Assembly (NCBI GenBank): GCA_038816475.1
Contig: JAWBAI010000004.1
Location: forward strand, 32,001-96,000
Length of the DNA: 64,000 bases
Direction: 5' to 3'
From: Desulfurococcaceae archaeon
Lineage (GTDB): Archaea > Thermoproteota > Thermoprotei_A > Sulfolobales > Desulfurococcaceae
The translations under genes were made by a program, and so were the position numbers. Positions 1 through 64,000 of this stretch are shown here, piece after piece. Below the pieces are notes generated by a model that saw nothing but the letters and a program-made list of their open reading frames with translations, did not search any database and had not been told where the DNA came from. Every line of letters starts with the position of its first letter. The first letter of the stretch is position 1.

Positions 1-192
1 TTTTAGATAAGGACGGTACTTTCTAGCTTTCCTCAGATCACTCTTAGTTTTCACTCTTTGAGGAGCCCGCTTTACCTGCTCATGAAGTTTCACTAGGCTT
101 TTGTAAAACCGCGTTTTCTTGAAATACCTATACACAATAAGGTAAATGTAGAGGTGTCCAATGACATTAACAACTGTAACAAGTGCAAGCAT
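1..192 (-). CDS. Partial membrane protein running off the window; possibly EMC3/TMCO1 (DUF106) family
   Basis: Manually translated, not in track: MLALVTVVNVIGHLYIYLIVYRYFKKTRFYKSLVKLHEQVKRAPQRVKTKSDLRKARKYRPYLK... ATG at 192, preceded by GGGTAGGT; one TM then a basic helix. Position downstream of secY fits DUF106, but the family call is tentative. Confidence 0.5.
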   Translation of the reverse strand, partial: MLALVTVVNVIGHLYIYLIVYRYFKKTRFYKSLVKLHEQVKRAPQRVKTKSDLRKARKYRPYLK

Positions 193-360
193 GTCTTCAT
201 ACCTACCCGGTAACCCGATATTTTACTATATTCTGCAACTAAATATCGGGAATACTAGAGACGCGAAAGGTCTGTACATCATCGAGGTGTCTTCGATGCA
301 GTTCTTTAGACTTAAATTATTCTGAGTGCCCGGTATGGCGGAAGAGAAAGAATTGAGTTA

Positions 361-1782
361 CTACTCAACGAGCCTCTTCAGCAATGGGTACGCTTCTAGA
401 GTTCTCTCGTAAGCTATCAACGTATAGTACTGTTGTAGTATGCCTACTGCGAGGAGTAAACCCATACCGCTTCCGTACGCTCCAAATACGTCGGCTAAGA
501 TGGCTATAAGAGCAACTATTATAGATGATAAAACCGTTAATGGATATATGTACCTTGCCAATATTTGCTCTAGTATCTTGGGGTTCCTACGTAAACCAGG
601 TACCTCGAATCCGCTTTCAATTAGTTGCTTAGCCTGGTTTTCCGGGTTTAAACCGGCAACTTCAACCCAGAGTATACCGAACACTACTGCTAGTACTACT
701 ACAAGCACGGAGTATACTACCAGTCTTACGGGGTCCAAAGACGCGTAGATTATTCCACTTGGTAGGGAGAGGTAGTAAGCTAATCCACCTACAACCGATC
801 CTCTGTCATTGTACTTTACTAGCATATCAACTACCGATTGCGGTACAATACCGCTAAGGTAAGTTCTCATAAGAGTTGCAAACACGAGTATGTTTGAGTA
901 GAGTATGCCAATGAATATTATTGGTATGTTCGTTACGTAGAGGAACTGCAGTGGTATTCTCGTCTTTATTGTATGTAACCTGGGTGAAGTAACAGGTATT
1001 TCCACCCTAATGCTACTTAAGTACAAAACAACGAATATTATAACTATAGTTGCAATAAGACCAACAAGGTCTCTACCCCCGGGTCTAATGACTACGCTTG
1101 ATATATCCATATTCCTGGAGAGCGCTTCTACAAGGTAGGGTATGAAGCCTACGTATTCACCACCTGTTTTGAAAGGTCCGAAGAGATTCCAGAACACTGT
1201 TGTAGCAACACCTGCAAGTATGAATAGTGAAACACCAGATCCCAGCCCCCAGCCCTTCTGAACAAGTTCATCTAGTACAATGACGAATAATGATGCTATG
1301 AAAAGCTGCACAGCAACAACAACTCGTAAATACCAGGATGCCATGCAACCTGCTATAGGGTTTCCAATAAACACCCAGTACCTACAGGCTAGAACATACA
1401 TTGTAGCTTGAAAAGCCGCTAGTAAAACAGCTAGTGTTTTCTGAGCACCGGTGAAGATCTTCCTATGCTCGGGATCAGTCAAGTCAAGGTCTATGAGCTT
1501 CGCACCTACGAGTATTTGCATTATTAAACCAGCAGTAACTATGGGTCCAATGCCAAGCTCCATTAATGTACCACTATGAGCAGCGAATATTATCTGTATT
1601 AGCAGGAACTGTTCAGGAGCTCTTTCGCTTATACCGTACAATGGTGTATGGGACATCAGGAAGTATACCAATAGTGCTAAAAATGTCCACAGGAGCTTCT
1701 CACCAAGTGGTACATGTCCTTTCGGTCTTGGTACACTTGGCAAGTAATCGGCCGCTTTTGACATAGCACTAAGTATACCCAT
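361..1782 (-). CDS. secY: Preprotein translocase SecY/Sec61alpha
   Basis: LMELGIGPIVTAGLIMQ, KGWGLGSGVSLFI, YVTNIPII motifs; ~10 TM; end of spc operon. Confidence 0.98.
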   Translation of the reverse strand: MGILSAMSKAADYLPSVPRPKGHVPLGEKLLWTFLALLVYFLMSHTPLYGISERAPEQFLLIQIIFAAHSGTLMELGIGPIVTAGLIMQILVGAKLIDLDLTDPEHRKIFTGAQKTLAVLLAAFQATMYVLACRYWVFIGNPIAGCMASWYLRVVVAVQLFIASLFVIVLDELVQKGWGLGSGVSLFILAGVATTVFWNLFGPFKTGGEYVGFIPYLVEALSRNMDISSVVIRPGGRDLVGLIATIVIIFVVLYLSSIRVEIPVTSPRLHTIKTRIPLQFLYVTNIPIIFIGILYSNILVFATLMRTYLSGIVPQSVVDMLVKYNDRGSVVGGLAYYLSLPSGIIYASLDPVRLVVYSVLVVVLAVVFGILWVEVAGLNPENQAKQLIESGFEVPGLRRNPKILEQILARYIYPLTVLSSIIVALIAILADVFGAYGSGMGLLLAVGILQQYYTLIAYERTLEAYPLLKRLVE

Positions 1783-1880
1783 GTTAAGTGCACCTTTTCA
1801 GTTTATAGACTTAAGTGCTTAAAATCACTTTGAGTATTAACGTAGAAGGATGAAGCGTGAACAGAGAGACCTGTATTCTC

Positions 1881-2327
1881 CTACTGGGGTGTAAGAACTA
1901 CTCCACCAGCTTCTTCGATCTTTCTTTTAGCTGTCTCTGAGACGTGTTTCGCTATGAGCTTTATTGGTACTGTAACTTCTCCTTTTCCAAGCACTTTGTC
2001 ATATCCTAGTTCAATAGCGTTGAAAACAACCATTCCTTCCTCCTTGATTGCTGTGTTTTTAGTGATCATGTCGAGAACGATCTCGTTTATTTCACCAACA
2101 TTTATGATCCTTGGAGCACCCCTTAGTTGTTGAACACTCGTAAATCCATGTTTACCGTACCATTCAGGTGCGTACTTTATCATCCACATGATTTTATGCT
2201 TGTGGAAACCCACAGCACCAACGCCTCCCTTTGATCCGCTCTTTCGGTGCTGACCTACTCTACCCCAACCCATCGTTCTTGTTCTTCCGCGCAGTTTCCT
2301 CGACTTCTTCCTTTTTCTAACAACCAT
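1881..2327 (-). CDS. rpl15: 50S ribosomal protein uL15
   Basis: [31 protein letters not shown]...KIEEAGG. Confidence 0.97.
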
Positions 2328-2338
2328 GCTTCGTACAC

Positions 2339-2839
2339 CTATAGCATTCGTTTAATCAGCTCGTTTATGGCGGATCCCCGGTAACCTAGCTCTCCACCTT
2401 GATCGTAAGGTCTTTTCGTTGAACCTTTAAATCCTTTTCTAGGTGGATGAAGTCTAAATACTGGTTTTATCAGGTTATTCAGCTTATGAAGCATTACACG
2501 CCCCTCCAGAATAGCATCGGCGAGTGCTGGTATTCCACCATTTATACCGAGCTTCGCTAGGTGAGTATCCACGTACTCGTCTGTTAAAGGCTTGTTGCCG
2601 GCTATCTTGCCACGCTTATACAGTAGCTCTATTAGAGTCTCTCTATTGATTTCCCCCCAGGTAATCCAATCTTTTGCTTTCAATAACATACCATCTAGTC
2701 CGGGAAGGGTTTTGGGGTAAAGCACGCAGTGGTACTTTTTGTGTAGTCTTAGAAGCTTTAAGGTGTATTCTACGTCGTATGGACAGTCGACTCGACCTTT
2801 GATCCTTATTATAGCGTAAACAGGTATTCTGTGCGCCAT
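2339..2839 (-). CDS. rpl30: 50S ribosomal protein uL30 (L30P)
   Basis: [31 protein letters not shown]; operon position. Confidence 0.97.
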
Positions 2840-2848
2840 GGACCATTT

Positions 2849-3511
2849 TCACCCTCTAGCCCACTCCACAGGTGTTATGAACTTGTATGTGTTGTGGAGA
2901 GCGTTAACAACAGCTTTCGCGAAATTGAGCGTGGTTCTAGTTTCTCCGTAGCTTTCGGTCCATACGTCGCTGATACCTGCTAATCTCAGCACTATCTTAG
3001 CGATGTCTCCTGCAACAAGCCCTGTTCCCCGTGGTGCAGGTTTCAACGTTATTCTAACGCTACCAGACTTACCTGTAACGATGAAAGGTACTGTATGAGG
3101 CTGTGCACACCTACACTCCCAGCTTCCACAACCTCTTCTAATGGGGGATATGTTTAGCTTAGCGTCACGTACAGCCTTTGCTAAAGCTTCCGTATACTGC
3201 TTAGCTTTTCCTATTCCTATTCCCACGTAGCCGTTCTCATTACCTATAACAACTACGACCTGAAACTTGGACCTTCTACCAGCATCGGTCATTTTTTGAA
3301 CAATCCTAGCGTCGATTCTGACGTACTTTAAGTCTGGTAGTAGGTAGTCTACTATCTCGGGTTCCAGCAGAGGCAGGTTTCTTTCAAAGATCTCCCTTAA
3401 GCTCGTTATCTTTCCTTCAAGTACTAGTTTACCGGTTTTTGTTCTAGGCACCCACTTCTCCAGGGCTACTTTGTCTATTGCAGGCATGGGTGCATATGAC
3501 AAGGTTTTCAA
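2849..3511 (-). CDS. rps5: 30S ribosomal protein uS5
   Basis: [38 protein letters not shown]. Confidence 0.98.
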
Positions 3512-4125
3512 TCACCCCCTTGCGACCTAGATTTATAAGTATCCAAAATGGCCTGTTTAACGGTTTCAAAATGCTGAGGGAGCTCTTCGGGGTTTAATCC
3601 TCTCCTCAAGTACGTTGAGAACCGTGATTCAAGTAAACCACGCTCTCTCAGCATTTTCGCGTAGTTTGCTATATGGTGTCCTCTGATTCTGTCCTCTGAG
3701 GGGAGAACTTCTTCGCTGACGGGAACTTTAAGACCTGCGTCGTTAGCCGCCTTTATGGCTGCGAATACTATTGAACCCTTGATTGCTCTGTGTAGTCCGA
3801 TGTCTGGTACAGCGTATTCAATACCCTTCTGCAAAGCTCTTAGTGCTGCTAAAAGACCGGTTAGGTAGGCTGCAGGCGTGCTCGAGGTTCCTCCTTTCCA
3901 CGAGAATTTTGTAACGAGCTCTCTCGAGTGAGCAGCAGCTATGGTGTGATCCCCCTCGGGCTTAGCTACTATGATCTGAACCCAGATGTACTTGTTTGTT
4001 TTTCTAACAACGAATCTCGGGTGTCCTGACATCACCATTACATATCTCTTGTAGTAGTTTGTTTTTCCTTCGCGCCTTCTACGCCGGGGAACCTTGTATT
4101 TTGGACCTCTGGCCATAGTGTTCAC
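3508..4125 (-). CDS. rpl18: 50S ribosomal protein uL18
   Basis: [30 protein letters not shown]; true start probably the MARG ATG. Confidence 0.98.
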
Positions 4126-4584
4126 CTATTGAGCCTCTTTTATGATACCGTGTTCTCTAAGGTACAGTTTAAGTGCTGATAAACTATCGAACTGTCCTCC
4201 CTTAGCAAGCTTGTATAGTCTTCTGTACGTCTTCTTGTCTATTACGCCACGGTCGCGCAGGTACCTTAAGTACCTCCTTATCTTTCTTATTCTAGTGATC
4301 CACGAGAGCTTCAGTTCTTGCCTAGCTCTTTTTCTTCCTTCGCGCTTGCCGTGGCCCCGTCTTCGTCCTTTTTTACGCTGAACCTTCCTCAATTTACCAC
4401 TATAACCAGTAATACCGTGCTCGGGTTCAATCCAGATAGCTCCTTCTTCTATGAGCTTCTTTATGTCCTCTCTCGTTATTGCTTGAGCAACATCGTCTGC
4501 TCTTGTTGGATCTATTCTCACTCTGGATACTCCTACTCCAAGTATATCGGCTGCAAGTCTCTTCTGTAGAGTTAAATCTGGCAT
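4126..4584 (-). CDS. rpl19e: 50S ribosomal protein eL19
   Basis: QKRLAADILGVG, AITREDIK, RRRGHGKREG, LYKLAKGG. Confidence 0.98.
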   Translation of the reverse strand: MPDLTLQKRLAADILGVGVSRVRIDPTRADDVAQAITREDIKKLIEEGAIWIEPEHGITGYSGKLRKVQRKKGRRRGHGKREGRKRARQELKLSWITRIRKIRRYLRYLRDRGVIDKKTYRRLYKLAKGGQFDSLSALKLYLREHGIIKEAQ

Positions 4585-5009
4585 CAGCTACCCCCTTCCT
4601 GTTGCACTTTAGCTATTCTCGGAGGATTTGCTACTTTAAAGCCACGTTCAACGGCCACCTTGTACACCTCGAGGGCTTTTTTCATACCAACGGTGCTACC
4701 GATGTAAATGATGTGCTTTAGTGGATTGTACTTCGATAGGTCATTTACATTGTAGACGACTACGGGTGTTAAACCACTTGGGTGCATTCCTCTAACAACA
4801 GTGGGTGTTCTGTACCCTACCTTCACAATAGGAGGATAACCCTTGAGCTGAAGTCTCATTTTATTATCTATACCTTTGGGCTTACGCCACTTAGGATCAT
4901 TCTTGAACTTAGGTTTTTTCCACCACTCGTGTCTTAAGAACTCTGGTCTCTGCCTTTTCATTTTCTCTCTCAGCTTTAAGTACCATTCAAAGTCCTTTTC
5001 CATCGTCAA
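4584..5009 (-). CDS. rpl32e: 50S ribosomal protein eL32
   Basis: WRKPKGIDNKMR, VGYRTP, GMHPSG. Confidence 0.97.
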   Translation of the reverse strand: MTMEKDFEWYLKLREKMKRQRPEFLRHEWWKKPKFKNDPKWRKPKGIDNKMRLQLKGYPPIVKVGYRTPTVVRGMHPSGLTPVVVYNVNDLSKYNPLKHIIYIGSTVGMKKALEVYKVAVERGFKVANPPRIAKVQQEGGS

Positions 5010-5557
5010 TCCGCAACACCTCTCTCATAGATGTAAATACCATCCGCAAAGACTCTTCTATCAAGATCCCTTATCTTGGTTGCACGTTCTATCGATGCGG
5101 CAGTTAAGCCCACCTCCTCGATATCTATGCCCTCCACGATCACGTCGTGACCTTCGACACGAACCGTAACATTACCGTAGATCTTAGCTACCCTATCCGC
5201 TTTTTCACCCAAAAAATTCCTTATCCTAACAACCTTGTTCTTAGCATCAACCACTACGCTCACCGGGAAGTGCGAGTACACGACCTTAAGCTTGTACCTA
5301 AAACCTTTTGTAACTCCTGTGATCATGTTTTCTATGTGCGCTGCTATTGTACCGACGAGTGCTTTAAGAGATCTATCCGCATTGTAAGCCTCAACAACAA
5401 CGTAACCCTCTTGAACACTGATGTACACTCTTCGTGCATGCGAGAAATCCTTAACGAGCTCACCTTTGGGTCCTCTAACTTTCACTCTCGAGTCTTCTAC
5501 CTGAACAGACACGTTTTCGGGGATTTTGACTTTTTCAACAATGTGCAAAGTTTTCAT
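5006..5557 (-). CDS. rpl6: 50S ribosomal protein uL6
   Basis: VRGPKG, NMITGVTKGF, YSHFP, NFLGEK, DRRVFADGIY. Confidence 0.98.
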   Translation of the reverse strand: MKTLHIVEKVKIPENVSVQVEDSRVKVRGPKGELVKDFSHARRVYISVQEGYVVVEAYNADRSLKALVGTIAAHIENMITGVTKGFRYKLKVVYSHFPVSVVVDAKNKVVRIRNFLGEKADRVAKIYGNVTVRVEGHDVIVEGIDIEEVGLTAASIERATKIRDLDRRVFADGIYIYERGVAD

Positions 5558-5571
5558 GTTCTAACACCTCT

Positions 5572-5973
5572 CTAGTAACAATATGCTAGCAGTATACCTC
5601 CTGTTTTCCTCTCAATAGCTTCCTTGTGCGACATTACTCCGTGAGGTGTTGTAAGGATCAGTATTCCAATGTTGTAAGCCGGAAGGTACTTCTTGAGCCA
5701 ATTCGGTGGATTGATAAGCTCTATGTACTTAACCGGGTATCTCGGCTTGATCACGCCAACCTTGTTAATCCTACCTAGTAGTAGTATCCTTATCTTACCC
5801 CATCTTCCATCATCAATGTATTCAAATTCTCCTATGTAACCTTCCCTCTGGAGAACTTTCAGTACGTTAAGTATAAGCTTTGATGCAGGCCAAGTTATAA
5901 CTTCTCTCTTTGCTCTCATCTCGGCATTGTATATTGCGGAAAGAGTGTTCGCGAGAGGATCCATAGCCACCAT
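5572..5973 (-). CDS. rps8: 30S ribosomal protein uS8
   Basis: DPLAN, GYIGEFEYIDDGR, GRINKVG, TTPHGVMSH; start set at ATG 5973 behind a GGTGA RBS (track gives 5985). Confidence 0.97.
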   Translation of the reverse strand: MVAMDPLANTLSAIYNAEMRAKREVITWPASKLILNVLKVLQREGYIGEFEYIDDGRWGKIRILLLGRINKVGVIKPRYPVKYIELINPPNWLKKYLPAYNIGILILTTPHGVMSHKEAIERKTGGILLAYCY

Positions 5974-5984
5974 AGTTATCACCA

Positions 5985-6149
5985 TTAATTATACTTCTTG
6001 AATCCCATGGAGTATGCTATTTCTCTGAAGCACTGTCTACATAGGTAAAGTCCATAAGCCTGGATAACAGCATCTCGAGACCCGCATCTACGGCACTCTT
6101 GAGCTCCACGCCCGTATTTTTCTACTTTTGGTGGTTTTAACTTAGCCAT
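5985..6149 (-). CDS. rps14: 30S ribosomal protein uS14 (Zn-binding)
   Basis: Not in track; manually translated MAKLKPPKVEKYGRGAQECRRCGSRDAVIQAYGLYLCRQCFREIAYSMGFKKYN (54 aa); lies between rpl5 and rps8. Confidence 0.97.
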   Translation of the reverse strand: MAKLKPPKVEKYGRGAQECRRCGSRDAVIQAYGLYLCRQCFREIAYSMGFKKYN

Positions 6150-6158
6150 AAGCACACC

Positions 6159-6734
6159 TTACTCTTCAACGATATCCAACCCAAAAAACCTTTTAAGAAA
6201 AACCATTGCCTCCAGTTTTGTAACTCTATGTCGCTTAGGTATAGGTCTTCGTGCCCGCCTACGTCTCATTACCCTGTAACCAGGTTTTTCGATTGATATG
6301 CAAACGTCCATACCGAATATTCCGATCTCGGGATCATACTTCACTCCGGGCAAGTGAATGTGTTCTTTTATCCCAAAACAAACATTGCCCTGCTCATCGA
6401 AGCTGGAAGCCTTGATCCTGTAGCCTACCGCATCTAAGGCTTTCTTAAGGAACTCTATTGCTTTCTGCTTTCTGAGTGTGATTGTTACTGCTATATACTC
6501 TCCTCTTCGTATTCCAAATTCTCTAATTGTTCTTTTGGCTCTCCTAAAGGAAGCTTTCTGACCTGTGATCTCCTCTAGAACATGGGCAATCTTCTTGAGT
6601 CTTTCAATATCAGAACCTATACATACGTTCACCACAACCTTTCCTATTCGTGGTTTCAGCATTGGATTCTCTTCCCACTTCTTTACGATTTCAGCTTCGA
6701 TCTCGGGTATAAGCATTGGCATATTACCATGCAC
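6159..6734 (-). CDS. rpl5: 50S ribosomal protein uL5
   Basis: NPMLKPRIGKVVVN, FGIRRGE, GIKEHI..PGVKYDPEIGIFGMD. Confidence 0.98.
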   Translation of the reverse strand: MHGNMPMLIPEIEAEIVKKWEENPMLKPRIGKVVVNVCIGSDIERLKKIAHVLEEITGQKASFRRAKRTIREFGIRRGEYIAVTITLRKQKAIEFLKKALDAVGYRIKASSFDEQGNVCFGIKEHIHLPGVKYDPEIGIFGMDVCISIEKPGYRVMRRRRARRPIPKRHRVTKLEAMVFLKRFFGLDIVEE

Positions 6735-7485
6735 CCTCAGGCAGTGTAATAACTGGTTTTTCGACTCCTATGGGGAATATGTATTCGAAACTAGTTTGAA
6801 ATCTATTACCGTACTTATCCTCTAGTGTTACAATGTACTTTCTTCTCTTCAGTGCTCCAGGTATGATCTCAACTATTCTGCCTACTCTTCCAACGTTTTT
6901 ACCTCCACTTACAATTGCTATAACCCCCTCCTTAGCGGGTATGTAATCTACTACTCTGTTGTCGTTCAGTGAGAGAACCACTGTACCCAGGGTTTCGTAT
7001 TGATCCTCTACGGGATTACGAGGATCAGAGACTCTTATGAGAACGTTACGTCCGTCGTGCAAGTTAAGTTGAATATGTCCACCCTTCACAGTTGTTTTAT
7101 TCTCTATTCTACAGGGTTTTATGGAGGCTTCTTCAGGCGGTATCCTCAGAAGCCCTAGAACTTTCGTGGGAACCGGTACAACCCTGTAATACTCACCCGT
7201 TTTCGGTATTTCAATAACATCCATTACTCCAACTGGGAACTTGTAGTTTCGCCTAACTTTGCCATCCACTTTGAAGTGACCTTCAGCAATCAACTTGCGC
7301 GCTTCGGTACTGGTTTTAGCATACTTTAAGATGTCCCTTACAATTATTAGTAGCGGTAAGCATCTCTCAATAGGGTGTGGTCCTGGTAATGGTTTCACAG
7401 ACCACTTAAACTTCTTCCTGAGTATAGGCCAAAAAGCAGGTGCTGCAAGTGCTTTTAGGTGTCTACTACCACCATGTTTAGTCAT
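6724..7485 (-). CDS. rps4e: 30S ribosomal protein eS4
   Basis: RHLKALAAP, PGPH, VDGKVR..FPVGVMDV, QLNLHDGRN. Confidence 0.98.
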   Translation of the reverse strand: MTKHGGSRHLKALAAPAFWPILRKKFKWSVKPLPGPHPIERCLPLLIIVRDILKYAKTSTEARKLIAEGHFKVDGKVRRNYKFPVGVMDVIEIPKTGEYYRVVPVPTKVLGLLRIPPEEASIKPCRIENKTTVKGGHIQLNLHDGRNVLIRVSDPRNPVEDQYETLGTVVLSLNDNRVVDYIPAKEGVIAIVSGGKNVGRVGRIVEIIPGALKRRKYIVTLEDKYGNRFQTSFEYIFPIGVEKPVITLPEGAW

Positions 7486-7491
7486 ACTTCA

Positions 7492-7947
7492 TCAGCCTAC
7501 CTCTGTTTCTTTTCCGGACTGTTCAAAACCACGTTCCTCAGGTTTGGAGGAAACGCGTTCTTCAACAGTCTTCTTGCGTCTTTCGATTATATTTAGCCTG
7601 TACTTATCTGAAAGGTCGAGTTTAACGATCATTACCTTGCTAGGATGTATTGGATAATACACCGGTGTTCCATCGGCTTTCTTCATCTGAACGCCCTCAA
7701 CGAATATCCTTACGCGCTTAAGGTCTACTTTTACCACTTTTCCCTCATGCCCAGCGTAGTCGCCGCGCATTACTCGAACAACATCTCCTGTTCTCACAGG
7801 TAATCTTTTAACTCCATATTTCTCTCTGAGTTCAGGTGAAAGTGGAGCATTGAAGAATTTGTGCCTTGAGTGTAACGGTGCATTGTAGAAAGCTTTTCTC
7901 TGAGCTCTTGGTTGAGAAGAGGACACGAACGGCACATTGATCACCAT
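7492..7947 (-). CDS. rpl24: 50S ribosomal protein uL24
   Basis: [31 protein letters not shown]. Confidence 0.97.
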
Positions 7948-8384
7948 TAAACGATTATCGAAGCTAAGTTAGCTATCTGAGGCCATCTTTCAGCAGCTTC
8001 ACGAGCAACAGGACCTCTGATCTCAGTACCCTTAGGAGTGCCCTCGGGTGTTAGTATAACCACAGCATTGTCCTCAAAAGCCACCCATGTTCCATCCGGT
8101 CTTTTGTAAGGTCTTCTTTGCCTAATAACGATCGCCTTGAAAATCTTTTTTCTCATCTCTGGTGTTCCCTTCTTAACACTCACTACAACTAGGTCTCCGA
8201 CCCCTGCTCTGGGTACTCTCCTCAGTCTACCCCTATAGCCCGGTACACCAATTATCGTTACTTCCTTTGCACCACTATTATCAGCAACCTTTACTCTCGA
8301 CGCTACCTGTAAACCGGTGTTTATGCGTCTTCTTGAGTAAGCAGGTTTTCCCGCAACAGCTCTTTTGGCACCCATTGACAGCAC
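7947..8384 (-). CDS. rpl14: 50S ribosomal protein uL14
   Basis: [32 protein letters not shown]. Confidence 0.98.
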
Positions 8385-8401
8385 CTCTTAACTTAACTTA
8401 C

Positions 8402-8767
8402 TTAACGCCTTTTAACTACACTCAGAACTACGAATGAAACGGTCTTAGCTAAGGGCCGTGTCTCACCGATAACAACTTCGTCTCCTTCATTAACGTCAAT
8501 GCATGGAGGAAGTCTCGCGTGTATGTTTCTTCTACGCTTCTCGTACCTCATATACTTGCTTACGTAGTGGAGATACTCGTGTTTTACTACAACAGTTCTT
8601 TGCATCTTTTTCTTTACAACTATACCCCTTAGTATAACTCCTCTAACTTTTAAATGTCCATGCCATGGACACTTAGGATCGTTACACACCTTGTTGGGTG
8701 GCTGTACGCCAGGTATTCCAACATTCCTTACTTTCGATCTTGCACTACCTGTGCTCATTCCTTTCAA
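8402..8767 (-). CDS. rps17: 30S ribosomal protein uS17
   Basis: CNDPKCPWHG, KYMRYEKRR, GETRPLAKT. Confidence 0.98.
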   Translation of the reverse strand: MKGMSTGSARSKVRNVGIPGVQPPNKVCNDPKCPWHGHLKVRGVILRGIVVKKKMQRTVVVKHEYLHYVSKYMRYEKRRRNIHARLPPCIDVNEGDEVVIGETRPLAKTVSFVVLSVVKRR

Positions 8768-9066
8768 CCTCTACTCGTAAGAACCTTCTTGAGTCTATCC
8801 CAGGGTCTACCAACGATCCTATCTCCTCTTAAAACTATGACGTCTCCGCTGGGAAGTTGTAACTGAAACACACCGTTGGATTTGAACACTCTTATTCGCT
8901 TACCGTTGTTCTTTTCTATTAATAGCGTCTTCATGGTTTCATCAACTATAATGCCTTCAACTCCGACCAAGGCTTGATCGGTGTATTGCAAAATCTTCAC
9001 CCTTGAGCCGATCAACTCATGATAAACTATGTTCTTAGGCGTCATCTTCACGCTAAGCCCCCTCAC
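8764..9066 (-). CDS. rnp1: Ribonuclease P protein component 1 (Rpp29/Pop4)
   Basis: HELIG, GIIVDETMKTL, GRPWDRLK; conserved position between rpl29 and rps17. Confidence 0.93.
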   Translation of the reverse strand: MRGLSVKMTPKNIVYHELIGSRVKILQYTDQALVGVEGIIVDETMKTLLIEKNNGKRIRVFKSNGVFQLQLPSGDVIVLRGDRIVGRPWDRLKKVLTSRG

Positions 9067-9280
9067 TAGTGGTTTGAGTTTGCTTTCTCCTTTCTTCGTT
9101 GATAATGGTTAATATTCTTGCTACGCTTCTTCTAGTATTTCTTATTCTTGCTGTATCCTTGAGAAGACCCATTTTAGCTTGCATTCTTAACTTTAGGAGT
9201 TCTAGTCTTAATTCTTCTAGTTTTTTAACTCTTTCCTCCGGGCTCATTTTTCTAATCTCATCCGGCTTCACTTTTAACAC
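9053..9280 (-). CDS. rpl29: 50S ribosomal protein uL29
   Basis: EIRKMS..E..KKLEELRLEL, RRSVARILT. Confidence 0.95.
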   Translation of the reverse strand: MLKVKPDEIRKMSPEERVKKLEELRLELLKLRMQAKMGLLKDTARIRNTRRSVARILTIINEERRKQTQTTSEGA

Positions 9281-9932
9281 CTAGACCAAGCTCTTGTCTA
9301 ATTTTTTCAAGCTCATCTTTGGGTAGTTCTCTAATTGCGACCTGATCAGGCATTCTTATGCCTGGTTTGACAATCACGACTTCTACACCGTAGATACCCG
9401 GCTTTAACATGGCTTTGGCAACAGCTCTATCAACTATGTAATCAACGGGGTCTCCAACCTTGTACACCTTTCCAACCCTGATCTTCTCGTATGTTGCTCG
9501 TTCGCCTCTTAGCTTGCCACTGATGATAATTTCGCAACCAACCGCGCCTGCTTCCATTATTCTACGTGCCATGAACATCATCGCTCTTCTGAACGGTATC
9601 CCCTTCTCAAGAGCTCTTGCAAGTCTAAAGGCTACAACTCTGGCGTTTAAATCTGGATCTGCAACGGGAGAAACCGTTATACTCACGTTCTCCAGCTCGA
9701 ATCGTTTCTCTAAGACAGCAGCAATTTTCCTCAATATGGTTGCTCCTCTGCCAATGAATCTCCCCGGAAACTCCGCATAAATAACCACTCTATGACCCAG
9801 AGGGGTTTTGTATATCTCTACGTCAGCGTAACCAGCATCCTTGAAGTAATTAGCTAGAAACTCGTCAACCATTACTTTCTTTAACCCATAGCTTAGAAAG
9901 TAGCTCTTGATCTTGGGTCCTACGCCAACCAC
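9258..9932 (-). CDS. rps3: 30S ribosomal protein uS3
   Basis: KH domain PGRFIGRG, GCEIIISGKL, KPGIYGV. Confidence 0.97.
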   Translation of the reverse strand: MVGVGPKIKSYFLSYGLKKVMVDEFLANYFKDAGYADVEIYKTPLGHRVVIYAEFPGRFIGRGATILRKIAAVLEKRFELENVSITVSPVADPDLNARVVAFRLARALEKGIPFRRAMMFMARRIMEAGAVGCEIIISGKLRGERATYEKIRVGKVYKVGDPVDYIVDRAVAKAMLKPGIYGVEVVIVKPGIRMPDQVAIRELPKDELEKIRQELGLGVKSEAG

Positions 9933-9934
9933 TT

Positions 9935-10408
9935 CTAACCGACCTCTTCTACTATAATCTCCATATGCGTTGTTCTACGGAATTTAGGAGTAGCACGTCC
10001 GAACGCTCTAGGCATGTACCTCTTCAAAGTGGGTCCTTTGTGTGCAATGATATGCTTTATTACAAGTCTATTTACGTCAAGACCCTTGTTCTCAGCGTTT
10101 GCTTTCACGTTTTGCAGGAGTTCAAGGGTGTATTTGGCCCCCTTCACAGGGTATCGTCCAATAGGCCATTTGAACCTATCTGCTAACCCTCGCTTATGGC
10201 TGAGTTTACCGTGATACCTTTTAAAGGGGACTGGTTGCTTTAACCTAACAACGTCTTCCAGGAACTTAATGGCGTCTACGAGCTTCATGCCTTTTATGGT
10301 GTTAGCGATCTCTCTCATATACTTGATTGATACTGGAATATCGTATCGTACAGCCTTAGCGATTTTGGCATCCTCTCTTATTTCAACTGAGTAGTTCCAA
10401 GTTGGCAT
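9935..10408 (-). CDS. rpl22: 50S ribosomal protein uL22
   Basis: VPFKRY, GRYPVK, ANAENKGL, RYMPRAFGRATP. Confidence 0.98.
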   Translation of the reverse strand: MPTWNYSVEIREDAKIAKAVRYDIPVSIKYMREIANTIKGMKLVDAIKFLEDVVRLKQPVPFKRYHGKLSHKRGLADRFKWPIGRYPVKGAKYTLELLQNVKANAENKGLDVNRLVIKHIIAHKGPTLKRYMPRAFGRATPKFRRTTHMEIIVEEVG

Positions 10409-10417
10409 AAACGTCGC

Positions 10418-10897
10418 CTACTTCATAGCAATAAACCTGCTGCTCTTGGTAGCTTTGAGCCCAGGCTCTCCATGTGTAACTTTCTTCGTACTTGAGCTGA
10501 ACTCGCCAAGCCTGTGTCCGATCATCTCTGGTAAGACCTTGAACTGTACGTACTCCTTGCCATTGTATACTGCAAAGGTTAATCCAACCATTTCAGGCAG
10601 AATTACCATGTCTCTCACATGCGTTTTTATAACGGTTTTCTTGGCTTTCTCGGGGTCCCTTATCACTTTTCTGATCTTTGCGAGAAGCTTAATCTGCTCC
10701 TTCGTAAAACCTCTAGTCAAGCTTCTCCGCTGTCTTGCTGGTAGAAGCTTTGCAAACTCGTCTAGAGACATTGTTAGCAACTCCTCTAGTGTTTTACCTC
10801 TGTACTTGAATCTCTTCCACTCTGGTGGTATGTCCTGCAGATGTGGAGGTAATCTCAACGGTTGCTTAGTCTGTGAAGTACTCATGTACAACGACAC
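10418..10897 (-). CDS. rps19: 30S ribosomal protein uS19
   Basis: [42 protein letters not shown]. Confidence 0.98.
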
Positions 10898-10983
10898 CTC
10901 TGAATAAGCACGTATTCTTCTTTAACCTCTAGTTCAAAAAGCTTATATCTTGCAATAGGTAATAAAGCAGACACTGATAACAC

Positions 10984-11706
10984 CTACCGAACTTTTCCAC
11001 GTTTTCTACCTGTTCTTCTCGCTGCGATGTGTCCAACTTTTCTTCCGGGGGGCGTTGTCCTAGCCACTGTTGTTGGTCTACCAACATGTCTACCACCTCC
11101 ATGCGGGTGAGATACTGGGTTCATTGCTACACCTCTTACTCTAGGCCACCAGTAGCTTTTCGCCTTCCACTTGTAGTAAGCTGCACCTGCTTTTAGCAGA
11201 GGCTTCTCAAGTCTTCCTCCTCCGGCTATTACCCCTATCATAGCTCTCGCCTGACTTGAAACTTCGATCACCTTACCGCTGGGTAGTTGAACCTTTACCT
11301 TATCCCCGGATTTTCCTAGTACTATACCGTAGGCTCCACTGGCTCTAGCATATCTGCCACCGTCTCCGTAGATCTTCTCGATGTTCGACACTTGTGCTCC
11401 CTCTGGTATCATGCCTATAGGTAGAATGTTACCATTAGCCACTCTTGCGCTTGGCCCTATTTCTATTATCTGTCCCTTGTACATTCCTTCAACGGCTGGT
11501 GCATAGAACACTTCTCCACTTTCAAGCTCTACTTCTGCCAAAGGCACCCATCTACCAGGGTCGTGAATAAGTTCTTTAATTACGGCTTTGTACGTTTTGT
11601 TTGGATCGAGTAAAGGATACCTGGCTGGAGCTATGTGCAAATGGTCGGGTGTTCTCCAAGTTGGTGATCCTCTACCACGTCTTTGTACTATTATTCTCTT
11701 ACCCAC
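10984..11706 (-). CDS. rpl2: 50S ribosomal protein uL2
   Basis: MGKRIIVQRRGRG, HDPGR, RVRGVAMNPVSHPHGGG, PPGRKVG. Confidence 0.99.
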   Translation of the reverse strand: MGKRIIVQRRGRGSPTWRTPDHLHIAPARYPLLDPNKTYKAVIKELIHDPGRWVPLAEVELESGEVFYAPAVEGMYKGQIIEIGPSARVANGNILPIGMIPEGAQVSNIEKIYGDGGRYARASGAYGIVLGKSGDKVKVQLPSGKVIEVSSQARAMIGVIAGGGRLEKPLLKAGAAYYKWKAKSYWWPRVRGVAMNPVSHPHGGGRHVGRPTTVARTTPPGRKVGHIAARRTGRKRGKVR

Positions 11707-11721
11707 TCTGGATCACCACCA

Positions 11722-12003
11722 CTACATTATACCAAGCTTTGTTGCTACTTCGGATGCTTTGAATTCTGGCGATAGTTTTACGTAAGCTTTCTTCTCGCCG
11801 GTTGCAGTTATTAATGTTCTAACACTTTCAACCTTTACTCCGAATAGAGCTTCAACAGCTCTTTTAATGTCGTGTTTTGTTGCGTTTATATCAACTATAA
11901 ATGTAAGCGTGTTCTGCTTATCTATGAGCCACAAGGCTTTCTCTGTTTGAAGAGGTCTTAGGATAATTCTTAGGTATCTTTTCTCCTCACTATCTGCTGT
12001 CAT
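11722..12003 (-). CDS. rpl23: 50S ribosomal protein uL23
   Basis: [19 protein letters not shown]. Confidence 0.97.
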
Positions 12004-12833
12004 ATGTAGATCACCTCGTACTTCTTTGCGATCTTTTCCAGCGCAGGCAGTGTTATGACAGTAAGACGTCCGGGCACTCCTCCTGGTGCTAAGTGTAGAA
12101 TACTTAGATTACTTGGTGTTGCGATATCTACGCCGGGCAGATTTCTTACGGCTTTAGCAAAGGGTGTTAGGTAGCTGGATAGTATGAAGAGAACACTCCT
12201 TGGCTCAGTGTACCTTCTTCCCCTCATTTTTCCTTTTCCAGCTCTTATTCTAATTCTATCGTAGCTTCTCTCGATGTCCGTCCAGACGCCTATCTTCTCC
12301 AGGTAGTACTTAACATCCTTTGTTCTAGCGTAGGCTGTTTCAACAGCATCTTCAACTACAACTGGTAGCTTATCAACTGTAAAGACATGTCCACGTTCTC
12401 TGACGATATTTACTCTCGCTGTAGCGGCTAATGCTGAAATAATTGCACTAATTCTCTCCTGTTTGTTCACTTCTTCGTGTATATTCCTATCAGGTCTTGG
12501 AGGAAACGCTAATCTTCCTTTTCGTGCAAACGGCACGAATCGAGCTGTACCATCAGGTAACCTTGGAACACGTGATAACCCGTATCCTACACCCCAAAAT
12601 CTGGCCGTTGTCCTTTTGCCTGCGAGAGGATCTCTACCCTTTGGTTGCAGCATAGCGGTGAATGCTGAAAGGAAAGCACGGTTTATGATGTCTTTTCTTA
12701 CTGGGTAGTAGAATATGCTAGGTAGCTCTATTTCTTTGATTACATTACCGTTCACGTCGAACAAATACGCAGTGAGCTTCTCAACTTCTAACCGTGGATC
12801 TTTAATCGCAACTACGGGCTTCACTTTTACCAC
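12000..12833 (-). CDS. rpl4: 50S ribosomal protein uL4
   Basis: [39 protein letters not shown]. Confidence 0.98.
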
Positions 12834-14027
12834 CTAAGCACCTTGTTTACTCTCTAAGCTCAAGTAGACTATTTTAGGCGCTGAGATCGGTATCCACTTG
12901 TGCGGAGGCCTTATCGGATGCCTTAGTATAAGTAACCTCTTAGCTGGTCCTATGGTTGAATCCTTCAGAAGTATGTATGGACCGTATATTAGACCATAAT
13001 GTAGGAAACCACCTTTCACTACAACCTCAGGACCAAATGTACCGATTTTTACAATCCTCTTGTTAAACTCCGTTCTCCTGTGGAAGCCCATTTGACCAGC
13101 TTGCGGCACCTCGCTCATAGAGTAGGTGAACGCTGGACCTCTAGTTCCAACCTTTCTACTGCCTTTTCTGTGTTTATGCCACCTCGGGAGTTCCTTAACG
13201 CCGAACCTTTTTATTACCCCCTGGAACCCGTGACCCTTCGTAACACCTATTACATCCACGAACTGACCTTCGAGAAACACGTCGTATGGTGTAAGGTAGG
13301 AACCTAGTATGGACTCCGCATACTTTACGACTTCGTCTAGGTTTCCGCCGTGTATTTTCACCTCGAGTATTTCTGCCTTCTTCTTGCCGATACCGGATAA
13401 TGGGGGTACCGTAGTGACAATCGCTCTTACCTCTACTATATCCCCACTTAACACCTTCTTAAGATCCTCTTCGCTAGATTCAGCGACGAACTTATAACCG
13501 AGTTCACTGCTAGGGTCAGGTTTTACAAGGCCGTGGTTAACCTTCCTAAGTCCGTGAAGATACTTTCTAGCTACCTCCTTTGGACTGAGGGTCCATAGTG
13601 GATTACTTGAATAAAAGGTTTCTGTAGCCTTAATTAGCGCATCAACGGGGTTTCTCCAGGCTTCGCCCATGGTTTTTAAGTAACCGTTCTCATCTCGGGC
13701 ATATGTTCTAATACCAACAACTAGTATAGGAGGAGCATCAAGTACCGTTATAGGTACAAATACCTCCTTACCTGTGAACGGGGTGTTTGGTCTATCTTCA
13801 ATTATGATAGCATGGGTCATTCCAGCCTTGTAGACCGGGTAAGCAAGCAGAAGAGGTTTACTCGAGATGTTCCTCTCAAGAGCTTCTTTGCTGTACTTTT
13901 CAACTACGATATCAAACCAGCTGGTTTCAGGCCAACTTTTAATTCGAGGTGTAAGTTCTTCCGCTCTCTTGCGTGGTCTTACTCCTAGACTTCCATGTCT
14001 TGGAGCACTTAACTTCCTATGGCCCAA
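12834..14027 (-). CDS. rpl3: 50S ribosomal protein uL3
   Basis: [45 protein letters not shown]. Confidence 0.99.
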
Positions 14028-14076
14028 GCTAAGTCACCATGATAAGCATACTACCTATCTACTAAACGTGAGTACC

Positions 14077-14083
14077 TTTTATA
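14077..14083 (-). promoter_or_regulatory. Putative TATA box of the ribosomal protein superoperon
   Basis: TATAAAA on the - strand, ~50 nt upstream of the rpl3 TTG; GGTGA RBS present. Confidence 0.4.
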
Positions 14084-14103
14084 CTCCACAACGAAACAGA
14101 TTC

Positions 14104-14940
14104 CTATATACCTTTTAAGTATATGTTCACTATTGCGAGAGTTATTATGAGAGCTTCCTCTGTTCTAACCGTGGCGACTTTTTGCTCTGGAACAGTGTTC
14201 CAGATGAAGTCAGCGTAGTCTTGTATCCTGAAGTGTTCTTGCTCGGATAGCTCAAACAGATCGTACTTAGGACTACCGAACAGTATTAGCAAGTCGCGTC
14301 CTCTCATCCCCTCGACCTCGTGAAGCGTGGGAACAGAGCCTTTTCTGTCTGTGACTATAATGTAATCAACTATTCCACGATACCTGGTTACAGTCTCTTT
14401 TAAACTGCTCGTGGAAGCTAGTACGGGACCTCTATAGACCTCTTTGTCTAGGCATACAGCTTCCCGGTTTTCACTGCTTATTACCTTAACAAGGACTACA
14501 CTGTTTACTTTACTGCATTCTCCGATTATTTTAAAGGGTTCTATGCTTCCTAAGTGGGCTTTCAGCTCACCATTACTACCCCGGAATACGTATGCTAATC
14601 TCTCTTCACCTGAAATGGGTTTTCTGCTAACGTTAAACACGTTTAACCTTATAGGTGGCAACATACCAGCATATTTCAATTCAGGTGAGAGAGGTACCAG
14701 TATTTTACGTAGATAAGGAGGTGTAAACAGGTATTTCCAGTGCTCTCGTATAATACGCAGATGTTCGTTGAATTCTTCAGTACTTGTTGAAAAATCTTTG
14801 TAGAACACTACCTCGCTTACTCCGAATATCGAGGTCCATCTGGCTACCTGATGAACTCTAAAAGACTTCTGTATAAGAGAAGGTTCAACGCTTAATATAC
14901 TACTCGGTAGTGCAACGCGAATTCTCGTTTTTACCATCAA
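14104..14940 (-). CDS. SPOUT-family RNA methyltransferase (COG2106/SPOUT1-like)
   Basis: YLFTPPYLRK, AGMLPPI, FGSP, WNTVPEQKVATVRTEEA; known neighbour of rpl3 in archaea. Confidence 0.9.
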   Translation of the reverse strand: MMVKTRIRVALPSSILSVEPSLIQKSFRVHQVARWTSIFGVSEVVFYKDFSTSTEEFNEHLRIIREHWKYLFTPPYLRKILVPLSPELKYAGMLPPIRLNVFNVSRKPISGEERLAYVFRGSNGELKAHLGSIEPFKIIGECSKVNSVVLVKVISSENREAVCLDKEVYRGPVLASTSSLKETVTRYRGIVDYIIVTDRKGSVPTLHEVEGMRGRDLLILFGSPKYDLFELSEQEHFRIQDYADFIWNTVPEQKVATVRTEEALIITLAIVNIYLKGI

Positions 14941-14964
14941 CTACACACTGCGGATACGCTTGTT

Positions 14965-15099
14965 CTACTTTTTCTCCTCACTTTTCTGCTGCTTGGACTT
15001 TTCCTTGGCTTTTTCTCTGATCTCCTTTGATCTCTCTTCCTCTGTTTTCTTAGTGGTCTCCTTCATCATGAATATGGTTGTCTTCTGCCTACCACCCAT
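14965..15099 (-). CDS. Small highly charged protein (44 aa), function unknown
   Basis: Not in track; MGGRQKTTIFMMKETTKKTEEERSKEIREKAKEKSKQQKSEEKK with a GGTGA RBS 6 nt upstream; same strand as the r-protein operon. Confidence 0.6.
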   Translation of the reverse strand: MGGRQKTTIFMMKETTKKTEEERSKEIREKAKEKSKQQKSEEKK

Positions 15100-15161
15100 A
15101 CAGTTTCACCTGTTTCTATTTTCGTTAAAAACAATACAGAGTAATCCAGTTTTATACCTGC

Positions 15162-16814
15162 TTAGCGCTTTTGCAGAGTTCTAAGTTTTAGTGGAGTATG
15201 AATGTTCAGCACCTTAGCATTCTTTAGGACAGCGTTAACGTATATAGCTTCACCTACGCTCAGCTTAGATAACACTGATGCCAGTTCCGGCTTTATTCCG
15301 AGTATTTTCCTCACTTTGTCCAGATACTCCTCGTTCTTAGACCCGAAGACTAGTATGTTATAGATGTTCTCCAGTATTTCGTTAGGGAAGTCTTCGGGAC
15401 CTTGGGAGGATACCACTACGCCCAACTTTCTACTCCTACCCTCACGGACGATCTCTAGTAGTGTCTTCAATTTGAGTATTCTCCATGCATCGTCTACTAG
15501 CAGGAGGAGACCCTTCTCGCTGCTTTCTCTAAGTAATAGATGCCTCACTATTCCGAGAAGTAGCGATGCATATGTGTTCTGGAAAGTTGTACCTCTACCT
15601 TCGAGGTTTATTAAAACGAGCGCGTTGCCTCGTGCTAGGTGCTTTTTAATCCACTCGTAATCCGTGTTTACTTCAATGAACTCTACGAATGGTATAATAA
15701 CGGATGCGGAAGGATTCTTTGAAGCCTCCTTTGGGTCTCTCTCCACGACAACTAATGCTTTTAGAACAATCTCGGGACTTATTCCACCAGCGTGAGATAA
15801 GGATTCTACGACAACCCCTCTCCAGCTCATGTACTCAATACCTGGAGGAGGATTTAAGATGTTTATTGGTGCATTATCCGGGGTGAGAACAGGTATAAGT
15901 TCATCCGAGATGTAATGACGAAGATCACCCTTAAAGTCTATGATAACAACATCTGAAAACCCCTCCGAGACAACCTGCTCTACTAGAGACGCTAGTAGTG
16001 TGGATTTTCCTCTCCCAGTTGGACCAATAACGGCTATGTGGTGATACAAGTACTTAAGTTGGAGAACAACGGGATGCATAGTGCTCTTCTCGAAACCTAT
16101 CAGAATTCCGGGTTCATCGATCATGGGTTTGTCTAGTGTTACCGGTTGAAAATACGAAAGCCTATCTGCTTCGATGTGAATGCTTGATAACTCTGTTTTT
16201 GCATTTAAACCAAGAACACTGAGAATGAACGAAGCTATTTCACTATAACCCGCTCTTTCAAGTCGGAGTCCAAAACTGTTCTTAAAAACAGACGTAACAA
16301 TCGACTCGTAGTAGTCAGCCATGCTCTTGGCTGTACTTTTATCTTTTGCATCAATTCTAAACACTACAGCAAGTGATATCTTTAGAAAAGGTTTGCCTTC
16401 AATTATAGCATGATACAAGGTCTTCAGCTTATCAAGCTTAACTCTAAGTTTAAGTTTTTCTGTTTCACTCTGAACGAGTTCGAGGTCAGCTTGCGTATTC
16501 AATATAGAGTTCTTGAGATTCTTTAGATATCTATCCAGGTCGAACTCCTCCTTGTAAAGATACAAGTGAACACTCGATGGCAAGGACTTGAGCAGAGCTA
16601 CGTATTCCTCAAATATGGTTTTACTGCGTTCACTCAGAAGTTCTTCAACATCATACTCTGTATCTCTGCATATGAGTATTCTGCTTAAAACAACTCCGCT
16701 AGGGTATTGAATAATCAAGTCCGGGGGATCTACCTCAACATTCCTTATTTTTAATTGTATAATTTTGAACCCTAACTCTGTTAAAAACTTAGCGAGGAGC
16801 TTCACGGTTATCAA
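15162..16814 (-). CDS. cedB: CedB-like VirB4/HerA-family ATPase of the Ced DNA-import system
   Basis: Walker A GPTGRGKST, IIDFKGD, Walker B LLLVDDAW, REGRSRKLG..SQ; last gene of the cedA1-cedA-cedA2 operon. Confidence 0.8.
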   Translation of the reverse strand: MITVKLLAKFLTELGFKIIQLKIRNVEVDPPDLIIQYPSGVVLSRILICRDTEYDVEELLSERSKTIFEEYVALLKSLPSSVHLYLYKEEFDLDRYLKNLKNSILNTQADLELVQSETEKLKLRVKLDKLKTLYHAIIEGKPFLKISLAVVFRIDAKDKSTAKSMADYYESIVTSVFKNSFGLRLERAGYSEIASFILSVLGLNAKTELSSIHIEADRLSYFQPVTLDKPMIDEPGILIGFEKSTMHPVVLQLKYLYHHIAVIGPTGRGKSTLLASLVEQVVSEGFSDVVIIDFKGDLRHYISDELIPVLTPDNAPINILNPPPGIEYMSWRGVVVESLSHAGGISPEIVLKALVVVERDPKEASKNPSASVIIPFVEFIEVNTDYEWIKKHLARGNALVLINLEGRGTTFQNTYASLLLGIVRHLLLRESSEKGLLLLVDDAWRILKLKTLLEIVREGRSRKLGVVVSSQGPEDFPNEILENIYNILVFGSKNEEYLDKVRKILGIKPELASVLSKLSVGEAIYVNAVLKNAKVLNIHTPLKLRTLQKR

Positions 16815-16962
16815 CCTCCTTGTGAATAAGTATTAGTACCGTAAGAAACACTGCAGATAGTATTAAGTAGAGTATATCACCAGTAAAGTAGTACTCGATT
16901 GTACCATACGTAGCAACTATCGACATGACTAGTAGTTTAACAACATTGGTTTTCCTACTCAT
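16789..16962 (-). CDS. cedA2: Small 2-TM protein, CedA2-like
   Basis: Not in track; MSRKTNVVKLLVMSIVATYGTIEYYFTGDILYLILSAVFLTVLILIHKEVDNREAPR (57 aa); ATGA overlap with the cedA stop; sits at the cedA2 position. Confidence 0.7.
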   Translation of the reverse strand: MSRKTNVVKLLVMSIVATYGTIEYYFTGDILYLILSAVFLTVLILIHKEVDNREAPR

Positions 16963-18353
16963 AAATTACCAGCCGCCAACCTCATAATCGTACTAGAGTA
17001 TCCGCCGAGTAACCTTGCTACACTTATGGAGATCGCGATGAGAATACCCATGTAGATCATGGGAAGTAGTACCAGCTCGATGAAGCCATACACAGCGTAT
17101 ACAAATAAAGCCTCAGGTGAGAACACATCCACTTCCACAGCTTTCAGTATGAAAGGCTCTATGGCTACGTTTATTGGTGTGGTCTTGTAGAAGTCCAGGA
17201 CTATGGTTAAGTTGTAAGTGCCCGGATTTATTGAAATCTCGTAGATGGAGTACCAGACACCATACCATTCTCCTATTCTTCTACTTGGACTTGGAATAAC
17301 AGTGTTGTTTAAGTAAATTGTAACACCATCTTCACTTTCCGTGTATATTTCTATAGAACCATCTACACCCGTGTGTAGCTGTACCTGAACAACTCTATCG
17401 GCTCTCTCCACTCTTAGTATTGTTATATTAGAGCTAAAGAACACGAATCTATTGGGGGCAAGGAATACTCCATCCACAACTTGGTATGTTCTGTTCATAG
17501 GCTCCTCATTACTTCTTCTGAAGGTTGCTATGTATGTGTTATTGGCTATATCAAATACGATCGTGTGGTTTCTACACGGAAACCCCAAACCAGCTGAAAC
17601 AACAAGTTCACCTTGCTCATTAAGTTTGTACTTGTAAAGTAACTCTCCTGTTCTAGAATCATAACCTTCAATTACAGCAGGACCCATGGAAGTCCTAGAA
17701 GCATCCACTAATCTAAGACTAGCCGTACACACTGGCTCCTTGTACCTCAGTGGTGGTTGAACACCGCTAATGATCAGAGACGAAAAGGCGGGCATAAGTG
17801 GTATTCCTAGAATAAACACTATTGCGAAGGATAGTATCGTTGATCCAACGCTCCTGGTTAATTTGAATGGAACAGCGTGTAATACGAGCCCTAGAGCCAT
17901 TAGTAGTTTAAAAGACGTGAATAGAACAGTTGCTATTACTAGAATAAATAGGAGCATCATATAGGATGATGTAACCAAATTGGTTATCGGAGTTAAAATA
18001 ACTGAGGTAATAAACCTGAAACCTAGTTTATCTAAAGCAATACCTAGAGCCTTGAGAACTGCCAGAAGGTTTGTGATCATGGATAACCTGTCTGTTAACC
18101 AGTAGCCGAACGCGATCCAATCACTACCTAGTACACGTCCCAAGTATTCCATTAACCGAAATATCAAGTTGTATGAGAACACCAGAGTCGCAGAGAATAA
18201 TCCATCGGCAACTAGACTTCTACCTAGCTTCTTAATGCTAATAAACGGCAGAGGCAAAGCTTTTAGTAGAAGACCTAAGCAGTAAGATAGTACAGAGAGA
18301 TAGAATGCCAAAGTTAGCAAGTCCATTAAAAACAGCACCGTTTCTGTGAACAA
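16959..18353 (-). CDS. cedA: CedA multi-pass membrane protein (DNA-import channel) with a large soluble insertion
   Basis: N-terminal GLLLKALPLPF..KKLG..L..DG motif, several TMs, PFKLTRSVG..L motif, C-terminal TM; follows cedA1. Confidence 0.85.
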   Translation of the reverse strand: MFTETVLFLMDLLTLAFYLSVLSYCLGLLLKALPLPFISIKKLGRSLVADGLFSATLVFSYNLIFRLMEYLGRVLGSDWIAFGYWLTDRLSMITNLLAVLKALGIALDKLGFRFITSVILTPITNLVTSSYMMLLFILVIATVLFTSFKLLMALGLVLHAVPFKLTRSVGSTILSFAIVFILGIPLMPAFSSLIISGVQPPLRYKEPVCTASLRLVDASRTSMGPAVIEGYDSRTGELLYKYKLNEQGELVVSAGLGFPCRNHTIVFDIANNTYIATFRRSNEEPMNRTYQVVDGVFLAPNRFVFFSSNITILRVERADRVVQVQLHTGVDGSIEIYTESEDGVTIYLNNTVIPSPSRRIGEWYGVWYSIYEISINPGTYNLTIVLDFYKTTPINVAIEPFILKAVEVDVFSPEALFVYAVYGFIELVLLPMIYMGILIAISISVARLLGGYSSTIMRLAAGNL

Positions 18354-18356
18354 GTG

Positions 18357-18623
18357 CTAAGGCATTTGAGGTGGTTGTGGCATTGGCAACTGAATTGACG
18401 ATGTAATGTAAGATATGATCGCGAATACAGTCGTTCCCATGGCTAACCAGAAAGCAGCCCACAGGGCATCCTCGATCATCTTACTACCTGTCTTCTTAAC
18501 TTTCACGAACGGTAATGGTAAACCTTTTATTAACCAGCCGATAACCCAGGCGAGTAGAAAAACAAACCAAGCTATAATAACCACCATTGTTATTAAACCT
18601 TTGACAAACTCCACAACACTCAC
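18357..18623 (-). CDS. cedA1: CedA1 pilin (VirB2-like) of the Ced system
   Basis: AW..F.LAW.IGW.IKG.PLPF.KVKK.G..MIEDA.WAAFWLA.G signature; GTG 18623 follows a GGGTGA RBS (track start 18638). Confidence 0.9.
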   Translation of the reverse strand: MSVVEFVKGLITMVVIIAWFVFLLAWVIGWLIKGLPLPFVKVKKTGSKMIEDALWAAFWLAMGTTVFAIISYITSSIQLPMPQPPQMP

Positions 18624-18646
18624 TATTATCACCCACAATAATGAGC

Positions 18647-18676
18647 ATCTTAACTAGAGGAGAGAGTGGCGAAAGT
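18647..18676 (-). promoter_or_regulatory. ced operon promoter with ANTTTC DNA-damage-responsive element
   Basis: ACTTTC (18676-18671), 17 nt spacer, then TTAAGA TATA-like box; hexamer is 53-48 nt before the cedA1 GTG. Confidence 0.65.
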
Positions 18677-18695
18677 TACACAGCGGTGAACTGCT

Positions 18696-20624
18696 ATGAG
18701 AAAATTGTGGCCCGAAACGGTGAAAATCTACTGGGATCCTTGGCGCAACATACCTGTAGTAAAGCCAAAGCAGGAAGAACTAGACCTCTTCTATCAACTT
18801 AGATTAAGTGAACCGGGGGATGCAAGACCTGCTTTTCCTGGGGACCTAGAGAAAATAAAAGAAGCTATTGCATACGAGTTTGGAAGTACTAAGCTGTTCG
18901 ATCGCCTAGTGAAAGACCGCATAGTTCTGCTCAATAAGGTTCCACACTGGGATCTTATGTACGAAGTTGTAGTTTCAGGAAACGTCGTAGGGCAATTCTA
19001 CTACGATCCATACAAATGTAAGTGGAGATTCAGGTTAACTTACCAGGGCGCTTACACAGCTGTACAAAACAACCTTGTTGACACAATAAGAGGTGATCCC
19101 CCCTACTACGGCGGTAAAGTAGTAAGGGAGAAGTATAGCTCAAGTGCTAGAGAGCTCGTGCTGATCGATCATAAAGGTACTATAAGAGGAGTATGCGAAG
19201 TACTACCAACAGGCGAAGTGGTGATCGCAAAAACTTTTCATGATAAAACAGCGCCCGTGGAAACCAGTGATAAACCAGCATCAGTGCAAGATTTAGTAAA
19301 ATACAATGAAGAAGGTATCTTAACTCTAGAGGAGAAGTCAATCAACTACTTGAGAAGACTTTTCAACAGGTACTCTAGCCTTAGACCCGTAGTATCGTAT
19401 TCCGGTGGAAAAGATAGTCTCGTGGCACTAGATCTAGCTCATAGAGCATTCGGAGACCTTGACATTCTGTTCAATGATACCGGCTTGGAGATGCCTGAAA
19501 CCCTCTGCAATGTCGAATACGTGGCAAACTACTATGGTTATAAGTTATACGTAGCATCAGCCGGCGACATCTTCTGGAGAGCAGTAGATGTATTTGGTCC
19601 ACCCGGTAAGGATTACCGGTGGTGTTGTAAGGTAACTAAACTAGTACCTATTGCAAAGTTAACTAAGGCTGTATGGCTCAACGGAGGTCTCAACATAGTT
19701 GGTCAAAGAGCTTACGAGTCGCTAGATAGAGCATCAAGTCCTCTTGTCTGGAGGAACAAATGGATAAGGCACATGGTGAGTACAACGCCTATTCAGTACT
19801 GGAGTCAACTTTCAACGTGGATCTACATATTTAAGTACAATCTCCCGTATAACAAGCTCTATACATATGGATTCGACAGACTCGGATGTTTCATGTGCCC
19901 TTCATGCGCTTTAGCTGAATTTGAGGAAACCAAGAAGTTGTACCCAGATCTCTGGGGAAGATGGGAGCAAGTGCTGAGATCCTGGAAAAATAGAATGAAT
20001 ATGCCCGAGGAGTGGATAAAGCTTGGATTGTGGAGATGGCTTACGCCCGCTACTGCGAAGAAAAGGTTAACGCATCATGTTCCAGCATACTCAATGGACT
20101 GGAGAAAAGAGTACATGCAAAGACTCGAAAAGAGCAAGTCAAGCTTAACCCCCTTAGCTGTTGTGAAAGAAGGAGATAAGATCACAATACAGTTTAACAA
20201 GAACCTCCTACCAGAGGATCAAGTAGACGTATTTATCGCCAACATAGGAAGTTTAGGTTTCATCGTTGTTAGCAAAGAGCCACCTGTGTTCGAGAAGGGG
20301 AACGCTAGGTACATGATCAAGCACAACACCATTAATGTATCAAACTACAACGATGAACTGTTCGAAGACCTTGTCGACGTCCTGAAGGTCATTTATAGAA
20401 TGCATAACTGCGTTTACTGTGGTAGTTGTGTACTATGGACTAGAAAAGGTAGCGTTGCATTAACACCCAAGGGACCTATAGTAAAGAATGAATTGTCTGA
20501 AAGCGAGAAAAGAGCGTACATGGAAATATGCCCTATAAGCGATCAGCTCGTCGAGAAAGTAGTACTCTCTCTGCTACTTAATGATTACAGAGCGTTCAAG
20601 AGGAAGACGAGACGTAGGATTTAG
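18696..20624 (+). CDS. PAPS/APS reductase-family PP-loop protein with PUA-like N-terminus and C-terminal Fe-S motif
   Basis: SYSGGKDS, DTGLE, RWCC...K, GQRAYES..R, RLGCFMCP; C-terminal CVYCGSC...CP. Confidence 0.88.
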   Translation: MRKLWPETVKIYWDPWRNIPVVKPKQEELDLFYQLRLSEPGDARPAFPGDLEKIKEAIAYEFGSTKLFDRLVKDRIVLLNKVPHWDLMYEVVVSGNVVGQFYYDPYKCKWRFRLTYQGAYTAVQNNLVDTIRGDPPYYGGKVVREKYSSSARELVLIDHKGTIRGVCEVLPTGEVVIAKTFHDKTAPVETSDKPASVQDLVKYNEEGILTLEEKSINYLRRLFNRYSSLRPVVSYSGGKDSLVALDLAHRAFGDLDILFNDTGLEMPETLCNVEYVANYYGYKLYVASAGDIFWRAVDVFGPPGKDYRWCCKVTKLVPIAKLTKAVWLNGGLNIVGQRAYESLDRASSPLVWRNKWIRHMVSTTPIQYWSQLSTWIYIFKYNLPYNKLYTYGFDRLGCFMCPSCALAEFEETKKLYPDLWGRWEQVLRSWKNRMNMPEEWIKLGLWRWLTPATAKKRLTHHVPAYSMDWRKEYMQRLEKSKSSLTPLAVVKEGDKITIQFNKNLLPEDQVDVFIANIGSLGFIVVSKEPPVFEKGNARYMIKHNTINVSNYNDELFEDLVDVLKVIYRMHNCVYCGSCVLWTRKGSVALTPKGPIVKNELSESEKRAYMEICPISDQLVEKVVLSLLLNDYRAFKRKTRRRI

Positions 20625-20639
20625 CTGAAGAGCGTTATG

Positions 20640-23456
20640 CTACTCCTCTTCTTTGTCTGCAATATACTTCTTCACCATCAAGAACTTCTTCTCGCACTCA
20701 GCTACCTCGGATACAAGGTCAGCTCCTTGCTGAACTCTATTTATAATTCTGATCAATTCCTGCGTACCAACACCTCTACCAGCAAACGCCAATAACGCTT
20801 TTTCACCATGTCTGTAGAGAAGAACGGCTCTCTTAGCTAGATCCTCGTGTAGTCTACGCTCCTCAGGGTTGAGCTTTTTGCCTGATCTAAGCTTATTTAC
20901 AACCTCCATTTCTTTTGTTAAATCACCTTTAACCATAGTTAACGTAGCTAAACCGCATTTGGGACACGAGTAATTAGATAAACTCATGAAGTCCTTTACA
21001 GCTCCTTCTTTATGGAACCCGCAATTAATGCATAACAAGGTTATTCTTCTCTTGAGCAGTCTCTCGTAGTAGCTCGAAGTATCGAATAGCGTTACATCAA
21101 GTAATTTTGGTATTTCTATGTAATTTAATTGTACAATATGGTGTTTGTTGAGCGTATCGTAAACTCTGAACTCCACTTTGACAATATTCTTTTTTATCTT
21201 ATCCGCCAGCTCCTTGAAAGAATCTATATCGTAGTCTCTTGTTAAGACTTCTCTTAGAGCTTCTTTACCTATGATAGTGTTTACGTACGCTTCAATGAGT
21301 TTTCTACTGATCTTAGTTTCAGGGGTTATTGCTCCAAATCTTTGAGCCACCTGGTATATTCTCCAAAGACACGTAGTGCTCTCTACTGCGATTTTTTCTA
21401 TGAAACTCCTACTTGTATACTCATATAGCTTAGCAATTTTGTTGTAGATCAAGCTTTTTGCGAATTCCGTGGATACCGGATCTTCGAACTTGACTACTAT
21501 AGTGTACGGAGTAGCGTAAACATGGAATTTAACCTGTGGATATGTGGACTTAATAGTGTACTTTAGGAAGTCTTTAATCAGGTTATTGAGCCTAGATCCA
21601 CCGTACAAATTGATTAATACTAAACCAGGTCTCCGTACATAATCAACGTATACTACGTGGCTATCCCCAAGCTCAGCGGCTTGTTCACATGCGATGTTGC
21701 CATCTACAAGTTTTCTTAGGTGTTCGGGAGGGTTTCCGTTCTCCTTGATGTACTTCACGGCTTTTCCTACTTCATAAGCAACATGGTAATCCACAGGTAT
21801 GTTCTCACCTTCCCAGTGTGGTATAATGGCTACCTCGGGATCAGCTTTGGCTGGTTCAACGTACAGCTTACCTTCTGCATCGTCGTACCCTACAACTCTC
21901 CAGGGTTTACCAGCTAGTACCAGGAGGTCCCCTGGATTAAGGTAGAGTACTACGTATTCCTCGTCTAAGCTACCAACTCTTTCTGCTTTATCAACAGAGA
22001 CTACGTTTATTTCTCTACTAGACGGTATCATTGACACCTTGTAGAGGTATAACCTGGTTTTCCTCGTAGGATAAAGCAGGTTTTTCTCTAGTTTTACCAC
22101 CCGTGTATATGCTAAGTAGTTTATGGTCTCACTATAGTCTTCTTTTGTTAAGTTGGAGTAGAGAGGATACTTCACCAGTTCTTCGTAGAGCATGTCAACG
22201 TCAACTCCACCTGGATTTATGAAGGTGAAAAGTGCTATGGCGTACGCTAATACGTCGAGTGGAGTATTGGAAATAAGCTCATGCTCTAAGAAGCCCTCCT
22301 TGGCTTTCAGAGCTATAATACTAGATTCAAGTAGATGGAGCAGGTTAGATGTTGATACTATTGCGCCTCTACTCACTTCTTCTATTCTATGACGACTTCT
22401 CCCGATTCTCTGAACAAGCCTAACTACCTGTCGTGGAGACATGTACTGAACAACATAGTTTACATGCCCTATATCTATTCCAAGCTCTAAACTCGAAGTA
22501 GCAATTAAGGCGTTAAGCTTCCTATGCTTGAAGTCTAATTCTACTTTCTCTCTGTGAGCTTTAGAAAGGCTTCCGTGATGAACCTCCAAGCTAATATCTA
22601 AACCATGTTTTTCAGATAAGCTTTTCATCAGAGCTCCTAACCTTTCGGCTAAACTCCTGGTGTTTGTAAAAACTAGTACATGCTTCTCACTCTCAATAGC
22701 CTTGAACAAAGTTTCCAATCTGGCGGCGAGTTGAAGATCAGTAACGTCTTTGTTCAAAGCTTCGCAGAACTCACTACTACATACCGGCACTACTACCTTA
22801 ACATCCATGCTTCTAGTAGACGCATCCCTCAGCACTATAATGTTATTGTTGTACGGGTCGAGGAGTCTTTTCGCATATTCCTCGGCTTTGCTACTCAAAG
22901 TCGCTGTTAGGGCTATCTTTGTAAGCTTTTTACCTAAGTATTTCTCGAGAAAGTAAATATTGGTGAGAAGAAGTAATCCACGTTTACTCTCAAGAAGATC
23001 CCTAAACTCGTCTAACACAATGTACTCCAGATTTACTAGATGTTTTCTAGTTTCATCGTTTATCACTATGTAGTTAAAGGTCTCAGGTGTGGTTACAAGT
23101 ATGTGTGGAGGAGCTTGAGCTATTAGTTTTCTTACGTGTTGTGGCGTATCTCCGTGTCTTATAGCTACCTGTAGACCAAAGCACTTGCTTATTCTTTCAA
23201 GTCTACTCGCTATATCCCTATTCAGAGCTCTCAACGGTGTAATGTACAGGACAGCTGTGGGCTTGAGCTTTCTCAGAGATACCTTAAGCATTACAGGAAA
23301 CATAGCAGCCTCCGTCTTACCGCTACCTGTTGGTGCAACGATTATGAACGAGCCTGTGCTTTTGTAAATCTCGCGCAGGCTTCTTCTCTGAATTTCCGTG
23401 AGGTTTTTGTACCCGAGTTCTTTTAGGCAGACAGCTATTTTGTTAATATCCTCCAT
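20640..23456 (-). CDS. lhr: Lhr-family SF2 helicase with C-terminal Zn finger
   Basis: APTGSGKTEAA, YITPLRALNRD, RHGDT, TTPE, HHGSLS, SSLELGIDIG, QRIGRS, P.WEGE; CINC...CPKC. Confidence 0.93.
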   Translation of the reverse strand: MEDINKIAVCLKELGYKNLTEIQRRSLREIYKSTGSFIIVAPTGSGKTEAAMFPVMLKVSLRKLKPTAVLYITPLRALNRDIASRLERISKCFGLQVAIRHGDTPQHVRKLIAQAPPHILVTTPETFNYIVINDETRKHLVNLEYIVLDEFRDLLESKRGLLLLTNIYFLEKYLGKKLTKIALTATLSSKAEEYAKRLLDPYNNNIIVLRDASTRSMDVKVVVPVCSSEFCEALNKDVTDLQLAARLETLFKAIESEKHVLVFTNTRSLAERLGALMKSLSEKHGLDISLEVHHGSLSKAHREKVELDFKHRKLNALIATSSLELGIDIGHVNYVVQYMSPRQVVRLVQRIGRSRHRIEEVSRGAIVSTSNLLHLLESSIIALKAKEGFLEHELISNTPLDVLAYAIALFTFINPGGVDVDMLYEELVKYPLYSNLTKEDYSETINYLAYTRVVKLEKNLLYPTRKTRLYLYKVSMIPSSREINVVSVDKAERVGSLDEEYVVLYLNPGDLLVLAGKPWRVVGYDDAEGKLYVEPAKADPEVAIIPHWEGENIPVDYHVAYEVGKAVKYIKENGNPPEHLRKLVDGNIACEQAAELGDSHVVYVDYVRRPGLVLINLYGGSRLNNLIKDFLKYTIKSTYPQVKFHVYATPYTIVVKFEDPVSTEFAKSLIYNKIAKLYEYTSRSFIEKIAVESTTCLWRIYQVAQRFGAITPETKISRKLIEAYVNTIIGKEALREVLTRDYDIDSFKELADKIKKNIVKVEFRVYDTLNKHHIVQLNYIEIPKLLDVTLFDTSSYYERLLKRRITLLCINCGFHKEGAVKDFMSLSNYSCPKCGLATLTMVKGDLTKEMEVVNKLRSGKKLNPEERRLHEDLAKRAVLLYRHGEKALLAFAGRGVGTQELIRIINRVQQGADLVSEVAECEKKFLMVKKYIADKEEE

Positions 23457-23546
23457 ACACGTATGCCAAGATTAAAATCTCGCTAGGAATAGATATTATA
23501 CACTGGGTTATATCATCAAGTACAATCGGAGCACAAGGCACACCAT

Positions 23547-25454
23547 ATGAGCTTAAATAATGAAGTTAGAAGGCACTTATTCGCCGTGTATGTGTTGTGG
23601 TTTTTCAACTGTATACTGTACTTTCTGTCTTCTGGTCCACTGAAACCCACACTGACGCTTCGAGGTATAAGCTTATTCGACCTGCTAAGCTACTCGAGGG
23701 TTCTAAACCAAGCAGTAGAGTTCGTAGGATATCTCATCGTATCCTTGATTCATCTTATCGCATCTCTTGCAATAACCAGGAATATAGTATTAGCATTGAT
23801 GAACCGTGCGCTTTTAATCGTTCAGCTCTCTCTGCTCGGTTTCGACCGTATAAGCTACGGTGTTTTAATTCGCGAGTTTGCAATACTGGTATTTGCTTTG
23901 TTTATACTGAGGGTAATATCACATGGTTCTATACCAAAACTTAGTACTATTGACCTGTTCATTGGTTTGAAGAATTTAGTAAGTAGTGTAGTTCGAGATA
24001 AAGAGAGTAGAGTGAAGATTGATGCGGTTGTTTACATGCTTTCTCTACACAGTTTAGCACTATCTCTTCTCATACTATGGACGTTCTCATATACAAGCGT
24101 ACAGGATTTATATGCGATGGGAGGTGTACTGATGATCTTATTTGCGATAATACCTTTACTTCAAATAGGTCTTTTAACTGTGATCTCAAGAAGCATGGAG
24201 CAATCGTCCTTAATTCTTCTAATGAGCGCTATTTCCGGTACAGGACTTCTAGGTACAATACCAATGCTGATGTCCATCGGTTACGTAGGTTCATCACGCT
24301 TACAATCAGTACACGCGAAATTCACTAAGTTGAAATCCACTGGCTTATACATGGGTACAGTGTTAGCAGAGCTTACAAGTAAAAAAACGCTGGAGAAGGA
24401 GGAGTGGTATTGGAGCAGTAAATCGTTTCCTCTCTACCTGGATTTCGATAAGCTTAACACACCGCACGTCATAATCATAGGGTCGTCTGGAACCGGTAAA
24501 ACAACCCTGGCCAAACACATAGTTCAGGAAGCAAAGAGAAAGTACAATTACAACGTAATTATAATAGACTTACACGGCGAATACCATGATTTACAAGATG
24601 AGCTAGGGCTTAAGATAATAGATGCCTCAAGCTGTGGCGTAAATCCACTTGCACTAGGAAATGCTTCACCAAAAGATAGAGCGATGCAGGTAGCGCACAT
24701 AATATCTACGATATTTGATCTTGGACCACTTCAAAGGAGAATGATTGAAGAGGTGATAATGGAAGCTTACAACCTACGTGGTATAAATCAAAGAGATCCA
24801 ACCACCTGGAGCAGAGATCCGCCCACGCTCCAAGAGCTCGTAGAGGTTTGCAAGAGACTTATCAAAGAGAATTTCGAGTACAGCCGTATCATACCCTACT
24901 TGGAAATGCTAAGTGAAAATCTGAGTACGGAGTGTTGGCTAAGCGTAGACAGCGTTCTCGAACAGGACAGCCTTATAGATCTAAGCAGAGTAGCTAGCGA
25001 TTTCGCGAAAACGATCTTCATAGATACGTTAATGTATCTTCTACTGAACAGAATGTACACTATGGGTAAGAGAAAAATACAGTTGTTATTAGACGAGGCA
25101 AGAAGTTTGATGCCTAGAGCTGTAACACGAGAGATCATCAGTAGGCTATTTGTGGAGAGTAGGAAATTTGGATTTTCATTAATCGTAATCTCGCAGGAGA
25201 TAGGTAAAATACCTCGAGATTTCGTTAACAATGCCGGGGCACGCGTGTTCTTTTTACTAAATGATCCGAAAAGCGTTGAAGAAGCATCAAAAATACTCAG
25301 TGGAACAAGTCTCAGGGATAAAGTGTCTATAGTAGCTGAGGCGCTTAGAACTCTTAGGCAACATACATACTTAATTCACATTACAGGCTTAAACAAGGTG
25401 TATATTGTCAGCTCGCCTATTGAATCAGAAGAGCATAAAAATAAGTATGGCTAA
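23547..25454 (+). CDS. Membrane-anchored HerA/VirD4-like ATPase (CedD-like candidate)
   Basis: Hydrophobic multi-TM N-terminus (~250 aa); PHVIIIGSSGTGKTT, IIDLHGEY, LLLDEA, ESRKFG..ISQ. Confidence 0.8.
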   Translation: MSLNNEVRRHLFAVYVLWFFNCILYFLSSGPLKPTLTLRGISLFDLLSYSRVLNQAVEFVGYLIVSLIHLIASLAITRNIVLALMNRALLIVQLSLLGFDRISYGVLIREFAILVFALFILRVISHGSIPKLSTIDLFIGLKNLVSSVVRDKESRVKIDAVVYMLSLHSLALSLLILWTFSYTSVQDLYAMGGVLMILFAIIPLLQIGLLTVISRSMEQSSLILLMSAISGTGLLGTIPMLMSIGYVGSSRLQSVHAKFTKLKSTGLYMGTVLAELTSKKTLEKEEWYWSSKSFPLYLDFDKLNTPHVIIIGSSGTGKTTLAKHIVQEAKRKYNYNVIIIDLHGEYHDLQDELGLKIIDASSCGVNPLALGNASPKDRAMQVAHIISTIFDLGPLQRRMIEEVIMEAYNLRGINQRDPTTWSRDPPTLQELVEVCKRLIKENFEYSRIIPYLEMLSENLSTECWLSVDSVLEQDSLIDLSRVASDFAKTIFIDTLMYLLLNRMYTMGKRKIQLLLDEARSLMPRAVTREIISRLFVESRKFGFSLIVISQEIGKIPRDFVNNAGARVFFLLNDPKSVEEASKILSGTSLRDKVSIVAEALRTLRQHTYLIHITGLNKVYIVSSPIESEEHKNKYG

Positions 25455-25519
25455 TTGTTGAACCATTAGTAGATACTGTTTATTAAGAAATTCCAGACTA
25501 TGTGTTTAAGGTGACTTCG

Positions 25520-25816
25520 ATGCTTTTCTACGAGGAAGAGTATAGGAGCGAGGATGAGGAGGCTCGTGGAGAAAAGGAAGAAACGGTCATTGAAGAAGAG
25601 GAAGGAGAACTAGTTGTTGAGCAGTTGAAATTACTAGTAAAAGTGTCCAGAACATGGCAACAAGTACTCCAGGGTCGAGAATCCGTAGATGCTTTAAAAT
25701 CTCTATATAAACCGGCGACGAAGCCTGTTCGCGTGTCAACTACGGCTGAAAGAAAAGCTAAAACTACCAGGAAGAAGCCCCAGTCTAAATCCCGAAGAAG
25801 GTCTAAGCCAAGTTAG
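25520..25816 (+). CDS. rpo13: RNA polymerase subunit Rpo13
   Basis: Acidic N-terminus, core L..EQLKLLVK...WQQVLQG..SVD.LK, basic K/R tail; ATG 25520 behind GGTGA. Confidence 0.75.
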   Translation: MLFYEEEYRSEDEEARGEKEETVIEEEEGELVVEQLKLLVKVSRTWQQVLQGRESVDALKSLYKPATKPVRVSTTAERKAKTTRKKPQSKSRRRSKPS

Positions 25817-26193
25817 AACTCCTTGTACTCGAATAGCACTTCGGAATAGCCAATCTCGTTAAGTGCTTTTACTAAAAGCTCCCTCGGCATTTTTTTATCA
25901 AATACGAACTCGACTATTTTATTATCTCCGTTTTTTATCAATTTAATCTTCTGAACTACAGTTCTTCCACGGATCGATTCAGCGATATCCTTAGGAACAA
26001 CTAAATAGCTTTCATATCTTCTTTTTGCTAAACCGTAGTACTCGTCGAAGTTTTCAATTATTCTCTTCGCTTCTTCGAGGTCTTTTGTAATACCGTGTAT
26101 TGATATAATGGACTCAACGAGCTTTACTGCGAGATGTTGTTCAAGTTTTACATGAAAGCACTTTGCTAGGTCTACCTCTACTGTAATTTTCAT
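25813..26193 (-). CDS. Conserved hypothetical protein
   Basis: 126 aa ORF filling the gap, convergent on rpo13; no motif recognised. Confidence 0.7.
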   Translation of the reverse strand: MKITVEVDLAKCFHVKLEQHLAVKLVESIISIHGITKDLEEAKRIIENFDEYYGLAKRRYESYLVVPKDIAESIRGRTVVQKIKLIKNGDNKIVEFVFDKKMPRELLVKALNEIGYSEVLFEYKEF

Positions 26194-26252
26194 CTTAAGA
26201 CCCTTCCAACTTATATATCAGAAGTTTTGTAAGCCTATATTAAGGGGATACG

Positions 26253-27005
26253 GTGTTTAAGGTTCAGTACCCTAATGCAAGCAAGTTAAAGCAGGTAGTT
26301 CAAGCGCTGGCTAAGATCAGCGACGAACTTCAACTACAGGTAACTCTTGAGGCATTTAACTTAATGGCTTTATCTCCAGATAAAACCATGATGGCTGTAT
26401 TAACTCTACCTAACCTTGTATTTGAAGAGTACAGCGTTGAAGAAGAAACAACGATATTAGTGCCTGCAATAGAGCTTAAAAGAGTTATTAGGAGAACTAC
26501 AAGAAACGACATAATGCAGATATCCGTGAACAAAGAGACGAACGAGCTAATTATAGTTCTCCGCGATAGAAAGAGTGGGCTTGAGAGAGAACTCGCCGTG
26601 CCAATAATCCCTAGACCTCCTGAGCCTGTTCCTGAACTAGAGCTAGAGCTCTCCGTAACATTTGCAATGCTGAGTCAAGATCTAAAGAACATTGTGGGAG
26701 ACTTAAAACTCGTAGGTGAAGAAGCGACCTTCATCTACGAACCTGGGAAAATAGTCATTAGGTCAACGGAGCAGCGCAAAGAGTACACGTGTGAACTTCG
26801 AGAAGGAAACCCGCTCACAATTCTATCCTCGGCTGTGGAAAGAGCGCAATCTACTTATGGTACTGACATGCTAGTGGCGATCGCAAAAGTAGCTAGCGCA
26901 TCGAAGCAGGTGATAGTATCGTTCGATACTGGTAAACCCATGAAGGTAGAATACGAGCTTGCAGGCGGAGGCAGACTCGTGTACTGGATTGTACCACGCG
27001 TGTAG
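26253..27005 (+). CDS. pcn: DNA polymerase sliding clamp (PCNA paralogue)
   Basis: 250 aa; ALSPDKTMMAVL, FEEY, P.PELE linker, SFD..KPM.VEY....GRLVYWIVPRV. Confidence 0.93.
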   Translation: MFKVQYPNASKLKQVVQALAKISDELQLQVTLEAFNLMALSPDKTMMAVLTLPNLVFEEYSVEEETTILVPAIELKRVIRRTTRNDIMQISVNKETNELIIVLRDRKSGLERELAVPIIPRPPEPVPELELELSVTFAMLSQDLKNIVGDLKLVGEEATFIYEPGKIVIRSTEQRKEYTCELREGNPLTILSSAVERAQSTYGTDMLVAIAKVASASKQVIVSFDTGKPMKVEYELAGGGRLVYWIVPRV

Positions 27006-27007
27006 TA

Positions 27008-27307
27008 CTACTTGGTTTTCGAGTGAAGACTTTTTCCTTCAAGTAGAGATGTTAACTCCTCCATTAACTTTTCTCTCTCTTCTAAGCTCATACCTTTAAT
27101 GCGCTGAGTAGGGGATTTAAGTGGTGATTTGAAGATCCATGCAGGGTTTTTGCAAGTTGTCATCCAGTATGGACATGCAACGCAACAGTGCGGATCAACG
27201 GCGAGTTCAGGGAATAGTGAGCAGGTCTTTGTGGGGTTGTGCAATCCACACAAGTCGCATCTATCCCAGTATATCGTCAAACTATTCACCACTACACAAT
27301 AAACCAA
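27008..27307 (-). CDS. Small Cys-rich hypothetical protein
   Basis: WDRCDLCG...C...HCCVACP....C; probable start TTG 27280 behind GGTGA. Confidence 0.75.
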   Translation of the reverse strand: MVYCVVVNSLTIYWDRCDLCGLHNPTKTCSLFPELAVDPHCCVACPYWMTTCKNPAWIFKSPLKSPTQRIKGMSLEEREKLMEELTSLLEGKSLHSKTK

Positions 27308-27422
27308 TAGTAGGCTTTTAAGAGCTTTTAGTTGTTAACGTATATGATAAACGTATGGACAGTATATACCCGTATATTACCTCTGACATCATAGTGTAAT
27401 ATGCAGGTACTAGTTAGTTCAG

Positions 27423-28013
27423 GTGTGCTATTTGCTTTATGAAATAGTTTTTCATGGTAGAGGAGGTCAGGGTGCTGTAACAGCGTCGAATATTTTGGTT
27501 CAAGCGGCGATATTTGAGAACCTCTATGGACAGAGCTTTCCATTCTTTGGTGCTGAGAGAAGAGGTGCACCTGTTGTAGCTTATGCAAGAATAAGTGACA
27601 AACCTATTCTAAGGCATAGTAACATAAGAGAAGCAGATGTTGTTGTTGTGCTGGATAGTAGTTTACTTAAGTTGGGCGTAGTAAGGAAAACACGAATAAA
27701 AAATAACGGAATTCTTATTGTTAACACCGAAGAGAGCACCGTTGATAAGACATGGTTTAGCAGCGAAGACGTTGTTCGGGTTTACGTCGTCAACGCCACA
27801 AAAATAGCTATAGAACTGGGGCTTGTTTTAGCAGGATGGCCTCTAGTGAATACACCTATGCTGGGTGCAATTTCAAAAGCCCTGGGAATCATCTCCATGA
27901 ATAGCGTAGAGAAAGCTATTATTGAATACTTTGGTGAAAAAGCTGGAAGGAAAAACGTTGAAGCAGCATTTAGAGCTTACAACGAAACCAAGTATTTGGG
28001 TGAGGTGATCTAA
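27423..28013 (+). CDS. porG: 2-oxoacid:ferredoxin oxidoreductase gamma subunit
   Basis: FHGRGGQGAVT, FPFFGAERRGAPV, NTPMLGA. Confidence 0.93.
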   Translation: MCYLLYEIVFHGRGGQGAVTASNILVQAAIFENLYGQSFPFFGAERRGAPVVAYARISDKPILRHSNIREADVVVVLDSSLLKLGVVRKTRIKNNGILIVNTEESTVDKTWFSSEDVVRVYVVNATKIAIELGLVLAGWPLVNTPMLGAISKALGIISMNSVEKAIIEYFGEKAGRKNVEAAFRAYNETKYLGEVI

Positions 28014-28289
28014 GTGAAAGTTGAAAACGTAGTAGCCTGGAAATACCCTCACTCGAAACCTGTAAAGGGAGTTGCTGGTAAGACTGGTCTTTGGCGAACA
28101 CAAAAACCAATCGTTGATGCGAACAAGTGTACAAGGTGTTATCAGTGCGAGATCTTCTGTCCAGGGATCTGCATAAGGGTTGAGGCTGAATCAGGTGCTG
28201 TAATTGATTACGATTACTGCAAAGGTTGTGGGATATGCGCGGACGTGTGTCCGGCTAGAGCTATAACAATGATCCCCGAACATGGGTGA
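28014..28289 (+). CDS. porD: 2-oxoacid:ferredoxin oxidoreductase delta subunit (2x[4Fe-4S])
   Basis: KTGLWRT.KP, CTRCYQC..FCP, DYDYCKGCGICADVCP. Confidence 0.95.
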   Translation: MKVENVVAWKYPHSKPVKGVAGKTGLWRTQKPIVDANKCTRCYQCEIFCPGICIRVEAESGAVIDYDYCKGCGICADVCPARAITMIPEHG

Positions 28290-29485
28290 ACAGTATGAGT
28301 GTTAAGAGGCTCGCTTTAACAGGAAACCACGCTATAGCGTACGCTGTTAAGTACGCGAAACCCCAAGTTATAGCAGCTTATCCAATAACACCTCAAACAC
28401 CTATTGTGGAAAAGCTATCGGAGCTCATAGAGTTAGGTGAGCTTAAAGCAACAATGATCAGAGTTGAGTCAGAGCACTCTGCTCTAGCGGCTTGCTTTGG
28501 TGCATCAATAGCGGGTGCTAGAACCTTCACAGCAACGAGTAGTCAGGGATTACTCTACATGCACGAGGTTGTACACTGGATTTCTAGAGCTAGAGCACCC
28601 GTAGTTATGGCTATCGTTTCAAGAACAATAAACACACCGTGGAATATATGGCCTGATCACAGCGATTTCGTGGATCAGCGTGATGCCGGGTGGATAATGT
28701 CTTATGCCATGGACTCACAGGAAGCATTCGATCTAACACTGCAGGCATTTAAGATAAGTGAACACCCGTTGGTGTATTTACCAGTTATGGTCGGTATAGA
28801 GGGGTTCATTGTAGGGCATACGGCTACGCCGGTGGATTTACCCGATGAGAAGCTCGTTGATGATTGGTTAGGTGAAAGAAAGCAACCCTATGTTATTGAC
28901 GGCACTGAACCCATAGGACTAGGAAACCTTGCTTTTCCCGAGGATACAGAGGACATGTTCTACGGCATACAGGAAGCTATGGAGAACTCTAAGAAAGTAA
29001 TAAAGGAGGTGGACGAGGAATACGGCAAATTGTTTGGTAGAAGATACGGTGGGCTTGTAAGTTGCTATAACTGTAACGATGCCAAGTACATAGCTATTGC
29101 TATGGGTGCTTGGACGGGAGACCTTATTGAGGCGGCATTAAAGCTGAGAAATGAAGGTTACCCGGTGGGTGTTCTAAGAATAAGGTATTACAGACCATTC
29201 CCAGCCGATGATATATGGAATTACGTAAGCAACACTAAGGGTATCGTAGTGTTCGACAGAGCTATTAGCTTCGGTGCGTGGGGACCATTATATACCGATC
29301 TCGTTGCAGGGCTCACTCTTCATAGCGCGAAGTTGCCAGTTATAGTAAACGTAGTAGCAGGAATAGCTGGTGTAGACGTTTCACCGGAGGACTTCTACTT
29401 GATACTCAAGTCGTTCATAGATAAAATAGAGAAGGGTGAATACACAGGTAGAAACTATTTCACATGGAAGAAGGTTAGAAGGTGA
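28286..29485 (+). CDS. porA: 2-oxoacid:ferredoxin oxidoreductase alpha subunit
   Basis: AAYPITPQT, VESEHSA, TATSSQGL, RPFP. Confidence 0.95.
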   Translation: MNSMSVKRLALTGNHAIAYAVKYAKPQVIAAYPITPQTPIVEKLSELIELGELKATMIRVESEHSALAACFGASIAGARTFTATSSQGLLYMHEVVHWISRARAPVVMAIVSRTINTPWNIWPDHSDFVDQRDAGWIMSYAMDSQEAFDLTLQAFKISEHPLVYLPVMVGIEGFIVGHTATPVDLPDEKLVDDWLGERKQPYVIDGTEPIGLGNLAFPEDTEDMFYGIQEAMENSKKVIKEVDEEYGKLFGRRYGGLVSCYNCNDAKYIAIAMGAWTGDLIEAALKLRNEGYPVGVLRIRYYRPFPADDIWNYVSNTKGIVVFDRAISFGAWGPLYTDLVAGLTLHSAKLPVIVNVVAGIAGVDVSPEDFYLILKSFIDKIEKGEYTGRNYFTWKKVRR

Positions 29486-30420
29486 AACACGTGAGTACGT
29501 CCACGTCCAAGGTGAAACCCCCGCTTCCCTATGCATCAAGAGATTACCTCTACCCAGGAGACGCGGCGTGCCCAGGTTGTCCTATTCCAATTGCATGGAA
29601 AACTCTAATAGCAGCTCTTGGAGGCAGGATCATAGTTGTTATACCAGCATGTTGTACTTCAATAGTTGTGGGGCCGTATCCTGGTCAAGCTTACAGCGTG
29701 AGCATAGTGCATGTCCCCTTTGCAGCAGCAGCATCGGTAGCATCTGGAATAGCGAGTAGCCTCGAAGAGAGAGGTATAAGAGATGTTCATGTTGTTGTCT
29801 GGGCTGGTGATGGAGGAACAGCCGATATAGGCATGGCAACAGTTAGCGGGGCCGCGGAGAGAAACGACAACATAATTTACGTGATGTACGATAACGAAGC
29901 ATACATGAATACCGGTATTCAGAGAAGCTCTTCAACACCTAGGGGTGCGTGGACTACTACTACGCCAATACTGGGTAAACAGGAGAACAAGAAGGATGTT
30001 GCAAGAATAATGATAGCTCACGGAGTACCCTACGTGGCAACAGCGAGCATAGGGTATCCACACGACTTCTACAGTAAGTTGCAGAGAGCTAAGAACATTA
30101 GAGGATTTAGATTCATACATTTACATGCTCCATGCCCAATCGGGTGGAGATTCGACCCTATGTATACAGTGAGGATCGCTAAGTTGGCTGTTGAAACAGG
30201 CATGTGGATACTATACGAGTACCATAATGGAAAAGCGGTTATTTCGCCGCCAAGCAGACCATACGCTGACCCATCCAAGAGAAAACCCATAGAAGAGTAC
30301 TTAAGGCTACAGGGAAGATTTAGAAGCATTGATTCCCAGCTAATCAACGAAATGAAAAGCTACGTTGATGAAAACTGGAAATGGATTATGAAATTAACGT
30401 CTTTGGACGCAACCTCATGA
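29482..30420 (+). CDS. porB: 2-oxoacid:ferredoxin oxidoreductase beta subunit (TPP-binding)
   Basis: ACPGC, WAGDGGTADIG, DNEAYMNTGIQRS, PCPIGW; substrate specificity (POR vs VOR) not resolvable from sequence. Confidence 0.95.
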   Translation: MKHVSTSTSKVKPPLPYASRDYLYPGDAACPGCPIPIAWKTLIAALGGRIIVVIPACCTSIVVGPYPGQAYSVSIVHVPFAAAASVASGIASSLEERGIRDVHVVVWAGDGGTADIGMATVSGAAERNDNIIYVMYDNEAYMNTGIQRSSSTPRGAWTTTTPILGKQENKKDVARIMIAHGVPYVATASIGYPHDFYSKLQRAKNIRGFRFIHLHAPCPIGWRFDPMYTVRIAKLAVETGMWILYEYHNGKAVISPPSRPYADPSKRKPIEEYLRLQGRFRSIDSQLINEMKSYVDENWKWIMKLTSLDATS

Positions 30421-30953
30421 ACGCCGATACGCTAAACGTATTGGTTGATCTTGCTTGCAATCTTGGGCACACTACTCGATTAGCCAAGATTCTCAAAAAC
30501 GCAGGAATAGATTTTAGAATCACATCATATGATACACTTAGAGTAAGAGAAAAAGTTTTTCTCAGTAAATCCTTCGAAGACGCTGCAAACAAGGTGCTCC
30601 AGGTTTTCGATCAGATAAAAAATAACAAGGATCTCTGGAACACAGCATGCGTAGAAGTATGGATCGAATCCAGTAGCGATCACATGGTTAAGCCTTCGAT
30701 CATAAAATACGATGAGCTATGCATCTATGTGAGAAGAGGCGCGAGGAGCAAAATAGTATTCAAGATCGCGTGGATTGAGCCCTGTAAACAGGTAGCAGGA
30801 GAGCTTATTCCAGAAAGTATCACAAGGTTTTGTTTCTCCGATCCAAACACTATAACCTCTATAAAGAACATTGTTTTAAAGTTCACGGGTTCACTCCAAC
30901 CGGTACGGGAATACGTAATGAGATCCTCATGTGGGGAACAAGAAATCTGTTAA
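30417..30953 (+). CDS. Hypothetical protein co-transcribed with the por genes
   Basis: ATGA overlap with the porB stop; 178 aa; no motif recognised. Confidence 0.6.
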   Translation: MNADTLNVLVDLACNLGHTTRLAKILKNAGIDFRITSYDTLRVREKVFLSKSFEDAANKVLQVFDQIKNNKDLWNTACVEVWIESSSDHMVKPSIIKYDELCIYVRRGARSKIVFKIAWIEPCKQVAGELIPESITRFCFSDPNTITSIKNIVLKFTGSLQPVREYVMRSSCGEQEIC

Positions 30954-30984
30954 AACCCCTTTGAATAAATCATCATATATTGTA

Positions 30985-31072
30985 GGGCCCGTCGTCTAGC
31001 CTGGCTAGGATGCGGGGTTCGGGATTTCAGCGGAAATCCCCGTGACCCGGGGTTCAAATCCCCGCGGGCCCA
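30985..31072 (+). tRNA. tRNA-Pro(CGG) with a 13-nt intron at 37/38 (31024-31036)
   Basis: Acceptor GGGCCCG/CGGGCCC, anticodon stem CGGGG/CCCCG, anticodon CGG at 31020-22, T loop TTCAAAT; splice motif TTCG/CGGA helix with GGA and AAT bulges. Confidence 0.93.
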
Positions 31073-31073
31073 C

Positions 31074-31502
31074 TTGCAATCATACTGTGAATTAGTGATT
31101 ACGTTGTCGATCAGAAAGACTAGGGAGGAGCTTCGTGAACTCGATAGTACTAAGGTAGCATCAATTCTTCCAAGTGTGTATGAATTCCGGTTTGTAAAGT
31201 TGGCTATCCTCGATAATACTTCTCAGCAGGCACTCTGGATTTACATGGGAAGGAGCTCGGATTATCTGGTAGTTCCGGGGTATTTCTGCAGTTGCATGGA
31301 CTTTATGGTGAGAACCATTATTAACAAGACATCACCTTACTGTAAGCACCTAGCAGGTGTTCAAATAGCCATGAAGGCGAAAAAGTACGCCGTTCTGCAT
31401 GTTGATGTTGAAGAGTCAGCTGTAATAATAGCTGAAATACTGGAGAATAGGTTTTCGTCAACACTGAGAAAACTGCTGAGCAGGGGGAAACAAACAAGTT
31501 GA
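31074..31502 (+). CDS. SWIM zinc-finger protein
   Basis: FCSCMDF.......YCKHL; true start probably GTG 31095 or TTG 31104. Confidence 0.85.
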   Translation: MQSYCELVITLSIRKTREELRELDSTKVASILPSVYEFRFVKLAILDNTSQQALWIYMGRSSDYLVVPGYFCSCMDFMVRTIINKTSPYCKHLAGVQIAMKAKKYAVLHVDVEESAVIIAEILENRFSSTLRKLLSRGKQTS

Positions 31503-31587
31503 CAACTTGAGCAAAACATATGATATAAGCTAGATTAACCCTAATACATAACACACGAAGCAAGCACATTTAAGTAAGGTGTGATAA

Positions 31588-31863
31588 ATGGGTCGCAGAA
31601 GAAAGAGAAGAAAAACCATAGTTAAGAGGGTTGTTAAAATACCAATAGTGTTCGATTGCCCCAATTGTGCATCTAAAAGCTTAACCATTACAATAAAGAA
31701 AAGCGGTGATAAAGCATCCGCTCTTGTATCATGCAGTTCGTGTGGATTGCTTGATGATGAGGATTTCGCAGAGATACCTGTATTTTATGAAACTGTTGAC
31801 GTGTACGCTAAGTTCTTAGACCTTTATAGCAGTGGGCGAGCAAAGGTGAAGATGATGAAGTAA
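31588..31863 (+). CDS. elf1: Transcription elongation factor Elf1
   Basis: MGRRRKRRK, FDCPNC, CSSCG, VDVYAKFLD. Confidence 0.92.
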   Translation: MGRRRKRRKTIVKRVVKIPIVFDCPNCASKSLTITIKKSGDKASALVSCSSCGLLDDEDFAEIPVFYETVDVYAKFLDLYSSGRAKVKMMK

Positions 31864-31878
31864 TGGTGAGGTGGCACC

Positions 31879-32622
31879 TTGGGAAAGGTACATGAGTACA
31901 TCATAGCGAAGATCAGTTCTGGCGAGAAATTGCATTTTACACTAGTTGATCCCGACAAGGTAGGAGATCTTGAAAATCTTGAAGCATTATCTCAGAAGAT
32001 GGTTAGTGCTGGAACAGATGGATTTCTCATAGGGGGTAGTATTGGTGTTACACCAGAGGAATCGAGTAATGTTGCTAGAGTACTAAAAAAGCATGGTTTA
32101 CCTGTGATAGTATTTCCAGGCAATATTAACTGCTTAACCCCTGAAGCGGACGCAGTACTATTCATGATTTTAATGAATACTCTAGAACCCTACTACTTGA
32201 TTCAAGCACAGGTTGCAGCAGCTCCGATCATAGCTAAGTACAGGCTCGAGACTTTGCCAACGGGTTACCTCGTAGTAGACCAAGGTACTGCTGTTGCACA
32301 TATTGGAAGAATACACCCCATACCCAGGAACAAGCCTGAGCTCGTAGCAGCCTATGCTTTGGCGGCTGAAATGCTTGGCTTGAAGTACTTGTACCTCGAG
32401 GCTGGAAGTGGAGCTCCTGAGCCGGTTCCCTCATCGTTTCCTCAGATGGTTAAGAGATTCACAAAGCTTATAACGATAGTTGGTGGAGGTATTAGAAGTC
32501 CGGAAACTGCTAGATTGCTCGTTAACTCTGGTGCAGATATAATAGTAACAGGTACTATAGTAGAAAAGGATGCAAACTTAGCCGAAAAAATAGTCAAAAG
32601 TATAAAAGAGCGTAATCAATAG
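31879..32622 (+). CDS. Geranylgeranylglyceryl phosphate synthase
   Basis: HFTLVDPDK, IGGS, FPG, YLEAGSGA, VGGGIR, GADIIVTGT. Confidence 0.95.
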   Translation: MGKVHEYIIAKISSGEKLHFTLVDPDKVGDLENLEALSQKMVSAGTDGFLIGGSIGVTPEESSNVARVLKKHGLPVIVFPGNINCLTPEADAVLFMILMNTLEPYYLIQAQVAAAPIIAKYRLETLPTGYLVVDQGTAVAHIGRIHPIPRNKPELVAAYALAAEMLGLKYLYLEAGSGAPEPVPSSFPQMVKRFTKLITIVGGGIRSPETARLLVNSGADIIVTGTIVEKDANLAEKIVKSIKERNQ

Positions 32623-32897
32623 CCACTAGAATTCCCATACTTCTTTCTGAAGGCTTCTTCCAGGTTTACATTGAGCAAATTGGCTATGCTCAATAGCCAC
32701 GCGAAGACATCAGCCAGTTCTTCTTCAATGGCATCCTTATTCATCTTTATTATAGCATCAGCTAGTTCTCCAACTTCCTCTATGAACCATGTGAACGTAG
32801 CATAGAGACCCCTTATTGAATCTCTCTCGTAGTAGTTTTTCCTTATTGTTTCCTGAGCTTTTGCTATATCCATGGGCATTGTCACCTTAACAGACAT
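32616..32897 (-). CDS. MazG-like nucleotide pyrophosphohydrolase
   Basis: EEVGELA...EELADVFAWLLS.AN. Confidence 0.9.
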   Translation of the reverse strand: MSVKVTMPMDIAKAQETIRKNYYERDSIRGLYATFTWFIEEVGELADAIIKMNKDAIEEELADVFAWLLSIANLLNVNLEEAFRKKYGNSSGY

Positions 32898-32942
32898 ATT
32901 TTTATTTACGTGTATTCATAAGCATCTACCTGGTGGAACAGA

Positions 32943-33122
32943 GTGAGTAAGAGAAAGGATAAGAAAAGATCTCCCGCTGTTTTCTCAGCTGCTGGTTTAG
33001 TGAGGTTCTTCGAAGAAAGCGAAGCAAAAGTGCTTCTAAAGCCACATCTAATAATAATCTTAGCATTAATCTTCGTTGTAATCATCATAGCCTTATCTAA
33101 GCTTTTACCACCTCCAGTGTAA
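32943..33122 (+). CDS. secG: Preprotein translocase Sec61beta/SecG
   Basis: Not in track; MSKRKDKKRSPAVFSAAGLVRFFEESEAKVLLKPHLIIILALIFVVIIIALSKLLPPPV; AGL.RFF...P plus C-terminal TM. Confidence 0.92.
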   Translation: MSKRKDKKRSPAVFSAAGLVRFFEESEAKVLLKPHLIIILALIFVVIIIALSKLLPPPV

Positions 33123-33199
33123 AATGCGGACTACTTGGAAGTTTTAGATCACGACTTTTAAGCTCAAATAACGCTCTCACGCATACGTGGGTTCTCATC

Positions 33200-33253
33200 T
33201 ATCAGAAACACGGACCCTCATCACTGTTCTGATAAGTGGCGATTCATCATCAT
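33200..33253 (-). ncRNA. Box C/D 2'-O-methylation guide sRNA
   Basis: C ATGATGA - ATCGCCACTTAT - D' CAGA - C' GTGATGA - GGGTCCGTGTTT - D CTGA; TATTAAG box ~25 nt upstream. Confidence 0.88.
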
Positions 33254-33335
33254 GTTTAAACCTTACTTGACAGCTTAATATAGCTGGTCAAGGTAAGTCA
33301 AGTTTAGTCTAAGTACTAGTAAGATTTTAACCCCA

Positions 33336-34106
33336 ATGCAGGTTGTATACCGTGTACTAAGAGTGGTGAAGTGCTTAGTGACGAGGCCAAGTAATCAAGG
33401 CTCGAGTGCTCGAAAAATGATCATCATACAAGTAGCGTCGCTGATCACGCTTGCGTTGCTATCTGCACTAACTCCACGCGAGTACCTATGGATAGTGTTT
33501 CTACTTTACTTCGTAGTTATTATGGCTATAACCTCTAAGAGCGTTATGAAAGCTGCAAAAAAAGTAGATAAGCCCAGAAGCCTACTACTATTCGAGGAGA
33601 AGAATACTGCTGTTGCTATGTCAAGCGATGCTGTACTCCTGAACGAGCTTAAAAAGCAAATGAGCACAACTATGCTATCACTCATGTTACCACTAATACT
33701 GTTCCTGGCGTTTACACCACTATACTGGCAGTACGTGCACCCCACTCTACTTCAAGTACTTAAGAACATCCTCAGCTACGATTTTCTTGTGTTGTTTGTA
33801 GCATATCTAGTGTTCTACTCGATACTGATACTCATGTCACTTGGAACACGGCGCTTACTGCTAAAGTCTACGAAAATGGAGAAGCAGATACTGATACCAC
33901 GAAGCTTTGCTGTGTATAGAGATGGTGTCATAGCAGATGGAAGATTCTTCGAGTTTACCAGCGATATGTGCTATGAGGTTAACACAGCTAGAAGGTTTGC
34001 AGCTATCTACAGCAAAAACCTACCATTCACTATAAGACTCTACACGCTTGAGGCTTCTAAATTGAAGAACGCTTTGAAGGAGGTTAAGATAAGTGAGTGT
34101 CAATAG
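33336..34106 (+). CDS. DUF2208-like membrane protein
   Basis: 4 TMs, D..L..ELK.Q helix, C-terminal P..F.VY..G domain; start probably downstream (GTG after GGTGA). Confidence 0.75.
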   Translation: MQVVYRVLRVVKCLVTRPSNQGSSARKMIIIQVASLITLALLSALTPREYLWIVFLLYFVVIMAITSKSVMKAAKKVDKPRSLLLFEEKNTAVAMSSDAVLLNELKKQMSTTMLSLMLPLILFLAFTPLYWQYVHPTLLQVLKNILSYDFLVLFVAYLVFYSILILMSLGTRRLLLKSTKMEKQILIPRSFAVYRDGVIADGRFFEFTSDMCYEVNTARRFAAIYSKNLPFTIRLYTLEASKLKNALKEVKISECQ

Positions 34107-34338
34107 GAAGCGCGTTTGCTTGGTCTGTGGTAGAGTATTCCCGGAAGGGCAGGGAGTTGTGATTAGATTTAACAATGAGATTCTAGAATTCCACAGTAAC
34201 AAGTGTTTTGCCAAGTTTGCAAGAGCACTACTTGAGAGACTTCCTTCAAACGAAGTTAAAGGCTACATCAAGAGGCTCAAAGACGAATTCGAAGAAACCA
34301 TAAACCAGAGATCAAAACTTAAGATCAAAAAACTATAA
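34093..34338 (+). CDS. TRASH/L24e-like metal-binding small protein
   Basis: CLVCGRVFPEGQG......FHSNKC. Confidence 0.8.
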   Translation: MSVNRKRVCLVCGRVFPEGQGVVIRFNNEILEFHSNKCFAKFARALLERLPSNEVKGYIKRLKDEFEETINQRSKLKIKKL

Positions 34339-34363
34339 AGAACCCTAACTTATGTATTTAATT

Positions 34364-34425
34364 GAAATGATGAAACTTGCCCCGTTGGACTTAGAAAGGA
34401 TGAAGATATTATCGCGGCCTGATCA
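34364..34425 (+). ncRNA. Box C/D guide sRNA, both guides matching 16S rRNA h18 region
   Basis: C ATGATGA (34367-73), guide AACTTGCCCCGT, D'-like TGGA, C' ATGAAGA (34400-06), guide TATTATCGCGGC, D CTGA (34419-22); TATAAAG ~26 nt upstream. Confidence 0.85.
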
Positions 34426-34656
34426 ACTGCTTCGCTGATTTTTGAGTTTTTCTGCTAAAATAGACCTGATTCTTTCTAGCGAGTCCCTATCTAGATTTGC
34501 TTGAGCAAGTATACTTAGAGCTTTCCTCAAGGCTTCCTCCTCGCTGGTGGCACTAACGTTTATCACAATGTTTGTTCCTTCAACGCGGATTCTGTAGCGT
34601 TTCTCGTTGAAAAGCTCATAGACTTCTACTACTTTTAGCTCGTTTCTTGAGATCAA
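34423..34656 (-). CDS. Conserved hypothetical protein
   Basis: 77 aa, last gene of the radA-HIT operon; YRIRVEGTNIVINVSA motif. Confidence 0.7.
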   Translation of the reverse strand: MISRNELKVVEVYELFNEKRYRIRVEGTNIVINVSATSEEEALRKALSILAQANLDRDSLERIRSILAEKLKNQRSS

Positions 34657-34658
34657 GA

Positions 34659-35150
34659 TTACACCTTGTTCCAGATCGACTTAAGGAGACTATAGGATTC
34701 GTGAAGCGCCATGGGCAGTGGTTTTGTATTAGCTATTATTGCTATGAAGTTCGTATCTCCAACCCATCTAGGTACAACGTGGACGTGAAAGTGATCGGGA
34801 ATGCCAGCTCCTGCAGCTCTTCCAATGTTAGCACCAATGTTAAATCCATCTGGCTTAAACGCATCCCTGAGTACTTTCATGGATTTTTTCACCAGGATCA
34901 TCATCTCTAGTAGAGTTTCCTCGTCGAGTTCGAGAATATCACCTGTGTGCTTGTAAGATGCTATCATAAGATGTCCAGTGTTATAGGGGTAAGCGTTCAG
35001 AAGTACGAATGCTCTACTTCCTCTGTGTAGAATAAGCGCATCCTCGTCTTTTTCGCCCTGAACTCTGCAAAATAAGCACTCTTCCGTTTCATGCTTACTT
35101 GTGAACTTCTTTATGTACTCGTATCTCCACGGATTCCAGAGGATCTGCAT
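34659..35150 (-). CDS. HIT-family hydrolase
   Basis: LWNPWR..YI, CLFC, LNAYPYNTGHLM, AGAGIPDHFHVHVVPRW.GD. Confidence 0.95.
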   Translation of the reverse strand: MQILWNPWRYEYIKKFTSKHETEECLFCRVQGEKDEDALILHRGSRAFVLLNAYPYNTGHLMIASYKHTGDILELDEETLLEMMILVKKSMKVLRDAFKPDGFNIGANIGRAAGAGIPDHFHVHVVPRWVGDTNFIAIIANTKPLPMALHESYSLLKSIWNKV

Positions 35151-35153
35151 TGT

Positions 35154-36155
35154 TTAACGCCGTGGCGAGAGCTCTTCCACGTCGCGAATACCCTCGTCTG
35201 TTATTGCGAACTCTGCTTCGCCTTCTGGTAGGTGTGGTGCATCTACTACACGGGCTATTCTCTTGTTTCCTCGTATTTTTCTAAGCTGAACCCTAACGCC
35301 TGGAACATGAGCGAGAACATGCCCTCCTACGGCAATTACGGGGTCGCCGTAGAACACGTCTGGTCTAGCCATAACTTGGTTGGTAACAATAACGGCTATG
35401 TTGTAAGCTTCTGCTAACCTCATTAGCTGATGTAGATGAGCGTTTAGCTTCTGCTGTCTCTCAGCTAAGTGCTCTCTACCTGGATATTCAGCTCTGAAGT
35501 GGCTAGTTACACTATCTATTACTACGAGCTTAACGTTGTTCTTCGGAACGAAGGAGAATAGCTCTTCGATAATAGACATCTGGTGGTCGCTATTATAAGC
35601 TCTAATGTAGTATATGTTGTCCATAGTCGTATCGGGGTCTAGTCCGAGAGATCTCGCCATAGCTTCTATTCTCTCCCACCTGAACGTGCCCTCGGTGTCG
35701 ATGTAAACGGCTTTACCTAAGAGACCTCCTCTTTCGAATGGTAGCTGAACATTTACGCTTAGCTGCATGCAGAGCTGTGTCTTACCGCTTCCATACTCGC
35801 CAAAGAACTCCGTTATAGTCTTGGTCTCTATACCACCACCTAGCAGGTCATCAAGGGCTTTACTACCAGTTGTAATTTTCCTAACAGCAAGCCTCTCCTG
35901 TTTAACCTCGCGCGCTGTTTTGAACCTTATACCAAGCATTCTCCTAGCGTTCTCGATGATCTTTTGAGCTGTAAGAGCTGGGATACCGGTTTTCTCGGCG
36001 AGCTCGTCAGCTCTAGCAACTACGAGACTCCATGCAGAAGCATAACCAGCAGCTTCAAGCTTTTCAGCTATAGCCGGATTAACACCTGGTACTTCCCTTA
36101 CAGAGATGAATCCTACTTCTCCGTGCTTAGAGTCCTGAGGCTTCTGAGATGTCAC
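35154..36155 (-). CDS. radA: DNA repair and recombination protein RadA
   Basis: N-terminal Hh[46 protein letters not shown]. Confidence 0.99.
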
Positions 36156-36261
36156 TCGGGATCCCCATGTAGTTGTGTATTTTTAAAAAGCGTTTAATAT
36201 AGTAGGGTATACTTTTAAGAATAATTTGAATTATAGTTGGATACATGAGGGTTTCTGAGAG

Positions 36262-38085
36262 TTGAAATTGCTCTTAATACACGCGAGAAGATTCACCTAT
36301 GAACCCGTAGAACCAGCTGTAAAGGAGCATGAACAGATTCAAGCGAGTTTTAAGAAGGACTTTGAGAACACTCTAGTTGTGTTCACCACGGTTGAGAACT
36401 CCGATGACGAAAGTGTTGTAGCGGAAGCAGTACAAAGCATTAACGAAGTTGTACTGCAGGTTAAGCCACTAGAGGTCCTGATATACCCCTACGCTCACCT
36501 CTCCTCAGATCTAGCTCCTCCAAGCAAAGCGCAGGAGATACTCAGTAAACTCTACATGGAGGCTAGTAAGACTCTTAATGTACCCGTGCACAAAGCCCCC
36601 TTTGGCTGGTACAAGGCTTTCAAATTGGATTGCTTTGGGCACCCTCTCAGCGAACTATCGAGAACCATAACTAGGAAGGCTGTAACTCAGCGGCCTAAAA
36701 TAGAGAAGAAGTTCTATATCATGACCCCCGATGGAGTGCTTCATGACCCTGGAAGTTTCGACTACACTAACTACCCTGAGCTAAAGATACTTGTTGATAA
36801 AGAAGTTTACGGGGTTGAACTAGAGGGAGGCGAAAACAGGGTAAACGACTACTGCAGGAAGTTTGGATTCGAATGGGAGTTCATGGGAGATCACGGCCAC
36901 ATGAGGTATGGTCCATACGCTACGCCGATCATAGAAGCTGTCATGAGGTACTCGTGGAAGGTCGTTCAGAGTCTAGGTATACCTGTCTACAAGGTTATGG
37001 GTACAAATATGTTCAACTTAAAGGAAAAACCTGTGTATGAGCACGCGCTCCTATTCGGAGATAGACTCTACGAAGTTGAGGTTGATAACGAGCGTTACGT
37101 TTTAAGGTACGCGGCGTGTCACCAGCAGTTCGCAATGATCAAGGACTGGGTTATAAGTTATAAAGACCTCCCGTTGGGCGTGTTCGAGGTGGCTGATAGT
37201 TACAGACTTGAGCAACGCGGGGAACTTGCGCTTTGCTTTAGACTTAGAAAGTTCTACATGCCTGACCTCCACATACTAACCAAAAACATAGATGAGGCTG
37301 TTAAGGTTGCAAAGGTAGTTCAACAGAAAATACACGAAGAGGCTCAAAAAGTGGGTAGACGCTACGTAGCTCTCTACAATGTTACAGAAGACTTCCTATT
37401 AAACTTTAAGGACTATTTACTTGAGTTCGTTAAGGGTGAGAATGCACCGGTATTACTTGCCGTTATACCAGCGGGTGTATACTACTGGGTCATAAACGTT
37501 GAGTACCATATTATTGATAATCTCAAAAGGCCGAGAGAAATAGCTACGTTTCAAATAGATGTGGGTAACAGTAAGAGATTTGGAATAACCTATGTTGACG
37601 AGAACAACGAGAAACGTTACCCCATAATAATACATACAGCGATTATAGGTAGTGTTGAGAGATACATATACATGGTCCTGGATACAGCTGCTCTCATGGA
37701 GAAAGAAGGTAAAACACCCTATATACCAACTTGGCTCACACCGGTACAGGTCCGCGTGATACCTGTTTCGAAAGAGTTTTTAGAATACGCTGAAACAGTC
37801 GCAAAACAGCTTCGTGATAGAGGTATTAGAGTTGAATTGGATGACAGAGACTTAACTCTTGGAAAGAAGATACGAGATGCTGGAACAAGCTGGATACCAT
37901 ACATTGTTGTAGTAGGCAAGAGAGAAGTAGAGACTCAAACAATTAACGTTAAAGTGCGGAGAACTAATGACCAGCACTTAATGAAGGTAGAAGAGCTAGT
38001 TGAGCACATATACTCAGAAGTAAAAGACTACGTACAAGTAGAACAGACTGTACCTATGTACCTCAGTAGAAGACCGTCATTTTAG
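36262..38085 (+). CDS. thrS: Threonyl-tRNA synthetase, archaeal type with N-terminal editing domain
   Basis: MKLLLIHA, YPYAHLSSDL, APFGWYKAF..GHPLSELSR editing domain; LRYAACHQQF, FQID, IHTAIIGSVER; anticodon-binding domain. Confidence 0.97.
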   Translation: MKLLLIHARRFTYEPVEPAVKEHEQIQASFKKDFENTLVVFTTVENSDDESVVAEAVQSINEVVLQVKPLEVLIYPYAHLSSDLAPPSKAQEILSKLYMEASKTLNVPVHKAPFGWYKAFKLDCFGHPLSELSRTITRKAVTQRPKIEKKFYIMTPDGVLHDPGSFDYTNYPELKILVDKEVYGVELEGGENRVNDYCRKFGFEWEFMGDHGHMRYGPYATPIIEAVMRYSWKVVQSLGIPVYKVMGTNMFNLKEKPVYEHALLFGDRLYEVEVDNERYVLRYAACHQQFAMIKDWVISYKDLPLGVFEVADSYRLEQRGELALCFRLRKFYMPDLHILTKNIDEAVKVAKVVQQKIHEEAQKVGRRYVALYNVTEDFLLNFKDYLLEFVKGENAPVLLAVIPAGVYYWVINVEYHIIDNLKRPREIATFQIDVGNSKRFGITYVDENNEKRYPIIIHTAIIGSVERYIYMVLDTAALMEKEGKTPYIPTWLTPVQVRVIPVSKEFLEYAETVAKQLRDRGIRVELDDRDLTLGKKIRDAGTSWIPYIVVVGKREVETQTINVKVRRTNDQHLMKVEELVEHIYSEVKDYVQVEQTVPMYLSRRPSF

Positions 38086-38121
38086 AGGCAAAGTTTACTT
38101 CAAAGTCACCAGGTTTTAGAA

Positions 38122-38760
38122 ATGCCGACCAGCACGATGGAGGACCCGGGTAGTAAAAAGACTAGAATGAAGTTCCTTGGAAGACACATAATGCTGAGAG
38201 GAATTTACACAGATAAACTGCTGAGAGGTGAGAAAAGAGCAACTATAAGGAGAGGATTAGTAAAACCAAAGTACAGTGAGTTAATAGTTCACGCCGGGGG
38301 TAAACCTGTTGCTAAGGTGAAGATCACTAGGGTGTACTACAAGAAGCTCAAAGAACTAGGTGACTACGAAGCAAAGATGGAAGGCTATGATAGAGCCGAA
38401 GACCTGATCAGAGAGTTGAAGCGGGTGTATGGAGGGCTCAAGGACGACGACTATGTTACAGTTATTGAGTTCGAGGTTGTTCAGAGACTCAATCAGCTAG
38501 AACCAGGAGATCCCTACTTAGGTTTAAAACCTGCAGACATAGCTCGAATAGCCTTAAGATACCTGCAAAACGAGCTTAGCCTTTTTGAGAGAGAAGTTCT
38601 GTTGGATTTGACAAGAACAAACAGCATTAGGAGAACAGCGCTAAGGATTTTGAAAAACTTAAATAAACGTTATATAGTAAGAGGAATACTGAGAAAAACA
38701 CTTAAACTTCTGATAAGCAAAAACCTAATTAACATCAATGAAGCAAGCAAAGATACTTAA
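38122..38760 (+). CDS. ASCH (PUA-fold) domain protein with helical C-terminal extension
   Basis: GEKRATIRRG, EAKMEGY...L..ELK..Y, VTVIEF. Confidence 0.85.
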   Translation: MPTSTMEDPGSKKTRMKFLGRHIMLRGIYTDKLLRGEKRATIRRGLVKPKYSELIVHAGGKPVAKVKITRVYYKKLKELGDYEAKMEGYDRAEDLIRELKRVYGGLKDDDYVTVIEFEVVQRLNQLEPGDPYLGLKPADIARIALRYLQNELSLFEREVLLDLTRTNSIRRTALRILKNLNKRYIVRGILRKTLKLLISKNLININEASKDT

Positions 38761-38772
38761 ATCGGTGATTGA

Positions 38773-38928
38773 ATGGGTTACTGGGTTTTAAAGTGCAGAG
38801 AGTGTAAAAGAGAGTGGAGACTTCTCGTCAGCTTTCCGCTTGATAGGGAATTCACCAAGCTATACCACTATTGTCCATACTGTGCTAAGAACACCTTTCA
38901 CGATATAGTTGAATATAAGGAGGAGTAG
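38773..38928 (+). CDS. Small zinc-ribbon protein (51 aa)
   Basis: Not in track; MGYWVLKCRECKREWRLLVSFPLDREFTKLYHYCPYCAKNTFHDIVEYKEE; CxxC...CxxC; GGTGA RBS. Confidence 0.8.
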   Translation: MGYWVLKCRECKREWRLLVSFPLDREFTKLYHYCPYCAKNTFHDIVEYKEE

Positions 38929-38956
38929 TAACACGTATACTAAGGTCCCGAGAACC

Positions 38957-39010
38957 CCAGATGATGAATCCCCATTTACGGAAACATGAAGAGACCTGTC
39001 TCAGCTGAGG
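38957..39010 (+). ncRNA. Box C/D guide sRNA, D-guide matching 23S rRNA PTC region
   Basis: C ATGATGA (38961-67), ATCCCCATTTA, D' CGGA, C' ATGAAGA (38986-92), guide GACCTGTCTCAG, D CTGA (39005-08). Confidence 0.88.
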
Positions 39011-39011
39011 A

Positions 39012-40316
39012 TTACTCAATATAATCTCCTGTGCTGATCTTGTGGGGTATGTATTCATCGGCAAGGAACTTTAAACCTTTGCCGGCTAATGCTTCTATCT
39101 CCACCTTGCTCAGAGTATTAAAGAACACGCAAAGTTCCCTGATCCACGTTGGTGTTGAAAACCATGGATAACCGCTAATACCTTCCTTTTTCTTGATCTT
39201 CGTTTTTACCTCGGAGCTTTCTATACAAAGATCAGCTATCTTGTAACCAGCAAGTTCAACAGCTCTTTCTACATCTTTAGTTTTTGCTCTGATAATGAAA
39301 TTTCTTCTCTCGGATTCACTTAGGTATGGTTTCTTTCGTGGAAGGTTAGATATGCCGGGTGCTATTTCCTCTAGGGCGTTTTTTACGCGATGATCGCTTG
39401 CTAGTTTTCTAAAGACTTCGTCGCCGAAGATGTCTGTCATGGCCACTCCTATGAACTTTGCACTAGGCACAGCGAGTCTTTCGCTTTCATATGAAAGTGT
39501 AATACTGCCCACTTTGAATACACTGTATATGTAGAATCCATAAGGGTCGCTATCCGTCAGAATATATACTGGTAACTTGAACTCTTCGTTCAGTCTTCTC
39601 ACAAATCTTCTAGTTGCTCTATCAGGTTGACCTGCACTAGTTACAAGTATGGCTTTATGCTTTCTCCAGAATCCATATCTGTGTAACTGTTGAAAAACAG
39701 CGTCCTTCTCAACGACAAGAACGTACTCAGCATCGATGTCTACAAAATCTATTAAGTCCGGGGTAGGTTCAATGGCGTACGCTCCATGACCCATTTTGCT
39801 GAGGTCTATGGTATCATCGCCACTCTTAATGATAAGGTTTCCAACAACTTTTCCTTTTTCCTTGCTCAGTATGAGCAAATCTTCTCTAAGTACGTTCAAG
39901 TATACTTCCAGGTCTCTTATGACGCTATCAGACTCGTTTTGTTCATCCCACGTGTTCTCGTGAGATCTCTTTCCATCTATCGTTGTGTAGCTTATAGTGT
40001 GCTTACCTCTGTAGTAAAGATCACGTATTGTTGGATACTCGTTGTTCGCGAGAGCTTCATATATAATGGAAGCCATTAGAACAGTCTGCATGAACTTCTT
40101 TGCTTCATTAACGTTTAAGATACTTCTTCTCTGTGTATCGGGGCCGAGTAGTAAAATCTTGTTCCTGTAGTCGTATATTGTGTTTGTAAGCGTTCTTTTG
40201 GGTATTATCAGAATTGGTTTACCTCCTTCGACTACTTGATCAGCTAGTTTTTTAAACGATACTTTTATGAGCTCCTTAGCCTTCTCTCTAGCTTTGATAT
40301 CTATTCCTGATACCAT
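39012..40316 (-). CDS. top6A: DNA topoisomerase VI subunit A (Spo11 family)
   Basis: PTIRDLYYRGK (catalytic Tyr), VVEKDAVF, GQPDRATR, TDSDPYG. Confidence 0.97.
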   Translation of the reverse strand: MVSGIDIKAREKAKELIKVSFKKLADQVVEGGKPILIIPKRTLTNTIYDYRNKILLLGPDTQRRSILNVNEAKKFMQTVLMASIIYEALANNEYPTIRDLYYRGKHTISYTTIDGKRSHENTWDEQNESDSVIRDLEVYLNVLREDLLILSKEKGKVVGNLIIKSGDDTIDLSKMGHGAYAIEPTPDLIDFVDIDAEYVLVVEKDAVFQQLHRYGFWRKHKAILVTSAGQPDRATRRFVRRLNEEFKLPVYILTDSDPYGFYIYSVFKVGSITLSYESERLAVPSAKFIGVAMTDIFGDEVFRKLASDHRVKNALEEIAPGISNLPRKKPYLSESERRNFIIRAKTKDVERAVELAGYKIADLCIESSEVKTKIKKKEGISGYPWFSTPTWIRELCVFFNTLSKVEIEALAGKGLKFLADEYIPHKISTGDYIE

Positions 40317-40325
40317 CCTTTCACC

Positions 40326-41927
40326 CTACGTTTCAATTTCAACAGACTTTACAACCCGGAGTATGAGGTCTCGCGAAATACCTGTTTTCTTCGAGATAAT
40401 TTCTACTAGGTTTTCGACAAGCTTATTTCTGAGCTCGGTGTTGATGTGTGGATTGCTACTACCTTGACCTAGTATAACTGTAAGGCTTCTGGCTACCTCC
40501 GGAATGTACTTTGCGATCATCTCCACTCTCTTCTTTGCTTCCTCTTCTCTGAGCTTTTTAGCCAAGTATAACCTTAATTTTCTCGCGACTTCCTGTATAG
40601 CGGTTCTTATCTCTCTATGTAGCTCAGGTATATCAGCGATACTCTCCTTACCTACACCTTTGAACGGGACTTTGGTACTGCATATGTGAACCATGAGTAC
40701 AATAGGAGCTGGGAATGTTACCAGGTAGTTTTGCCAGTCGACTTCGTCTTTAGCTACCTGCGTGATTACGTCAGATCCCTCGTCGTAGAGCAGAGGTATT
40801 TTGTTAGCGTACCTTAGTATTAGAGGGTACTCTTCGCTAATCGGTACTCCACCTCCGTAGGCTATTCCAGCTTCAACTATGAATGGGTGTCCACCATACG
40901 AGCTGGGTTTACGGGTAACAGCCTCCGCAAACTCAGCGTCGAAGAAAATCTTTAATCCTGTTTTTATCACTTCTTCCCCGAGTGGTGATAGCGCCTTTGG
41001 TGAAGGAGGTTTATACTTGTTATAGGATTTAATAACATTGAGTAGTTTCAATAGTTCTTCCTGACTTAGCTCTTCTGGCTTTTTGCTGGGATCCACACCA
41101 CTCAGTTCTACTAATCGGCTTGCGGTGATTTTACCTACGCCCTGCAATCCGTTGATCAAGGCTTCATGTACGGTTGAGTAGCCTGATCTCATTATGCTAG
41201 CCAAGAGTTCGAGGTCTATACCCAGGGGGTGAGGCTTTGTTTCAATAGGTGGTCTTGGAACCTTATTTATCGTTCTCGGATAGTACAGCGTTTCGTCTTC
41301 AGGAGTTACAAGAACCATGCTGACATAGGGTAATGCTATAGCTGTTCTTTGTACGTACTCTAAAATCCTCAGCTTAGCTCTGTTCCAATCACCTTCGATG
41401 GTTACAGAAACGATGGTTCCATGCCATTTCTTTGCTTTTCTCCAGCTACAGGCTTCGAGCACAACGGGCTCGTTCTTGCCTATATCTATTTTCAGTTTAA
41501 AGTAGTAAGTTCGTCTAAAGTCCCTCTTACTGGTTATCACCTCTACTGGTTGACCAGTAGTCATCTGAGCGTAGAGAACCACCATTTTAATGCCTAAACC
41601 AAACATCCCGCGCGTTTGCCTCATAACATATTTACTACCGAACAGTACTCTACCAAAGGCGTTGGGTACAACATTTGGTGGAATACCAATACCATTGTCT
41701 TCAACGGTTATTCTATAGAAGTCATGGGATTCGTCAACCCTTGTGATATTGATTCTGACATCGGGGAGAATACCGTGAGCATCCGTAGCATCGAGAGCGT
41801 TTTCAACAAGTTCTCTTATCGTTTGATACATAGCTCTAGCCGGATTTGAAAAGCCGGCGATCTCTCTGTACTTGTAGAAGAACTCGGCTGGGCTTATTGC
41901 TTTATATGTCTCAGTTAAATCGCTCAT
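40326..41927 (-). CDS. top6B: DNA topoisomerase VI subunit B
   Basis: RELVENALDA, EDNGIGI, QTRGMFGLG, RYANKIPLLYD, STKVPFKGVGKE. Confidence 0.98.
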   Translation of the reverse strand: MSDLTETYKAISPAEFFYKYREIAGFSNPARAMYQTIRELVENALDATDAHGILPDVRINITRVDESHDFYRITVEDNGIGIPPNVVPNAFGRVLFGSKYVMRQTRGMFGLGIKMVVLYAQMTTGQPVEVITSKRDFRRTYYFKLKIDIGKNEPVVLEACSWRKAKKWHGTIVSVTIEGDWNRAKLRILEYVQRTAIALPYVSMVLVTPEDETLYYPRTINKVPRPPIETKPHPLGIDLELLASIMRSGYSTVHEALINGLQGVGKITASRLVELSGVDPSKKPEELSQEELLKLLNVIKSYNKYKPPSPKALSPLGEEVIKTGLKIFFDAEFAEAVTRKPSSYGGHPFIVEAGIAYGGGVPISEEYPLILRYANKIPLLYDEGSDVITQVAKDEVDWQNYLVTFPAPIVLMVHICSTKVPFKGVGKESIADIPELHREIRTAIQEVARKLRLYLAKKLREEEAKKRVEMIAKYIPEVARSLTVILGQGSSNPHINTELRNKLVENLVEIISKKTGISRDLILRVVKSVEIET

Positions 41928-42015
41928 ATAAACACCATACTGAATAAACTATCTTCACGGTTAGGTTATAAGCAACTAGAATACTATCGGTTAACTCTAC
42001 CTGGTACACCTTATA

Positions 42016-42043
42016 ACTTTTACCCGTGAACCCGCTTCAAAAA
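42016..42043 (+). promoter_or_regulatory. Possible damage-responsive promoter of the pilus operon
   Basis: TAACTTTT (ACTTTT at 42016-21, one mismatch to ANTTTC) 54-49 nt before the pilin ATG; weak TATA TTCAAAAA. Confidence 0.4.
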
Positions 42044-42069
42044 CACCCATTCTTTATTGGGATTCAACC

Positions 42070-42462
42070 ATGAAGGGGGTTTCGGGAATAGTTGCAACGG
42101 GTATCTTACTAGCGTTAACAATAGCTGGCGGCGTTCTCCTCTACTCGTACATTACCAGGTACTTAACAGTGTTCACTAACTCGGCGGATATTGTAATTAC
42201 GAACGCGTACTACATTAAATCACTGAACAAACTCTACGTTACAGTAAGGAACGTAGGTTTAACTCCAACAACTGTGACAGGAGTTGAAGTCATACTAGTA
42301 AACAGAAGCATTTCAGCTAGTAATCAAACATATGATATCCCAGCAGGTGGAGAACGAACCATAGAAGTAAACGTCGATCTCACAGAGACACCTCTCTACG
42401 TTGTTGTACGCTACGACAGAGACAGGCGAACGGATCCATACACGGTAAGGGTATTTGGCTGA
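42070..42462 (+). CDS. Archaeal type IV pilin (class III signal peptide)
   Basis: MKG|VSGIVATGILLALTIAGG PibD-type cleavage site; beta domain with VTVRNVG; N-glycosylation sequons NRS and NQT. Confidence 0.9.
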   Translation: MKGVSGIVATGILLALTIAGGVLLYSYITRYLTVFTNSADIVITNAYYIKSLNKLYVTVRNVGLTPTTVTGVEVILVNRSISASNQTYDIPAGGERTIEVNVDLTETPLYVVVRYDRDRRTDPYTVRVFG

Positions 42463-42480
42463 TAAACACAGGTGTAATCA

Positions 42481-44007
42481 ATGAAGATCTTCAAAAGATT
42501 TTTTTCTAGATCTTTTCTTTCTTCTTTTAAATTTAGCTTATCCATTCCTTATGCAAGCAAGAACATTGATCCCACAACCTCGAACATTTTGAATATGCTA
42601 CTCGAAAACCACCTCAAAGGTTACAATATTGAGAACGTAAGCCTGGACAGCATTCTATATACCTACAGTTTGCATAACGTTGTTGAAATCTCTGTTGGAG
42701 AACTCGGTAATGAGGTTTTCTACGTTGTTAAGGAGCCGACGTACGATAACGAGGTTTTAGCTCAGGTTACACGAGAACTCTCTAGTAGAGTTTTCTCCGA
42801 CGAACAGGTTATTTCTAGCATAAAATCTATGCTCGAGAAGAAAGAGCTCAAACCTACTGACTACATATACTTCAAAGTAACAAGCGGTCTTGGTCCTCTC
42901 ACACCTCTTGTTCTAGACCCTCACGTCGAGGATATTCATTTGAGTAAGTCTTCTGGCAGAATTTACGTTGTTCACAATTCTTTTTCTTGGATTGGCTGGT
43001 TAAAGACTAACATAATAGTTAAACCAGAGCTAGTAGATCAGCTGGTTCTCGCTCTATCTAGAAGAGCTGGAAAACACGTATCTCTTGTTCAACCACTCGT
43101 CGAGGGATCACTAGAGGGTGTTCTGAGAGCTAGTTTGGTTTACGGTGGAAGCATAGCGCAACTTGGTAGTAGCATAGTACTAAGGAAGAAGAGTGGGGCA
43201 GTTCACACCATCACAAAACTGATTAACGAGGGAACAATATCATCCGCGGTTGCAGCATACCTTTGGCTTGTGATAGAGAACAAGGGTTGGATCGTAATCG
43301 CAGGCCACGTCGGCTCTGGGAAAACCACCTTGCTTCAAGCACTTCTGAGCCTTATACCAGGGAACAAAAAGGTCATCACAATAGAGGATTCCCCTGAAGT
43401 CTACGTTCCAAGCGAATTATGGGACTCTTTCGTTGAAAACTACGAGGTTTTTTCGAGATTACCTCAGGTGGATGCTTTCGCGCTTCTCAAATTTGCCCTT
43501 CGAAGAAGAGCAGACTATATAGTTATTGGCGAAGTTAGAGGAGCTGAAGCGAGGTTATTGGTTCAAGCTTCGAGATTAGGTCATGGTGTACTGAATACCA
43601 TACATGCTGATGGTGCACAGTCTGTTCTTGAAAGACTCATGGCATCTCCAATATCAATTCCAAAAAATCTTCTTGGTAACATATGGACGATTGTGCTAAC
43701 AGAACTTGTTGGTAAAACAAGAAAAGTGGCAAGTATTACAGAAGTAAGCAACGACGTAGAGTTGGTCGAAATATGCAGTTCCTTGGTACCATGTAGCTTA
43801 GAGAATATTGCTCAGAGGTCTGTTAGGCTCGCTAAGATCTACAATAGTGAAGAACTGTATCAGGAACTTGCTCGTAGAGCGATCTTCCTAGAAAAACTTG
43901 TCTCCGAGGGTGTTTTTGCACCAGAAGCACTAGCACGTAGGCTCTTCGAGTTTTATGCGGAAAAACATCTGGAGGTCGAAGAGCTTGTTGCTAAGAGTAC
44001 TCGGTAA
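42481..44007 (+). CDS. Type IV pilus assembly ATPase (VirB11/FlaI/UpsE family)
   Basis: GLGPLTPLVLDPHVEDI, Walker A GHVGSGKTT, Asp box TIEDSPE, IVIGEVRG.E, GHG..NTIHA. Confidence 0.93.
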   Translation: MKIFKRFFSRSFLSSFKFSLSIPYASKNIDPTTSNILNMLLENHLKGYNIENVSLDSILYTYSLHNVVEISVGELGNEVFYVVKEPTYDNEVLAQVTRELSSRVFSDEQVISSIKSMLEKKELKPTDYIYFKVTSGLGPLTPLVLDPHVEDIHLSKSSGRIYVVHNSFSWIGWLKTNIIVKPELVDQLVLALSRRAGKHVSLVQPLVEGSLEGVLRASLVYGGSIAQLGSSIVLRKKSGAVHTITKLINEGTISSAVAAYLWLVIENKGWIVIAGHVGSGKTTLLQALLSLIPGNKKVITIEDSPEVYVPSELWDSFVENYEVFSRLPQVDAFALLKFALRRRADYIVIGEVRGAEARLLVQASRLGHGVLNTIHADGAQSVLERLMASPISIPKNLLGNIWTIVLTELVGKTRKVASITEVSNDVELVEICSSLVPCSLENIAQRSVRLAKIYNSEELYQELARRAIFLEKLVSEGVFAPEALARRLFEFYAEKHLEVEELVAKSTR

Positions 44008-45259
44008 GAGGAGATTTCTACATAAATGCTACGATGATATGTTCCTCGACTTTCTCGTGCAACTAGCAAGCTTTGAATCTAGTGGTTTAAAGATCTATCA
44101 CTTGTTCGAAAGCATTAGAAGAGGTGATATCGAGCTTGGTGAGTGCTACAGCGCTCTCTCGAACCAGTATACTGTACTAGAGAGTTCTCTAGGTGCACCT
44201 CACCTGGCTTTGAGAAAGATTGCTGAATCTGTACCTTTCTTAGAGCTCTCTAAATTTCTGAGAGATTACAGTACCGTGCTGGTTACTAGTGGTAATACGA
44301 AGTACTTCGTTGAATCTATACTTAAGCAGGAGTTTGCTAGGTTTAGGGCAAAGGTTAATGAGCATCAGAGAGCGCTCGATACGTTGTACGAAGCGTATCT
44401 AGTGGGGGTCCTAGTGCTAATGTTCCTCATGGTGCTACCCATATGGGGTTTGCTCCCGCTTCTTGGACTACTCGTAATCTACGCGCTGGGCGTTACTGGG
44501 TACTTCTTCGCGTATAGAATATGCGTAAAGCTCCATTACACCCTTCCCGGCTACGTAGTATTCAGCGACATTCTCTTCTCAACGCTAGCAGTTGTTCTAG
44601 CCTTGTCTTTCGAGGCGATGCTCCTACTACCTGCACTATTACTTGTTCTACACGTGACTACGAGAAAACACGCTGCTGTGAACAATATTCTCGAGCAGGA
44701 ATCGTTCCGCGTAATCTACGATACTTACTCGCAGGTGTTAATGGGTAGACCAGTGAGTACAGCATTGTTGGAGTCCCTAGGTTCCTCCAACTCAGCTCCG
44801 TACAGGTTACTCTGGTTTAGTTTAATGCTAGGCGTTAACCCAAAGAAAGTTTTAAAGATTATTAAGCTTCCAAAACTAGCTTACAAGATACTTCTCTTCT
44901 CGCTTGCTACTATGCTTTACAGCTCAGCTGAAGGTAAGCACCTTGTTCACGCTGTTGACTACTTGGACGAAATCGCATCAGTGAGAAAACAGGTACGCGA
45001 GAAGATAAAGCAGTATGTTCTGTACTCCTTTGTAGTAATTGTTCTTGTGGTAGCAGCCTACATTATGCTATTGAGAATACCACTAGCATCACCCTTAGAC
45101 AAGCACGCGTTTTCAGCTTACAGTAGTATAGGTTTTCTAATGGTAATGCAGCCAGCGGTCCTAATCAGAGACGGAGGATTCACTTCTTCGCGAAGCGCGA
45201 TAGCAGTAGTATTCGCAGCGTTTGCTACGTATTTGGTGATGATGAACTTAACTATTTAA
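43955..45259 (+). CDS. Type IV pilus membrane platform protein (TadC/FlaJ/UpsF-like)
   Basis: Multi-TM; two cytoplasmic helical repeats (L.SFESSG; P..ELSKFL..Y.....SG); follows the ATPase. Confidence 0.78.
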   Translation: MRKNIWRSKSLLLRVLGKRRFLHKCYDDMFLDFLVQLASFESSGLKIYHLFESIRRGDIELGECYSALSNQYTVLESSLGAPHLALRKIAESVPFLELSKFLRDYSTVLVTSGNTKYFVESILKQEFARFRAKVNEHQRALDTLYEAYLVGVLVLMFLMVLPIWGLLPLLGLLVIYALGVTGYFFAYRICVKLHYTLPGYVVFSDILFSTLAVVLALSFEAMLLLPALLLVLHVTTRKHAAVNNILEQESFRVIYDTYSQVLMGRPVSTALLESLGSSNSAPYRLLWFSLMLGVNPKKVLKIIKLPKLAYKILLFSLATMLYSSAEGKHLVHAVDYLDEIASVRKQVREKIKQYVLYSFVVIVLVVAAYIMLLRIPLASPLDKHAFSAYSSIGFLMVMQPAVLIRDGGFTSSRSAIAVVFAAFATYLVMMNLTI

Positions 45260-46241
45260 GCTCCTCAACTAGAATCTTTGCAATTGTTCTCGCGGCATTA
45301 GGGTAAATCCTAGTGGGTTTGTGAGCAAGCTCCAGAGCTCTCTTTAGCTCCTCTACGTCCGCTCTCTCGATGAAAACTGCTTCTAGCTTCTCAGCGTAGA
45401 TCTTTACATCATTTTTTGGTGCACCAAGAACAACCCTGGGATTCCACACCACTATGACTGGTTTCCCGTAGGCCAAGCTAGCGGTAGCAGCGGTAACTCC
45501 TTGCTGGGTAACAACGATGCTTGCATCCGCGATCCACCTATGTATATCACTAGTATACCTGAAAACTTTCCACGAAGGGTTTCTCCTGAGGTAGGGCTCT
45601 GGATCCACATCTCCTGTTTGCATAACAACATTGTCTAGTTTTAGTCTCTCAATGGAATCGAACAACTCCTTATACCCAATTGTTCCAGTCGTTACAAGCA
45701 CATAGCCTTCATCCCTGGGTTCGTAAACGGGAGGCTCGTAAACTGGCCCAACCACAATCCCCTTTGGAAACATTCTCAGCTGCTCTTCCCAGTGCAGAAA
45801 CACCTTTGCTCCAAAAAACTCGAGGAACTTAACAGCTCTTGAAGGCTTAGAAAAGTGCTCTATCGCTTCAATAGTGTACACTCTTGCTCTCCTGAGAATC
45901 ATGGCTATTAGAGACGGTGGAATGGAGAAATTGGATCCACCAGCGAATACAGCTTTAATGTGCTCATTCAATAGTAACTGAGTAGATTGGAAAAACGCCT
46001 TAATCCATCTTCCAAGTCCTTTTACTAAGGGCTCTCCGGGTCTTCTAGGTAGCACCTGGTAGTAAACTCTACCCAAGTTCTTGAACTTCTCAGCTAGGAA
46101 AGAGTACTCCTCGGCTACAAGGAAAATACTGTTCCTAAACCCGGCTTTAGCAAGCTCTATCGCTACAGCATAAACGTAGCCCGAGTGACCTCCGTAGCCT
46201 GCAACTAGCAGTATACTGTTTTCCTTCAAGGCGGCATTCAT
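45252..46241 (-). CDS. agl24: Alg14/Alg13-fusion (MurG-like) glycosyltransferase, Agl24-like
   Basis: N-terminal AGYGGH, GSNF..P, IEAIE, C-terminal VLVTTGT, QTG, VVTQQG; Alg14-Alg13 domain order. Confidence 0.75.
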   Translation of the reverse strand: MNAALKENSILLVAGYGGHSGYVYAVAIELAKAGFRNSIFLVAEEYSFLAEKFKNLGRVYYQVLPRRPGEPLVKGLGRWIKAFFQSTQLLLNEHIKAVFAGGSNFSIPPSLIAMILRRARVYTIEAIEHFSKPSRAVKFLEFFGAKVFLHWEEQLRMFPKGIVVGPVYEPPVYEPRDEGYVLVTTGTIGYKELFDSIERLKLDNVVMQTGDVDPEPYLRRNPSWKVFRYTSDIHRWIADASIVVTQQGVTAATASLAYGKPVIVVWNPRVVLGAPKNDVKIYAEKLEAVFIERADVEELKRALELAHKPTRIYPNAARTIAKILVEELK

Positions 46242-46318
46242 CTCGACTAAGCGTTCACTATGAATATCAGTGGAATACAGCTCTTATAACAATCGTTCTT
46301 AACGAAAATTACCGTATG

Positions 46319-46393
46319 CGGGCCCGCCGGGATTTGAACCCGGGTCCTCCGGCTCCGCAGGCCGGCGCCCTCTCCAGGCTAGGCCACGGGCCC
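46319..46393 (-). tRNA. tRNA-Arg(GCG)
   Basis: GGGCCCGTGGCCTAGCCTGGAGAGGGCG CCGGC CTGCGGA GCCGG AGGACCCGGGTTCAAATCCCGGCGGGCCCG; no intron; CCA not encoded. Confidence 0.96.
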
Positions 46394-46419
46394 CTAGTGG
46401 TTTTAGGTATTCTTGGTTT

Positions 46420-47103
46420 TTAGTACTTTCGTTTAAGCATCTTTGAGTAGGAGTCTGCTTCCTGAAGCGGTATTGGTAGTTTTGCTTCTTTGGTAAGCAG
46501 GTTTTTAACTATGTTAACAGCGTCCTCCAGATTCACTTTGTAGCCTATGCTTACGTAGAGTTCAGTGCTTCCGTGTTTCAGTACTTCTCCAACTATTAAG
46601 CCGTGCGCTCTAATAAGTCTTCTCCCGCAGCTCTCTACTATTTCACCGTACAGCTTCTTTTTAGCTACACCTATGCTGGGCTTCTCGAGAACTAGCCCAA
46701 TGTGAGTTGCTATACCGAAGGCTCTGGGATGCGCCAAGCCATGTCCATCTACGAGTATAACATCGGGTTTCACCGTGAGCTTTGAGTACGCTCTCATGTA
46801 CCCTGGAACTTCTCTGAACGCTAGTAACCCCGGTATGTATGGAACACGAGCTTCAACTATACTGAACGCCTTCTCCACGATGTTTCGTGAACTCGTATCG
46901 TAGATTACTATTGCAGCGTACTGTTTGCTGTCCTTATAGGCCGAGTCAAAGCCAGCTATAAACCTTATCTTGCTCAGATCAAGGTGCGTGCCTTCGCGAA
47001 TACTTAGGAGAGCTTTCTCGGAGAGAACTTTCTGTAGCATCATAGCTCTCTCAACGCTGAAACTCACAGTTAAACACCGGTGCAGTTGTTTCGCATCAAT
47101 CAT
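46420..47103 (-). CDS. nfi: Endonuclease V
   Basis: AGFDSAY, PYIPGLLAFRE, VDGHGLAHPRAFGIATH, GVAK, YVSIG. Confidence 0.96.
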   Translation of the reverse strand: MIDAKQLHRCLTVSFSVERAMMLQKVLSEKALLSIREGTHLDLSKIRFIAGFDSAYKDSKQYAAIVIYDTSSRNIVEKAFSIVEARVPYIPGLLAFREVPGYMRAYSKLTVKPDVILVDGHGLAHPRAFGIATHIGLVLEKPSIGVAKKKLYGEIVESCGRRLIRAHGLIVGEVLKHGSTELYVSIGYKVNLEDAVNIVKNLLTKEAKLPIPLQEADSYSKMLKRKY

Positions 47104-47168
47104 GCTGTTTTTAATGGAAAGTATTATTAAGTATAATTCATGTGCTTTAGGTATTTGTTAACTCTGGT

Positions 47169-47732
47169 GTGAACTTGAAGTACAAGAGATCAAAGCTCGC
47201 TGATATATTTAACGTGCTTCACAGGTGGAAGATAAACGGAGTTGTAATAGGTGACACATCCGTTCAGCTGCACTTGAACTACCCAGAACTCGACGGAGAC
47301 ATTGATGTTTTTACACTAGATTTTAGCCCCCTATCGGAGAGGGAGAAACTAGAAGAAATTGCAGCGGAGCAAGGATGGGAGTTGACAACATCAGAAATAG
47401 GTTTACCGGCGCTAGTGGTCCCTTTGGAGGAAGGCTACGTGCTTATTGAGTTCTACGAGAACTACATGGACATAGATATACCGATGGAGCTTCTCGAGGA
47501 CTCAGTCGAGTACAGAATAGACTCAACGAGAATAAAGTCCATTAGACCGGAGTACTATCTCGTTTTAAAAGCAAGGCAAGGTACAGACCTTGACAAGCTC
47601 GAGAAATACCTAGCAGAGCTTAAACGCAGAGGCTTCAACCTGAAGCTAGTTGAATACGCAGTATCACTGTACCCACCTGAGGAGCAAGAACTTATATACG
47701 AGAGGTTGAGAAGTGTTAAGCTAGAAGTTTAG
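47169..47732 (+). CDS. Nucleotidyltransferase-fold protein (DUF2204-like)
   Basis: VVIGDTSV...DGDIDVF, YENY.D, PEYYLVLKAR. Confidence 0.75.
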   Translation: MNLKYKRSKLADIFNVLHRWKINGVVIGDTSVQLHLNYPELDGDIDVFTLDFSPLSEREKLEEIAAEQGWELTTSEIGLPALVVPLEEGYVLIEFYENYMDIDIPMELLEDSVEYRIDSTRIKSIRPEYYLVLKARQGTDLDKLEKYLAELKRRGFNLKLVEYAVSLYPPEEQELIYERLRSVKLEV

Positions 47733-47777
47733 CTTTAAAATCCCTATTACGGGTATATGAGGTAGTAGGTGCTTACT

Positions 47778-47954
47778 ATGCCAATAAACGACCCCGAGTT
47801 GCTGAAAATAGTGCATCTGCGTGTTTTGAACAAGTACGTGTGCAGAAAGTGTGGTGCATTAAACCCGCCGGGAGCAGAGAAGTGCAGAAGATGCAAGTCC
47901 AAGGGTACACTGAGGCCAAAGAAGCTGATGAAGGCAGGTCCTAAATCTAAGTAA
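47778..47954 (+). CDS. rpl40e: 50S ribosomal protein eL40
   Basis: [30 protein letters not shown]. Confidence 0.95.
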
Positions 47955-48028
47955 TTACAATGTTAACAGTTGTTAGTGGAATACCACGTGGTGTAAGGTT
48001 GTGAGCTTTTAGCTATACCGATGAACAG

Positions 48029-49129
48029 TTGGAAAAGCTAAGAGTCGACAAGCAAAAGCTTAGAGAAATAATAAGAGAGCTTTCTACTTGGAGAGCTCAT
48101 GCAACAATACTACTAAGTTTGTACATTCCACCGGGAAGACCCATAAGCGATGTTCTCGCTCTCCTAAGACAGGAGATCTCCGTAGCCGAGAACATCAAAC
48201 TCAAACGTACAAGGAACGCTGTTGAGTGGGCGCTAAACATAGCCTATGATAGGTTAAGCAAGATACCCAAAGCACCAGATAAGGGATTAGTACTGTTTGC
48301 AGGTATGAATCCCGACACAGGTGAGTCAACTGTAGTGATGCTTATACCTCCTGAGCCCGTACCCGTATTCTTCTACAGAACGGACAAGGTATTTCACGTA
48401 GAGTTCCTGGAGGAAATGGTCTCGGAGAGCAACATAATTGGTATTCTCCTGATCGAGAGAGATGCTGCAACTATAGGTCTTCTCAAGGGTAATAGATTGG
48501 AGGTTGTTGATGAACTGGAAGGATATGTTCCCGGTAAACACCACAAAGGTGGTCAAAGCCAGAGGAGATTTGACAGGATCATAGAGCAAATGGTAGAAGA
48601 ATTCTACAAGGATGTTGGCGAAAGAGCAAACCAGGTGTTTCTACCATTACTGGAGCAGGGTAAACTGAAAGCAATAATTATCGGTGGACCCGCGTATGCA
48701 AAGTACGATTTCCTACAGGGCAACTACTTGGACTATAGGTTAAAGCAAATAGTACTACCAGAGCTCATAGACGTAGCCTACCAAGGTGAAGCTGGACTAA
48801 GAGAGCTAATCATGAAAGCGGGAGATCTACTAAAAGACCAAGAGTACGCTGAATCTTTGAAGCACCTGGAAGAGTTCAAGTACCACCTGGCAAAGGATGA
48901 TGGACTTATTGTTTACGGCGAAGAGGAGGTTAAACTAGCATTACAGCAGGGATTATTAAAAGTTTTACTTGTAAGCGATTCACGAAACGATGTTACATCA
49001 TGGCTTGAAGAAGCTTCATCAAAGAACGTGAAGGTTGTTGTAATAAGCAAGGATCTTCCAGAGGGTGAGTGGTTTTCCAGAACATTCGGTGGAATAGCTG
49101 GTATTTTAAGGTTTCGAACGTACGAGTAG
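48029..49129 (+). CDS. prf1: Peptide chain release factor aRF1
   Basis: SLYIPPGR, NIKL, FYRTDK.FH, PGKHHKGGQSQRRF, FGGIAGILRF. Confidence 0.98.
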   Translation: MEKLRVDKQKLREIIRELSTWRAHATILLSLYIPPGRPISDVLALLRQEISVAENIKLKRTRNAVEWALNIAYDRLSKIPKAPDKGLVLFAGMNPDTGESTVVMLIPPEPVPVFFYRTDKVFHVEFLEEMVSESNIIGILLIERDAATIGLLKGNRLEVVDELEGYVPGKHHKGGQSQRRFDRIIEQMVEEFYKDVGERANQVFLPLLEQGKLKAIIIGGPAYAKYDFLQGNYLDYRLKQIVLPELIDVAYQGEAGLRELIMKAGDLLKDQEYAESLKHLEEFKYHLAKDDGLIVYGEEEVKLALQQGLLKVLLVSDSRNDVTSWLEEASSKNVKVVVISKDLPEGEWFSRTFGGIAGILRFRTYE

Positions 49130-49163
49130 CAGAGCTCGAGATCTCACGGATTCAAAAAGGAAT

Positions 49164-49192
49164 AGTTTCATCAAGCTCTCCTTGACTTAACC
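49164..49192 (+). promoter_or_regulatory. Promoter with ANTTTC element, near-identical to the ced promoter
   Basis: AGTTTC (49164-69), atcaagCTCTCCTtgac, TTAA; hexamer is 53-48 nt before ATG 49217. Confidence 0.65.
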
Positions 49193-49216
49193 TATACCAT
49201 CTTTAAACGGGGTTCC

Positions 49217-50383
49217 ATGAAGGGAGTAGAATCTATAGTAGGAGCTTACTTAGCTGTTATAATAGTCATAGGAATAATGTTCGCATTTCACACGTGGATA
49301 TCCTCTTACACTAAGAGTATCAATGATCAAGTAAACAACGTTATCAGCGCTGTTCAGGTTGTTTCATACCCTCCGGTTATATCGATAAAGTACGCTAATG
49401 AAACTCACTTTGTACTAGCAGTAACACCCTATGCACCTATTAGAATAAAGGATCTTGTACTAAGATCGCCTGATAACGAGCTTGTGTTTCACCTTGCACT
49501 AAATGAGCTTGTACTTTCCACAACGGAGTTTCCTGTTGAAAGACCAAGTAAGCCTGTTCTTGTATACTTCGTTACGGAGGGCGGCCTCGTGTTCTACTAC
49601 GTTCCACGCTTGGATCCAGGCTTGCAGAACGCTCCTGACAATATCAAGAACAAGGTGTACGTTGATAACGAGCTTCTCGACTATGTAGCCAAAGGGTTAA
49701 TAGATAGCGGTAGCTGGGTTCTCATGGAGGCGCAAGGCTACAAGCTAGCCTGGGGTTCTACGAGGCTTGATCTGGTAAACAGTACTCTTCTCCGTGGACC
49801 AGTGGTATGTAGCCTAGTTGTCCATATACCCTGTAATGTTAACATGACATCCTTAGAGAACTCTGTGTTAACGAACTGGTTTAATAGTACTAGCAGCATA
49901 CCCGGGTTCAGGCATAGCGGTGGTTTCTTGGAATTTGTTCATTACTCAGGAAATTACACGCAAATTTACAGGATGATTAAGTTTACCGGAGGAGACGAGA
50001 TTACGTTTATAGTCAATATCACTCTACGTGCAGTAGGTGCATACACGGGTGTAAGCCACGCGGTGTACTTCATTCCAGTAGTCTATCTCTACGATGCTGG
50101 GTTTAACCCTGTATTCCCAGTAACTCTCTACCAGCTTAGAATATACTACAACACGGAACTACCGGGTGAAGCGATGAGACCATGGCATGCCAGGATTCCA
50201 TTGACGGATAACATCTTGTTCTGGAACAGCACAAGCTACTACGTAGGCGTATTCGAAGTAAAGTTGAATCCGCGAGATTACGGACTTAACGAAGGGTACG
50301 TACTCGTCGGTGTTGAAGCTGTCGTAGTCATAGGAATAGAGAGTTTCAACCTCAGAGTATTAATAGACGTAAAAGCTCGATGA
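49217..50383 (+). CDS. Large (minor/adhesin-type) archaeal pilin, 388 aa
   Basis: MKG|VESIVGAYLAVIIVIGIMFAF class III signal peptide; beta-rich C-terminal region with 7 N-x-S/T sequons. Confidence 0.78.
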   Translation: MKGVESIVGAYLAVIIVIGIMFAFHTWISSYTKSINDQVNNVISAVQVVSYPPVISIKYANETHFVLAVTPYAPIRIKDLVLRSPDNELVFHLALNELVLSTTEFPVERPSKPVLVYFVTEGGLVFYYVPRLDPGLQNAPDNIKNKVYVDNELLDYVAKGLIDSGSWVLMEAQGYKLAWGSTRLDLVNSTLLRGPVVCSLVVHIPCNVNMTSLENSVLTNWFNSTSSIPGFRHSGGFLEFVHYSGNYTQIYRMIKFTGGDEITFIVNITLRAVGAYTGVSHAVYFIPVVYLYDAGFNPVFPVTLYQLRIYYNTELPGEAMRPWHARIPLTDNILFWNSTSYYVGVFEVKLNPRDYGLNEGYVLVGVEAVVVIGIESFNLRVLIDVKAR

Positions 50384-50548
50384 TGTTTTAATTGTACTAC
50401 AAAGGGAACCATTCGAGTAGGATAAACTGGGAAGAATGAAGTCGAAAGCACACAGTTCACTTCGCTTGTGTACAGAGTTCGTGGCTAGTTGTAAATGATA
50501 AAATAATGCTGATCCATCCGTAGAACTACAGGATGAGATGATATGACT

Positions 50549-51544
50549 CTACCCCGTGATCATTGCCAGAACAGCTGCCAACGTGGCTGGGAGTAAGCTG
50601 TACTTGAATAACTGAATAAGTGCTTGCTCTATTCTGTAACGCCCCATGATGTTCTTTATCAACACTACTAGCATTAATAAAGCTACGTACTTGATAACCA
50701 GTAGTATAGCACCATGTGGAGACATGTGCGCAAACGGTAAAGGACCGCCGAGCAGAACGTAAACTCCGATGATAAGGGATATTGTCAAATCCACGTCATG
50801 CAGTAATCTTGCTAGTGCTAGTAGTGGACCTGAGAACTCTGTTTCAAAGCCAGCTATTATCTCTTGTTCCGCCTCGGGGATGTTGAACGGTGGGTACATA
50901 GCTTTAGCTTGAACACTTACAATAAACGAGATCAAGCATAAAACCATTACAACAGCTGTTCTGGGATCAGCCCACAGCTCGTAGACCCTTGTATAGGCTT
51001 CACCAATACTCATGAAGCCACCTGGATCTACTCCGTAGCGAGTTGCCAGGTAAACTGGTATAACAATACTTGCGAAGTAAGCTGGTTCAGCTATGGTTGC
51101 TATTGACAGAAGTCTCGATACTCCAATAGTGGTGTAAGGTCCTGGCATAGATAGAGATGCGAGTATGAGCGCGAGTAATGGTATAACACTCGTCATGTAG
51201 AAGAATAATAGAACATCAAAGCTCGAACTTATGCTGAAGGGACTTAGAGGTAAGAAAATGACAGCTCCGAGGGCGAACGATAATCCTACGATCAACGAGA
51301 TCTCGGCTGCTTTTACAAGCGAGAACCGCGTTTTAACCAGCTCCTTGTACCTTAAAAGCTTCCAGAAGTCGAAGAATGGCTGAAGAACGCCAAATGGACC
51401 TACGTAGCTAGGCCCCATTCTTCTCTGGTACTTTGCACTTAGTTTTCTAACGAGGTATTGTGTGAAAAAGGCTAGTGAAACCAGGAATATTAAACCTGGG
51501 AATACGAGAACGCTGAGCAAAGCGTAAAGAACAATCTGGTACAC
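50549..51544 (-). CDS. mbhM: Membrane-bound hydrogenase subunit MbhM (NuoH family)
   Basis: RKLSAKYQRRMGP, LQPFFDFWKL, PFNIPEAEQEIIAG..TEFSG; start set at GTG 51544 behind GGGGTGA (track start 51613 overlaps the upstream gene). Confidence 0.9.
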   Translation of the reverse strand: MYQIVLYALLSVLVFPGLIFLVSLAFFTQYLVRKLSAKYQRRMGPSYVGPFGVLQPFFDFWKLLRYKELVKTRFSLVKAAEISLIVGLSFALGAVIFLPLSPFSISSSFDVLLFFYMTSVIPLLALILASLSMPGPYTTIGVSRLLSIATIAEPAYFASIVIPVYLATRYGVDPGGFMSIGEAYTRVYELWADPRTAVVMVLCLISFIVSVQAKAMYPPFNIPEAEQEIIAGFETEFSGPLLALARLLHDVDLTISLIIGVYVLLGGPLPFAHMSPHGAILLVIKYVALLMLVVLIKNIMGRYRIEQALIQLFKYSLLPATLAAVLAMITG

Positions 51545-51549
51545 TTTGA

Positions 51550-51903
51550 TCACCCCACAAGCATGTACACAGTGTAGATTAGTATTAAGAGGACCAGGAG
51601 GAGTCCAAGCCAAGAAGATATAAACCTGAACCAGTCGTGCAGACTACCTGTGTGAACGCTCTCTACAAGAACCTTGTATAGTGATCTCGCAAACCTTTTC
51701 ATGAACCCCCAGTACAATGCACCAACGCTAGGCACAGGCATTGAGACCACTTCCTCGGGTTCACCGGACAAGTACATAGTGGTTTCGCGGACTCTTTTAG
51801 ACTTCAGCAAGTAGTAAAGTACGTACATGAAGATAGCTAGAAAAGCTACCAGGGAGGTTGAGATGAACACTGCTGTGAACGGGTCCACCCTCATGGTAAC
51901 CAT
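51550..51903 (-). CDS. mbhI: Membrane-bound hydrogenase subunit MbhI
   Basis: TM, YLSGE, LYWGF, HTG.L.DW, TM. Confidence 0.8.
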   Translation of the reverse strand: MVTMRVDPFTAVFISTSLVAFLAIFMYVLYYLLKSKRVRETTMYLSGEPEEVVSMPVPSVGALYWGFMKRFARSLYKVLVESVHTGSLHDWFRFISSWLGLLLVLLILIYTVYMLVG

Positions 51904-53495
51904 CCTTCGAAGTTCTTGGGTATTTTCTCATGTACAGCGGACACGTAAGTATTTACATTTTCCACTAGGCTAATTGAAGCCTCCTCGAATACCGGCGCTA
52001 ACCACGAGAACACTACTCCCATGACTACAAGCGATATTGCCATCCCCAGTAGTACAAGTTCCACCCAGATGCATTTCTCGACTCTTTCCCTGTGTTCACC
52101 AACGCCGAATACTACTGACGATACAACCTTCATGTACCCAGGTACGGATAGTGCCGATATCGCGATGATTAGTACTGGTCCTAGAACAAAGCCTGCATTA
52201 AGGTACCCTAGTGATATTAATAGCTTGGAGTAGAATCCCGCTAAAGGTAACAATCCAGCAAGGCTCATGAAACCAACGATCATGGATATTGATGTAATCG
52301 GATAGAAGCGTCCAACACCACGCATTGCGTCAAGGTCTCTGGAGCCCGAAGCATCTATAAATATGCCACTAGCCATGAAGAGCAGAGCTTTTGCTATACC
52401 GTGGGAAACTATGTGAACTAGTGCACCCATAACAGCAACTTTGGCTGCTTCAGAGAAGTCCGCGAGAAAACCGATAGCTATGCCCATAAACGCCACCCCC
52501 ATATGACTAATCGTGCTGTAAGCTAGAAGCCTCTTTATATCTCTCTGTAGCATCATCATTAGAGCACCTAGTAACCCGCTTGAAGCACCAAGTACGAAGA
52601 GCGCTAGTAGAACAGCTTCTCGATAACCAGCTGCGATGCTATTTGCTGAGAAGAGCGTGTAGAGGAACCTTGCAGTAGCGTACACACCAACATTCACAAC
52701 AAGACCTGAAAGTGCTGCAGATACAGGTGTAGGAGCTTCAGGGTGCGCGTCCGGTAACCAGAAGTGGTTTGGAAACACTGCTGCCTTGTACGTGAAAACC
52801 CAGAGAGAAAGAGCTATCGCCATTAAACTAATGTACCTCAACTCCGCTAGAACTCTTGTTCTCGACAAGCTGGAAAGTAGTGCCATGTTGACTGTTCCAA
52901 AGCCAGCATAGAGTAAGACTACGGCCATGAAGTACATCGTCGTAGCAACAGCACCTATGAGAGCATACTTAGCAGCGGCTTCAACAGCCTCAGCTTTATC
53001 CCTATGATACGCAACTAGTCCGTATGCTGATAAGCCGAGTACTTCGATCATCACGAACAGGTTGAAAGCGTCTCCCGTGTAGAGGCAACCGAGTATACCT
53101 ACTTCGAGACCTATTAACAGCGTGTAATACCAGGACGTATCATCGAGGTGTCTACTGTACCAGTGCGAGTACAGAACTATAGGTATCATAACCCATGCTG
53201 TGAGAGCTCCTATAACAGCGTTGAAGGAGTCCACCTCGTAGACTATGCCGAAGTGTGGCGGCCATCCACCGTACATGTAAACGAGAGGTTTCTTGCTCGT
53301 TAAAACATAGTATAGAACTACCGAGGAAGCAAATGCAGCATAAGAACTACCCATCAGAGCAGCGATGAACGGGACTACTCTGTTGTTCTTCGCAAGCTTC
53401 GATAACAGGGGAACCATGAAAGCTGTTAATGCTAGCAAAGGAGTTAATGACCCCAGCGCGTTCAAAGCCAGTCTTTCGATCTCCATGAACATCAC
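51891..53495 (-). CDS. mbhH: Mbh antiporter subunit MbhH (MrpD/NuoL-M-N family)
   Basis: GGWPPHFGI, GDAFNLFVMIE, WLPDAHPEAP, DIKRLLAYSTISH, HGIAKALLF. Confidence 0.92.
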   Translation of the reverse strand: MMFMEIERLALNALGSLTPLLALTAFMVPLLSKLAKNNRVVPFIAALMGSSYAAFASSVVLYYVLTSKKPLVYMYGGWPPHFGIVYEVDSFNAVIGALTAWVMIPIVLYSHWYSRHLDDTSWYYTLLIGLEVGILGCLYTGDAFNLFVMIEVLGLSAYGLVAYHRDKAEAVEAAAKYALIGAVATTMYFMAVVLLYAGFGTVNMALLSSLSRTRVLAELRYISLMAIALSLWVFTYKAAVFPNHFWLPDAHPEAPTPVSAALSGLVVNVGVYATARFLYTLFSANSIAAGYREAVLLALFVLGASSGLLGALMMMLQRDIKRLLAYSTISHMGVAFMGIAIGFLADFSEAAKVAVMGALVHIVSHGIAKALLFMASGIFIDASGSRDLDAMRGVGRFYPITSISMIVGFMSLAGLLPLAGFYSKLLISLGYLNAGFVLGPVLIIAISALSVPGYMKVVSSVVFGVGEHRERVEKCIWVELVLLGMAISLVVMGVVFSWLAPVFEEASISLVENVNTYVSAVHEKIPKNFEGWLP

Positions 53496-53498
53496 CCC

Positions 53499-54011
53499 CT
53501 AATCAAAGATCCTCTTAGCGTACTTTTCGAAGTCTTCAAAAACACGTTTTTTCACATCAAGGGGATCCAGGGTTTTAGCGTCAATCCAATGGATGTAGAA
53601 AACTCTACGCTTTTCATCTACGTCAACTACGACTGTACCAGGTGTATTCGTTATGCTGTTAGCTATGGTAGTTAAAGCATAGTCTGTTTCTACATCGAAA
53701 GGAGCCATTACTACTGCGGGGTTAACAGGGGTTTTGGGGTGGAGTATTCTGCTTATAACGTCCAAGTGTGCAAGAGTCTCGTAGTACACGAAGTACTTGA
53801 TCGCGTAGAGAACTAGGTACCCCCATCTAGCTGGGTTAACGAGTTTAACTGGGTTTTTAACCGTTATCCCGGAGAATAGCGCACCCACGATCAAGGCGAC
53901 TATTGCACCCGTAGCTAGATCGTAGGGCGAAATACTACCGGTGTACACGATGTAGATAGCAAATGATAACAAAGCAACAGCGAGAACACTACCGACTCTT
54001 CTCATCATCAA
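53499..54011 (-). CDS. mbhA: Mbh subunit MbhA (MnhE/MrpE)
   Basis: VNPAVV, ANSITNTPGT, YIHWID. Confidence 0.9.
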   Translation of the reverse strand: MMMRRVGSVLAVALLSFAIYIVYTGSISPYDLATGAIVALIVGALFSGITVKNPVKLVNPARWGYLVLYAIKYFVYYETLAHLDVISRILHPKTPVNPAVVMAPFDVETDYALTTIANSITNTPGTVVVDVDEKRRVFYIHWIDAKTLDPLDVKKRVFEDFEKYAKRIFD

Positions 54012-54406
54012 CCCCTTAACCTCTTGATTTCTCTCATATCCAAAGTACCGTAGTGTACGTAGAGAACGTAACCGAGGAATACGAGAAAGAGCGTTACAGC
54101 TAGACCTATGACTATAGCGGTAAGGACTAGTGCTTGCGGCAGTGGGTCAACACCTCTCATCGTGAGCTTTTCCAGAGCCTCCTTCTCATATTCTAGTAGT
54201 ACAGGTGGTACTGAAGGGCCTAACTCAGTCCAACGTCGATATCCAAGGTAAATAGCAAACGTGTTCGCGGTATCTGAAAGTATTGTTAATGCTATTATTT
54301 TCTTTGTATAGTGAGGCTTAAAGAATAGACCGTAAAGCGCGATAGCAGTGTTCACGAACAACGATGCTGCAACGACCGATAGTAGGTACGTGTTGATAAG
54401 TTCCAC
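54008..54406 (-). CDS. mbhG: Mbh subunit MbhG (MnhC/MrpC)
   Basis: KKIIAL, VDPLPQALVLTAIVIG, GTLD....LRG. Confidence 0.92.
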   Translation of the reverse strand: MELINTYLLSVVAASLFVNTAIALYGLFFKPHYTKKIIALTILSDTANTFAIYLGYRRWTELGPSVPPVLLEYEKEALEKLTMRGVDPLPQALVLTAIVIGLAVTLFLVFLGYVLYVHYGTLDMREIKRLRG

Positions 54407-54408
54407 GG

Positions 54409-55191
54409 TTACCCACCTCTTGCACTATACCTGGATAGAGTAATTGTTATAAATGCCATCGAGAAACCAGCAGCTACGGCTATCATTTCAAACAAATTAA
54501 AGAACCAAACCGTGCCACTAAGTTCACGCGGCATACTAAGTGGTGCATCCGGTTTAGCAATGTTCTGGAATACGTACGCATGCTGACCCACTACTAAACT
54601 TGCCATGAATAATGCTACAGCGGTTAGTCCTATGCCGGTGAGTCCTAGTGTTCTGAGAGTTAACACTTTACCCGTTGTAATACCTCGTTCAACGAGAAAA
54701 GTGATCGAGAATATTACTATGAATAGCATCGGCACAACGGCGATCACCGAGCCTCCCTGAAAACCGCCACCTGGCGTCAGATGGCCGTGAAGCCCTATGG
54801 ATGCACCAACGGCTAAGATCATTGGTACGGTTATTTTTGTCACCGTTTTAACAATAACGGAGAGCCCAACGCCTTTCACACTCATTCTTTCACTAAAAGT
54901 ACCTCTGCAGAGGGCTGTACCTGCTATTAATGCTAGGTAAAATACCATTGTTTCAAATAGAGTATCAAGACCTCTGAAATCCCACACTATTGCTGAGACG
55001 ACAGCAGGAGTCATAGCGGTGTAGTTGCCTAGGTGGAACGGATTATAAGCAGCGTAAAGGTAGAACTCTGCGAGCTTTCTAATTTGTGCTTGTGGTATAA
55101 TATAGTCAAACGCTAGTGCTAGTAGTAATGCTAGCGAGAGGACTACTACAATAGGTACGAATAACTCTACTACCTTCAATTCTTCTCCCAC
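54409..55191 (-). CDS. Fused MbhE+MbhF (MnhB/MrpB family)
   Basis: VSAIVWDFRGLDTLFE (MbhE motif) and GHLTPGGGFQGG (MbhF motif) in one ORF. Confidence 0.88.
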   Translation of the reverse strand: MGEELKVVELFVPIVVVLSLALLLALAFDYIIPQAQIRKLAEFYLYAAYNPFHLGNYTAMTPAVVSAIVWDFRGLDTLFETMVFYLALIAGTALCRGTFSERMSVKGVGLSVIVKTVTKITVPMILAVGASIGLHGHLTPGGGFQGGSVIAVVPMLFIVIFSITFLVERGITTGKVLTLRTLGLTGIGLTAVALFMASLVVGQHAYVFQNIAKPDAPLSMPRELSGTVWFFNLFEMIAVAAGFSMAFITITLSRYSARGG

Positions 55192-55454
55192 CTCTCAGTT
55201 TTGCTCACAAGTACTAGTAGAACAGCGGGAACAAGCCCTACAGCAACGGGTATATACACTAATGCTATATCCGGTGCCAACAGAAAGTAGTAGAGTATAG
55301 CGTAGAAACCACTCTGAAGAGCACTATACACTATGGCTTTAACTAGGTCCTTTTCCTTGATAGCCATGTAAACAGCGATCACAGAGAGCAAGCTTAGAAG
55401 AGCCATCGCGAGATACGTGAAGGTTTCACCCGGTAGCACTGATCTCACCCGCAT
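55176..55454 (-). CDS. mbhD: Mbh subunit MbhD (DUF4040)
   Basis: KDL..A, LLAPDIAL....VG, KTER. Confidence 0.85.
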   Translation of the reverse strand: MRVRSVLPGETFTYLAMALLSLLSVIAVYMAIKEKDLVKAIVYSALQSGFYAILYYFLLAPDIALVYIPVAVGLVPAVLLVLVSKTERWEKN

Positions 55455-55819
55455 AACTCCGGGTTAAGTAAGTCCGCTCTGCATGGTTGAACCCGTGCAA
55501 CCCTTGCTCTGTGAACAGCTCTAGCTAGAGCGTGAGAACCAGCGGGTGCAAGGATGAATATAACTATAGCTATTGTAAAGCTAGCACCAGCAACAAACCA
55601 CCTATGAGCTCCAAGCTCTTCTAGTGTAACAGAAATCAGGCTAGCACCTATCAGCGGGTAGACCGAGCCCCATATAGTACCAACAGTTGCAGCATGTAGT
55701 CTTAAGTAGAAGTTTTTAAACCTGTGAAAGCCTATCGCTGATACTAAGCTTGCAAATGCCCCAAGGACGAGCAAAGCAGAACCGAGAATCCTTAACACCA
55801 GTATAAGGACTTCAACCAC
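55445..55819 (-). CDS. mbhC: Mbh subunit MbhC (MnhG/MrpG)
   Basis: RFKNFYLRLHAATV, P.GSHALARA. Confidence 0.9.
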   Translation of the reverse strand: MVEVLILVLRILGSALLVLGAFASLVSAIGFHRFKNFYLRLHAATVGTIWGSVYPLIGASLISVTLEELGAHRWFVAGASFTIAIVIFILAPAGSHALARAVHRARVARVQPCRADLLNPELCG

Positions 55820-56081
55820 CTAGATCGCCTCTTTCAAGATACTTTGCAATGTATACGTCTAGAGCATAAACCCACAGGGCAAGCGGTAATGCTACCACGG
55901 TTAAAATAGGCTCTTTCAGGTAAATTGAGACTAAAACGAACAGAACAACCGTAATATACGCTATGACGTCGATCGCGAGCACCTGGTCGCCGATAGTTGG
56001 ACCCTTGATAGCTCTTGCAGATAGAAGTGTGATCGAGATAACGTATACGACTAGAATAGCCATGATAAGCTCGTATATCAT
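55812..56081 (-). CDS. mbhB: Mbh subunit MbhB (MnhF/MrpF)
   Basis: RAIKGPT..D..LAID, AKYLE. Confidence 0.9.
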   Translation of the reverse strand: MIYELIMAILVVYVISITLLSARAIKGPTIGDQVLAIDVIAYITVVLFVLVSIYLKEPILTVVALPLALWVYALDVYIAKYLERGDLGG

Positions 56082-56479
56082 TAGTCCTTCACTCTCTTAA
56101 GAGTGCTTAGTGAAAGATCTGTCGAGTATGGAATGCTCGTACCAGCTATTTCAAAGGTATTAGTTGTTATGTAAGCGTTGAACGGGCACACTTTAACGCA
56201 CCTGTAGCAGAATACGCATTTACCATAGTCTATTAATGGGTAGATCCTGCGAGCATTTATCCTTGGAACTTCGTAGTCCTGTGGTATGGGAGTCATTTTG
56301 ATAGCATCAGCCGGACACTCTATTGCGCAGAGAGAGCAGCCAGTACACTTGGTTAAATCAGCGTACTGAACTCCGCGGGAATCCAGCTCCACCGGTGTTT
56401 TCTCACGTGGATACTGAATAGTGGCTGGTTTACTGAGGAGGTTTCTCAAGCTTAATTCAAGTAGCTTAGGCCTTCTCAC
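56081..56479 (-). CDS. mbhN: Mbh 2x[4Fe-4S] subunit MbhN (NuoI family)
   Basis: T..YP, CTGCSLCAIECP, CVFCYRCVKVCP. Confidence 0.92.
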   Translation of the reverse strand: MRRPKLLELSLRNLLSKPATIQYPREKTPVELDSRGVQYADLTKCTGCSLCAIECPADAIKMTPIPQDYEVPRINARRIYPLIDYGKCVFCYRCVKVCPFNAYITTNTFEIAGTSIPYSTDLSLSTLKRVKD

Positions 56480-57690
56480 AGCTTACCACCAGCGAGTTCT
56501 CTGAGTGATAACTTGTACTTGGTACCCTTTTCCAGATCTAGAACTACTACTCTCTCCATGCACGATATGCAGGGATCTAGCGATGTCAGTATTACAGGTA
56601 CATCTGCGAGGCTGTAACCCGGGTAAAGTATACCAGCCGAGTTTATGATGTTGTTGAAGCTCGGCGTTCTAATCTTAACTCTATAAGGCGTTGGGCTTTT
56701 GCCATCGCTCATTACGTAGTAAGTGAGCTCTCCTCTCTGAGCTTCAACTCTGGCGTAGGCTTCCCCTTGAGGTATTACTCGTGGAAGCCTTTTCTCGTCG
56801 GGAACAGGGTTTCCGTCTGACGGGAGCTTCTCGAGAGCGTAGAGACACATTTCTATTGCTTCGAGAGTTTCATCCCATCTAACCATCATGCGTGCCCACG
56901 AATCACCCTCTGTTCTAGTTACAAGGTTGAAGGGTATTTCATCGTACGCGTCGTACTTGTCACTTGCCCTGGAGTCTATTTTAACACCTGAAGCTCTTGC
57001 TACTGGTCCGACAAGACTGTGTCTTGTTGCATCCGTGTACTTCAGTAGCCCGGTGTTGGTTAGCCTCTTGTAGATGGTTTCGTCTTCTTCGAACACCTTC
57101 TTGTAGTACTCTACTCTGGGTTTAAGCTTGAGCAGCAGATCTCTCAGCTTATCCCTCTTAACAGAGTCAATGTCTCTTCTAACACCACCAACAATCATGA
57201 AGTCCGCCATTACTCTGTTACCAGTTAGTATTTCCTTTGCTTTCATTACACGTTCTCTGTCCAGCATTATCTGCATGAACAGGTTTTCGAATCCCACGAT
57301 CTCTGCCATGACGGCGTTTACCAGCATATGGCTGTGTATTCTTTCAAGCTCCATTGAGAGAACGCGCAGGTACTTTGCTCTCCGGGGTGGATCAATGTTC
57401 AGCAGGTACTCTAGTGCTCTCACATAGCAGTTCGTGTGAACAGCGTTGCATATACCGCAGACTCTTCCAACTATGAAGATATCACGGTAGAAGGAGTTTT
57501 TCTCGCAGAGCTTCTCGATGCCTCTGTGGTTGTACCCGGTGTTTACTTCCGCTTTAACGACTTCTTCACCATCAGCGTAGATCTTCAGTAGAACAGGCTC
57601 GTGAAGTGCTGGGTGCTGTGGACCAATTGGTATTTCGGCTGATACTAGTGGAACCTCAACTATCTTCGTTATAGCCATGCTAAACACCAC
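56476..57690 (-). CDS. mbhL: [NiFe] hydrogenase large subunit, group 4 (MbhL)
   Basis: GPQHPALHE, HRGIEK, L1 RVCGIC, L2 DPCISCMER, followed by a cleavable C-terminal extension. Confidence 0.95.
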   Translation of the reverse strand: MVFSMAITKIVEVPLVSAEIPIGPQHPALHEPVLLKIYADGEEVVKAEVNTGYNHRGIEKLCEKNSFYRDIFIVGRVCGICNAVHTNCYVRALEYLLNIDPPRRAKYLRVLSMELERIHSHMLVNAVMAEIVGFENLFMQIMLDRERVMKAKEILTGNRVMADFMIVGGVRRDIDSVKRDKLRDLLLKLKPRVEYYKKVFEEDETIYKRLTNTGLLKYTDATRHSLVGPVARASGVKIDSRASDKYDAYDEIPFNLVTRTEGDSWARMMVRWDETLEAIEMCLYALEKLPSDGNPVPDEKRLPRVIPQGEAYARVEAQRGELTYYVMSDGKSPTPYRVKIRTPSFNNIINSAGILYPGYSLADVPVILTSLDPCISCMERVVVLDLEKGTKYKLSLRELAGGKL

Positions 57691-58129
57691 TGTCCTTTCT
57701 CAGCGGGTATTTACCCTGCTCAGCTACATCGGTTGCTACGAAGAAGCCTCGTTTGAGAAGCGGATTACCATTGAATACTACACCGAGTAGGTCGTGCGTC
57801 TCACGTTCACCAGCTAGTAAACCCGGTATGATGTCGATCAAGCTGTCGATCACGGGGTTCTCCCTGCCAAGAAAAGTTCTGATAACAACGGTTACCTCCT
57901 CTGGTAGAAGAACAACGTAGTAGTCAAGCCTGATCCTGTTTTCACTGGGAAGATCCGTGCCTACGAGGGTTGATACGTAGAATCCTCCATAGCCGTACCT
58001 ATTAATAAGCTCTAAGAACAGTTTTTTCACATCCTCGGGTTTAACAACGAAGAGTCTTCTGCTAGGCTTAACAGTACCTTTTTCAATGGCAAAGCTCTCT
58101 ATGAGCGAGATCTTCTCACTTGCATCCAC
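57680..58129 (-). CDS. mbhK: Mbh subunit MbhK (NuoC family)
   Basis: ERETHDLLGVVF.GNP, YPLRKD. Confidence 0.9.
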   Translation of the reverse strand: MDASEKISLIESFAIEKGTVKPSRRLFVVKPEDVKKLFLELINRYGYGGFYVSTLVGTDLPSENRIRLDYYVVLLPEEVTVVIRTFLGRENPVIDSLIDIIPGLLAGERETHDLLGVVFNGNPLLKRGFFVATDVAEQGKYPLRKDSGV

Positions 58130-58589
58130 TGTACTTCACCTCTCCCTTCTCTATAAGCTTAAGAAGTTTCACAATTCCATCGAGAATAGCTTCGGGTCTA
58201 GGTGGACACCCTGGTACATAGGCTGCTACGGGTACAACCTTGTCAGCACCGCCAAGAACGTTATAAGACTTGGAGAAAACTCCACCACTTATAGCACACG
58301 CTCCCACGGCTACAACGAACCTTGGGCATGGCATTTGATCATAGAGTCTCTTGAGCCTCTCAGCCGCTTTCTTGGTCACAGCTCCCGTAACGACTAGTAT
58401 ATCACCGTGCCTGATGCTGGGAGCAAGTTTAACTCCAAAGCGCTCGGGATCGTAGAGTGGGGTAATGGAGGCAAGCACCTCTATGTCACAACCGTTGCAG
58501 GCACCCGTGTTAAAGTGGACCAGCCAGGGACTATACCTGATAATCCTGTAGTCAGCTCTAACCTCAGCACGGGAAGCTTCCATAAGCAT
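58116..58589 (-). CDS. mbhJ: [NiFe] hydrogenase small subunit MbhJ (NuoB family)
   Basis: GACNGCDIE, YDPERFG, GACAISGG, VPGCPPRPEAI. Confidence 0.95.
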   Translation of the reverse strand: MLMEASRAEVRADYRIIRYSPWLVHFNTGACNGCDIEVLASITPLYDPERFGVKLAPSIRHGDILVVTGAVTKKAAERLKRLYDQMPCPRFVVAVGACAISGGVFSKSYNVLGGADKVVPVAAYVPGCPPRPEAILDGIVKLLKLIEKGEVKYSGCK

Positions 58590-58713
58590 TCACGCAGCCA
58601 TTGAAGGTTATTGGGGTTTAGGCTTAAAAACCGAACTGTGTAGAACCACTTGAGTGGTCTCCGAGGATATACAGCAACACTATCACGAACTTTGTTAGAA
58701 GATGTGGATTCCT

Positions 58714-59289
58714 TTAAAACCTCCTTGGAATCTTCCTAGTTGCATAGTTGATTTTTATGTAGTTGAACTTTCTGTACAATGCTGTAATAAGCATTGAAAC
58801 TGTAAAAGCAGTTAGCGAGGTTATGATCGGTGCAAGTCTTATACCCCACGGTGTGTAGTTTAGTACTAATCCCACGAGAGGTACAGTAGCTAGCGATAAT
58901 CCAATGGATAGAGCTGTTCTCTCCAATGGTGATAGGTCCTCTTCGCGAGGATACAAGGCTTCAACAAGAGAGTACCCGGGTAAGAAGAGAACGTAGATCG
59001 TTCCAAGCACGTACCTAGCTGGGATCAGAGCTGGGACCTTCTCGGTTAAAAACACTACTAGTAGAGTTAGTGACGTCAGTGCGAGGGCTGTCCAAAACCA
59101 GAGTGTATATTCTAGTCTAAACGCGTAGGATACCAGCGTTAGGGGTGGATCCGGGTCCTCGATCCTCAGCTTCTTATCTTTAACGCTTTTCCACACTTCA
59201 TAAAGCACCTTGTACTTGTTAACCTTTCCACCGGCTCTTCTTCTGACGTAATCCTCCAGGGTTACAGGTTCTCTGTTCAAGTCGATCAC
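58714..59289 (-). CDS. DUF1616-family membrane protein
   Basis: LFLPGYSLVEALYP....LSPLER.ALSIGLSLA, LNYTPWGIR. Confidence 0.88.
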   Translation of the reverse strand: MIDLNREPVTLEDYVRRRAGGKVNKYKVLYEVWKSVKDKKLRIEDPDPPLTLVSYAFRLEYTLWFWTALALTSLTLLVVFLTEKVPALIPARYVLGTIYVLFLPGYSLVEALYPREEDLSPLERTALSIGLSLATVPLVGLVLNYTPWGIRLAPIITSLTAFTVSMLITALYRKFNYIKINYATRKIPRRF

Positions 59290-59295
59290 AGCTTG

Positions 59296-59793
59296 TTATA
59301 CTAGTGGTGGAGTAATGTTCAAGTGTAGATGAACCCATCTACCAGTATAAACCCAGCTATCGAGCCCTGTATCGTACATCCAGAGCTCGAAGATCAGTGT
59401 TACACTTGCCGGTAGCGGTTTACTGGTGTAAACTGGGACATTAACAAGTATTGTAGTGTTCTTTTTGTTTCCTAAAACGCTGAACCACTCGGCAACAGGG
59501 CTTTCGGGTGAAGGAGTAGTCGCCGTGGGTAATGTGCCAGTATCGCCGATCTTGTATACAACTCTGTAGTACACGGGTTTCCCCATGTAGTTCGCTATGA
59601 ATATGCATAGCCTTAGAACAGTGCTGTTTAACGCTACTCTGGGTAGTTCACCTATTCTACAGTCCTCGTTCAGCAACCCTATAGCGTTAAAGGGCTCAAC
59701 AACATCTGGTCTAAGCACTAATGCGATTCCCACAGTAGATGCCACAACTGATACTGCGAGTATTACTGCGAAAACCTCTTCGTCAAGGATCAC
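59296..59793 (-). CDS. Membrane-anchored Ig-like protein resembling the extracellular half of DUF1616 proteins
   Basis: N-terminal TM, EPF..IGLL, IANY.G..V.Y, LIFELW.Y, W.HL.LN. Confidence 0.7.
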   Translation of the reverse strand: MILDEEVFAVILAVSVVASTVGIALVLRPDVVEPFNAIGLLNEDCRIGELPRVALNSTVLRLCIFIANYMGKPVYYRVVYKIGDTGTLPTATTPSPESPVAEWFSVLGNKKNTTILVNVPVYTSKPLPASVTLIFELWMYDTGLDSWVYTGRWVHLHLNITPPLV

Positions 59794-59799
59794 GCGGTA

Positions 59800-60291
59800 T
59801 CACCTAATAATCCATCTTCTATGAAGCTTAAACCAAACATAGAGGTAAACCCTTGGCAACACGAAGTAGATCAATAGTGGTATTGAAGCTAGGATGGCTA
59901 CGGTTAAACCACGGGTGATCAGGATCTCAAGGTAAACTCTCTCAGCAACAGGTTTGAGGTAAACTACACGTTGTTTAGCCTCCTCGAGGTAGGCTATAGC
60001 GCTCTGGGTGTTACCTCTACTGTACTCCTCTATAGCTTTGTTGAGTAAATCCACTACATCGTCTACGCACAATCCTCTGCTGTGCAGGTACTCGAGTTCA
60101 CTCATAAGGTTCTCTATTTCATTAAGCACGCTGTTTTCAGCTTCAAGTTGAATTGCAAGCATGAAAAGCGCGATGAGCATTAAAGAAAACAGTACGGTAC
60201 AGATGGATACATGTAAACTCCACATACACACATCACCTAAAAGTTTCATACCATGAGATCTAGAAGGCTGGTTAAATACCCGGTGTAACAA
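59800..60291 (-). CDS. Hypothetical membrane protein
   Basis: TM, helical bundle, TM, ending PRVY...W; start probably downstream of the track start. Confidence 0.7.
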   Translation of the reverse strand: MLHRVFNQPSRSHGMKLLGDVCMWSLHVSICTVLFSLMLIALFMLAIQLEAENSVLNEIENLMSELEYLHSRGLCVDDVVDLLNKAIEEYSRGNTQSAIAYLEEAKQRVVYLKPVAERVYLEILITRGLTVAILASIPLLIYFVLPRVYLYVWFKLHRRWIIR

Positions 60292-61981
60292 CGGTAAACC
60301 CTAGTTCCGAGAAAACGCTTGAAATTACATGGTACTTGAATTTAAGAGCACGCGAGTGTATTAATACTACGGGTCCCTTAGTTACACCCTGAGACTCTAG
60401 GTCTTTAACAATGGCTACACCAAGAGACCTATAGTAGTCAACAATCATGCTTAGAACGCTGTCCCCCGGTATAGTTAATAGGCGCGGGCTCCCTCTATGC
60501 CAGCTCGAGTAGTCATAGGGTGTTGTCAACTTTTCCTCTTGGACTACAGCGTTTAATCCCAGTAGAACATCTATGGGTTTTCCTCTTATGAAGTACGCTT
60601 CACCACGTGGTGTAATAAGGTACAGGTAGAGCTCCGTGGTGGATTTCGGGGGTTCTTCTTTTTTGATAGTCGAGATCACATAGCTGTATAATGTTTGAAG
60701 TAGAAGGTCTAGTTCAACAGCACTTGTTGCCGTGATATCAGCTACAACTATGCTTCTGTGGGGTTGTGCCCGCTTGTCAACGTCACTACTACTGTAGACT
60801 TTAACGACCAGGTCAATAATGTCGCTTCTACGAAGGCTCTTCTTCCAATGAATATGCTTGAGGGAATCTCCTGGTGTGTACTCTCTTACACCCATGTACT
60901 CTCCTATGATTCCTCTTGTGTACTGAATAATCCTCTCTAGTAATTTACTGGGAATCTTCCACATGATTTTGACATTGAAGCGTGTTCTCAAGCGTGGTTC
61001 TCCGGGTTTCACGAGTCTCCTTATTTCTAGTACCGGTTTTTCCTGCGTTTCTATGTCTCCTGCTATTCTAACTCCGGGTTCATCCACTTGGTACTTACCA
61101 CCGGGAGCTATCACGCTAACTGGTAACGAAACGGCTCCTTCAACTCCAGGAGTAGCCGTTGAAGCTCCTGTAGAAGTTCCTGGTGTTACCTGAACAACGA
61201 GCTTGGAGATAACCGGAGGTGAAATGTATCCTGAGTATAGTGCTAGTATTTTCTCAGCTTCTCTGTAGAGTTCTGAGAACTTGGGTACAACGTTGTACTC
61301 GATTACATATGGACCGTGCTCTACGCTGGTTAGTTTTCTCGGATCTTGTAGCACAACTCTAAGGCTGTGCTTATTTGAACCAAGTCTTCGGGCGCGGATC
61401 CTAATGGTGCTTGAAGAACTGTTTTCAGCGCTCTTTGACCCGAAGAACTGGTCGTCAACTACTACGCTGTACACGAATGAACCTGGGCAATCAACATTGA
61501 CTACTATGTTTACGGAGTCGTTTAAGTAAACAATTGAACTGGGTGCTGTAACCTTTACACTAGATTTGCTTAATCTATTGTACTCGATAATTAGCAGTAC
61601 AACAAGTGACGTAGCAGAAACAAGTGCAATGGGGATAGCTCTCGCGGAGAATAGGTATATAGGTGTGAGAACAAGGAGTAACGTGTAGATAAACCTCGAG
61701 GGGCTCTCTTCGCCTGAGTACAGGATATAGTAAAGTGTTGCCAGAAGAGATAATGGCGTAGCTATCGTGTAAGTGCTCAAACTAGTAGTTGATACCACGA
61801 GCACTATGCCGCTGTACATAGCGGATAGTAGCGTTATGCGCGGTCTTCTAAGCAACATGGAGAAAAGCAATACCGGTACCAGCACGAAGATCAAGTGTTC
61901 AGTATGAAAGTAAACTAGCACGCACCCTAGAGCCATGAGCACGTACACAAGTACTTCTAAAACTCTACTCCCTTGTAGCAA
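60272..61981 (-). CDS. DUF58-domain membrane protein
   Basis: N-terminal TMs; GEYMGVREYTPGDSLKHIHWKKS DUF58 signature. Confidence 0.88.
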   Translation of the reverse strand: MLQGSRVLEVLVYVLMALGCVLVYFHTEHLIFVLVPVLLFSMLLRRPRITLLSAMYSGIVLVVSTTSLSTYTIATPLSLLATLYYILYSGEESPSRFIYTLLLVLTPIYLFSARAIPIALVSATSLVVLLIIEYNRLSKSSVKVTAPSSIVYLNDSVNIVVNVDCPGSFVYSVVVDDQFFGSKSAENSSSSTIRIRARRLGSNKHSLRVVLQDPRKLTSVEHGPYVIEYNVVPKFSELYREAEKILALYSGYISPPVISKLVVQVTPGTSTGASTATPGVEGAVSLPVSVIAPGGKYQVDEPGVRIAGDIETQEKPVLEIRRLVKPGEPRLRTRFNVKIMWKIPSKLLERIIQYTRGIIGEYMGVREYTPGDSLKHIHWKKSLRRSDIIDLVVKVYSSSDVDKRAQPHRSIVVADITATSAVELDLLLQTLYSYVISTIKKEEPPKSTTELYLYLITPRGEAYFIRGKPIDVLLGLNAVVQEEKLTTPYDYSSWHRGSPRLLTIPGDSVLSMIVDYYRSLGVAIVKDLESQGVTKGPVVLIHSRALKFKYHVISSVFSELGFTVVTPGI

Positions 61982-62807
61982 GGTGAGCCACCACGACCAA
62001 CAGTAATGTTAAAAATAGAACAGTGTATATGCTTATTGCACCCCTCTCGTACAAGAGTAGTGTTCGAACAAAGCTCAGCACCTGTAACCGCATCTCGCTT
62101 TGGTCAAGAACAACTTCTCTACCATCAGCAAGCACAGCAAAGAAGTCTCGATTGTACTCAAAGACACTGTTTTCAAGCAGATACTCCGTGAAGAACACTA
62201 ACACTCTACCTCTTCCAATTGCAATTTCAACTCCCAGGGGAAATGCACCTATGGGCTCATTGAGGTCGTATAGTCTGTTTCCATTAAAGTCAACGTAAGC
62301 AAAAACGCTACTCCACACAATTACCCTAGCAAACCCGAAATCCCCGCTCAGAGCATAGGGCCTCTCGAAGACAGTTCTTACTTGTAACTGTGATGTATTA
62401 ACTAGGATTCTATCCATGCTATCAGCGTTAAGAACACCGTCGAGAACGTAGCCTTTAAACTCGAGAAATACACCTAGATCTCTAAGTAACTTTACTACGA
62501 ACTGTGGTGAACCATAGGCGATTACTACACCTCCGCTACTCGTGAACTCGCGAACTGGTGTAACGTCTTTGAGAGAGCTTTGACGAGCTAGCACGAGGAC
62601 TGTTTGCTCTGGGTTTAAACCCGTTAGCTCGTTCATAGAGTACACCGTTCTTGCGCTGAGCGAAAAATAGAATTTCGAAAGCCCATAAGCTCCATCGTTA
62701 CCAATGTTATGGGGCGTTGTTGAAGGCAGTAGAAGTACTATGAGGAACCCTAGTAGAGCCCCCAGCGTGATCGATAGCAGTACAAGTCTACTCTTCGGAG
62801 GAGGCAC
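61965..62807 (-). CDS. DUF4350-like secreted protein
   Basis: TM, PS....N.G..GLS, F...GG, G.GRV......L.N, V.LD.S, C-terminal TM. Confidence 0.75.
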   Translation of the reverse strand: MPPPKSRLVLLSITLGALLGFLIVLLLPSTTPHNIGNDGAYGLSKFYFSLSARTVYSMNELTGLNPEQTVLVLARQSSLKDVTPVREFTSSGGVVIAYGSPQFVVKLLRDLGVFLEFKGYVLDGVLNADSMDRILVNTSQLQVRTVFERPYALSGDFGFARVIVWSSVFAYVDFNGNRLYDLNEPIGAFPLGVEIAIGRGRVLVFFTEYLLENSVFEYNRDFFAVLADGREVVLDQSEMRLQVLSFVRTLLLYERGAISIYTVLFLTLLLVVVAHLATRE

Positions 62808-64000
62808 TTAGAACACCGTAGTAGGCTTCTTCGGCTTCTTCGTACAAAGGCTTCTTACTGGAGTAAAGGTCTCTTTCAACCAGTTGCAGAAATCTCCACA
62901 GTAGCTTTCCAAGTCCTTCAGGGATTTGATGTGAGATCTGCCTGTAGTGCTCTCTAAGGGTTTCACTCTCCCTTGGAAGTCCGAGTTTCAGTTTCTTCAG
63001 GAGATTGTAGTAGAGCATGGCTATCCGCGAACCTAAGCCCATCTCGTAGGGCTTTAGAAGAGCGTCTCTCGCAAGGTTTTCCAGCTTACGTGGAATCGCC
63101 TGAGCTTTCCTCCAGTAGCTAACAAATGTAACTACGAAGCTTTTCTCGTGCTCGCTTACCAGAGGTATGAGAATAATTGAAATGAGAGTGAGTACTAGTA
63201 GAACGGGTATGTTGACCACGTAGACACTTAAGCTCAAGTTAAAAGCATCGTATTTTTCGCTTAGGGGTTCAACCTTGATCCGGAGATCTAAGACCTGTAC
63301 TGGTAAAATACCACTGTAAACCGGAATGCTGAGAACACCTCTACCCGGGACAGTGAATGTTCTCCTAGTGTAGTCGATCATAGTTACGTAGACATCTACC
63401 TGGTCTTCGTTTACGATTAAAATTCTCACGTATCCAAGCCATGCTATGGAGATATCGTCGGATAGTACTTTTACGCGTGGATAAACGGGTTCAACGTAGA
63501 TTGGTCTAGCAAGGCAGTATTGGATAGTTTTATCCGTAGCATCCACGCAGAGTTTTATCACGTTGTGCCCAATTCTGCAGTGTGGTGGGCAGTTCACGCT
63601 TACGGTGTTATTGCCAGGTTGTAAAGTTGTGTTCAAAACCTCTACGTCATTCATGTATAAGGTCGCATCGAACACCTCATCTGATAGCATTGTCACAGTA
63701 ATGTTGTCCCTGTACCTGGTGGTAATTGGTGCATCTAGCTGAACACGGGGTAAACCATACTCCGCTTTAAGCAGTGAAGCCAGCATGTAAGAGTTGTTTT
63801 GAAACCTAAAGTATAATGCTAACCAAACTTCCCTGGATCTCACACCGTAATCCGAGAGAAGATGTGCTCCAGGAATCTCCACCGAAATCTCGTAGTGGGT
63901 TTCGTTACGTACATAGGGTTCGTACTCAGCAATTCTCACCATGTTTGGCCAAACGAAAACCTCAGTACTAACAATCGGCATATTTCTAGGAACTACGAGT
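62788..64000 (-). CDS. 5'-truncated large membrane protein, C-terminus DUF4129-like
   Basis: Frame stays open to the window edge; beta-rich ectodomain, TM, then SETLRE...L.E..LYS cytoplasmic tail. Confidence 0.7.
   Translation of the reverse strand, partial: LVVPRNMPIVSTEVFVWPNMVRIAEYEPYVRNETHYEISVEIPGAHLLSDYGVRSREVWLALYFRFQNNSYMLASLLKAEYGLPRVQLDAPITTRYRDNITVTMLSDEVFDATLYMNDVEVLNTTLQPGNNTVSVNCPPHCRIGHNVIKLCVDATDKTIQYCLARPIYVEPVYPRVKVLSDDISIAWLGYVRILIVNEDQVDVYVTMIDYTRRTFTVPGRGVLSIPVYSGILPVQVLDLRIKVEPLSEKYDAFNLSLSVYVVNIPVLLVLTLISIILIPLVSEHEKSFVVTFVSYWRKAQAIPRKLENLARDALLKPYEMGLGSRIAMLYYNLLKKLKLGLPRESETLREHYRQISHQIPEGLGKLLWRFLQLVERDLYSSKKPLYEEAEEAYYGVLSASSEE

Follow-up and report, generated by a model that had tools for sequence, protein, structure and literature searches.

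A DDRE-type promoter element common to the ced operon and an unlinked pilin-like gene suggests a small regulon in a Desulfurococcaceae archaeon

The stretch of DNA analysed here, in the following called the window, comprises 64,000 nucleotides of a Desulfurococcaceae genome. It contains a ced operon, a type IV pilus operon and, downstream of the latter, a gene for a 388-aa pilin-like protein. The features relevant to the analysis are the following:

15162..16814, minus strand: cedB, HerA/VirB4-like ATPase (Pfam DUF87/HerA, 46 bits)
16789..16962, minus strand: cedA2-like small membrane ORF (57 aa), assigned only by its place between the genes cedA and cedB; matched by no family
16959..18353, minus strand: cedA, polytopic membrane protein, named from operon context and literature
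18357..18623, minus strand: cedA1, of the VirB2-like Ced pilin family, starting with GTG 18623; the CedA1-like ORFs that immediately precede cedA in relatives share 48-82% identity with it
18650..18676, minus strand: DDRE-type promoter of the ced operon, with ACTTTC (18676-18671), N6, CTCTCCT (18664-18658), N4 and TATA-like TTAA (18653-18650)
41983..42016, plus strand: variant DDRE-like block, with ACTATC (41983-41988), CTCTACC (41995-42001) and TATA-like TTATAA (42011-42016)
42070..42462, plus strand: 130-aa type IV pilin, with UpsA as best NCBIfam model (30.6 bits, cut-off 130)
42481..44007, plus strand: ATPase for type IV pilus assembly; no other T2SSE match in the genome exceeds the cut-off
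43955..45259, plus strand: platform (T2SSF/TadC-like) membrane protein, assigned by Pfam T2SSF (22.6 bits, below the cut-off of 25.2) and by its position after the ATPase
49164..49190, plus strand: DDRE-type promoter of the 388-aa gene, with AGTTTC (49164-49169), N6, CTCTCCT (49176-49182), N4 and TTAA (49187-49190)
49217..50383, plus strand: 388-aa pilin-like protein with a class-III-signal-like N-terminus, a pilin module (residues 1-152) and a C-terminal beta-sandwich (residues 167-388)

In the case of the ced operon, the gene content is ordinary: cedA1, cedA and cedA2 stand together with a CedB HerA/VirB4-like ATPase, as in known Ced systems, and conservation of CedA1 is good. Among NCBIfam models, the cedB product matches CedB best (70.7 bits against an equivalog cut-off of 700), followed by CedD. 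Neither cedA1 nor cedA has a Pfam family; cedA was matched in 37 of the 41 genomes searched, the window's own genome included. The Ced system (van Wolferen et al. 2016; Beltran et al. 2023, PMC9905601) was already known in Desulfurococcales. What is new for Ced is a conserved, putative DDRE ahead of the operon outside the Sulfolobaceae.

An earlier note on this DNA had pointed out two similar 27-nt sites, and the sequence bears out their positions: the hexamer starts 53 nt before GTG 18623 of cedA1 on the minus strand and 53 nt before ATG 49217 of the 388-aa gene on the plus strand. The choice of GTG 18623 as start codon agrees with the CedA1 orthologues in 30 loci, which begin M-D-L-V-E-F at the aligned position. 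The 20-bp consensus of S. islandicus consists of the hexamer, N6 and CTC (Sun et al. 2018, PMC6061795). Both window sites read CTCTC at the consensus offset, in agreement with the extended DDRE consensus of hexamer, N6 and CTC(W)(S), and the distances of ACTTTC and AGTTTC lie within the published range of about 23-55 nt from the start codon. The suggestion that CTCTCCT is an additional lineage-specific element does not stand, because CTC already follows the hexamer at this offset in the published S. islandicus consensus, and a C-rich heptamer occupies the place in Sulfolobaceae upsA promoters. CTCTCCT is rather an extension of the 20-bp consensus published for S. islandicus.

Both strands of the genome, 1,153,660 bases (1.15 Mb), were scanned. 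The composite pattern A-N-TTTC-N6-CTCTCCT-N4-TTAA is rare, with two occurrences genome-wide, namely the sites of the ced operon and of the 388-aa gene, and this number stays at two when TTAA is not required. By themselves, ANTTTC and CTCTCCT occur 2155 and 304 times, respectively. As the exact pattern was derived from the two sites, the independent test lies in conservation and in a matrix trained on other genomes only. With this matrix, five matches of at least 20 bits were found, compared to a mean of 0.4 and a maximum of 2 over 20 equally large genomes simulated with a first-order Markov model; at 16 bits or less, observed counts were close to simulated counts. The five matches belong to the ced operon, the 388-aa gene, the genes of a TFB3-like and a RadA-fold protein, and the leader of a zinc-ribbon gene, and in four of the five the distance to the start codon is 53-55 nt. 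The site of the 388-aa gene (21.0 bits) and that of cedA1 (20.6 bits) rank 3rd and 4th among about 2.3 million positions, and the other three matches lie outside the families used for training. The element stands before the TFB3-like gene, ced and a pilin-like gene of the same genome. An ABC-permease gene (18.5 bits) and other matches below about 18 bits were not retained as members, being no commoner than in simulated genomes.

The element is conserved at a similar distance in orthologous promoters. In same-genus and same-family relatives, the hexamer, N6 and C-rich heptamer lie about 53 nt before cedA1 and the 388-aa gene. For the 388-aa gene, the hexamer was found 51-58 nt upstream in every one of the 18 orthologous loci in which the N-terminus is covered, despite the proteins being only 22-38% identical; for cedA1, A-N-TTT-C/T was found 40-75 nt upstream in 24 of 30 loci. 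Among the families outside the training, 23 of 30 loci of the TFB3-like gene (element of at least 14 bits) and 15 of 16 loci of the RadA-like gene carry the element in relatives, and in 12 of 15 same-genus loci the zinc-ribbon leader has it between -184 and -196.

As a positive control, the same matrix was applied to Sulfolobaceae. A match of 16.3-21.5 bits was detected 41-55 nt before upsA in all six loci; five loci have no other match of at least 12 bits, whereas in the sixth a further one lies elsewhere. These upsA promoters show the layout of the window sites, i.e. the element with N6, a C-rich box and then the TATA box, and the element is the same. Altogether, conservation in the footprint and the matrix matches confirm that both promoters have in common a real cis-element of the Sulfolobus DDRE type, as had been proposed. 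Feng et al. 2018 (PMC6101594) and Schult et al. 2018 (PMC6101591) reportedly deal with the Orc1-2/TFB3 DNA-damage regulon of Sulfolobales, from which the element is known. In S. islandicus, Orc1-2 footprints the hexamer, and the upsA, upsE, tfb3 and cedA1 promoters lost induction when it was mutated (Sun et al. 2018, PMC6061795).

The sites analysed here agree with this regulon in hexamer, N6 spacer and C-rich continuation, and also in their place before the TATA box, about 40-55 nt before the start codon. Common members are tfb3 and cedA1, and an Orc1-2-type paralogue is present in the genome (contig C1, 113842 onward); the PDB entries that match it best are 1fnn and 1w5s, and 1W5S is named as an Orc1-2 homologue. 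The differences are that the host belongs to a Desulfurococcaceae lineage, in which the regulon is a predicted one, and that the members here include the 388-aa family, a RadA-fold protein without Walker A loop and the zinc-ribbon leader. The earlier note had looked to tfb3 and orc1-2 promoters for support. The TFB3-like gene carries the element (22.2 bits), and the promoters of both Orc1/Cdc6 genes lack it, including that of the Orc1-2-type gene; in Sulfolobus, Orc1-2 binds its own promoter. No convincing element was seen in the promoters of the CedD-like operon and the PibD-like gene. Sulfolobus cedD is UV-induced.

Regarding the other members, the TFB3-like protein of 214 aa has Pfam Zn_Ribbon_TF as its sole match (32.6 bits, cut-off 29), i.e. 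a TFIIB zinc ribbon without TFIIB repeat or cyclin-fold core, as expected of a TFB3. Its family profile found a 166-199-aa zinc-ribbon ORF as best match in five of five Sulfolobaceae genomes, four of which have ANTTTC 72-85 nt upstream of this ORF. The 248-aa protein has the RAD51/RadA fold (Foldseek probability 1.00, TM 0.6; profile E 0.003 against RadA). It has no Pfam or NCBIfam family and no G-x-x-G-x-G-K-T, the RecA-type Walker A motif, at the aligned position. Sequence and model indicate that it is a RadA/Rad51 paralogue without ATP loop. In the leader before the zinc-ribbon gene, neither a conserved ORF nor a consensus structure was detected, nor any Rfam family except a neighbouring tRNA.

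The 388-aa product had been called an orphan pilin. This is right in so far as its gene is unlinked to other pilus genes: in relatives it lies 53 kb from the pilus operon or on another contig. It is not right in the sense of a pilin without machinery, as the operon of pilin, ATPase and platform at 42070-45259, here 4.7 kb upstream of the 388-aa gene, has a conserved variant of the motif. By score (13.7 bits) this block is within noise. It is kept in 11 of 11 aligned same-genus promoters, mostly as ACTATC and in two as ACTTTC, and its distance to the TATA box is about 9 nt greater than in the DDRE-type sites. In a quick tree of 36 ATPases, the window clade groups with UpsE/BasE and one other Sulfolobaceae clade (SH-aLRT 97), apart from archaellum and Aap-like ATPases. 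Within this group it forms a separate clade not nested in UpsE, in a region where the tree fixes no branching order, and UpsE is the best match of the window ATPase in one of five Sulfolobaceae genomes. The 130-aa pilin was rejected as an UpsA orthologue; its match reflects generic pilin likeness, with pilins across the order scoring 40-70 bits on the UpsA model. Glycosyltransferase and endonuclease genes adjoin the operon. The operon resembles the Ups system (subsystem 4I of archaeal type 4 filaments, PMC13705601) in its pilin, ATPase and platform genes, in the grouping of the ATPase with UpsE/BasE and in neighbouring glycosyltransferase and endonuclease genes, as reported for ups. It differs in that a single pilin comes first, UpsX is absent and the promoter element is a variant.

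In the case of the 388-aa protein, sequence and structural model (pLDDT 78.7) agree on a pilin-like N-terminal module, and the pilin nature assumed in the earlier note is upheld to this extent. The N-terminus M-K-G-V-E-S-I-V-G-A-Y-L is followed by a hydrophobic helix (residues 2 to 50 in the model) and closely parallels that of the 130-aa pilin. Thus, a short charged N-terminus, a K/R-G motif, a hydrophobic helix and a beta-rich domain are all present, as in type IV pilins. Residues 1-152 align with the archaeal type IV pilin 8fk7_A (Z 8.1, 124 of 136 residues) and residues 167-388 with carbohydrate-binding beta-sandwiches (Z 8.0-8.4), values near 8 being common background of the aligner. With Foldseek, the only matches were beta-sandwich proteins at low TM-scores of 0.1-0.2. 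The protein matched neither a Pfam nor an NCBIfam family, pilin models included, and the ESM Atlas returned only the protein's own cluster. By profile, the family has only 81 representatives, and the eight examined share only the first 140-165 residues. A pattern search with the N-terminal peptide alone stayed among close relatives, of which it retrieved 12 (Desulfurococcaceae MAGs, one of them labelled Thermosphaera sp.). The genome encodes a Peptidase_A24, PibD-like prepilin peptidase (36.3 bits), by which the 388-aa protein is predicted to be cleaved.

A precedent exists in UpsC (Recalde et al. 2025, PMC11823120; Wu et al. 2025, PMC11868833), a minor pilin of Ups pili that is large, unlinked and induced by damage. 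Like UpsC, the 388-aa protein is encoded away from the pilus operon, has many N-glycosylation sequons (seven N-x-S/T, compared to nine predicted in UpsC) and a damage-response-type promoter, and its layout of type IV pilin module and beta-sandwich parallels that of UpsC. Unlike these features, sequence homology to UpsC is not detectable: a profile of 13 members, run against five Sulfolobaceae genomes with UpsA, gave nothing significant, the best hits (E 0.11 and 0.31) covering only the N-terminus of UpsA. UpsC is reported as confined to Sulfolobales (PMC11823120; PMC11868833). The literature bears out the view of the earlier note that Ups and UpsC are Sulfolobales-only, as recent papers confine Ups, UpsC and several other TFB3-dependent genes to this order. 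No description of the DDRE element outside Sulfolobales was found in a search that covered main texts, mostly outside subscription journals.

Probably, the two sites are a DDRE of the Orc1-2-bound Sulfolobales kind and define a small regulon with ced and a 388-aa pilus-borne adhesin. The promoters would have the architecture of an A-N-TTT-C hexamer, six bases, a C-rich heptamer and a TATA box, and transcripts would begin at the start codon or close to it. The regulon would consist of the TFB3-like factor, cedA1-cedA-cedA2-cedB, the unlinked 388-aa protein, the RadA/Rad51-fold protein without Walker A and the zinc-ribbon leader, and a variant of the element stands before the one type IV pilus operon that is clear in this genome. 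Upon DNA damage, the Orc1-2-type paralogue on contig C1 would bind the hexamer, and TFB3 would help to bring RNA polymerase to promoters with a C-rich tract in place of a purine-rich BRE. Ced pili would then be made for DNA import. The putative 388-aa adhesin, processed by the PibD-like peptidase and incorporated into pili by the ATPase/platform pair, would join like cells and so lead to aggregation. Regarding expression, three raw-read metatranscriptome sets from hot springs yielded 0, 0 and 2 reads. One metatranscriptome contig set, from a relative 92-99% identical, extends over the pilin gene as well as the 388-aa gene; its library may contain DNA, and it is silent on starts, strand and induction.

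That the two sites resemble each other by chance, as matching AT-poor promoter stretches, was considered since the exact pattern is a post hoc one and its components are common. This has a negligible probability and is refuted by the same-distance element in many orthologous promoters, the independent families carrying it and the five matches against 0.4 expected; the resemblance is not chance. A different possibility is that element and regulon are real but answer to another signal (growth phase, starvation, surface contact or heat) or another factor, the link to Sulfolobus being ancestral promoter architecture only. The Orc1-2-type gene here does not follow the Sulfolobus gene in its own promoter. 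Furthermore, the available preparation methods for A. pernix Ced pili describe cultures without a UV step, and ced in this group may be expressed without added damage. We nevertheless regard this possibility as unlikely, as the membership (tfb3, ced and pilins) matches the Sulfolobus damage regulon and adds a recombinase-fold protein, and the matrix recognises the experimentally proven upsA element.

It is also somewhat unlikely that the 388-aa protein belongs to the regulon without being a pilus subunit or adhesin, for instance as a membrane-anchored surface protein working with Ced (a DNA or cell-wall receptor) or with an unrelated envelope function. The lack of a family assignment, the distance of its gene from the pilus operon in relatives, the mere variant at that operon and structural Z values near background would fit such a role. 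These points are set against an N-terminus closely parallel to that of the 130-aa pilin, a model that matches a whole archaeal pilin, helix and beta domain, and the precedent of UpsC.

Returning to the DDRE regulon with its pilus-borne adhesin, a wider reading is possible, if still doubtful: Desulfurococcaceae may have a damage-inducible aggregation and DNA-exchange system equivalent to Ups plus Ced, with UpsE/BasE-related machinery, a fast-evolving lectin-like tip or minor pilin unrelated in sequence to UpsC, and an Orc1-2/TFB3 circuit older than the Sulfolobaceae split. The S. islandicus study left as a question whether Orc1-2 homologues have a damage-response role outside Sulfolobales (Sun et al. 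2018, PMC6061795). The conserved element provides a testable gene list for this question in another family, and adds two candidate players, the RadA-fold protein without ATP loop and the zinc-ribbon gene with its long leader. The predicted pilus-borne adhesin could explain cell contact in Ced-carrying archaea without Ups. If the wider reading is true, species-specific pilus-mediated DNA exchange would be ancestral to the whole branch and not an invention of the Sulfolobales.

Two promoters in the window, that of the ced operon and that of the gene for a 388-aa pilin-like protein, carry the same composite element of the DNA-damage-response type known from Sulfolobales (DDRE):

18676-18650, minus strand: ced promoter; ACTTTC at 18676-18671, six bases, CTCTCCT, four bases, TTAA at 18653-18650; first base of the hexamer 53 nt before GTG 18623
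49164-49190, plus strand: promoter of the 388-aa gene; AGTTTC at 49164-49169, CTCTCCT, TTAA at 49187-49190; ATG at 49217, likewise at 53 nt

An earlier note, made from the sequence alone, had proposed a Ced and pilin regulon from these sites. Their positions and parts agree exactly with the sequence, and the choice of GTG 18623 as the cedA1 start was correct, as M-D-L-V-E-F stands at the aligned position in the CedA1-like ORFs found upstream of cedA in 30 loci. The window covers 32001-96000 of contig C4. In the source genome (1.15 Mb, 18 contigs, 92% complete), there are 2155 copies of the hexamer by itself and 304 of the heptamer. The full composite pattern was counted only twice, precisely at the two window sites.

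Relatives of the 388-aa protein were detected in 16/16 genomes of the same genus and in 4/8 from other genera of the family; with the 388-aa query, 16 genomes of other families gave no match. Identity within the protein family is low (22-38%). In all 18 loci holding the N-terminus, A-N-TTT-C/T lies 51-58 nt before the start, and six bases separate it from CTCTCCT or a close variant. In the case of ced, 37 of the 41 genomes examined, the window's own included, have a CedA match, and 24/30 cedA1 promoters have the hexamer at 40-75 nt, then the C-rich heptamer and a TATA-like sequence. All six cedA1 promoters lacking the hexamer (loci L043 and L045-L049) come from other families, and one Sulfolobaceae cedA1 promoter (L050) shows the same layout. 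The element is thus conserved in the orthologous promoters of both genes, in the 388-aa family despite the low protein identity, and its sharing is not due to chance.

A matrix of 23 positions was trained on 33 promoter sites of ced and the 388-aa gene, with the own genome, the two strains nearly identical to it and three duplicate loci excluded. On both strands of the whole genome, five matches of at least 20 bits were obtained, versus a mean of 0.4 and a maximum of 2 in 20 simulated first-order Markov genomes of the same size. At 16 bits, 10 matches were observed and 5.7 simulated, and at 14 bits 15 and 16, respectively. Only the top handful of matches is above noise.

Matrix matches of at least 20 bits (contigs C3, C6 and C13 of the same genome, or the window)
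C6, 60302: 24.3 bits; zinc-ribbon leader follows
C3, 79622: 22.2 bits; 214-aa ORF 55 nt downstream
Window, 388-aa promoter: 21.0 bits; 388-aa gene follows
Window, ced promoter: 20.6 bits; cedA1 follows
C13, 1008: 20.1 bits; 248-aa ORF 53 nt downstream

The 214-aa ORF shows the TFB3 layout, having a TFIIB zinc ribbon (above the cut-off in Pfam) and lacking a cyclin repeat; the promoter of a TFB3-like gene is thus among the matches, an outcome that the earlier note had named as support. Among the TFB3-like relatives, 23/30 loci have the element at no less than 14 bits, several other families included. In five out of five Sulfolobaceae genomes, the best match of the TFB3-like profile was a zinc-ribbon ORF of 166-199 aa (E 1e-15 to 1e-12), clearly apart from the ~300-aa TFBs in the profile search. 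Four of these five ORFs have ANTTTC 72-85 nt upstream, inside the range for tfb3 in the available portions of PMC6061795. The 248-aa ORF belongs to no family in Pfam or NCBIfam. Its family profile matches RadA (E 0.003), and its model (pLDDT 75.6) matches RAD51/RadA cores (Foldseek probability 1.00, TM ~0.6), with the Walker A loop missing. The element is kept in 15/16 loci of this RadA-fold family.

The highest-scoring DDRE of the genome, at C6 ~60111-60302 (extracted locus L051:1855-2303, minus strand), adjoins a tRNA gene and stands 191 nt before an 85-aa zinc-ribbon ORF. This spacing is kept across the genus (-184 to -196), with at least 14 bits at that position in 12 of 15 same-genus loci. 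No conserved ORF, consensus structure or Rfam family was found in the interval, which may be a long leader or a novel RNA.

The available portions of Sun et al. 2018 (PMC6061795) describe a 20-bp consensus in S. islandicus (AAT, hexamer, six variable bases, CTC-W-S) located 23-55 nt before the ATG. There, induction by NQO was abolished when the hexamer of the upsA, upsE, tfb3 or cedA1 promoter was mutated, and Orc1-2 footprints the element. The CTC-W-S part is matched at both window sites. CTCTCCT thus corresponds to the 3' half of this published consensus, and the suggestion of an additional lineage-specific element does not hold. The Sulfolobaceae set consisted of the 13/151 genomes passing the UpsA equivalog cut-off, all in one family. 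As a positive control, six upsA loci of 3.4 kb were scanned on both strands. A match of 16.3-21.5 bits lies 41-55 nt before upsA in 6/6 loci, being the sole match of at least 12 bits in five, with the same layout as in the window: hexamer, six bases, C-rich heptamer, 3-4 bases, TATA. In the remaining locus (L149), a second match (16.6 bits, hexamer at 2597, plus strand) precedes by 43 nt a 176-aa ORF that lies downstream of upsA/upsB, and could mark another damage-response promoter within the ups neighbourhood. Altogether, homology of the cis-element to the Sulfolobales DDRE is very probable, as is its role in defining the regulon listed here.

Several other features were seen around ced. Divergent to ced, at 18696-20624 on the plus strand, lies the gene of a 642-aa protein in which a PAPS-reductase domain was recognised (143 bits). 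Because its ATG is only 20 nt from the ced hexamer, both promoters must overlap; reverse frames suggest the same neighbour in several relatives. Two genes from ced, a 938-aa ORF (20640-23456, minus strand) has helicase-like motifs by eye. Residues 10-72 of CedA (16959-18353, minus strand) resemble CedA1 (18357-18623, minus strand) with E ~1e-7 in many genomes, as if CedA had an N-terminal CedA1-like module. On contig C10 (26130-27550; L142:1498-2915, minus strand), a CedD-like ATPase is encoded by a 363-aa ORF whose match to the CedD model is limited to model positions 181-526 (250 bits, cut-off 600); this ORF is preceded and overlapped by a separate 109-aa ORF. No transmembrane N-terminal part was seen at this locus, and its promoter has no DDRE.

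The 388-aa pilin had been described as an orphan. Indeed, it is not tightly linked to pilus genes, lying in relatives 12 kb or 53 kb from the pilus operon or on another contig. However, the earlier note had missed an operon at 42070-45259 of the window, which encodes a 130-aa pilin, a T2SSE ATPase and a T2SSF-like platform protein. Its promoter has a block that starts 87 nt before the pilin ATG and reads ACTATC, six bases, CTCTACC, about nine bases, TTATAA. The 13.7 bits of this block are meaningless as a score alone; the block is kept in 11/11 same-genus promoters aligned, with ACTTTC as the hexamer in two. The ATPase is the sole T2SSE match of the genome over the Pfam cut-off. As relatives have about three each and the genome is incomplete, others may be unassembled. 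In a quick maximum-likelihood tree of 36 ATPases (SH-aLRT support without bootstraps, arbitrary root, labels from adjacency to upsA and NCBIfam), the window clade, with best matches from two other families, groups with UpsE, BasE and one further Sulfolobaceae clade (SH-aLRT 97), apart from archaellum ATPases and an Aap-like clade; the order within the group is not fixed. By sequence, the pilus machinery is thus placed as related to the Ups/bindosome branch, the tree not implying orthology to UpsE.

After the operon (45252-47103, minus strand) follow a glycosyltransferase with a GT28 C-terminal domain and, by eye, a putative endonuclease V ORF, with tRNA-Arg(GCG) between them at 46318-46393. 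Glycosyltransferase, endonuclease and helicase are reported as ups neighbours in Sulfolobales (2026 type-4-filament paper, PMC13705601).

The N-terminus of the 388-aa protein, M-K-G-V-E-S-I-V-G and then a hydrophobic stretch, parallels M-K-G-V-S-G-I-V-A of the 130-aa pilin, and a prepilin peptidase gene is present in the genome. The AlphaFold model (13-sequence alignment, pLDDT 78.7, pTM 0.60) has a helix at residues 2-50, then beta domains. A structure search independent of Foldseek matched residues 1-152 to 8fk7_A, an archaeal type IV pilin of Pyrobaculum calidifontis (Z 8.1, rmsd 3.3 Å, 124/136 residues). For residues 167-388 of the model, the structural matches (Z 8.0-8.4) are CBM4/CBM22 modules, a module that binds hyaluronan, an adhesin domain and a glycan-binding surface protein; this likeness is only a lead, because Z 7-8 is a common best score of the aligner. 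Seven N-x-S/T sequons are present. The family comprises 81 representatives among 1.84 billion, many sharing the first 140-165 residues only.

These features, taken from sequence and model, parallel point by point what two 2025 papers (PMC11823120 and PMC11868833) describe for UpsC: a 49-kDa pilin that has a class III signal and a large C-terminal domain bearing glycosylation, its gene being separate from the ups operon. In these papers UpsC is UV-induced in a TFB3-dependent set, needed for aggregation and said to be confined to Sulfolobales. Membership in the UpsC family was rejected, as the 388-aa profile gave no significant match in five Sulfolobaceae genomes. For this reason we call the protein an UpsC analogue, possibly a very diverged homologue. 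The chances are about even that it acts as a pilus-borne adhesin for cell-cell contact. In another family of the order (genome G027, contig C17, 25690-25983), the first 96 residues of a 455-aa open frame match the UpsA model (45.7 bits); this may be another large UpsC-type pilin outside Sulfolobaceae.

Regarding the regulator, two genes of the Orc1/Cdc6 family are present, one of Orc1-1 type (415 bits to 2qby_A, 412 to 2v1u) and the other, on contig C1 from 113842 onward, with best matches to 1fnn and 1w5s (212 and 164 bits); 1W5S is called an Orc1-2 homologue in a 2025 paper. While Orc1-2 binds its own promoter in Sulfolobus, the promoter of the Orc1-2-type gene has no element here. Neither Orc1/Cdc6 promoter has one, contrary to what had been expected for orc1-2. 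The C-rich box occupies the position where a BRE would be. It could thereby keep basal TFB-dependent initiation low, and the promoters would then depend on Orc1-2 and TFB3. From the regulon content and the Sulfolobus experiments, DNA damage is a fairly likely inducing signal, a reading weakened by the A. pernix Ced pili, which were obtained without a UV step according to the available part of that source. Three raw-read metatranscriptomes gave 0, 0 and 2 RNA reads. In contigs of one metatranscriptome, from a 92-99% identical relative, the pilin gene is covered at depth 18-32 and the 388-aa gene at depth 7-11. This is compatible with transcription in nature, DNA carry-over being possible, and says nothing on start, strand or induction.

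In a literature search of incomplete coverage, supplements not included, the element was not found described outside Sulfolobales. Systems of this kind have been described before. What is added here is that Desulfurococcaceae have one in conserved form, with a pilin-like member that resembles UpsC by layout but not by sequence. Also new are the variant element before a pilus operon with kinship to the UpsE/BasE branch, and the RadA-fold protein and zinc-ribbon leader as additional members.
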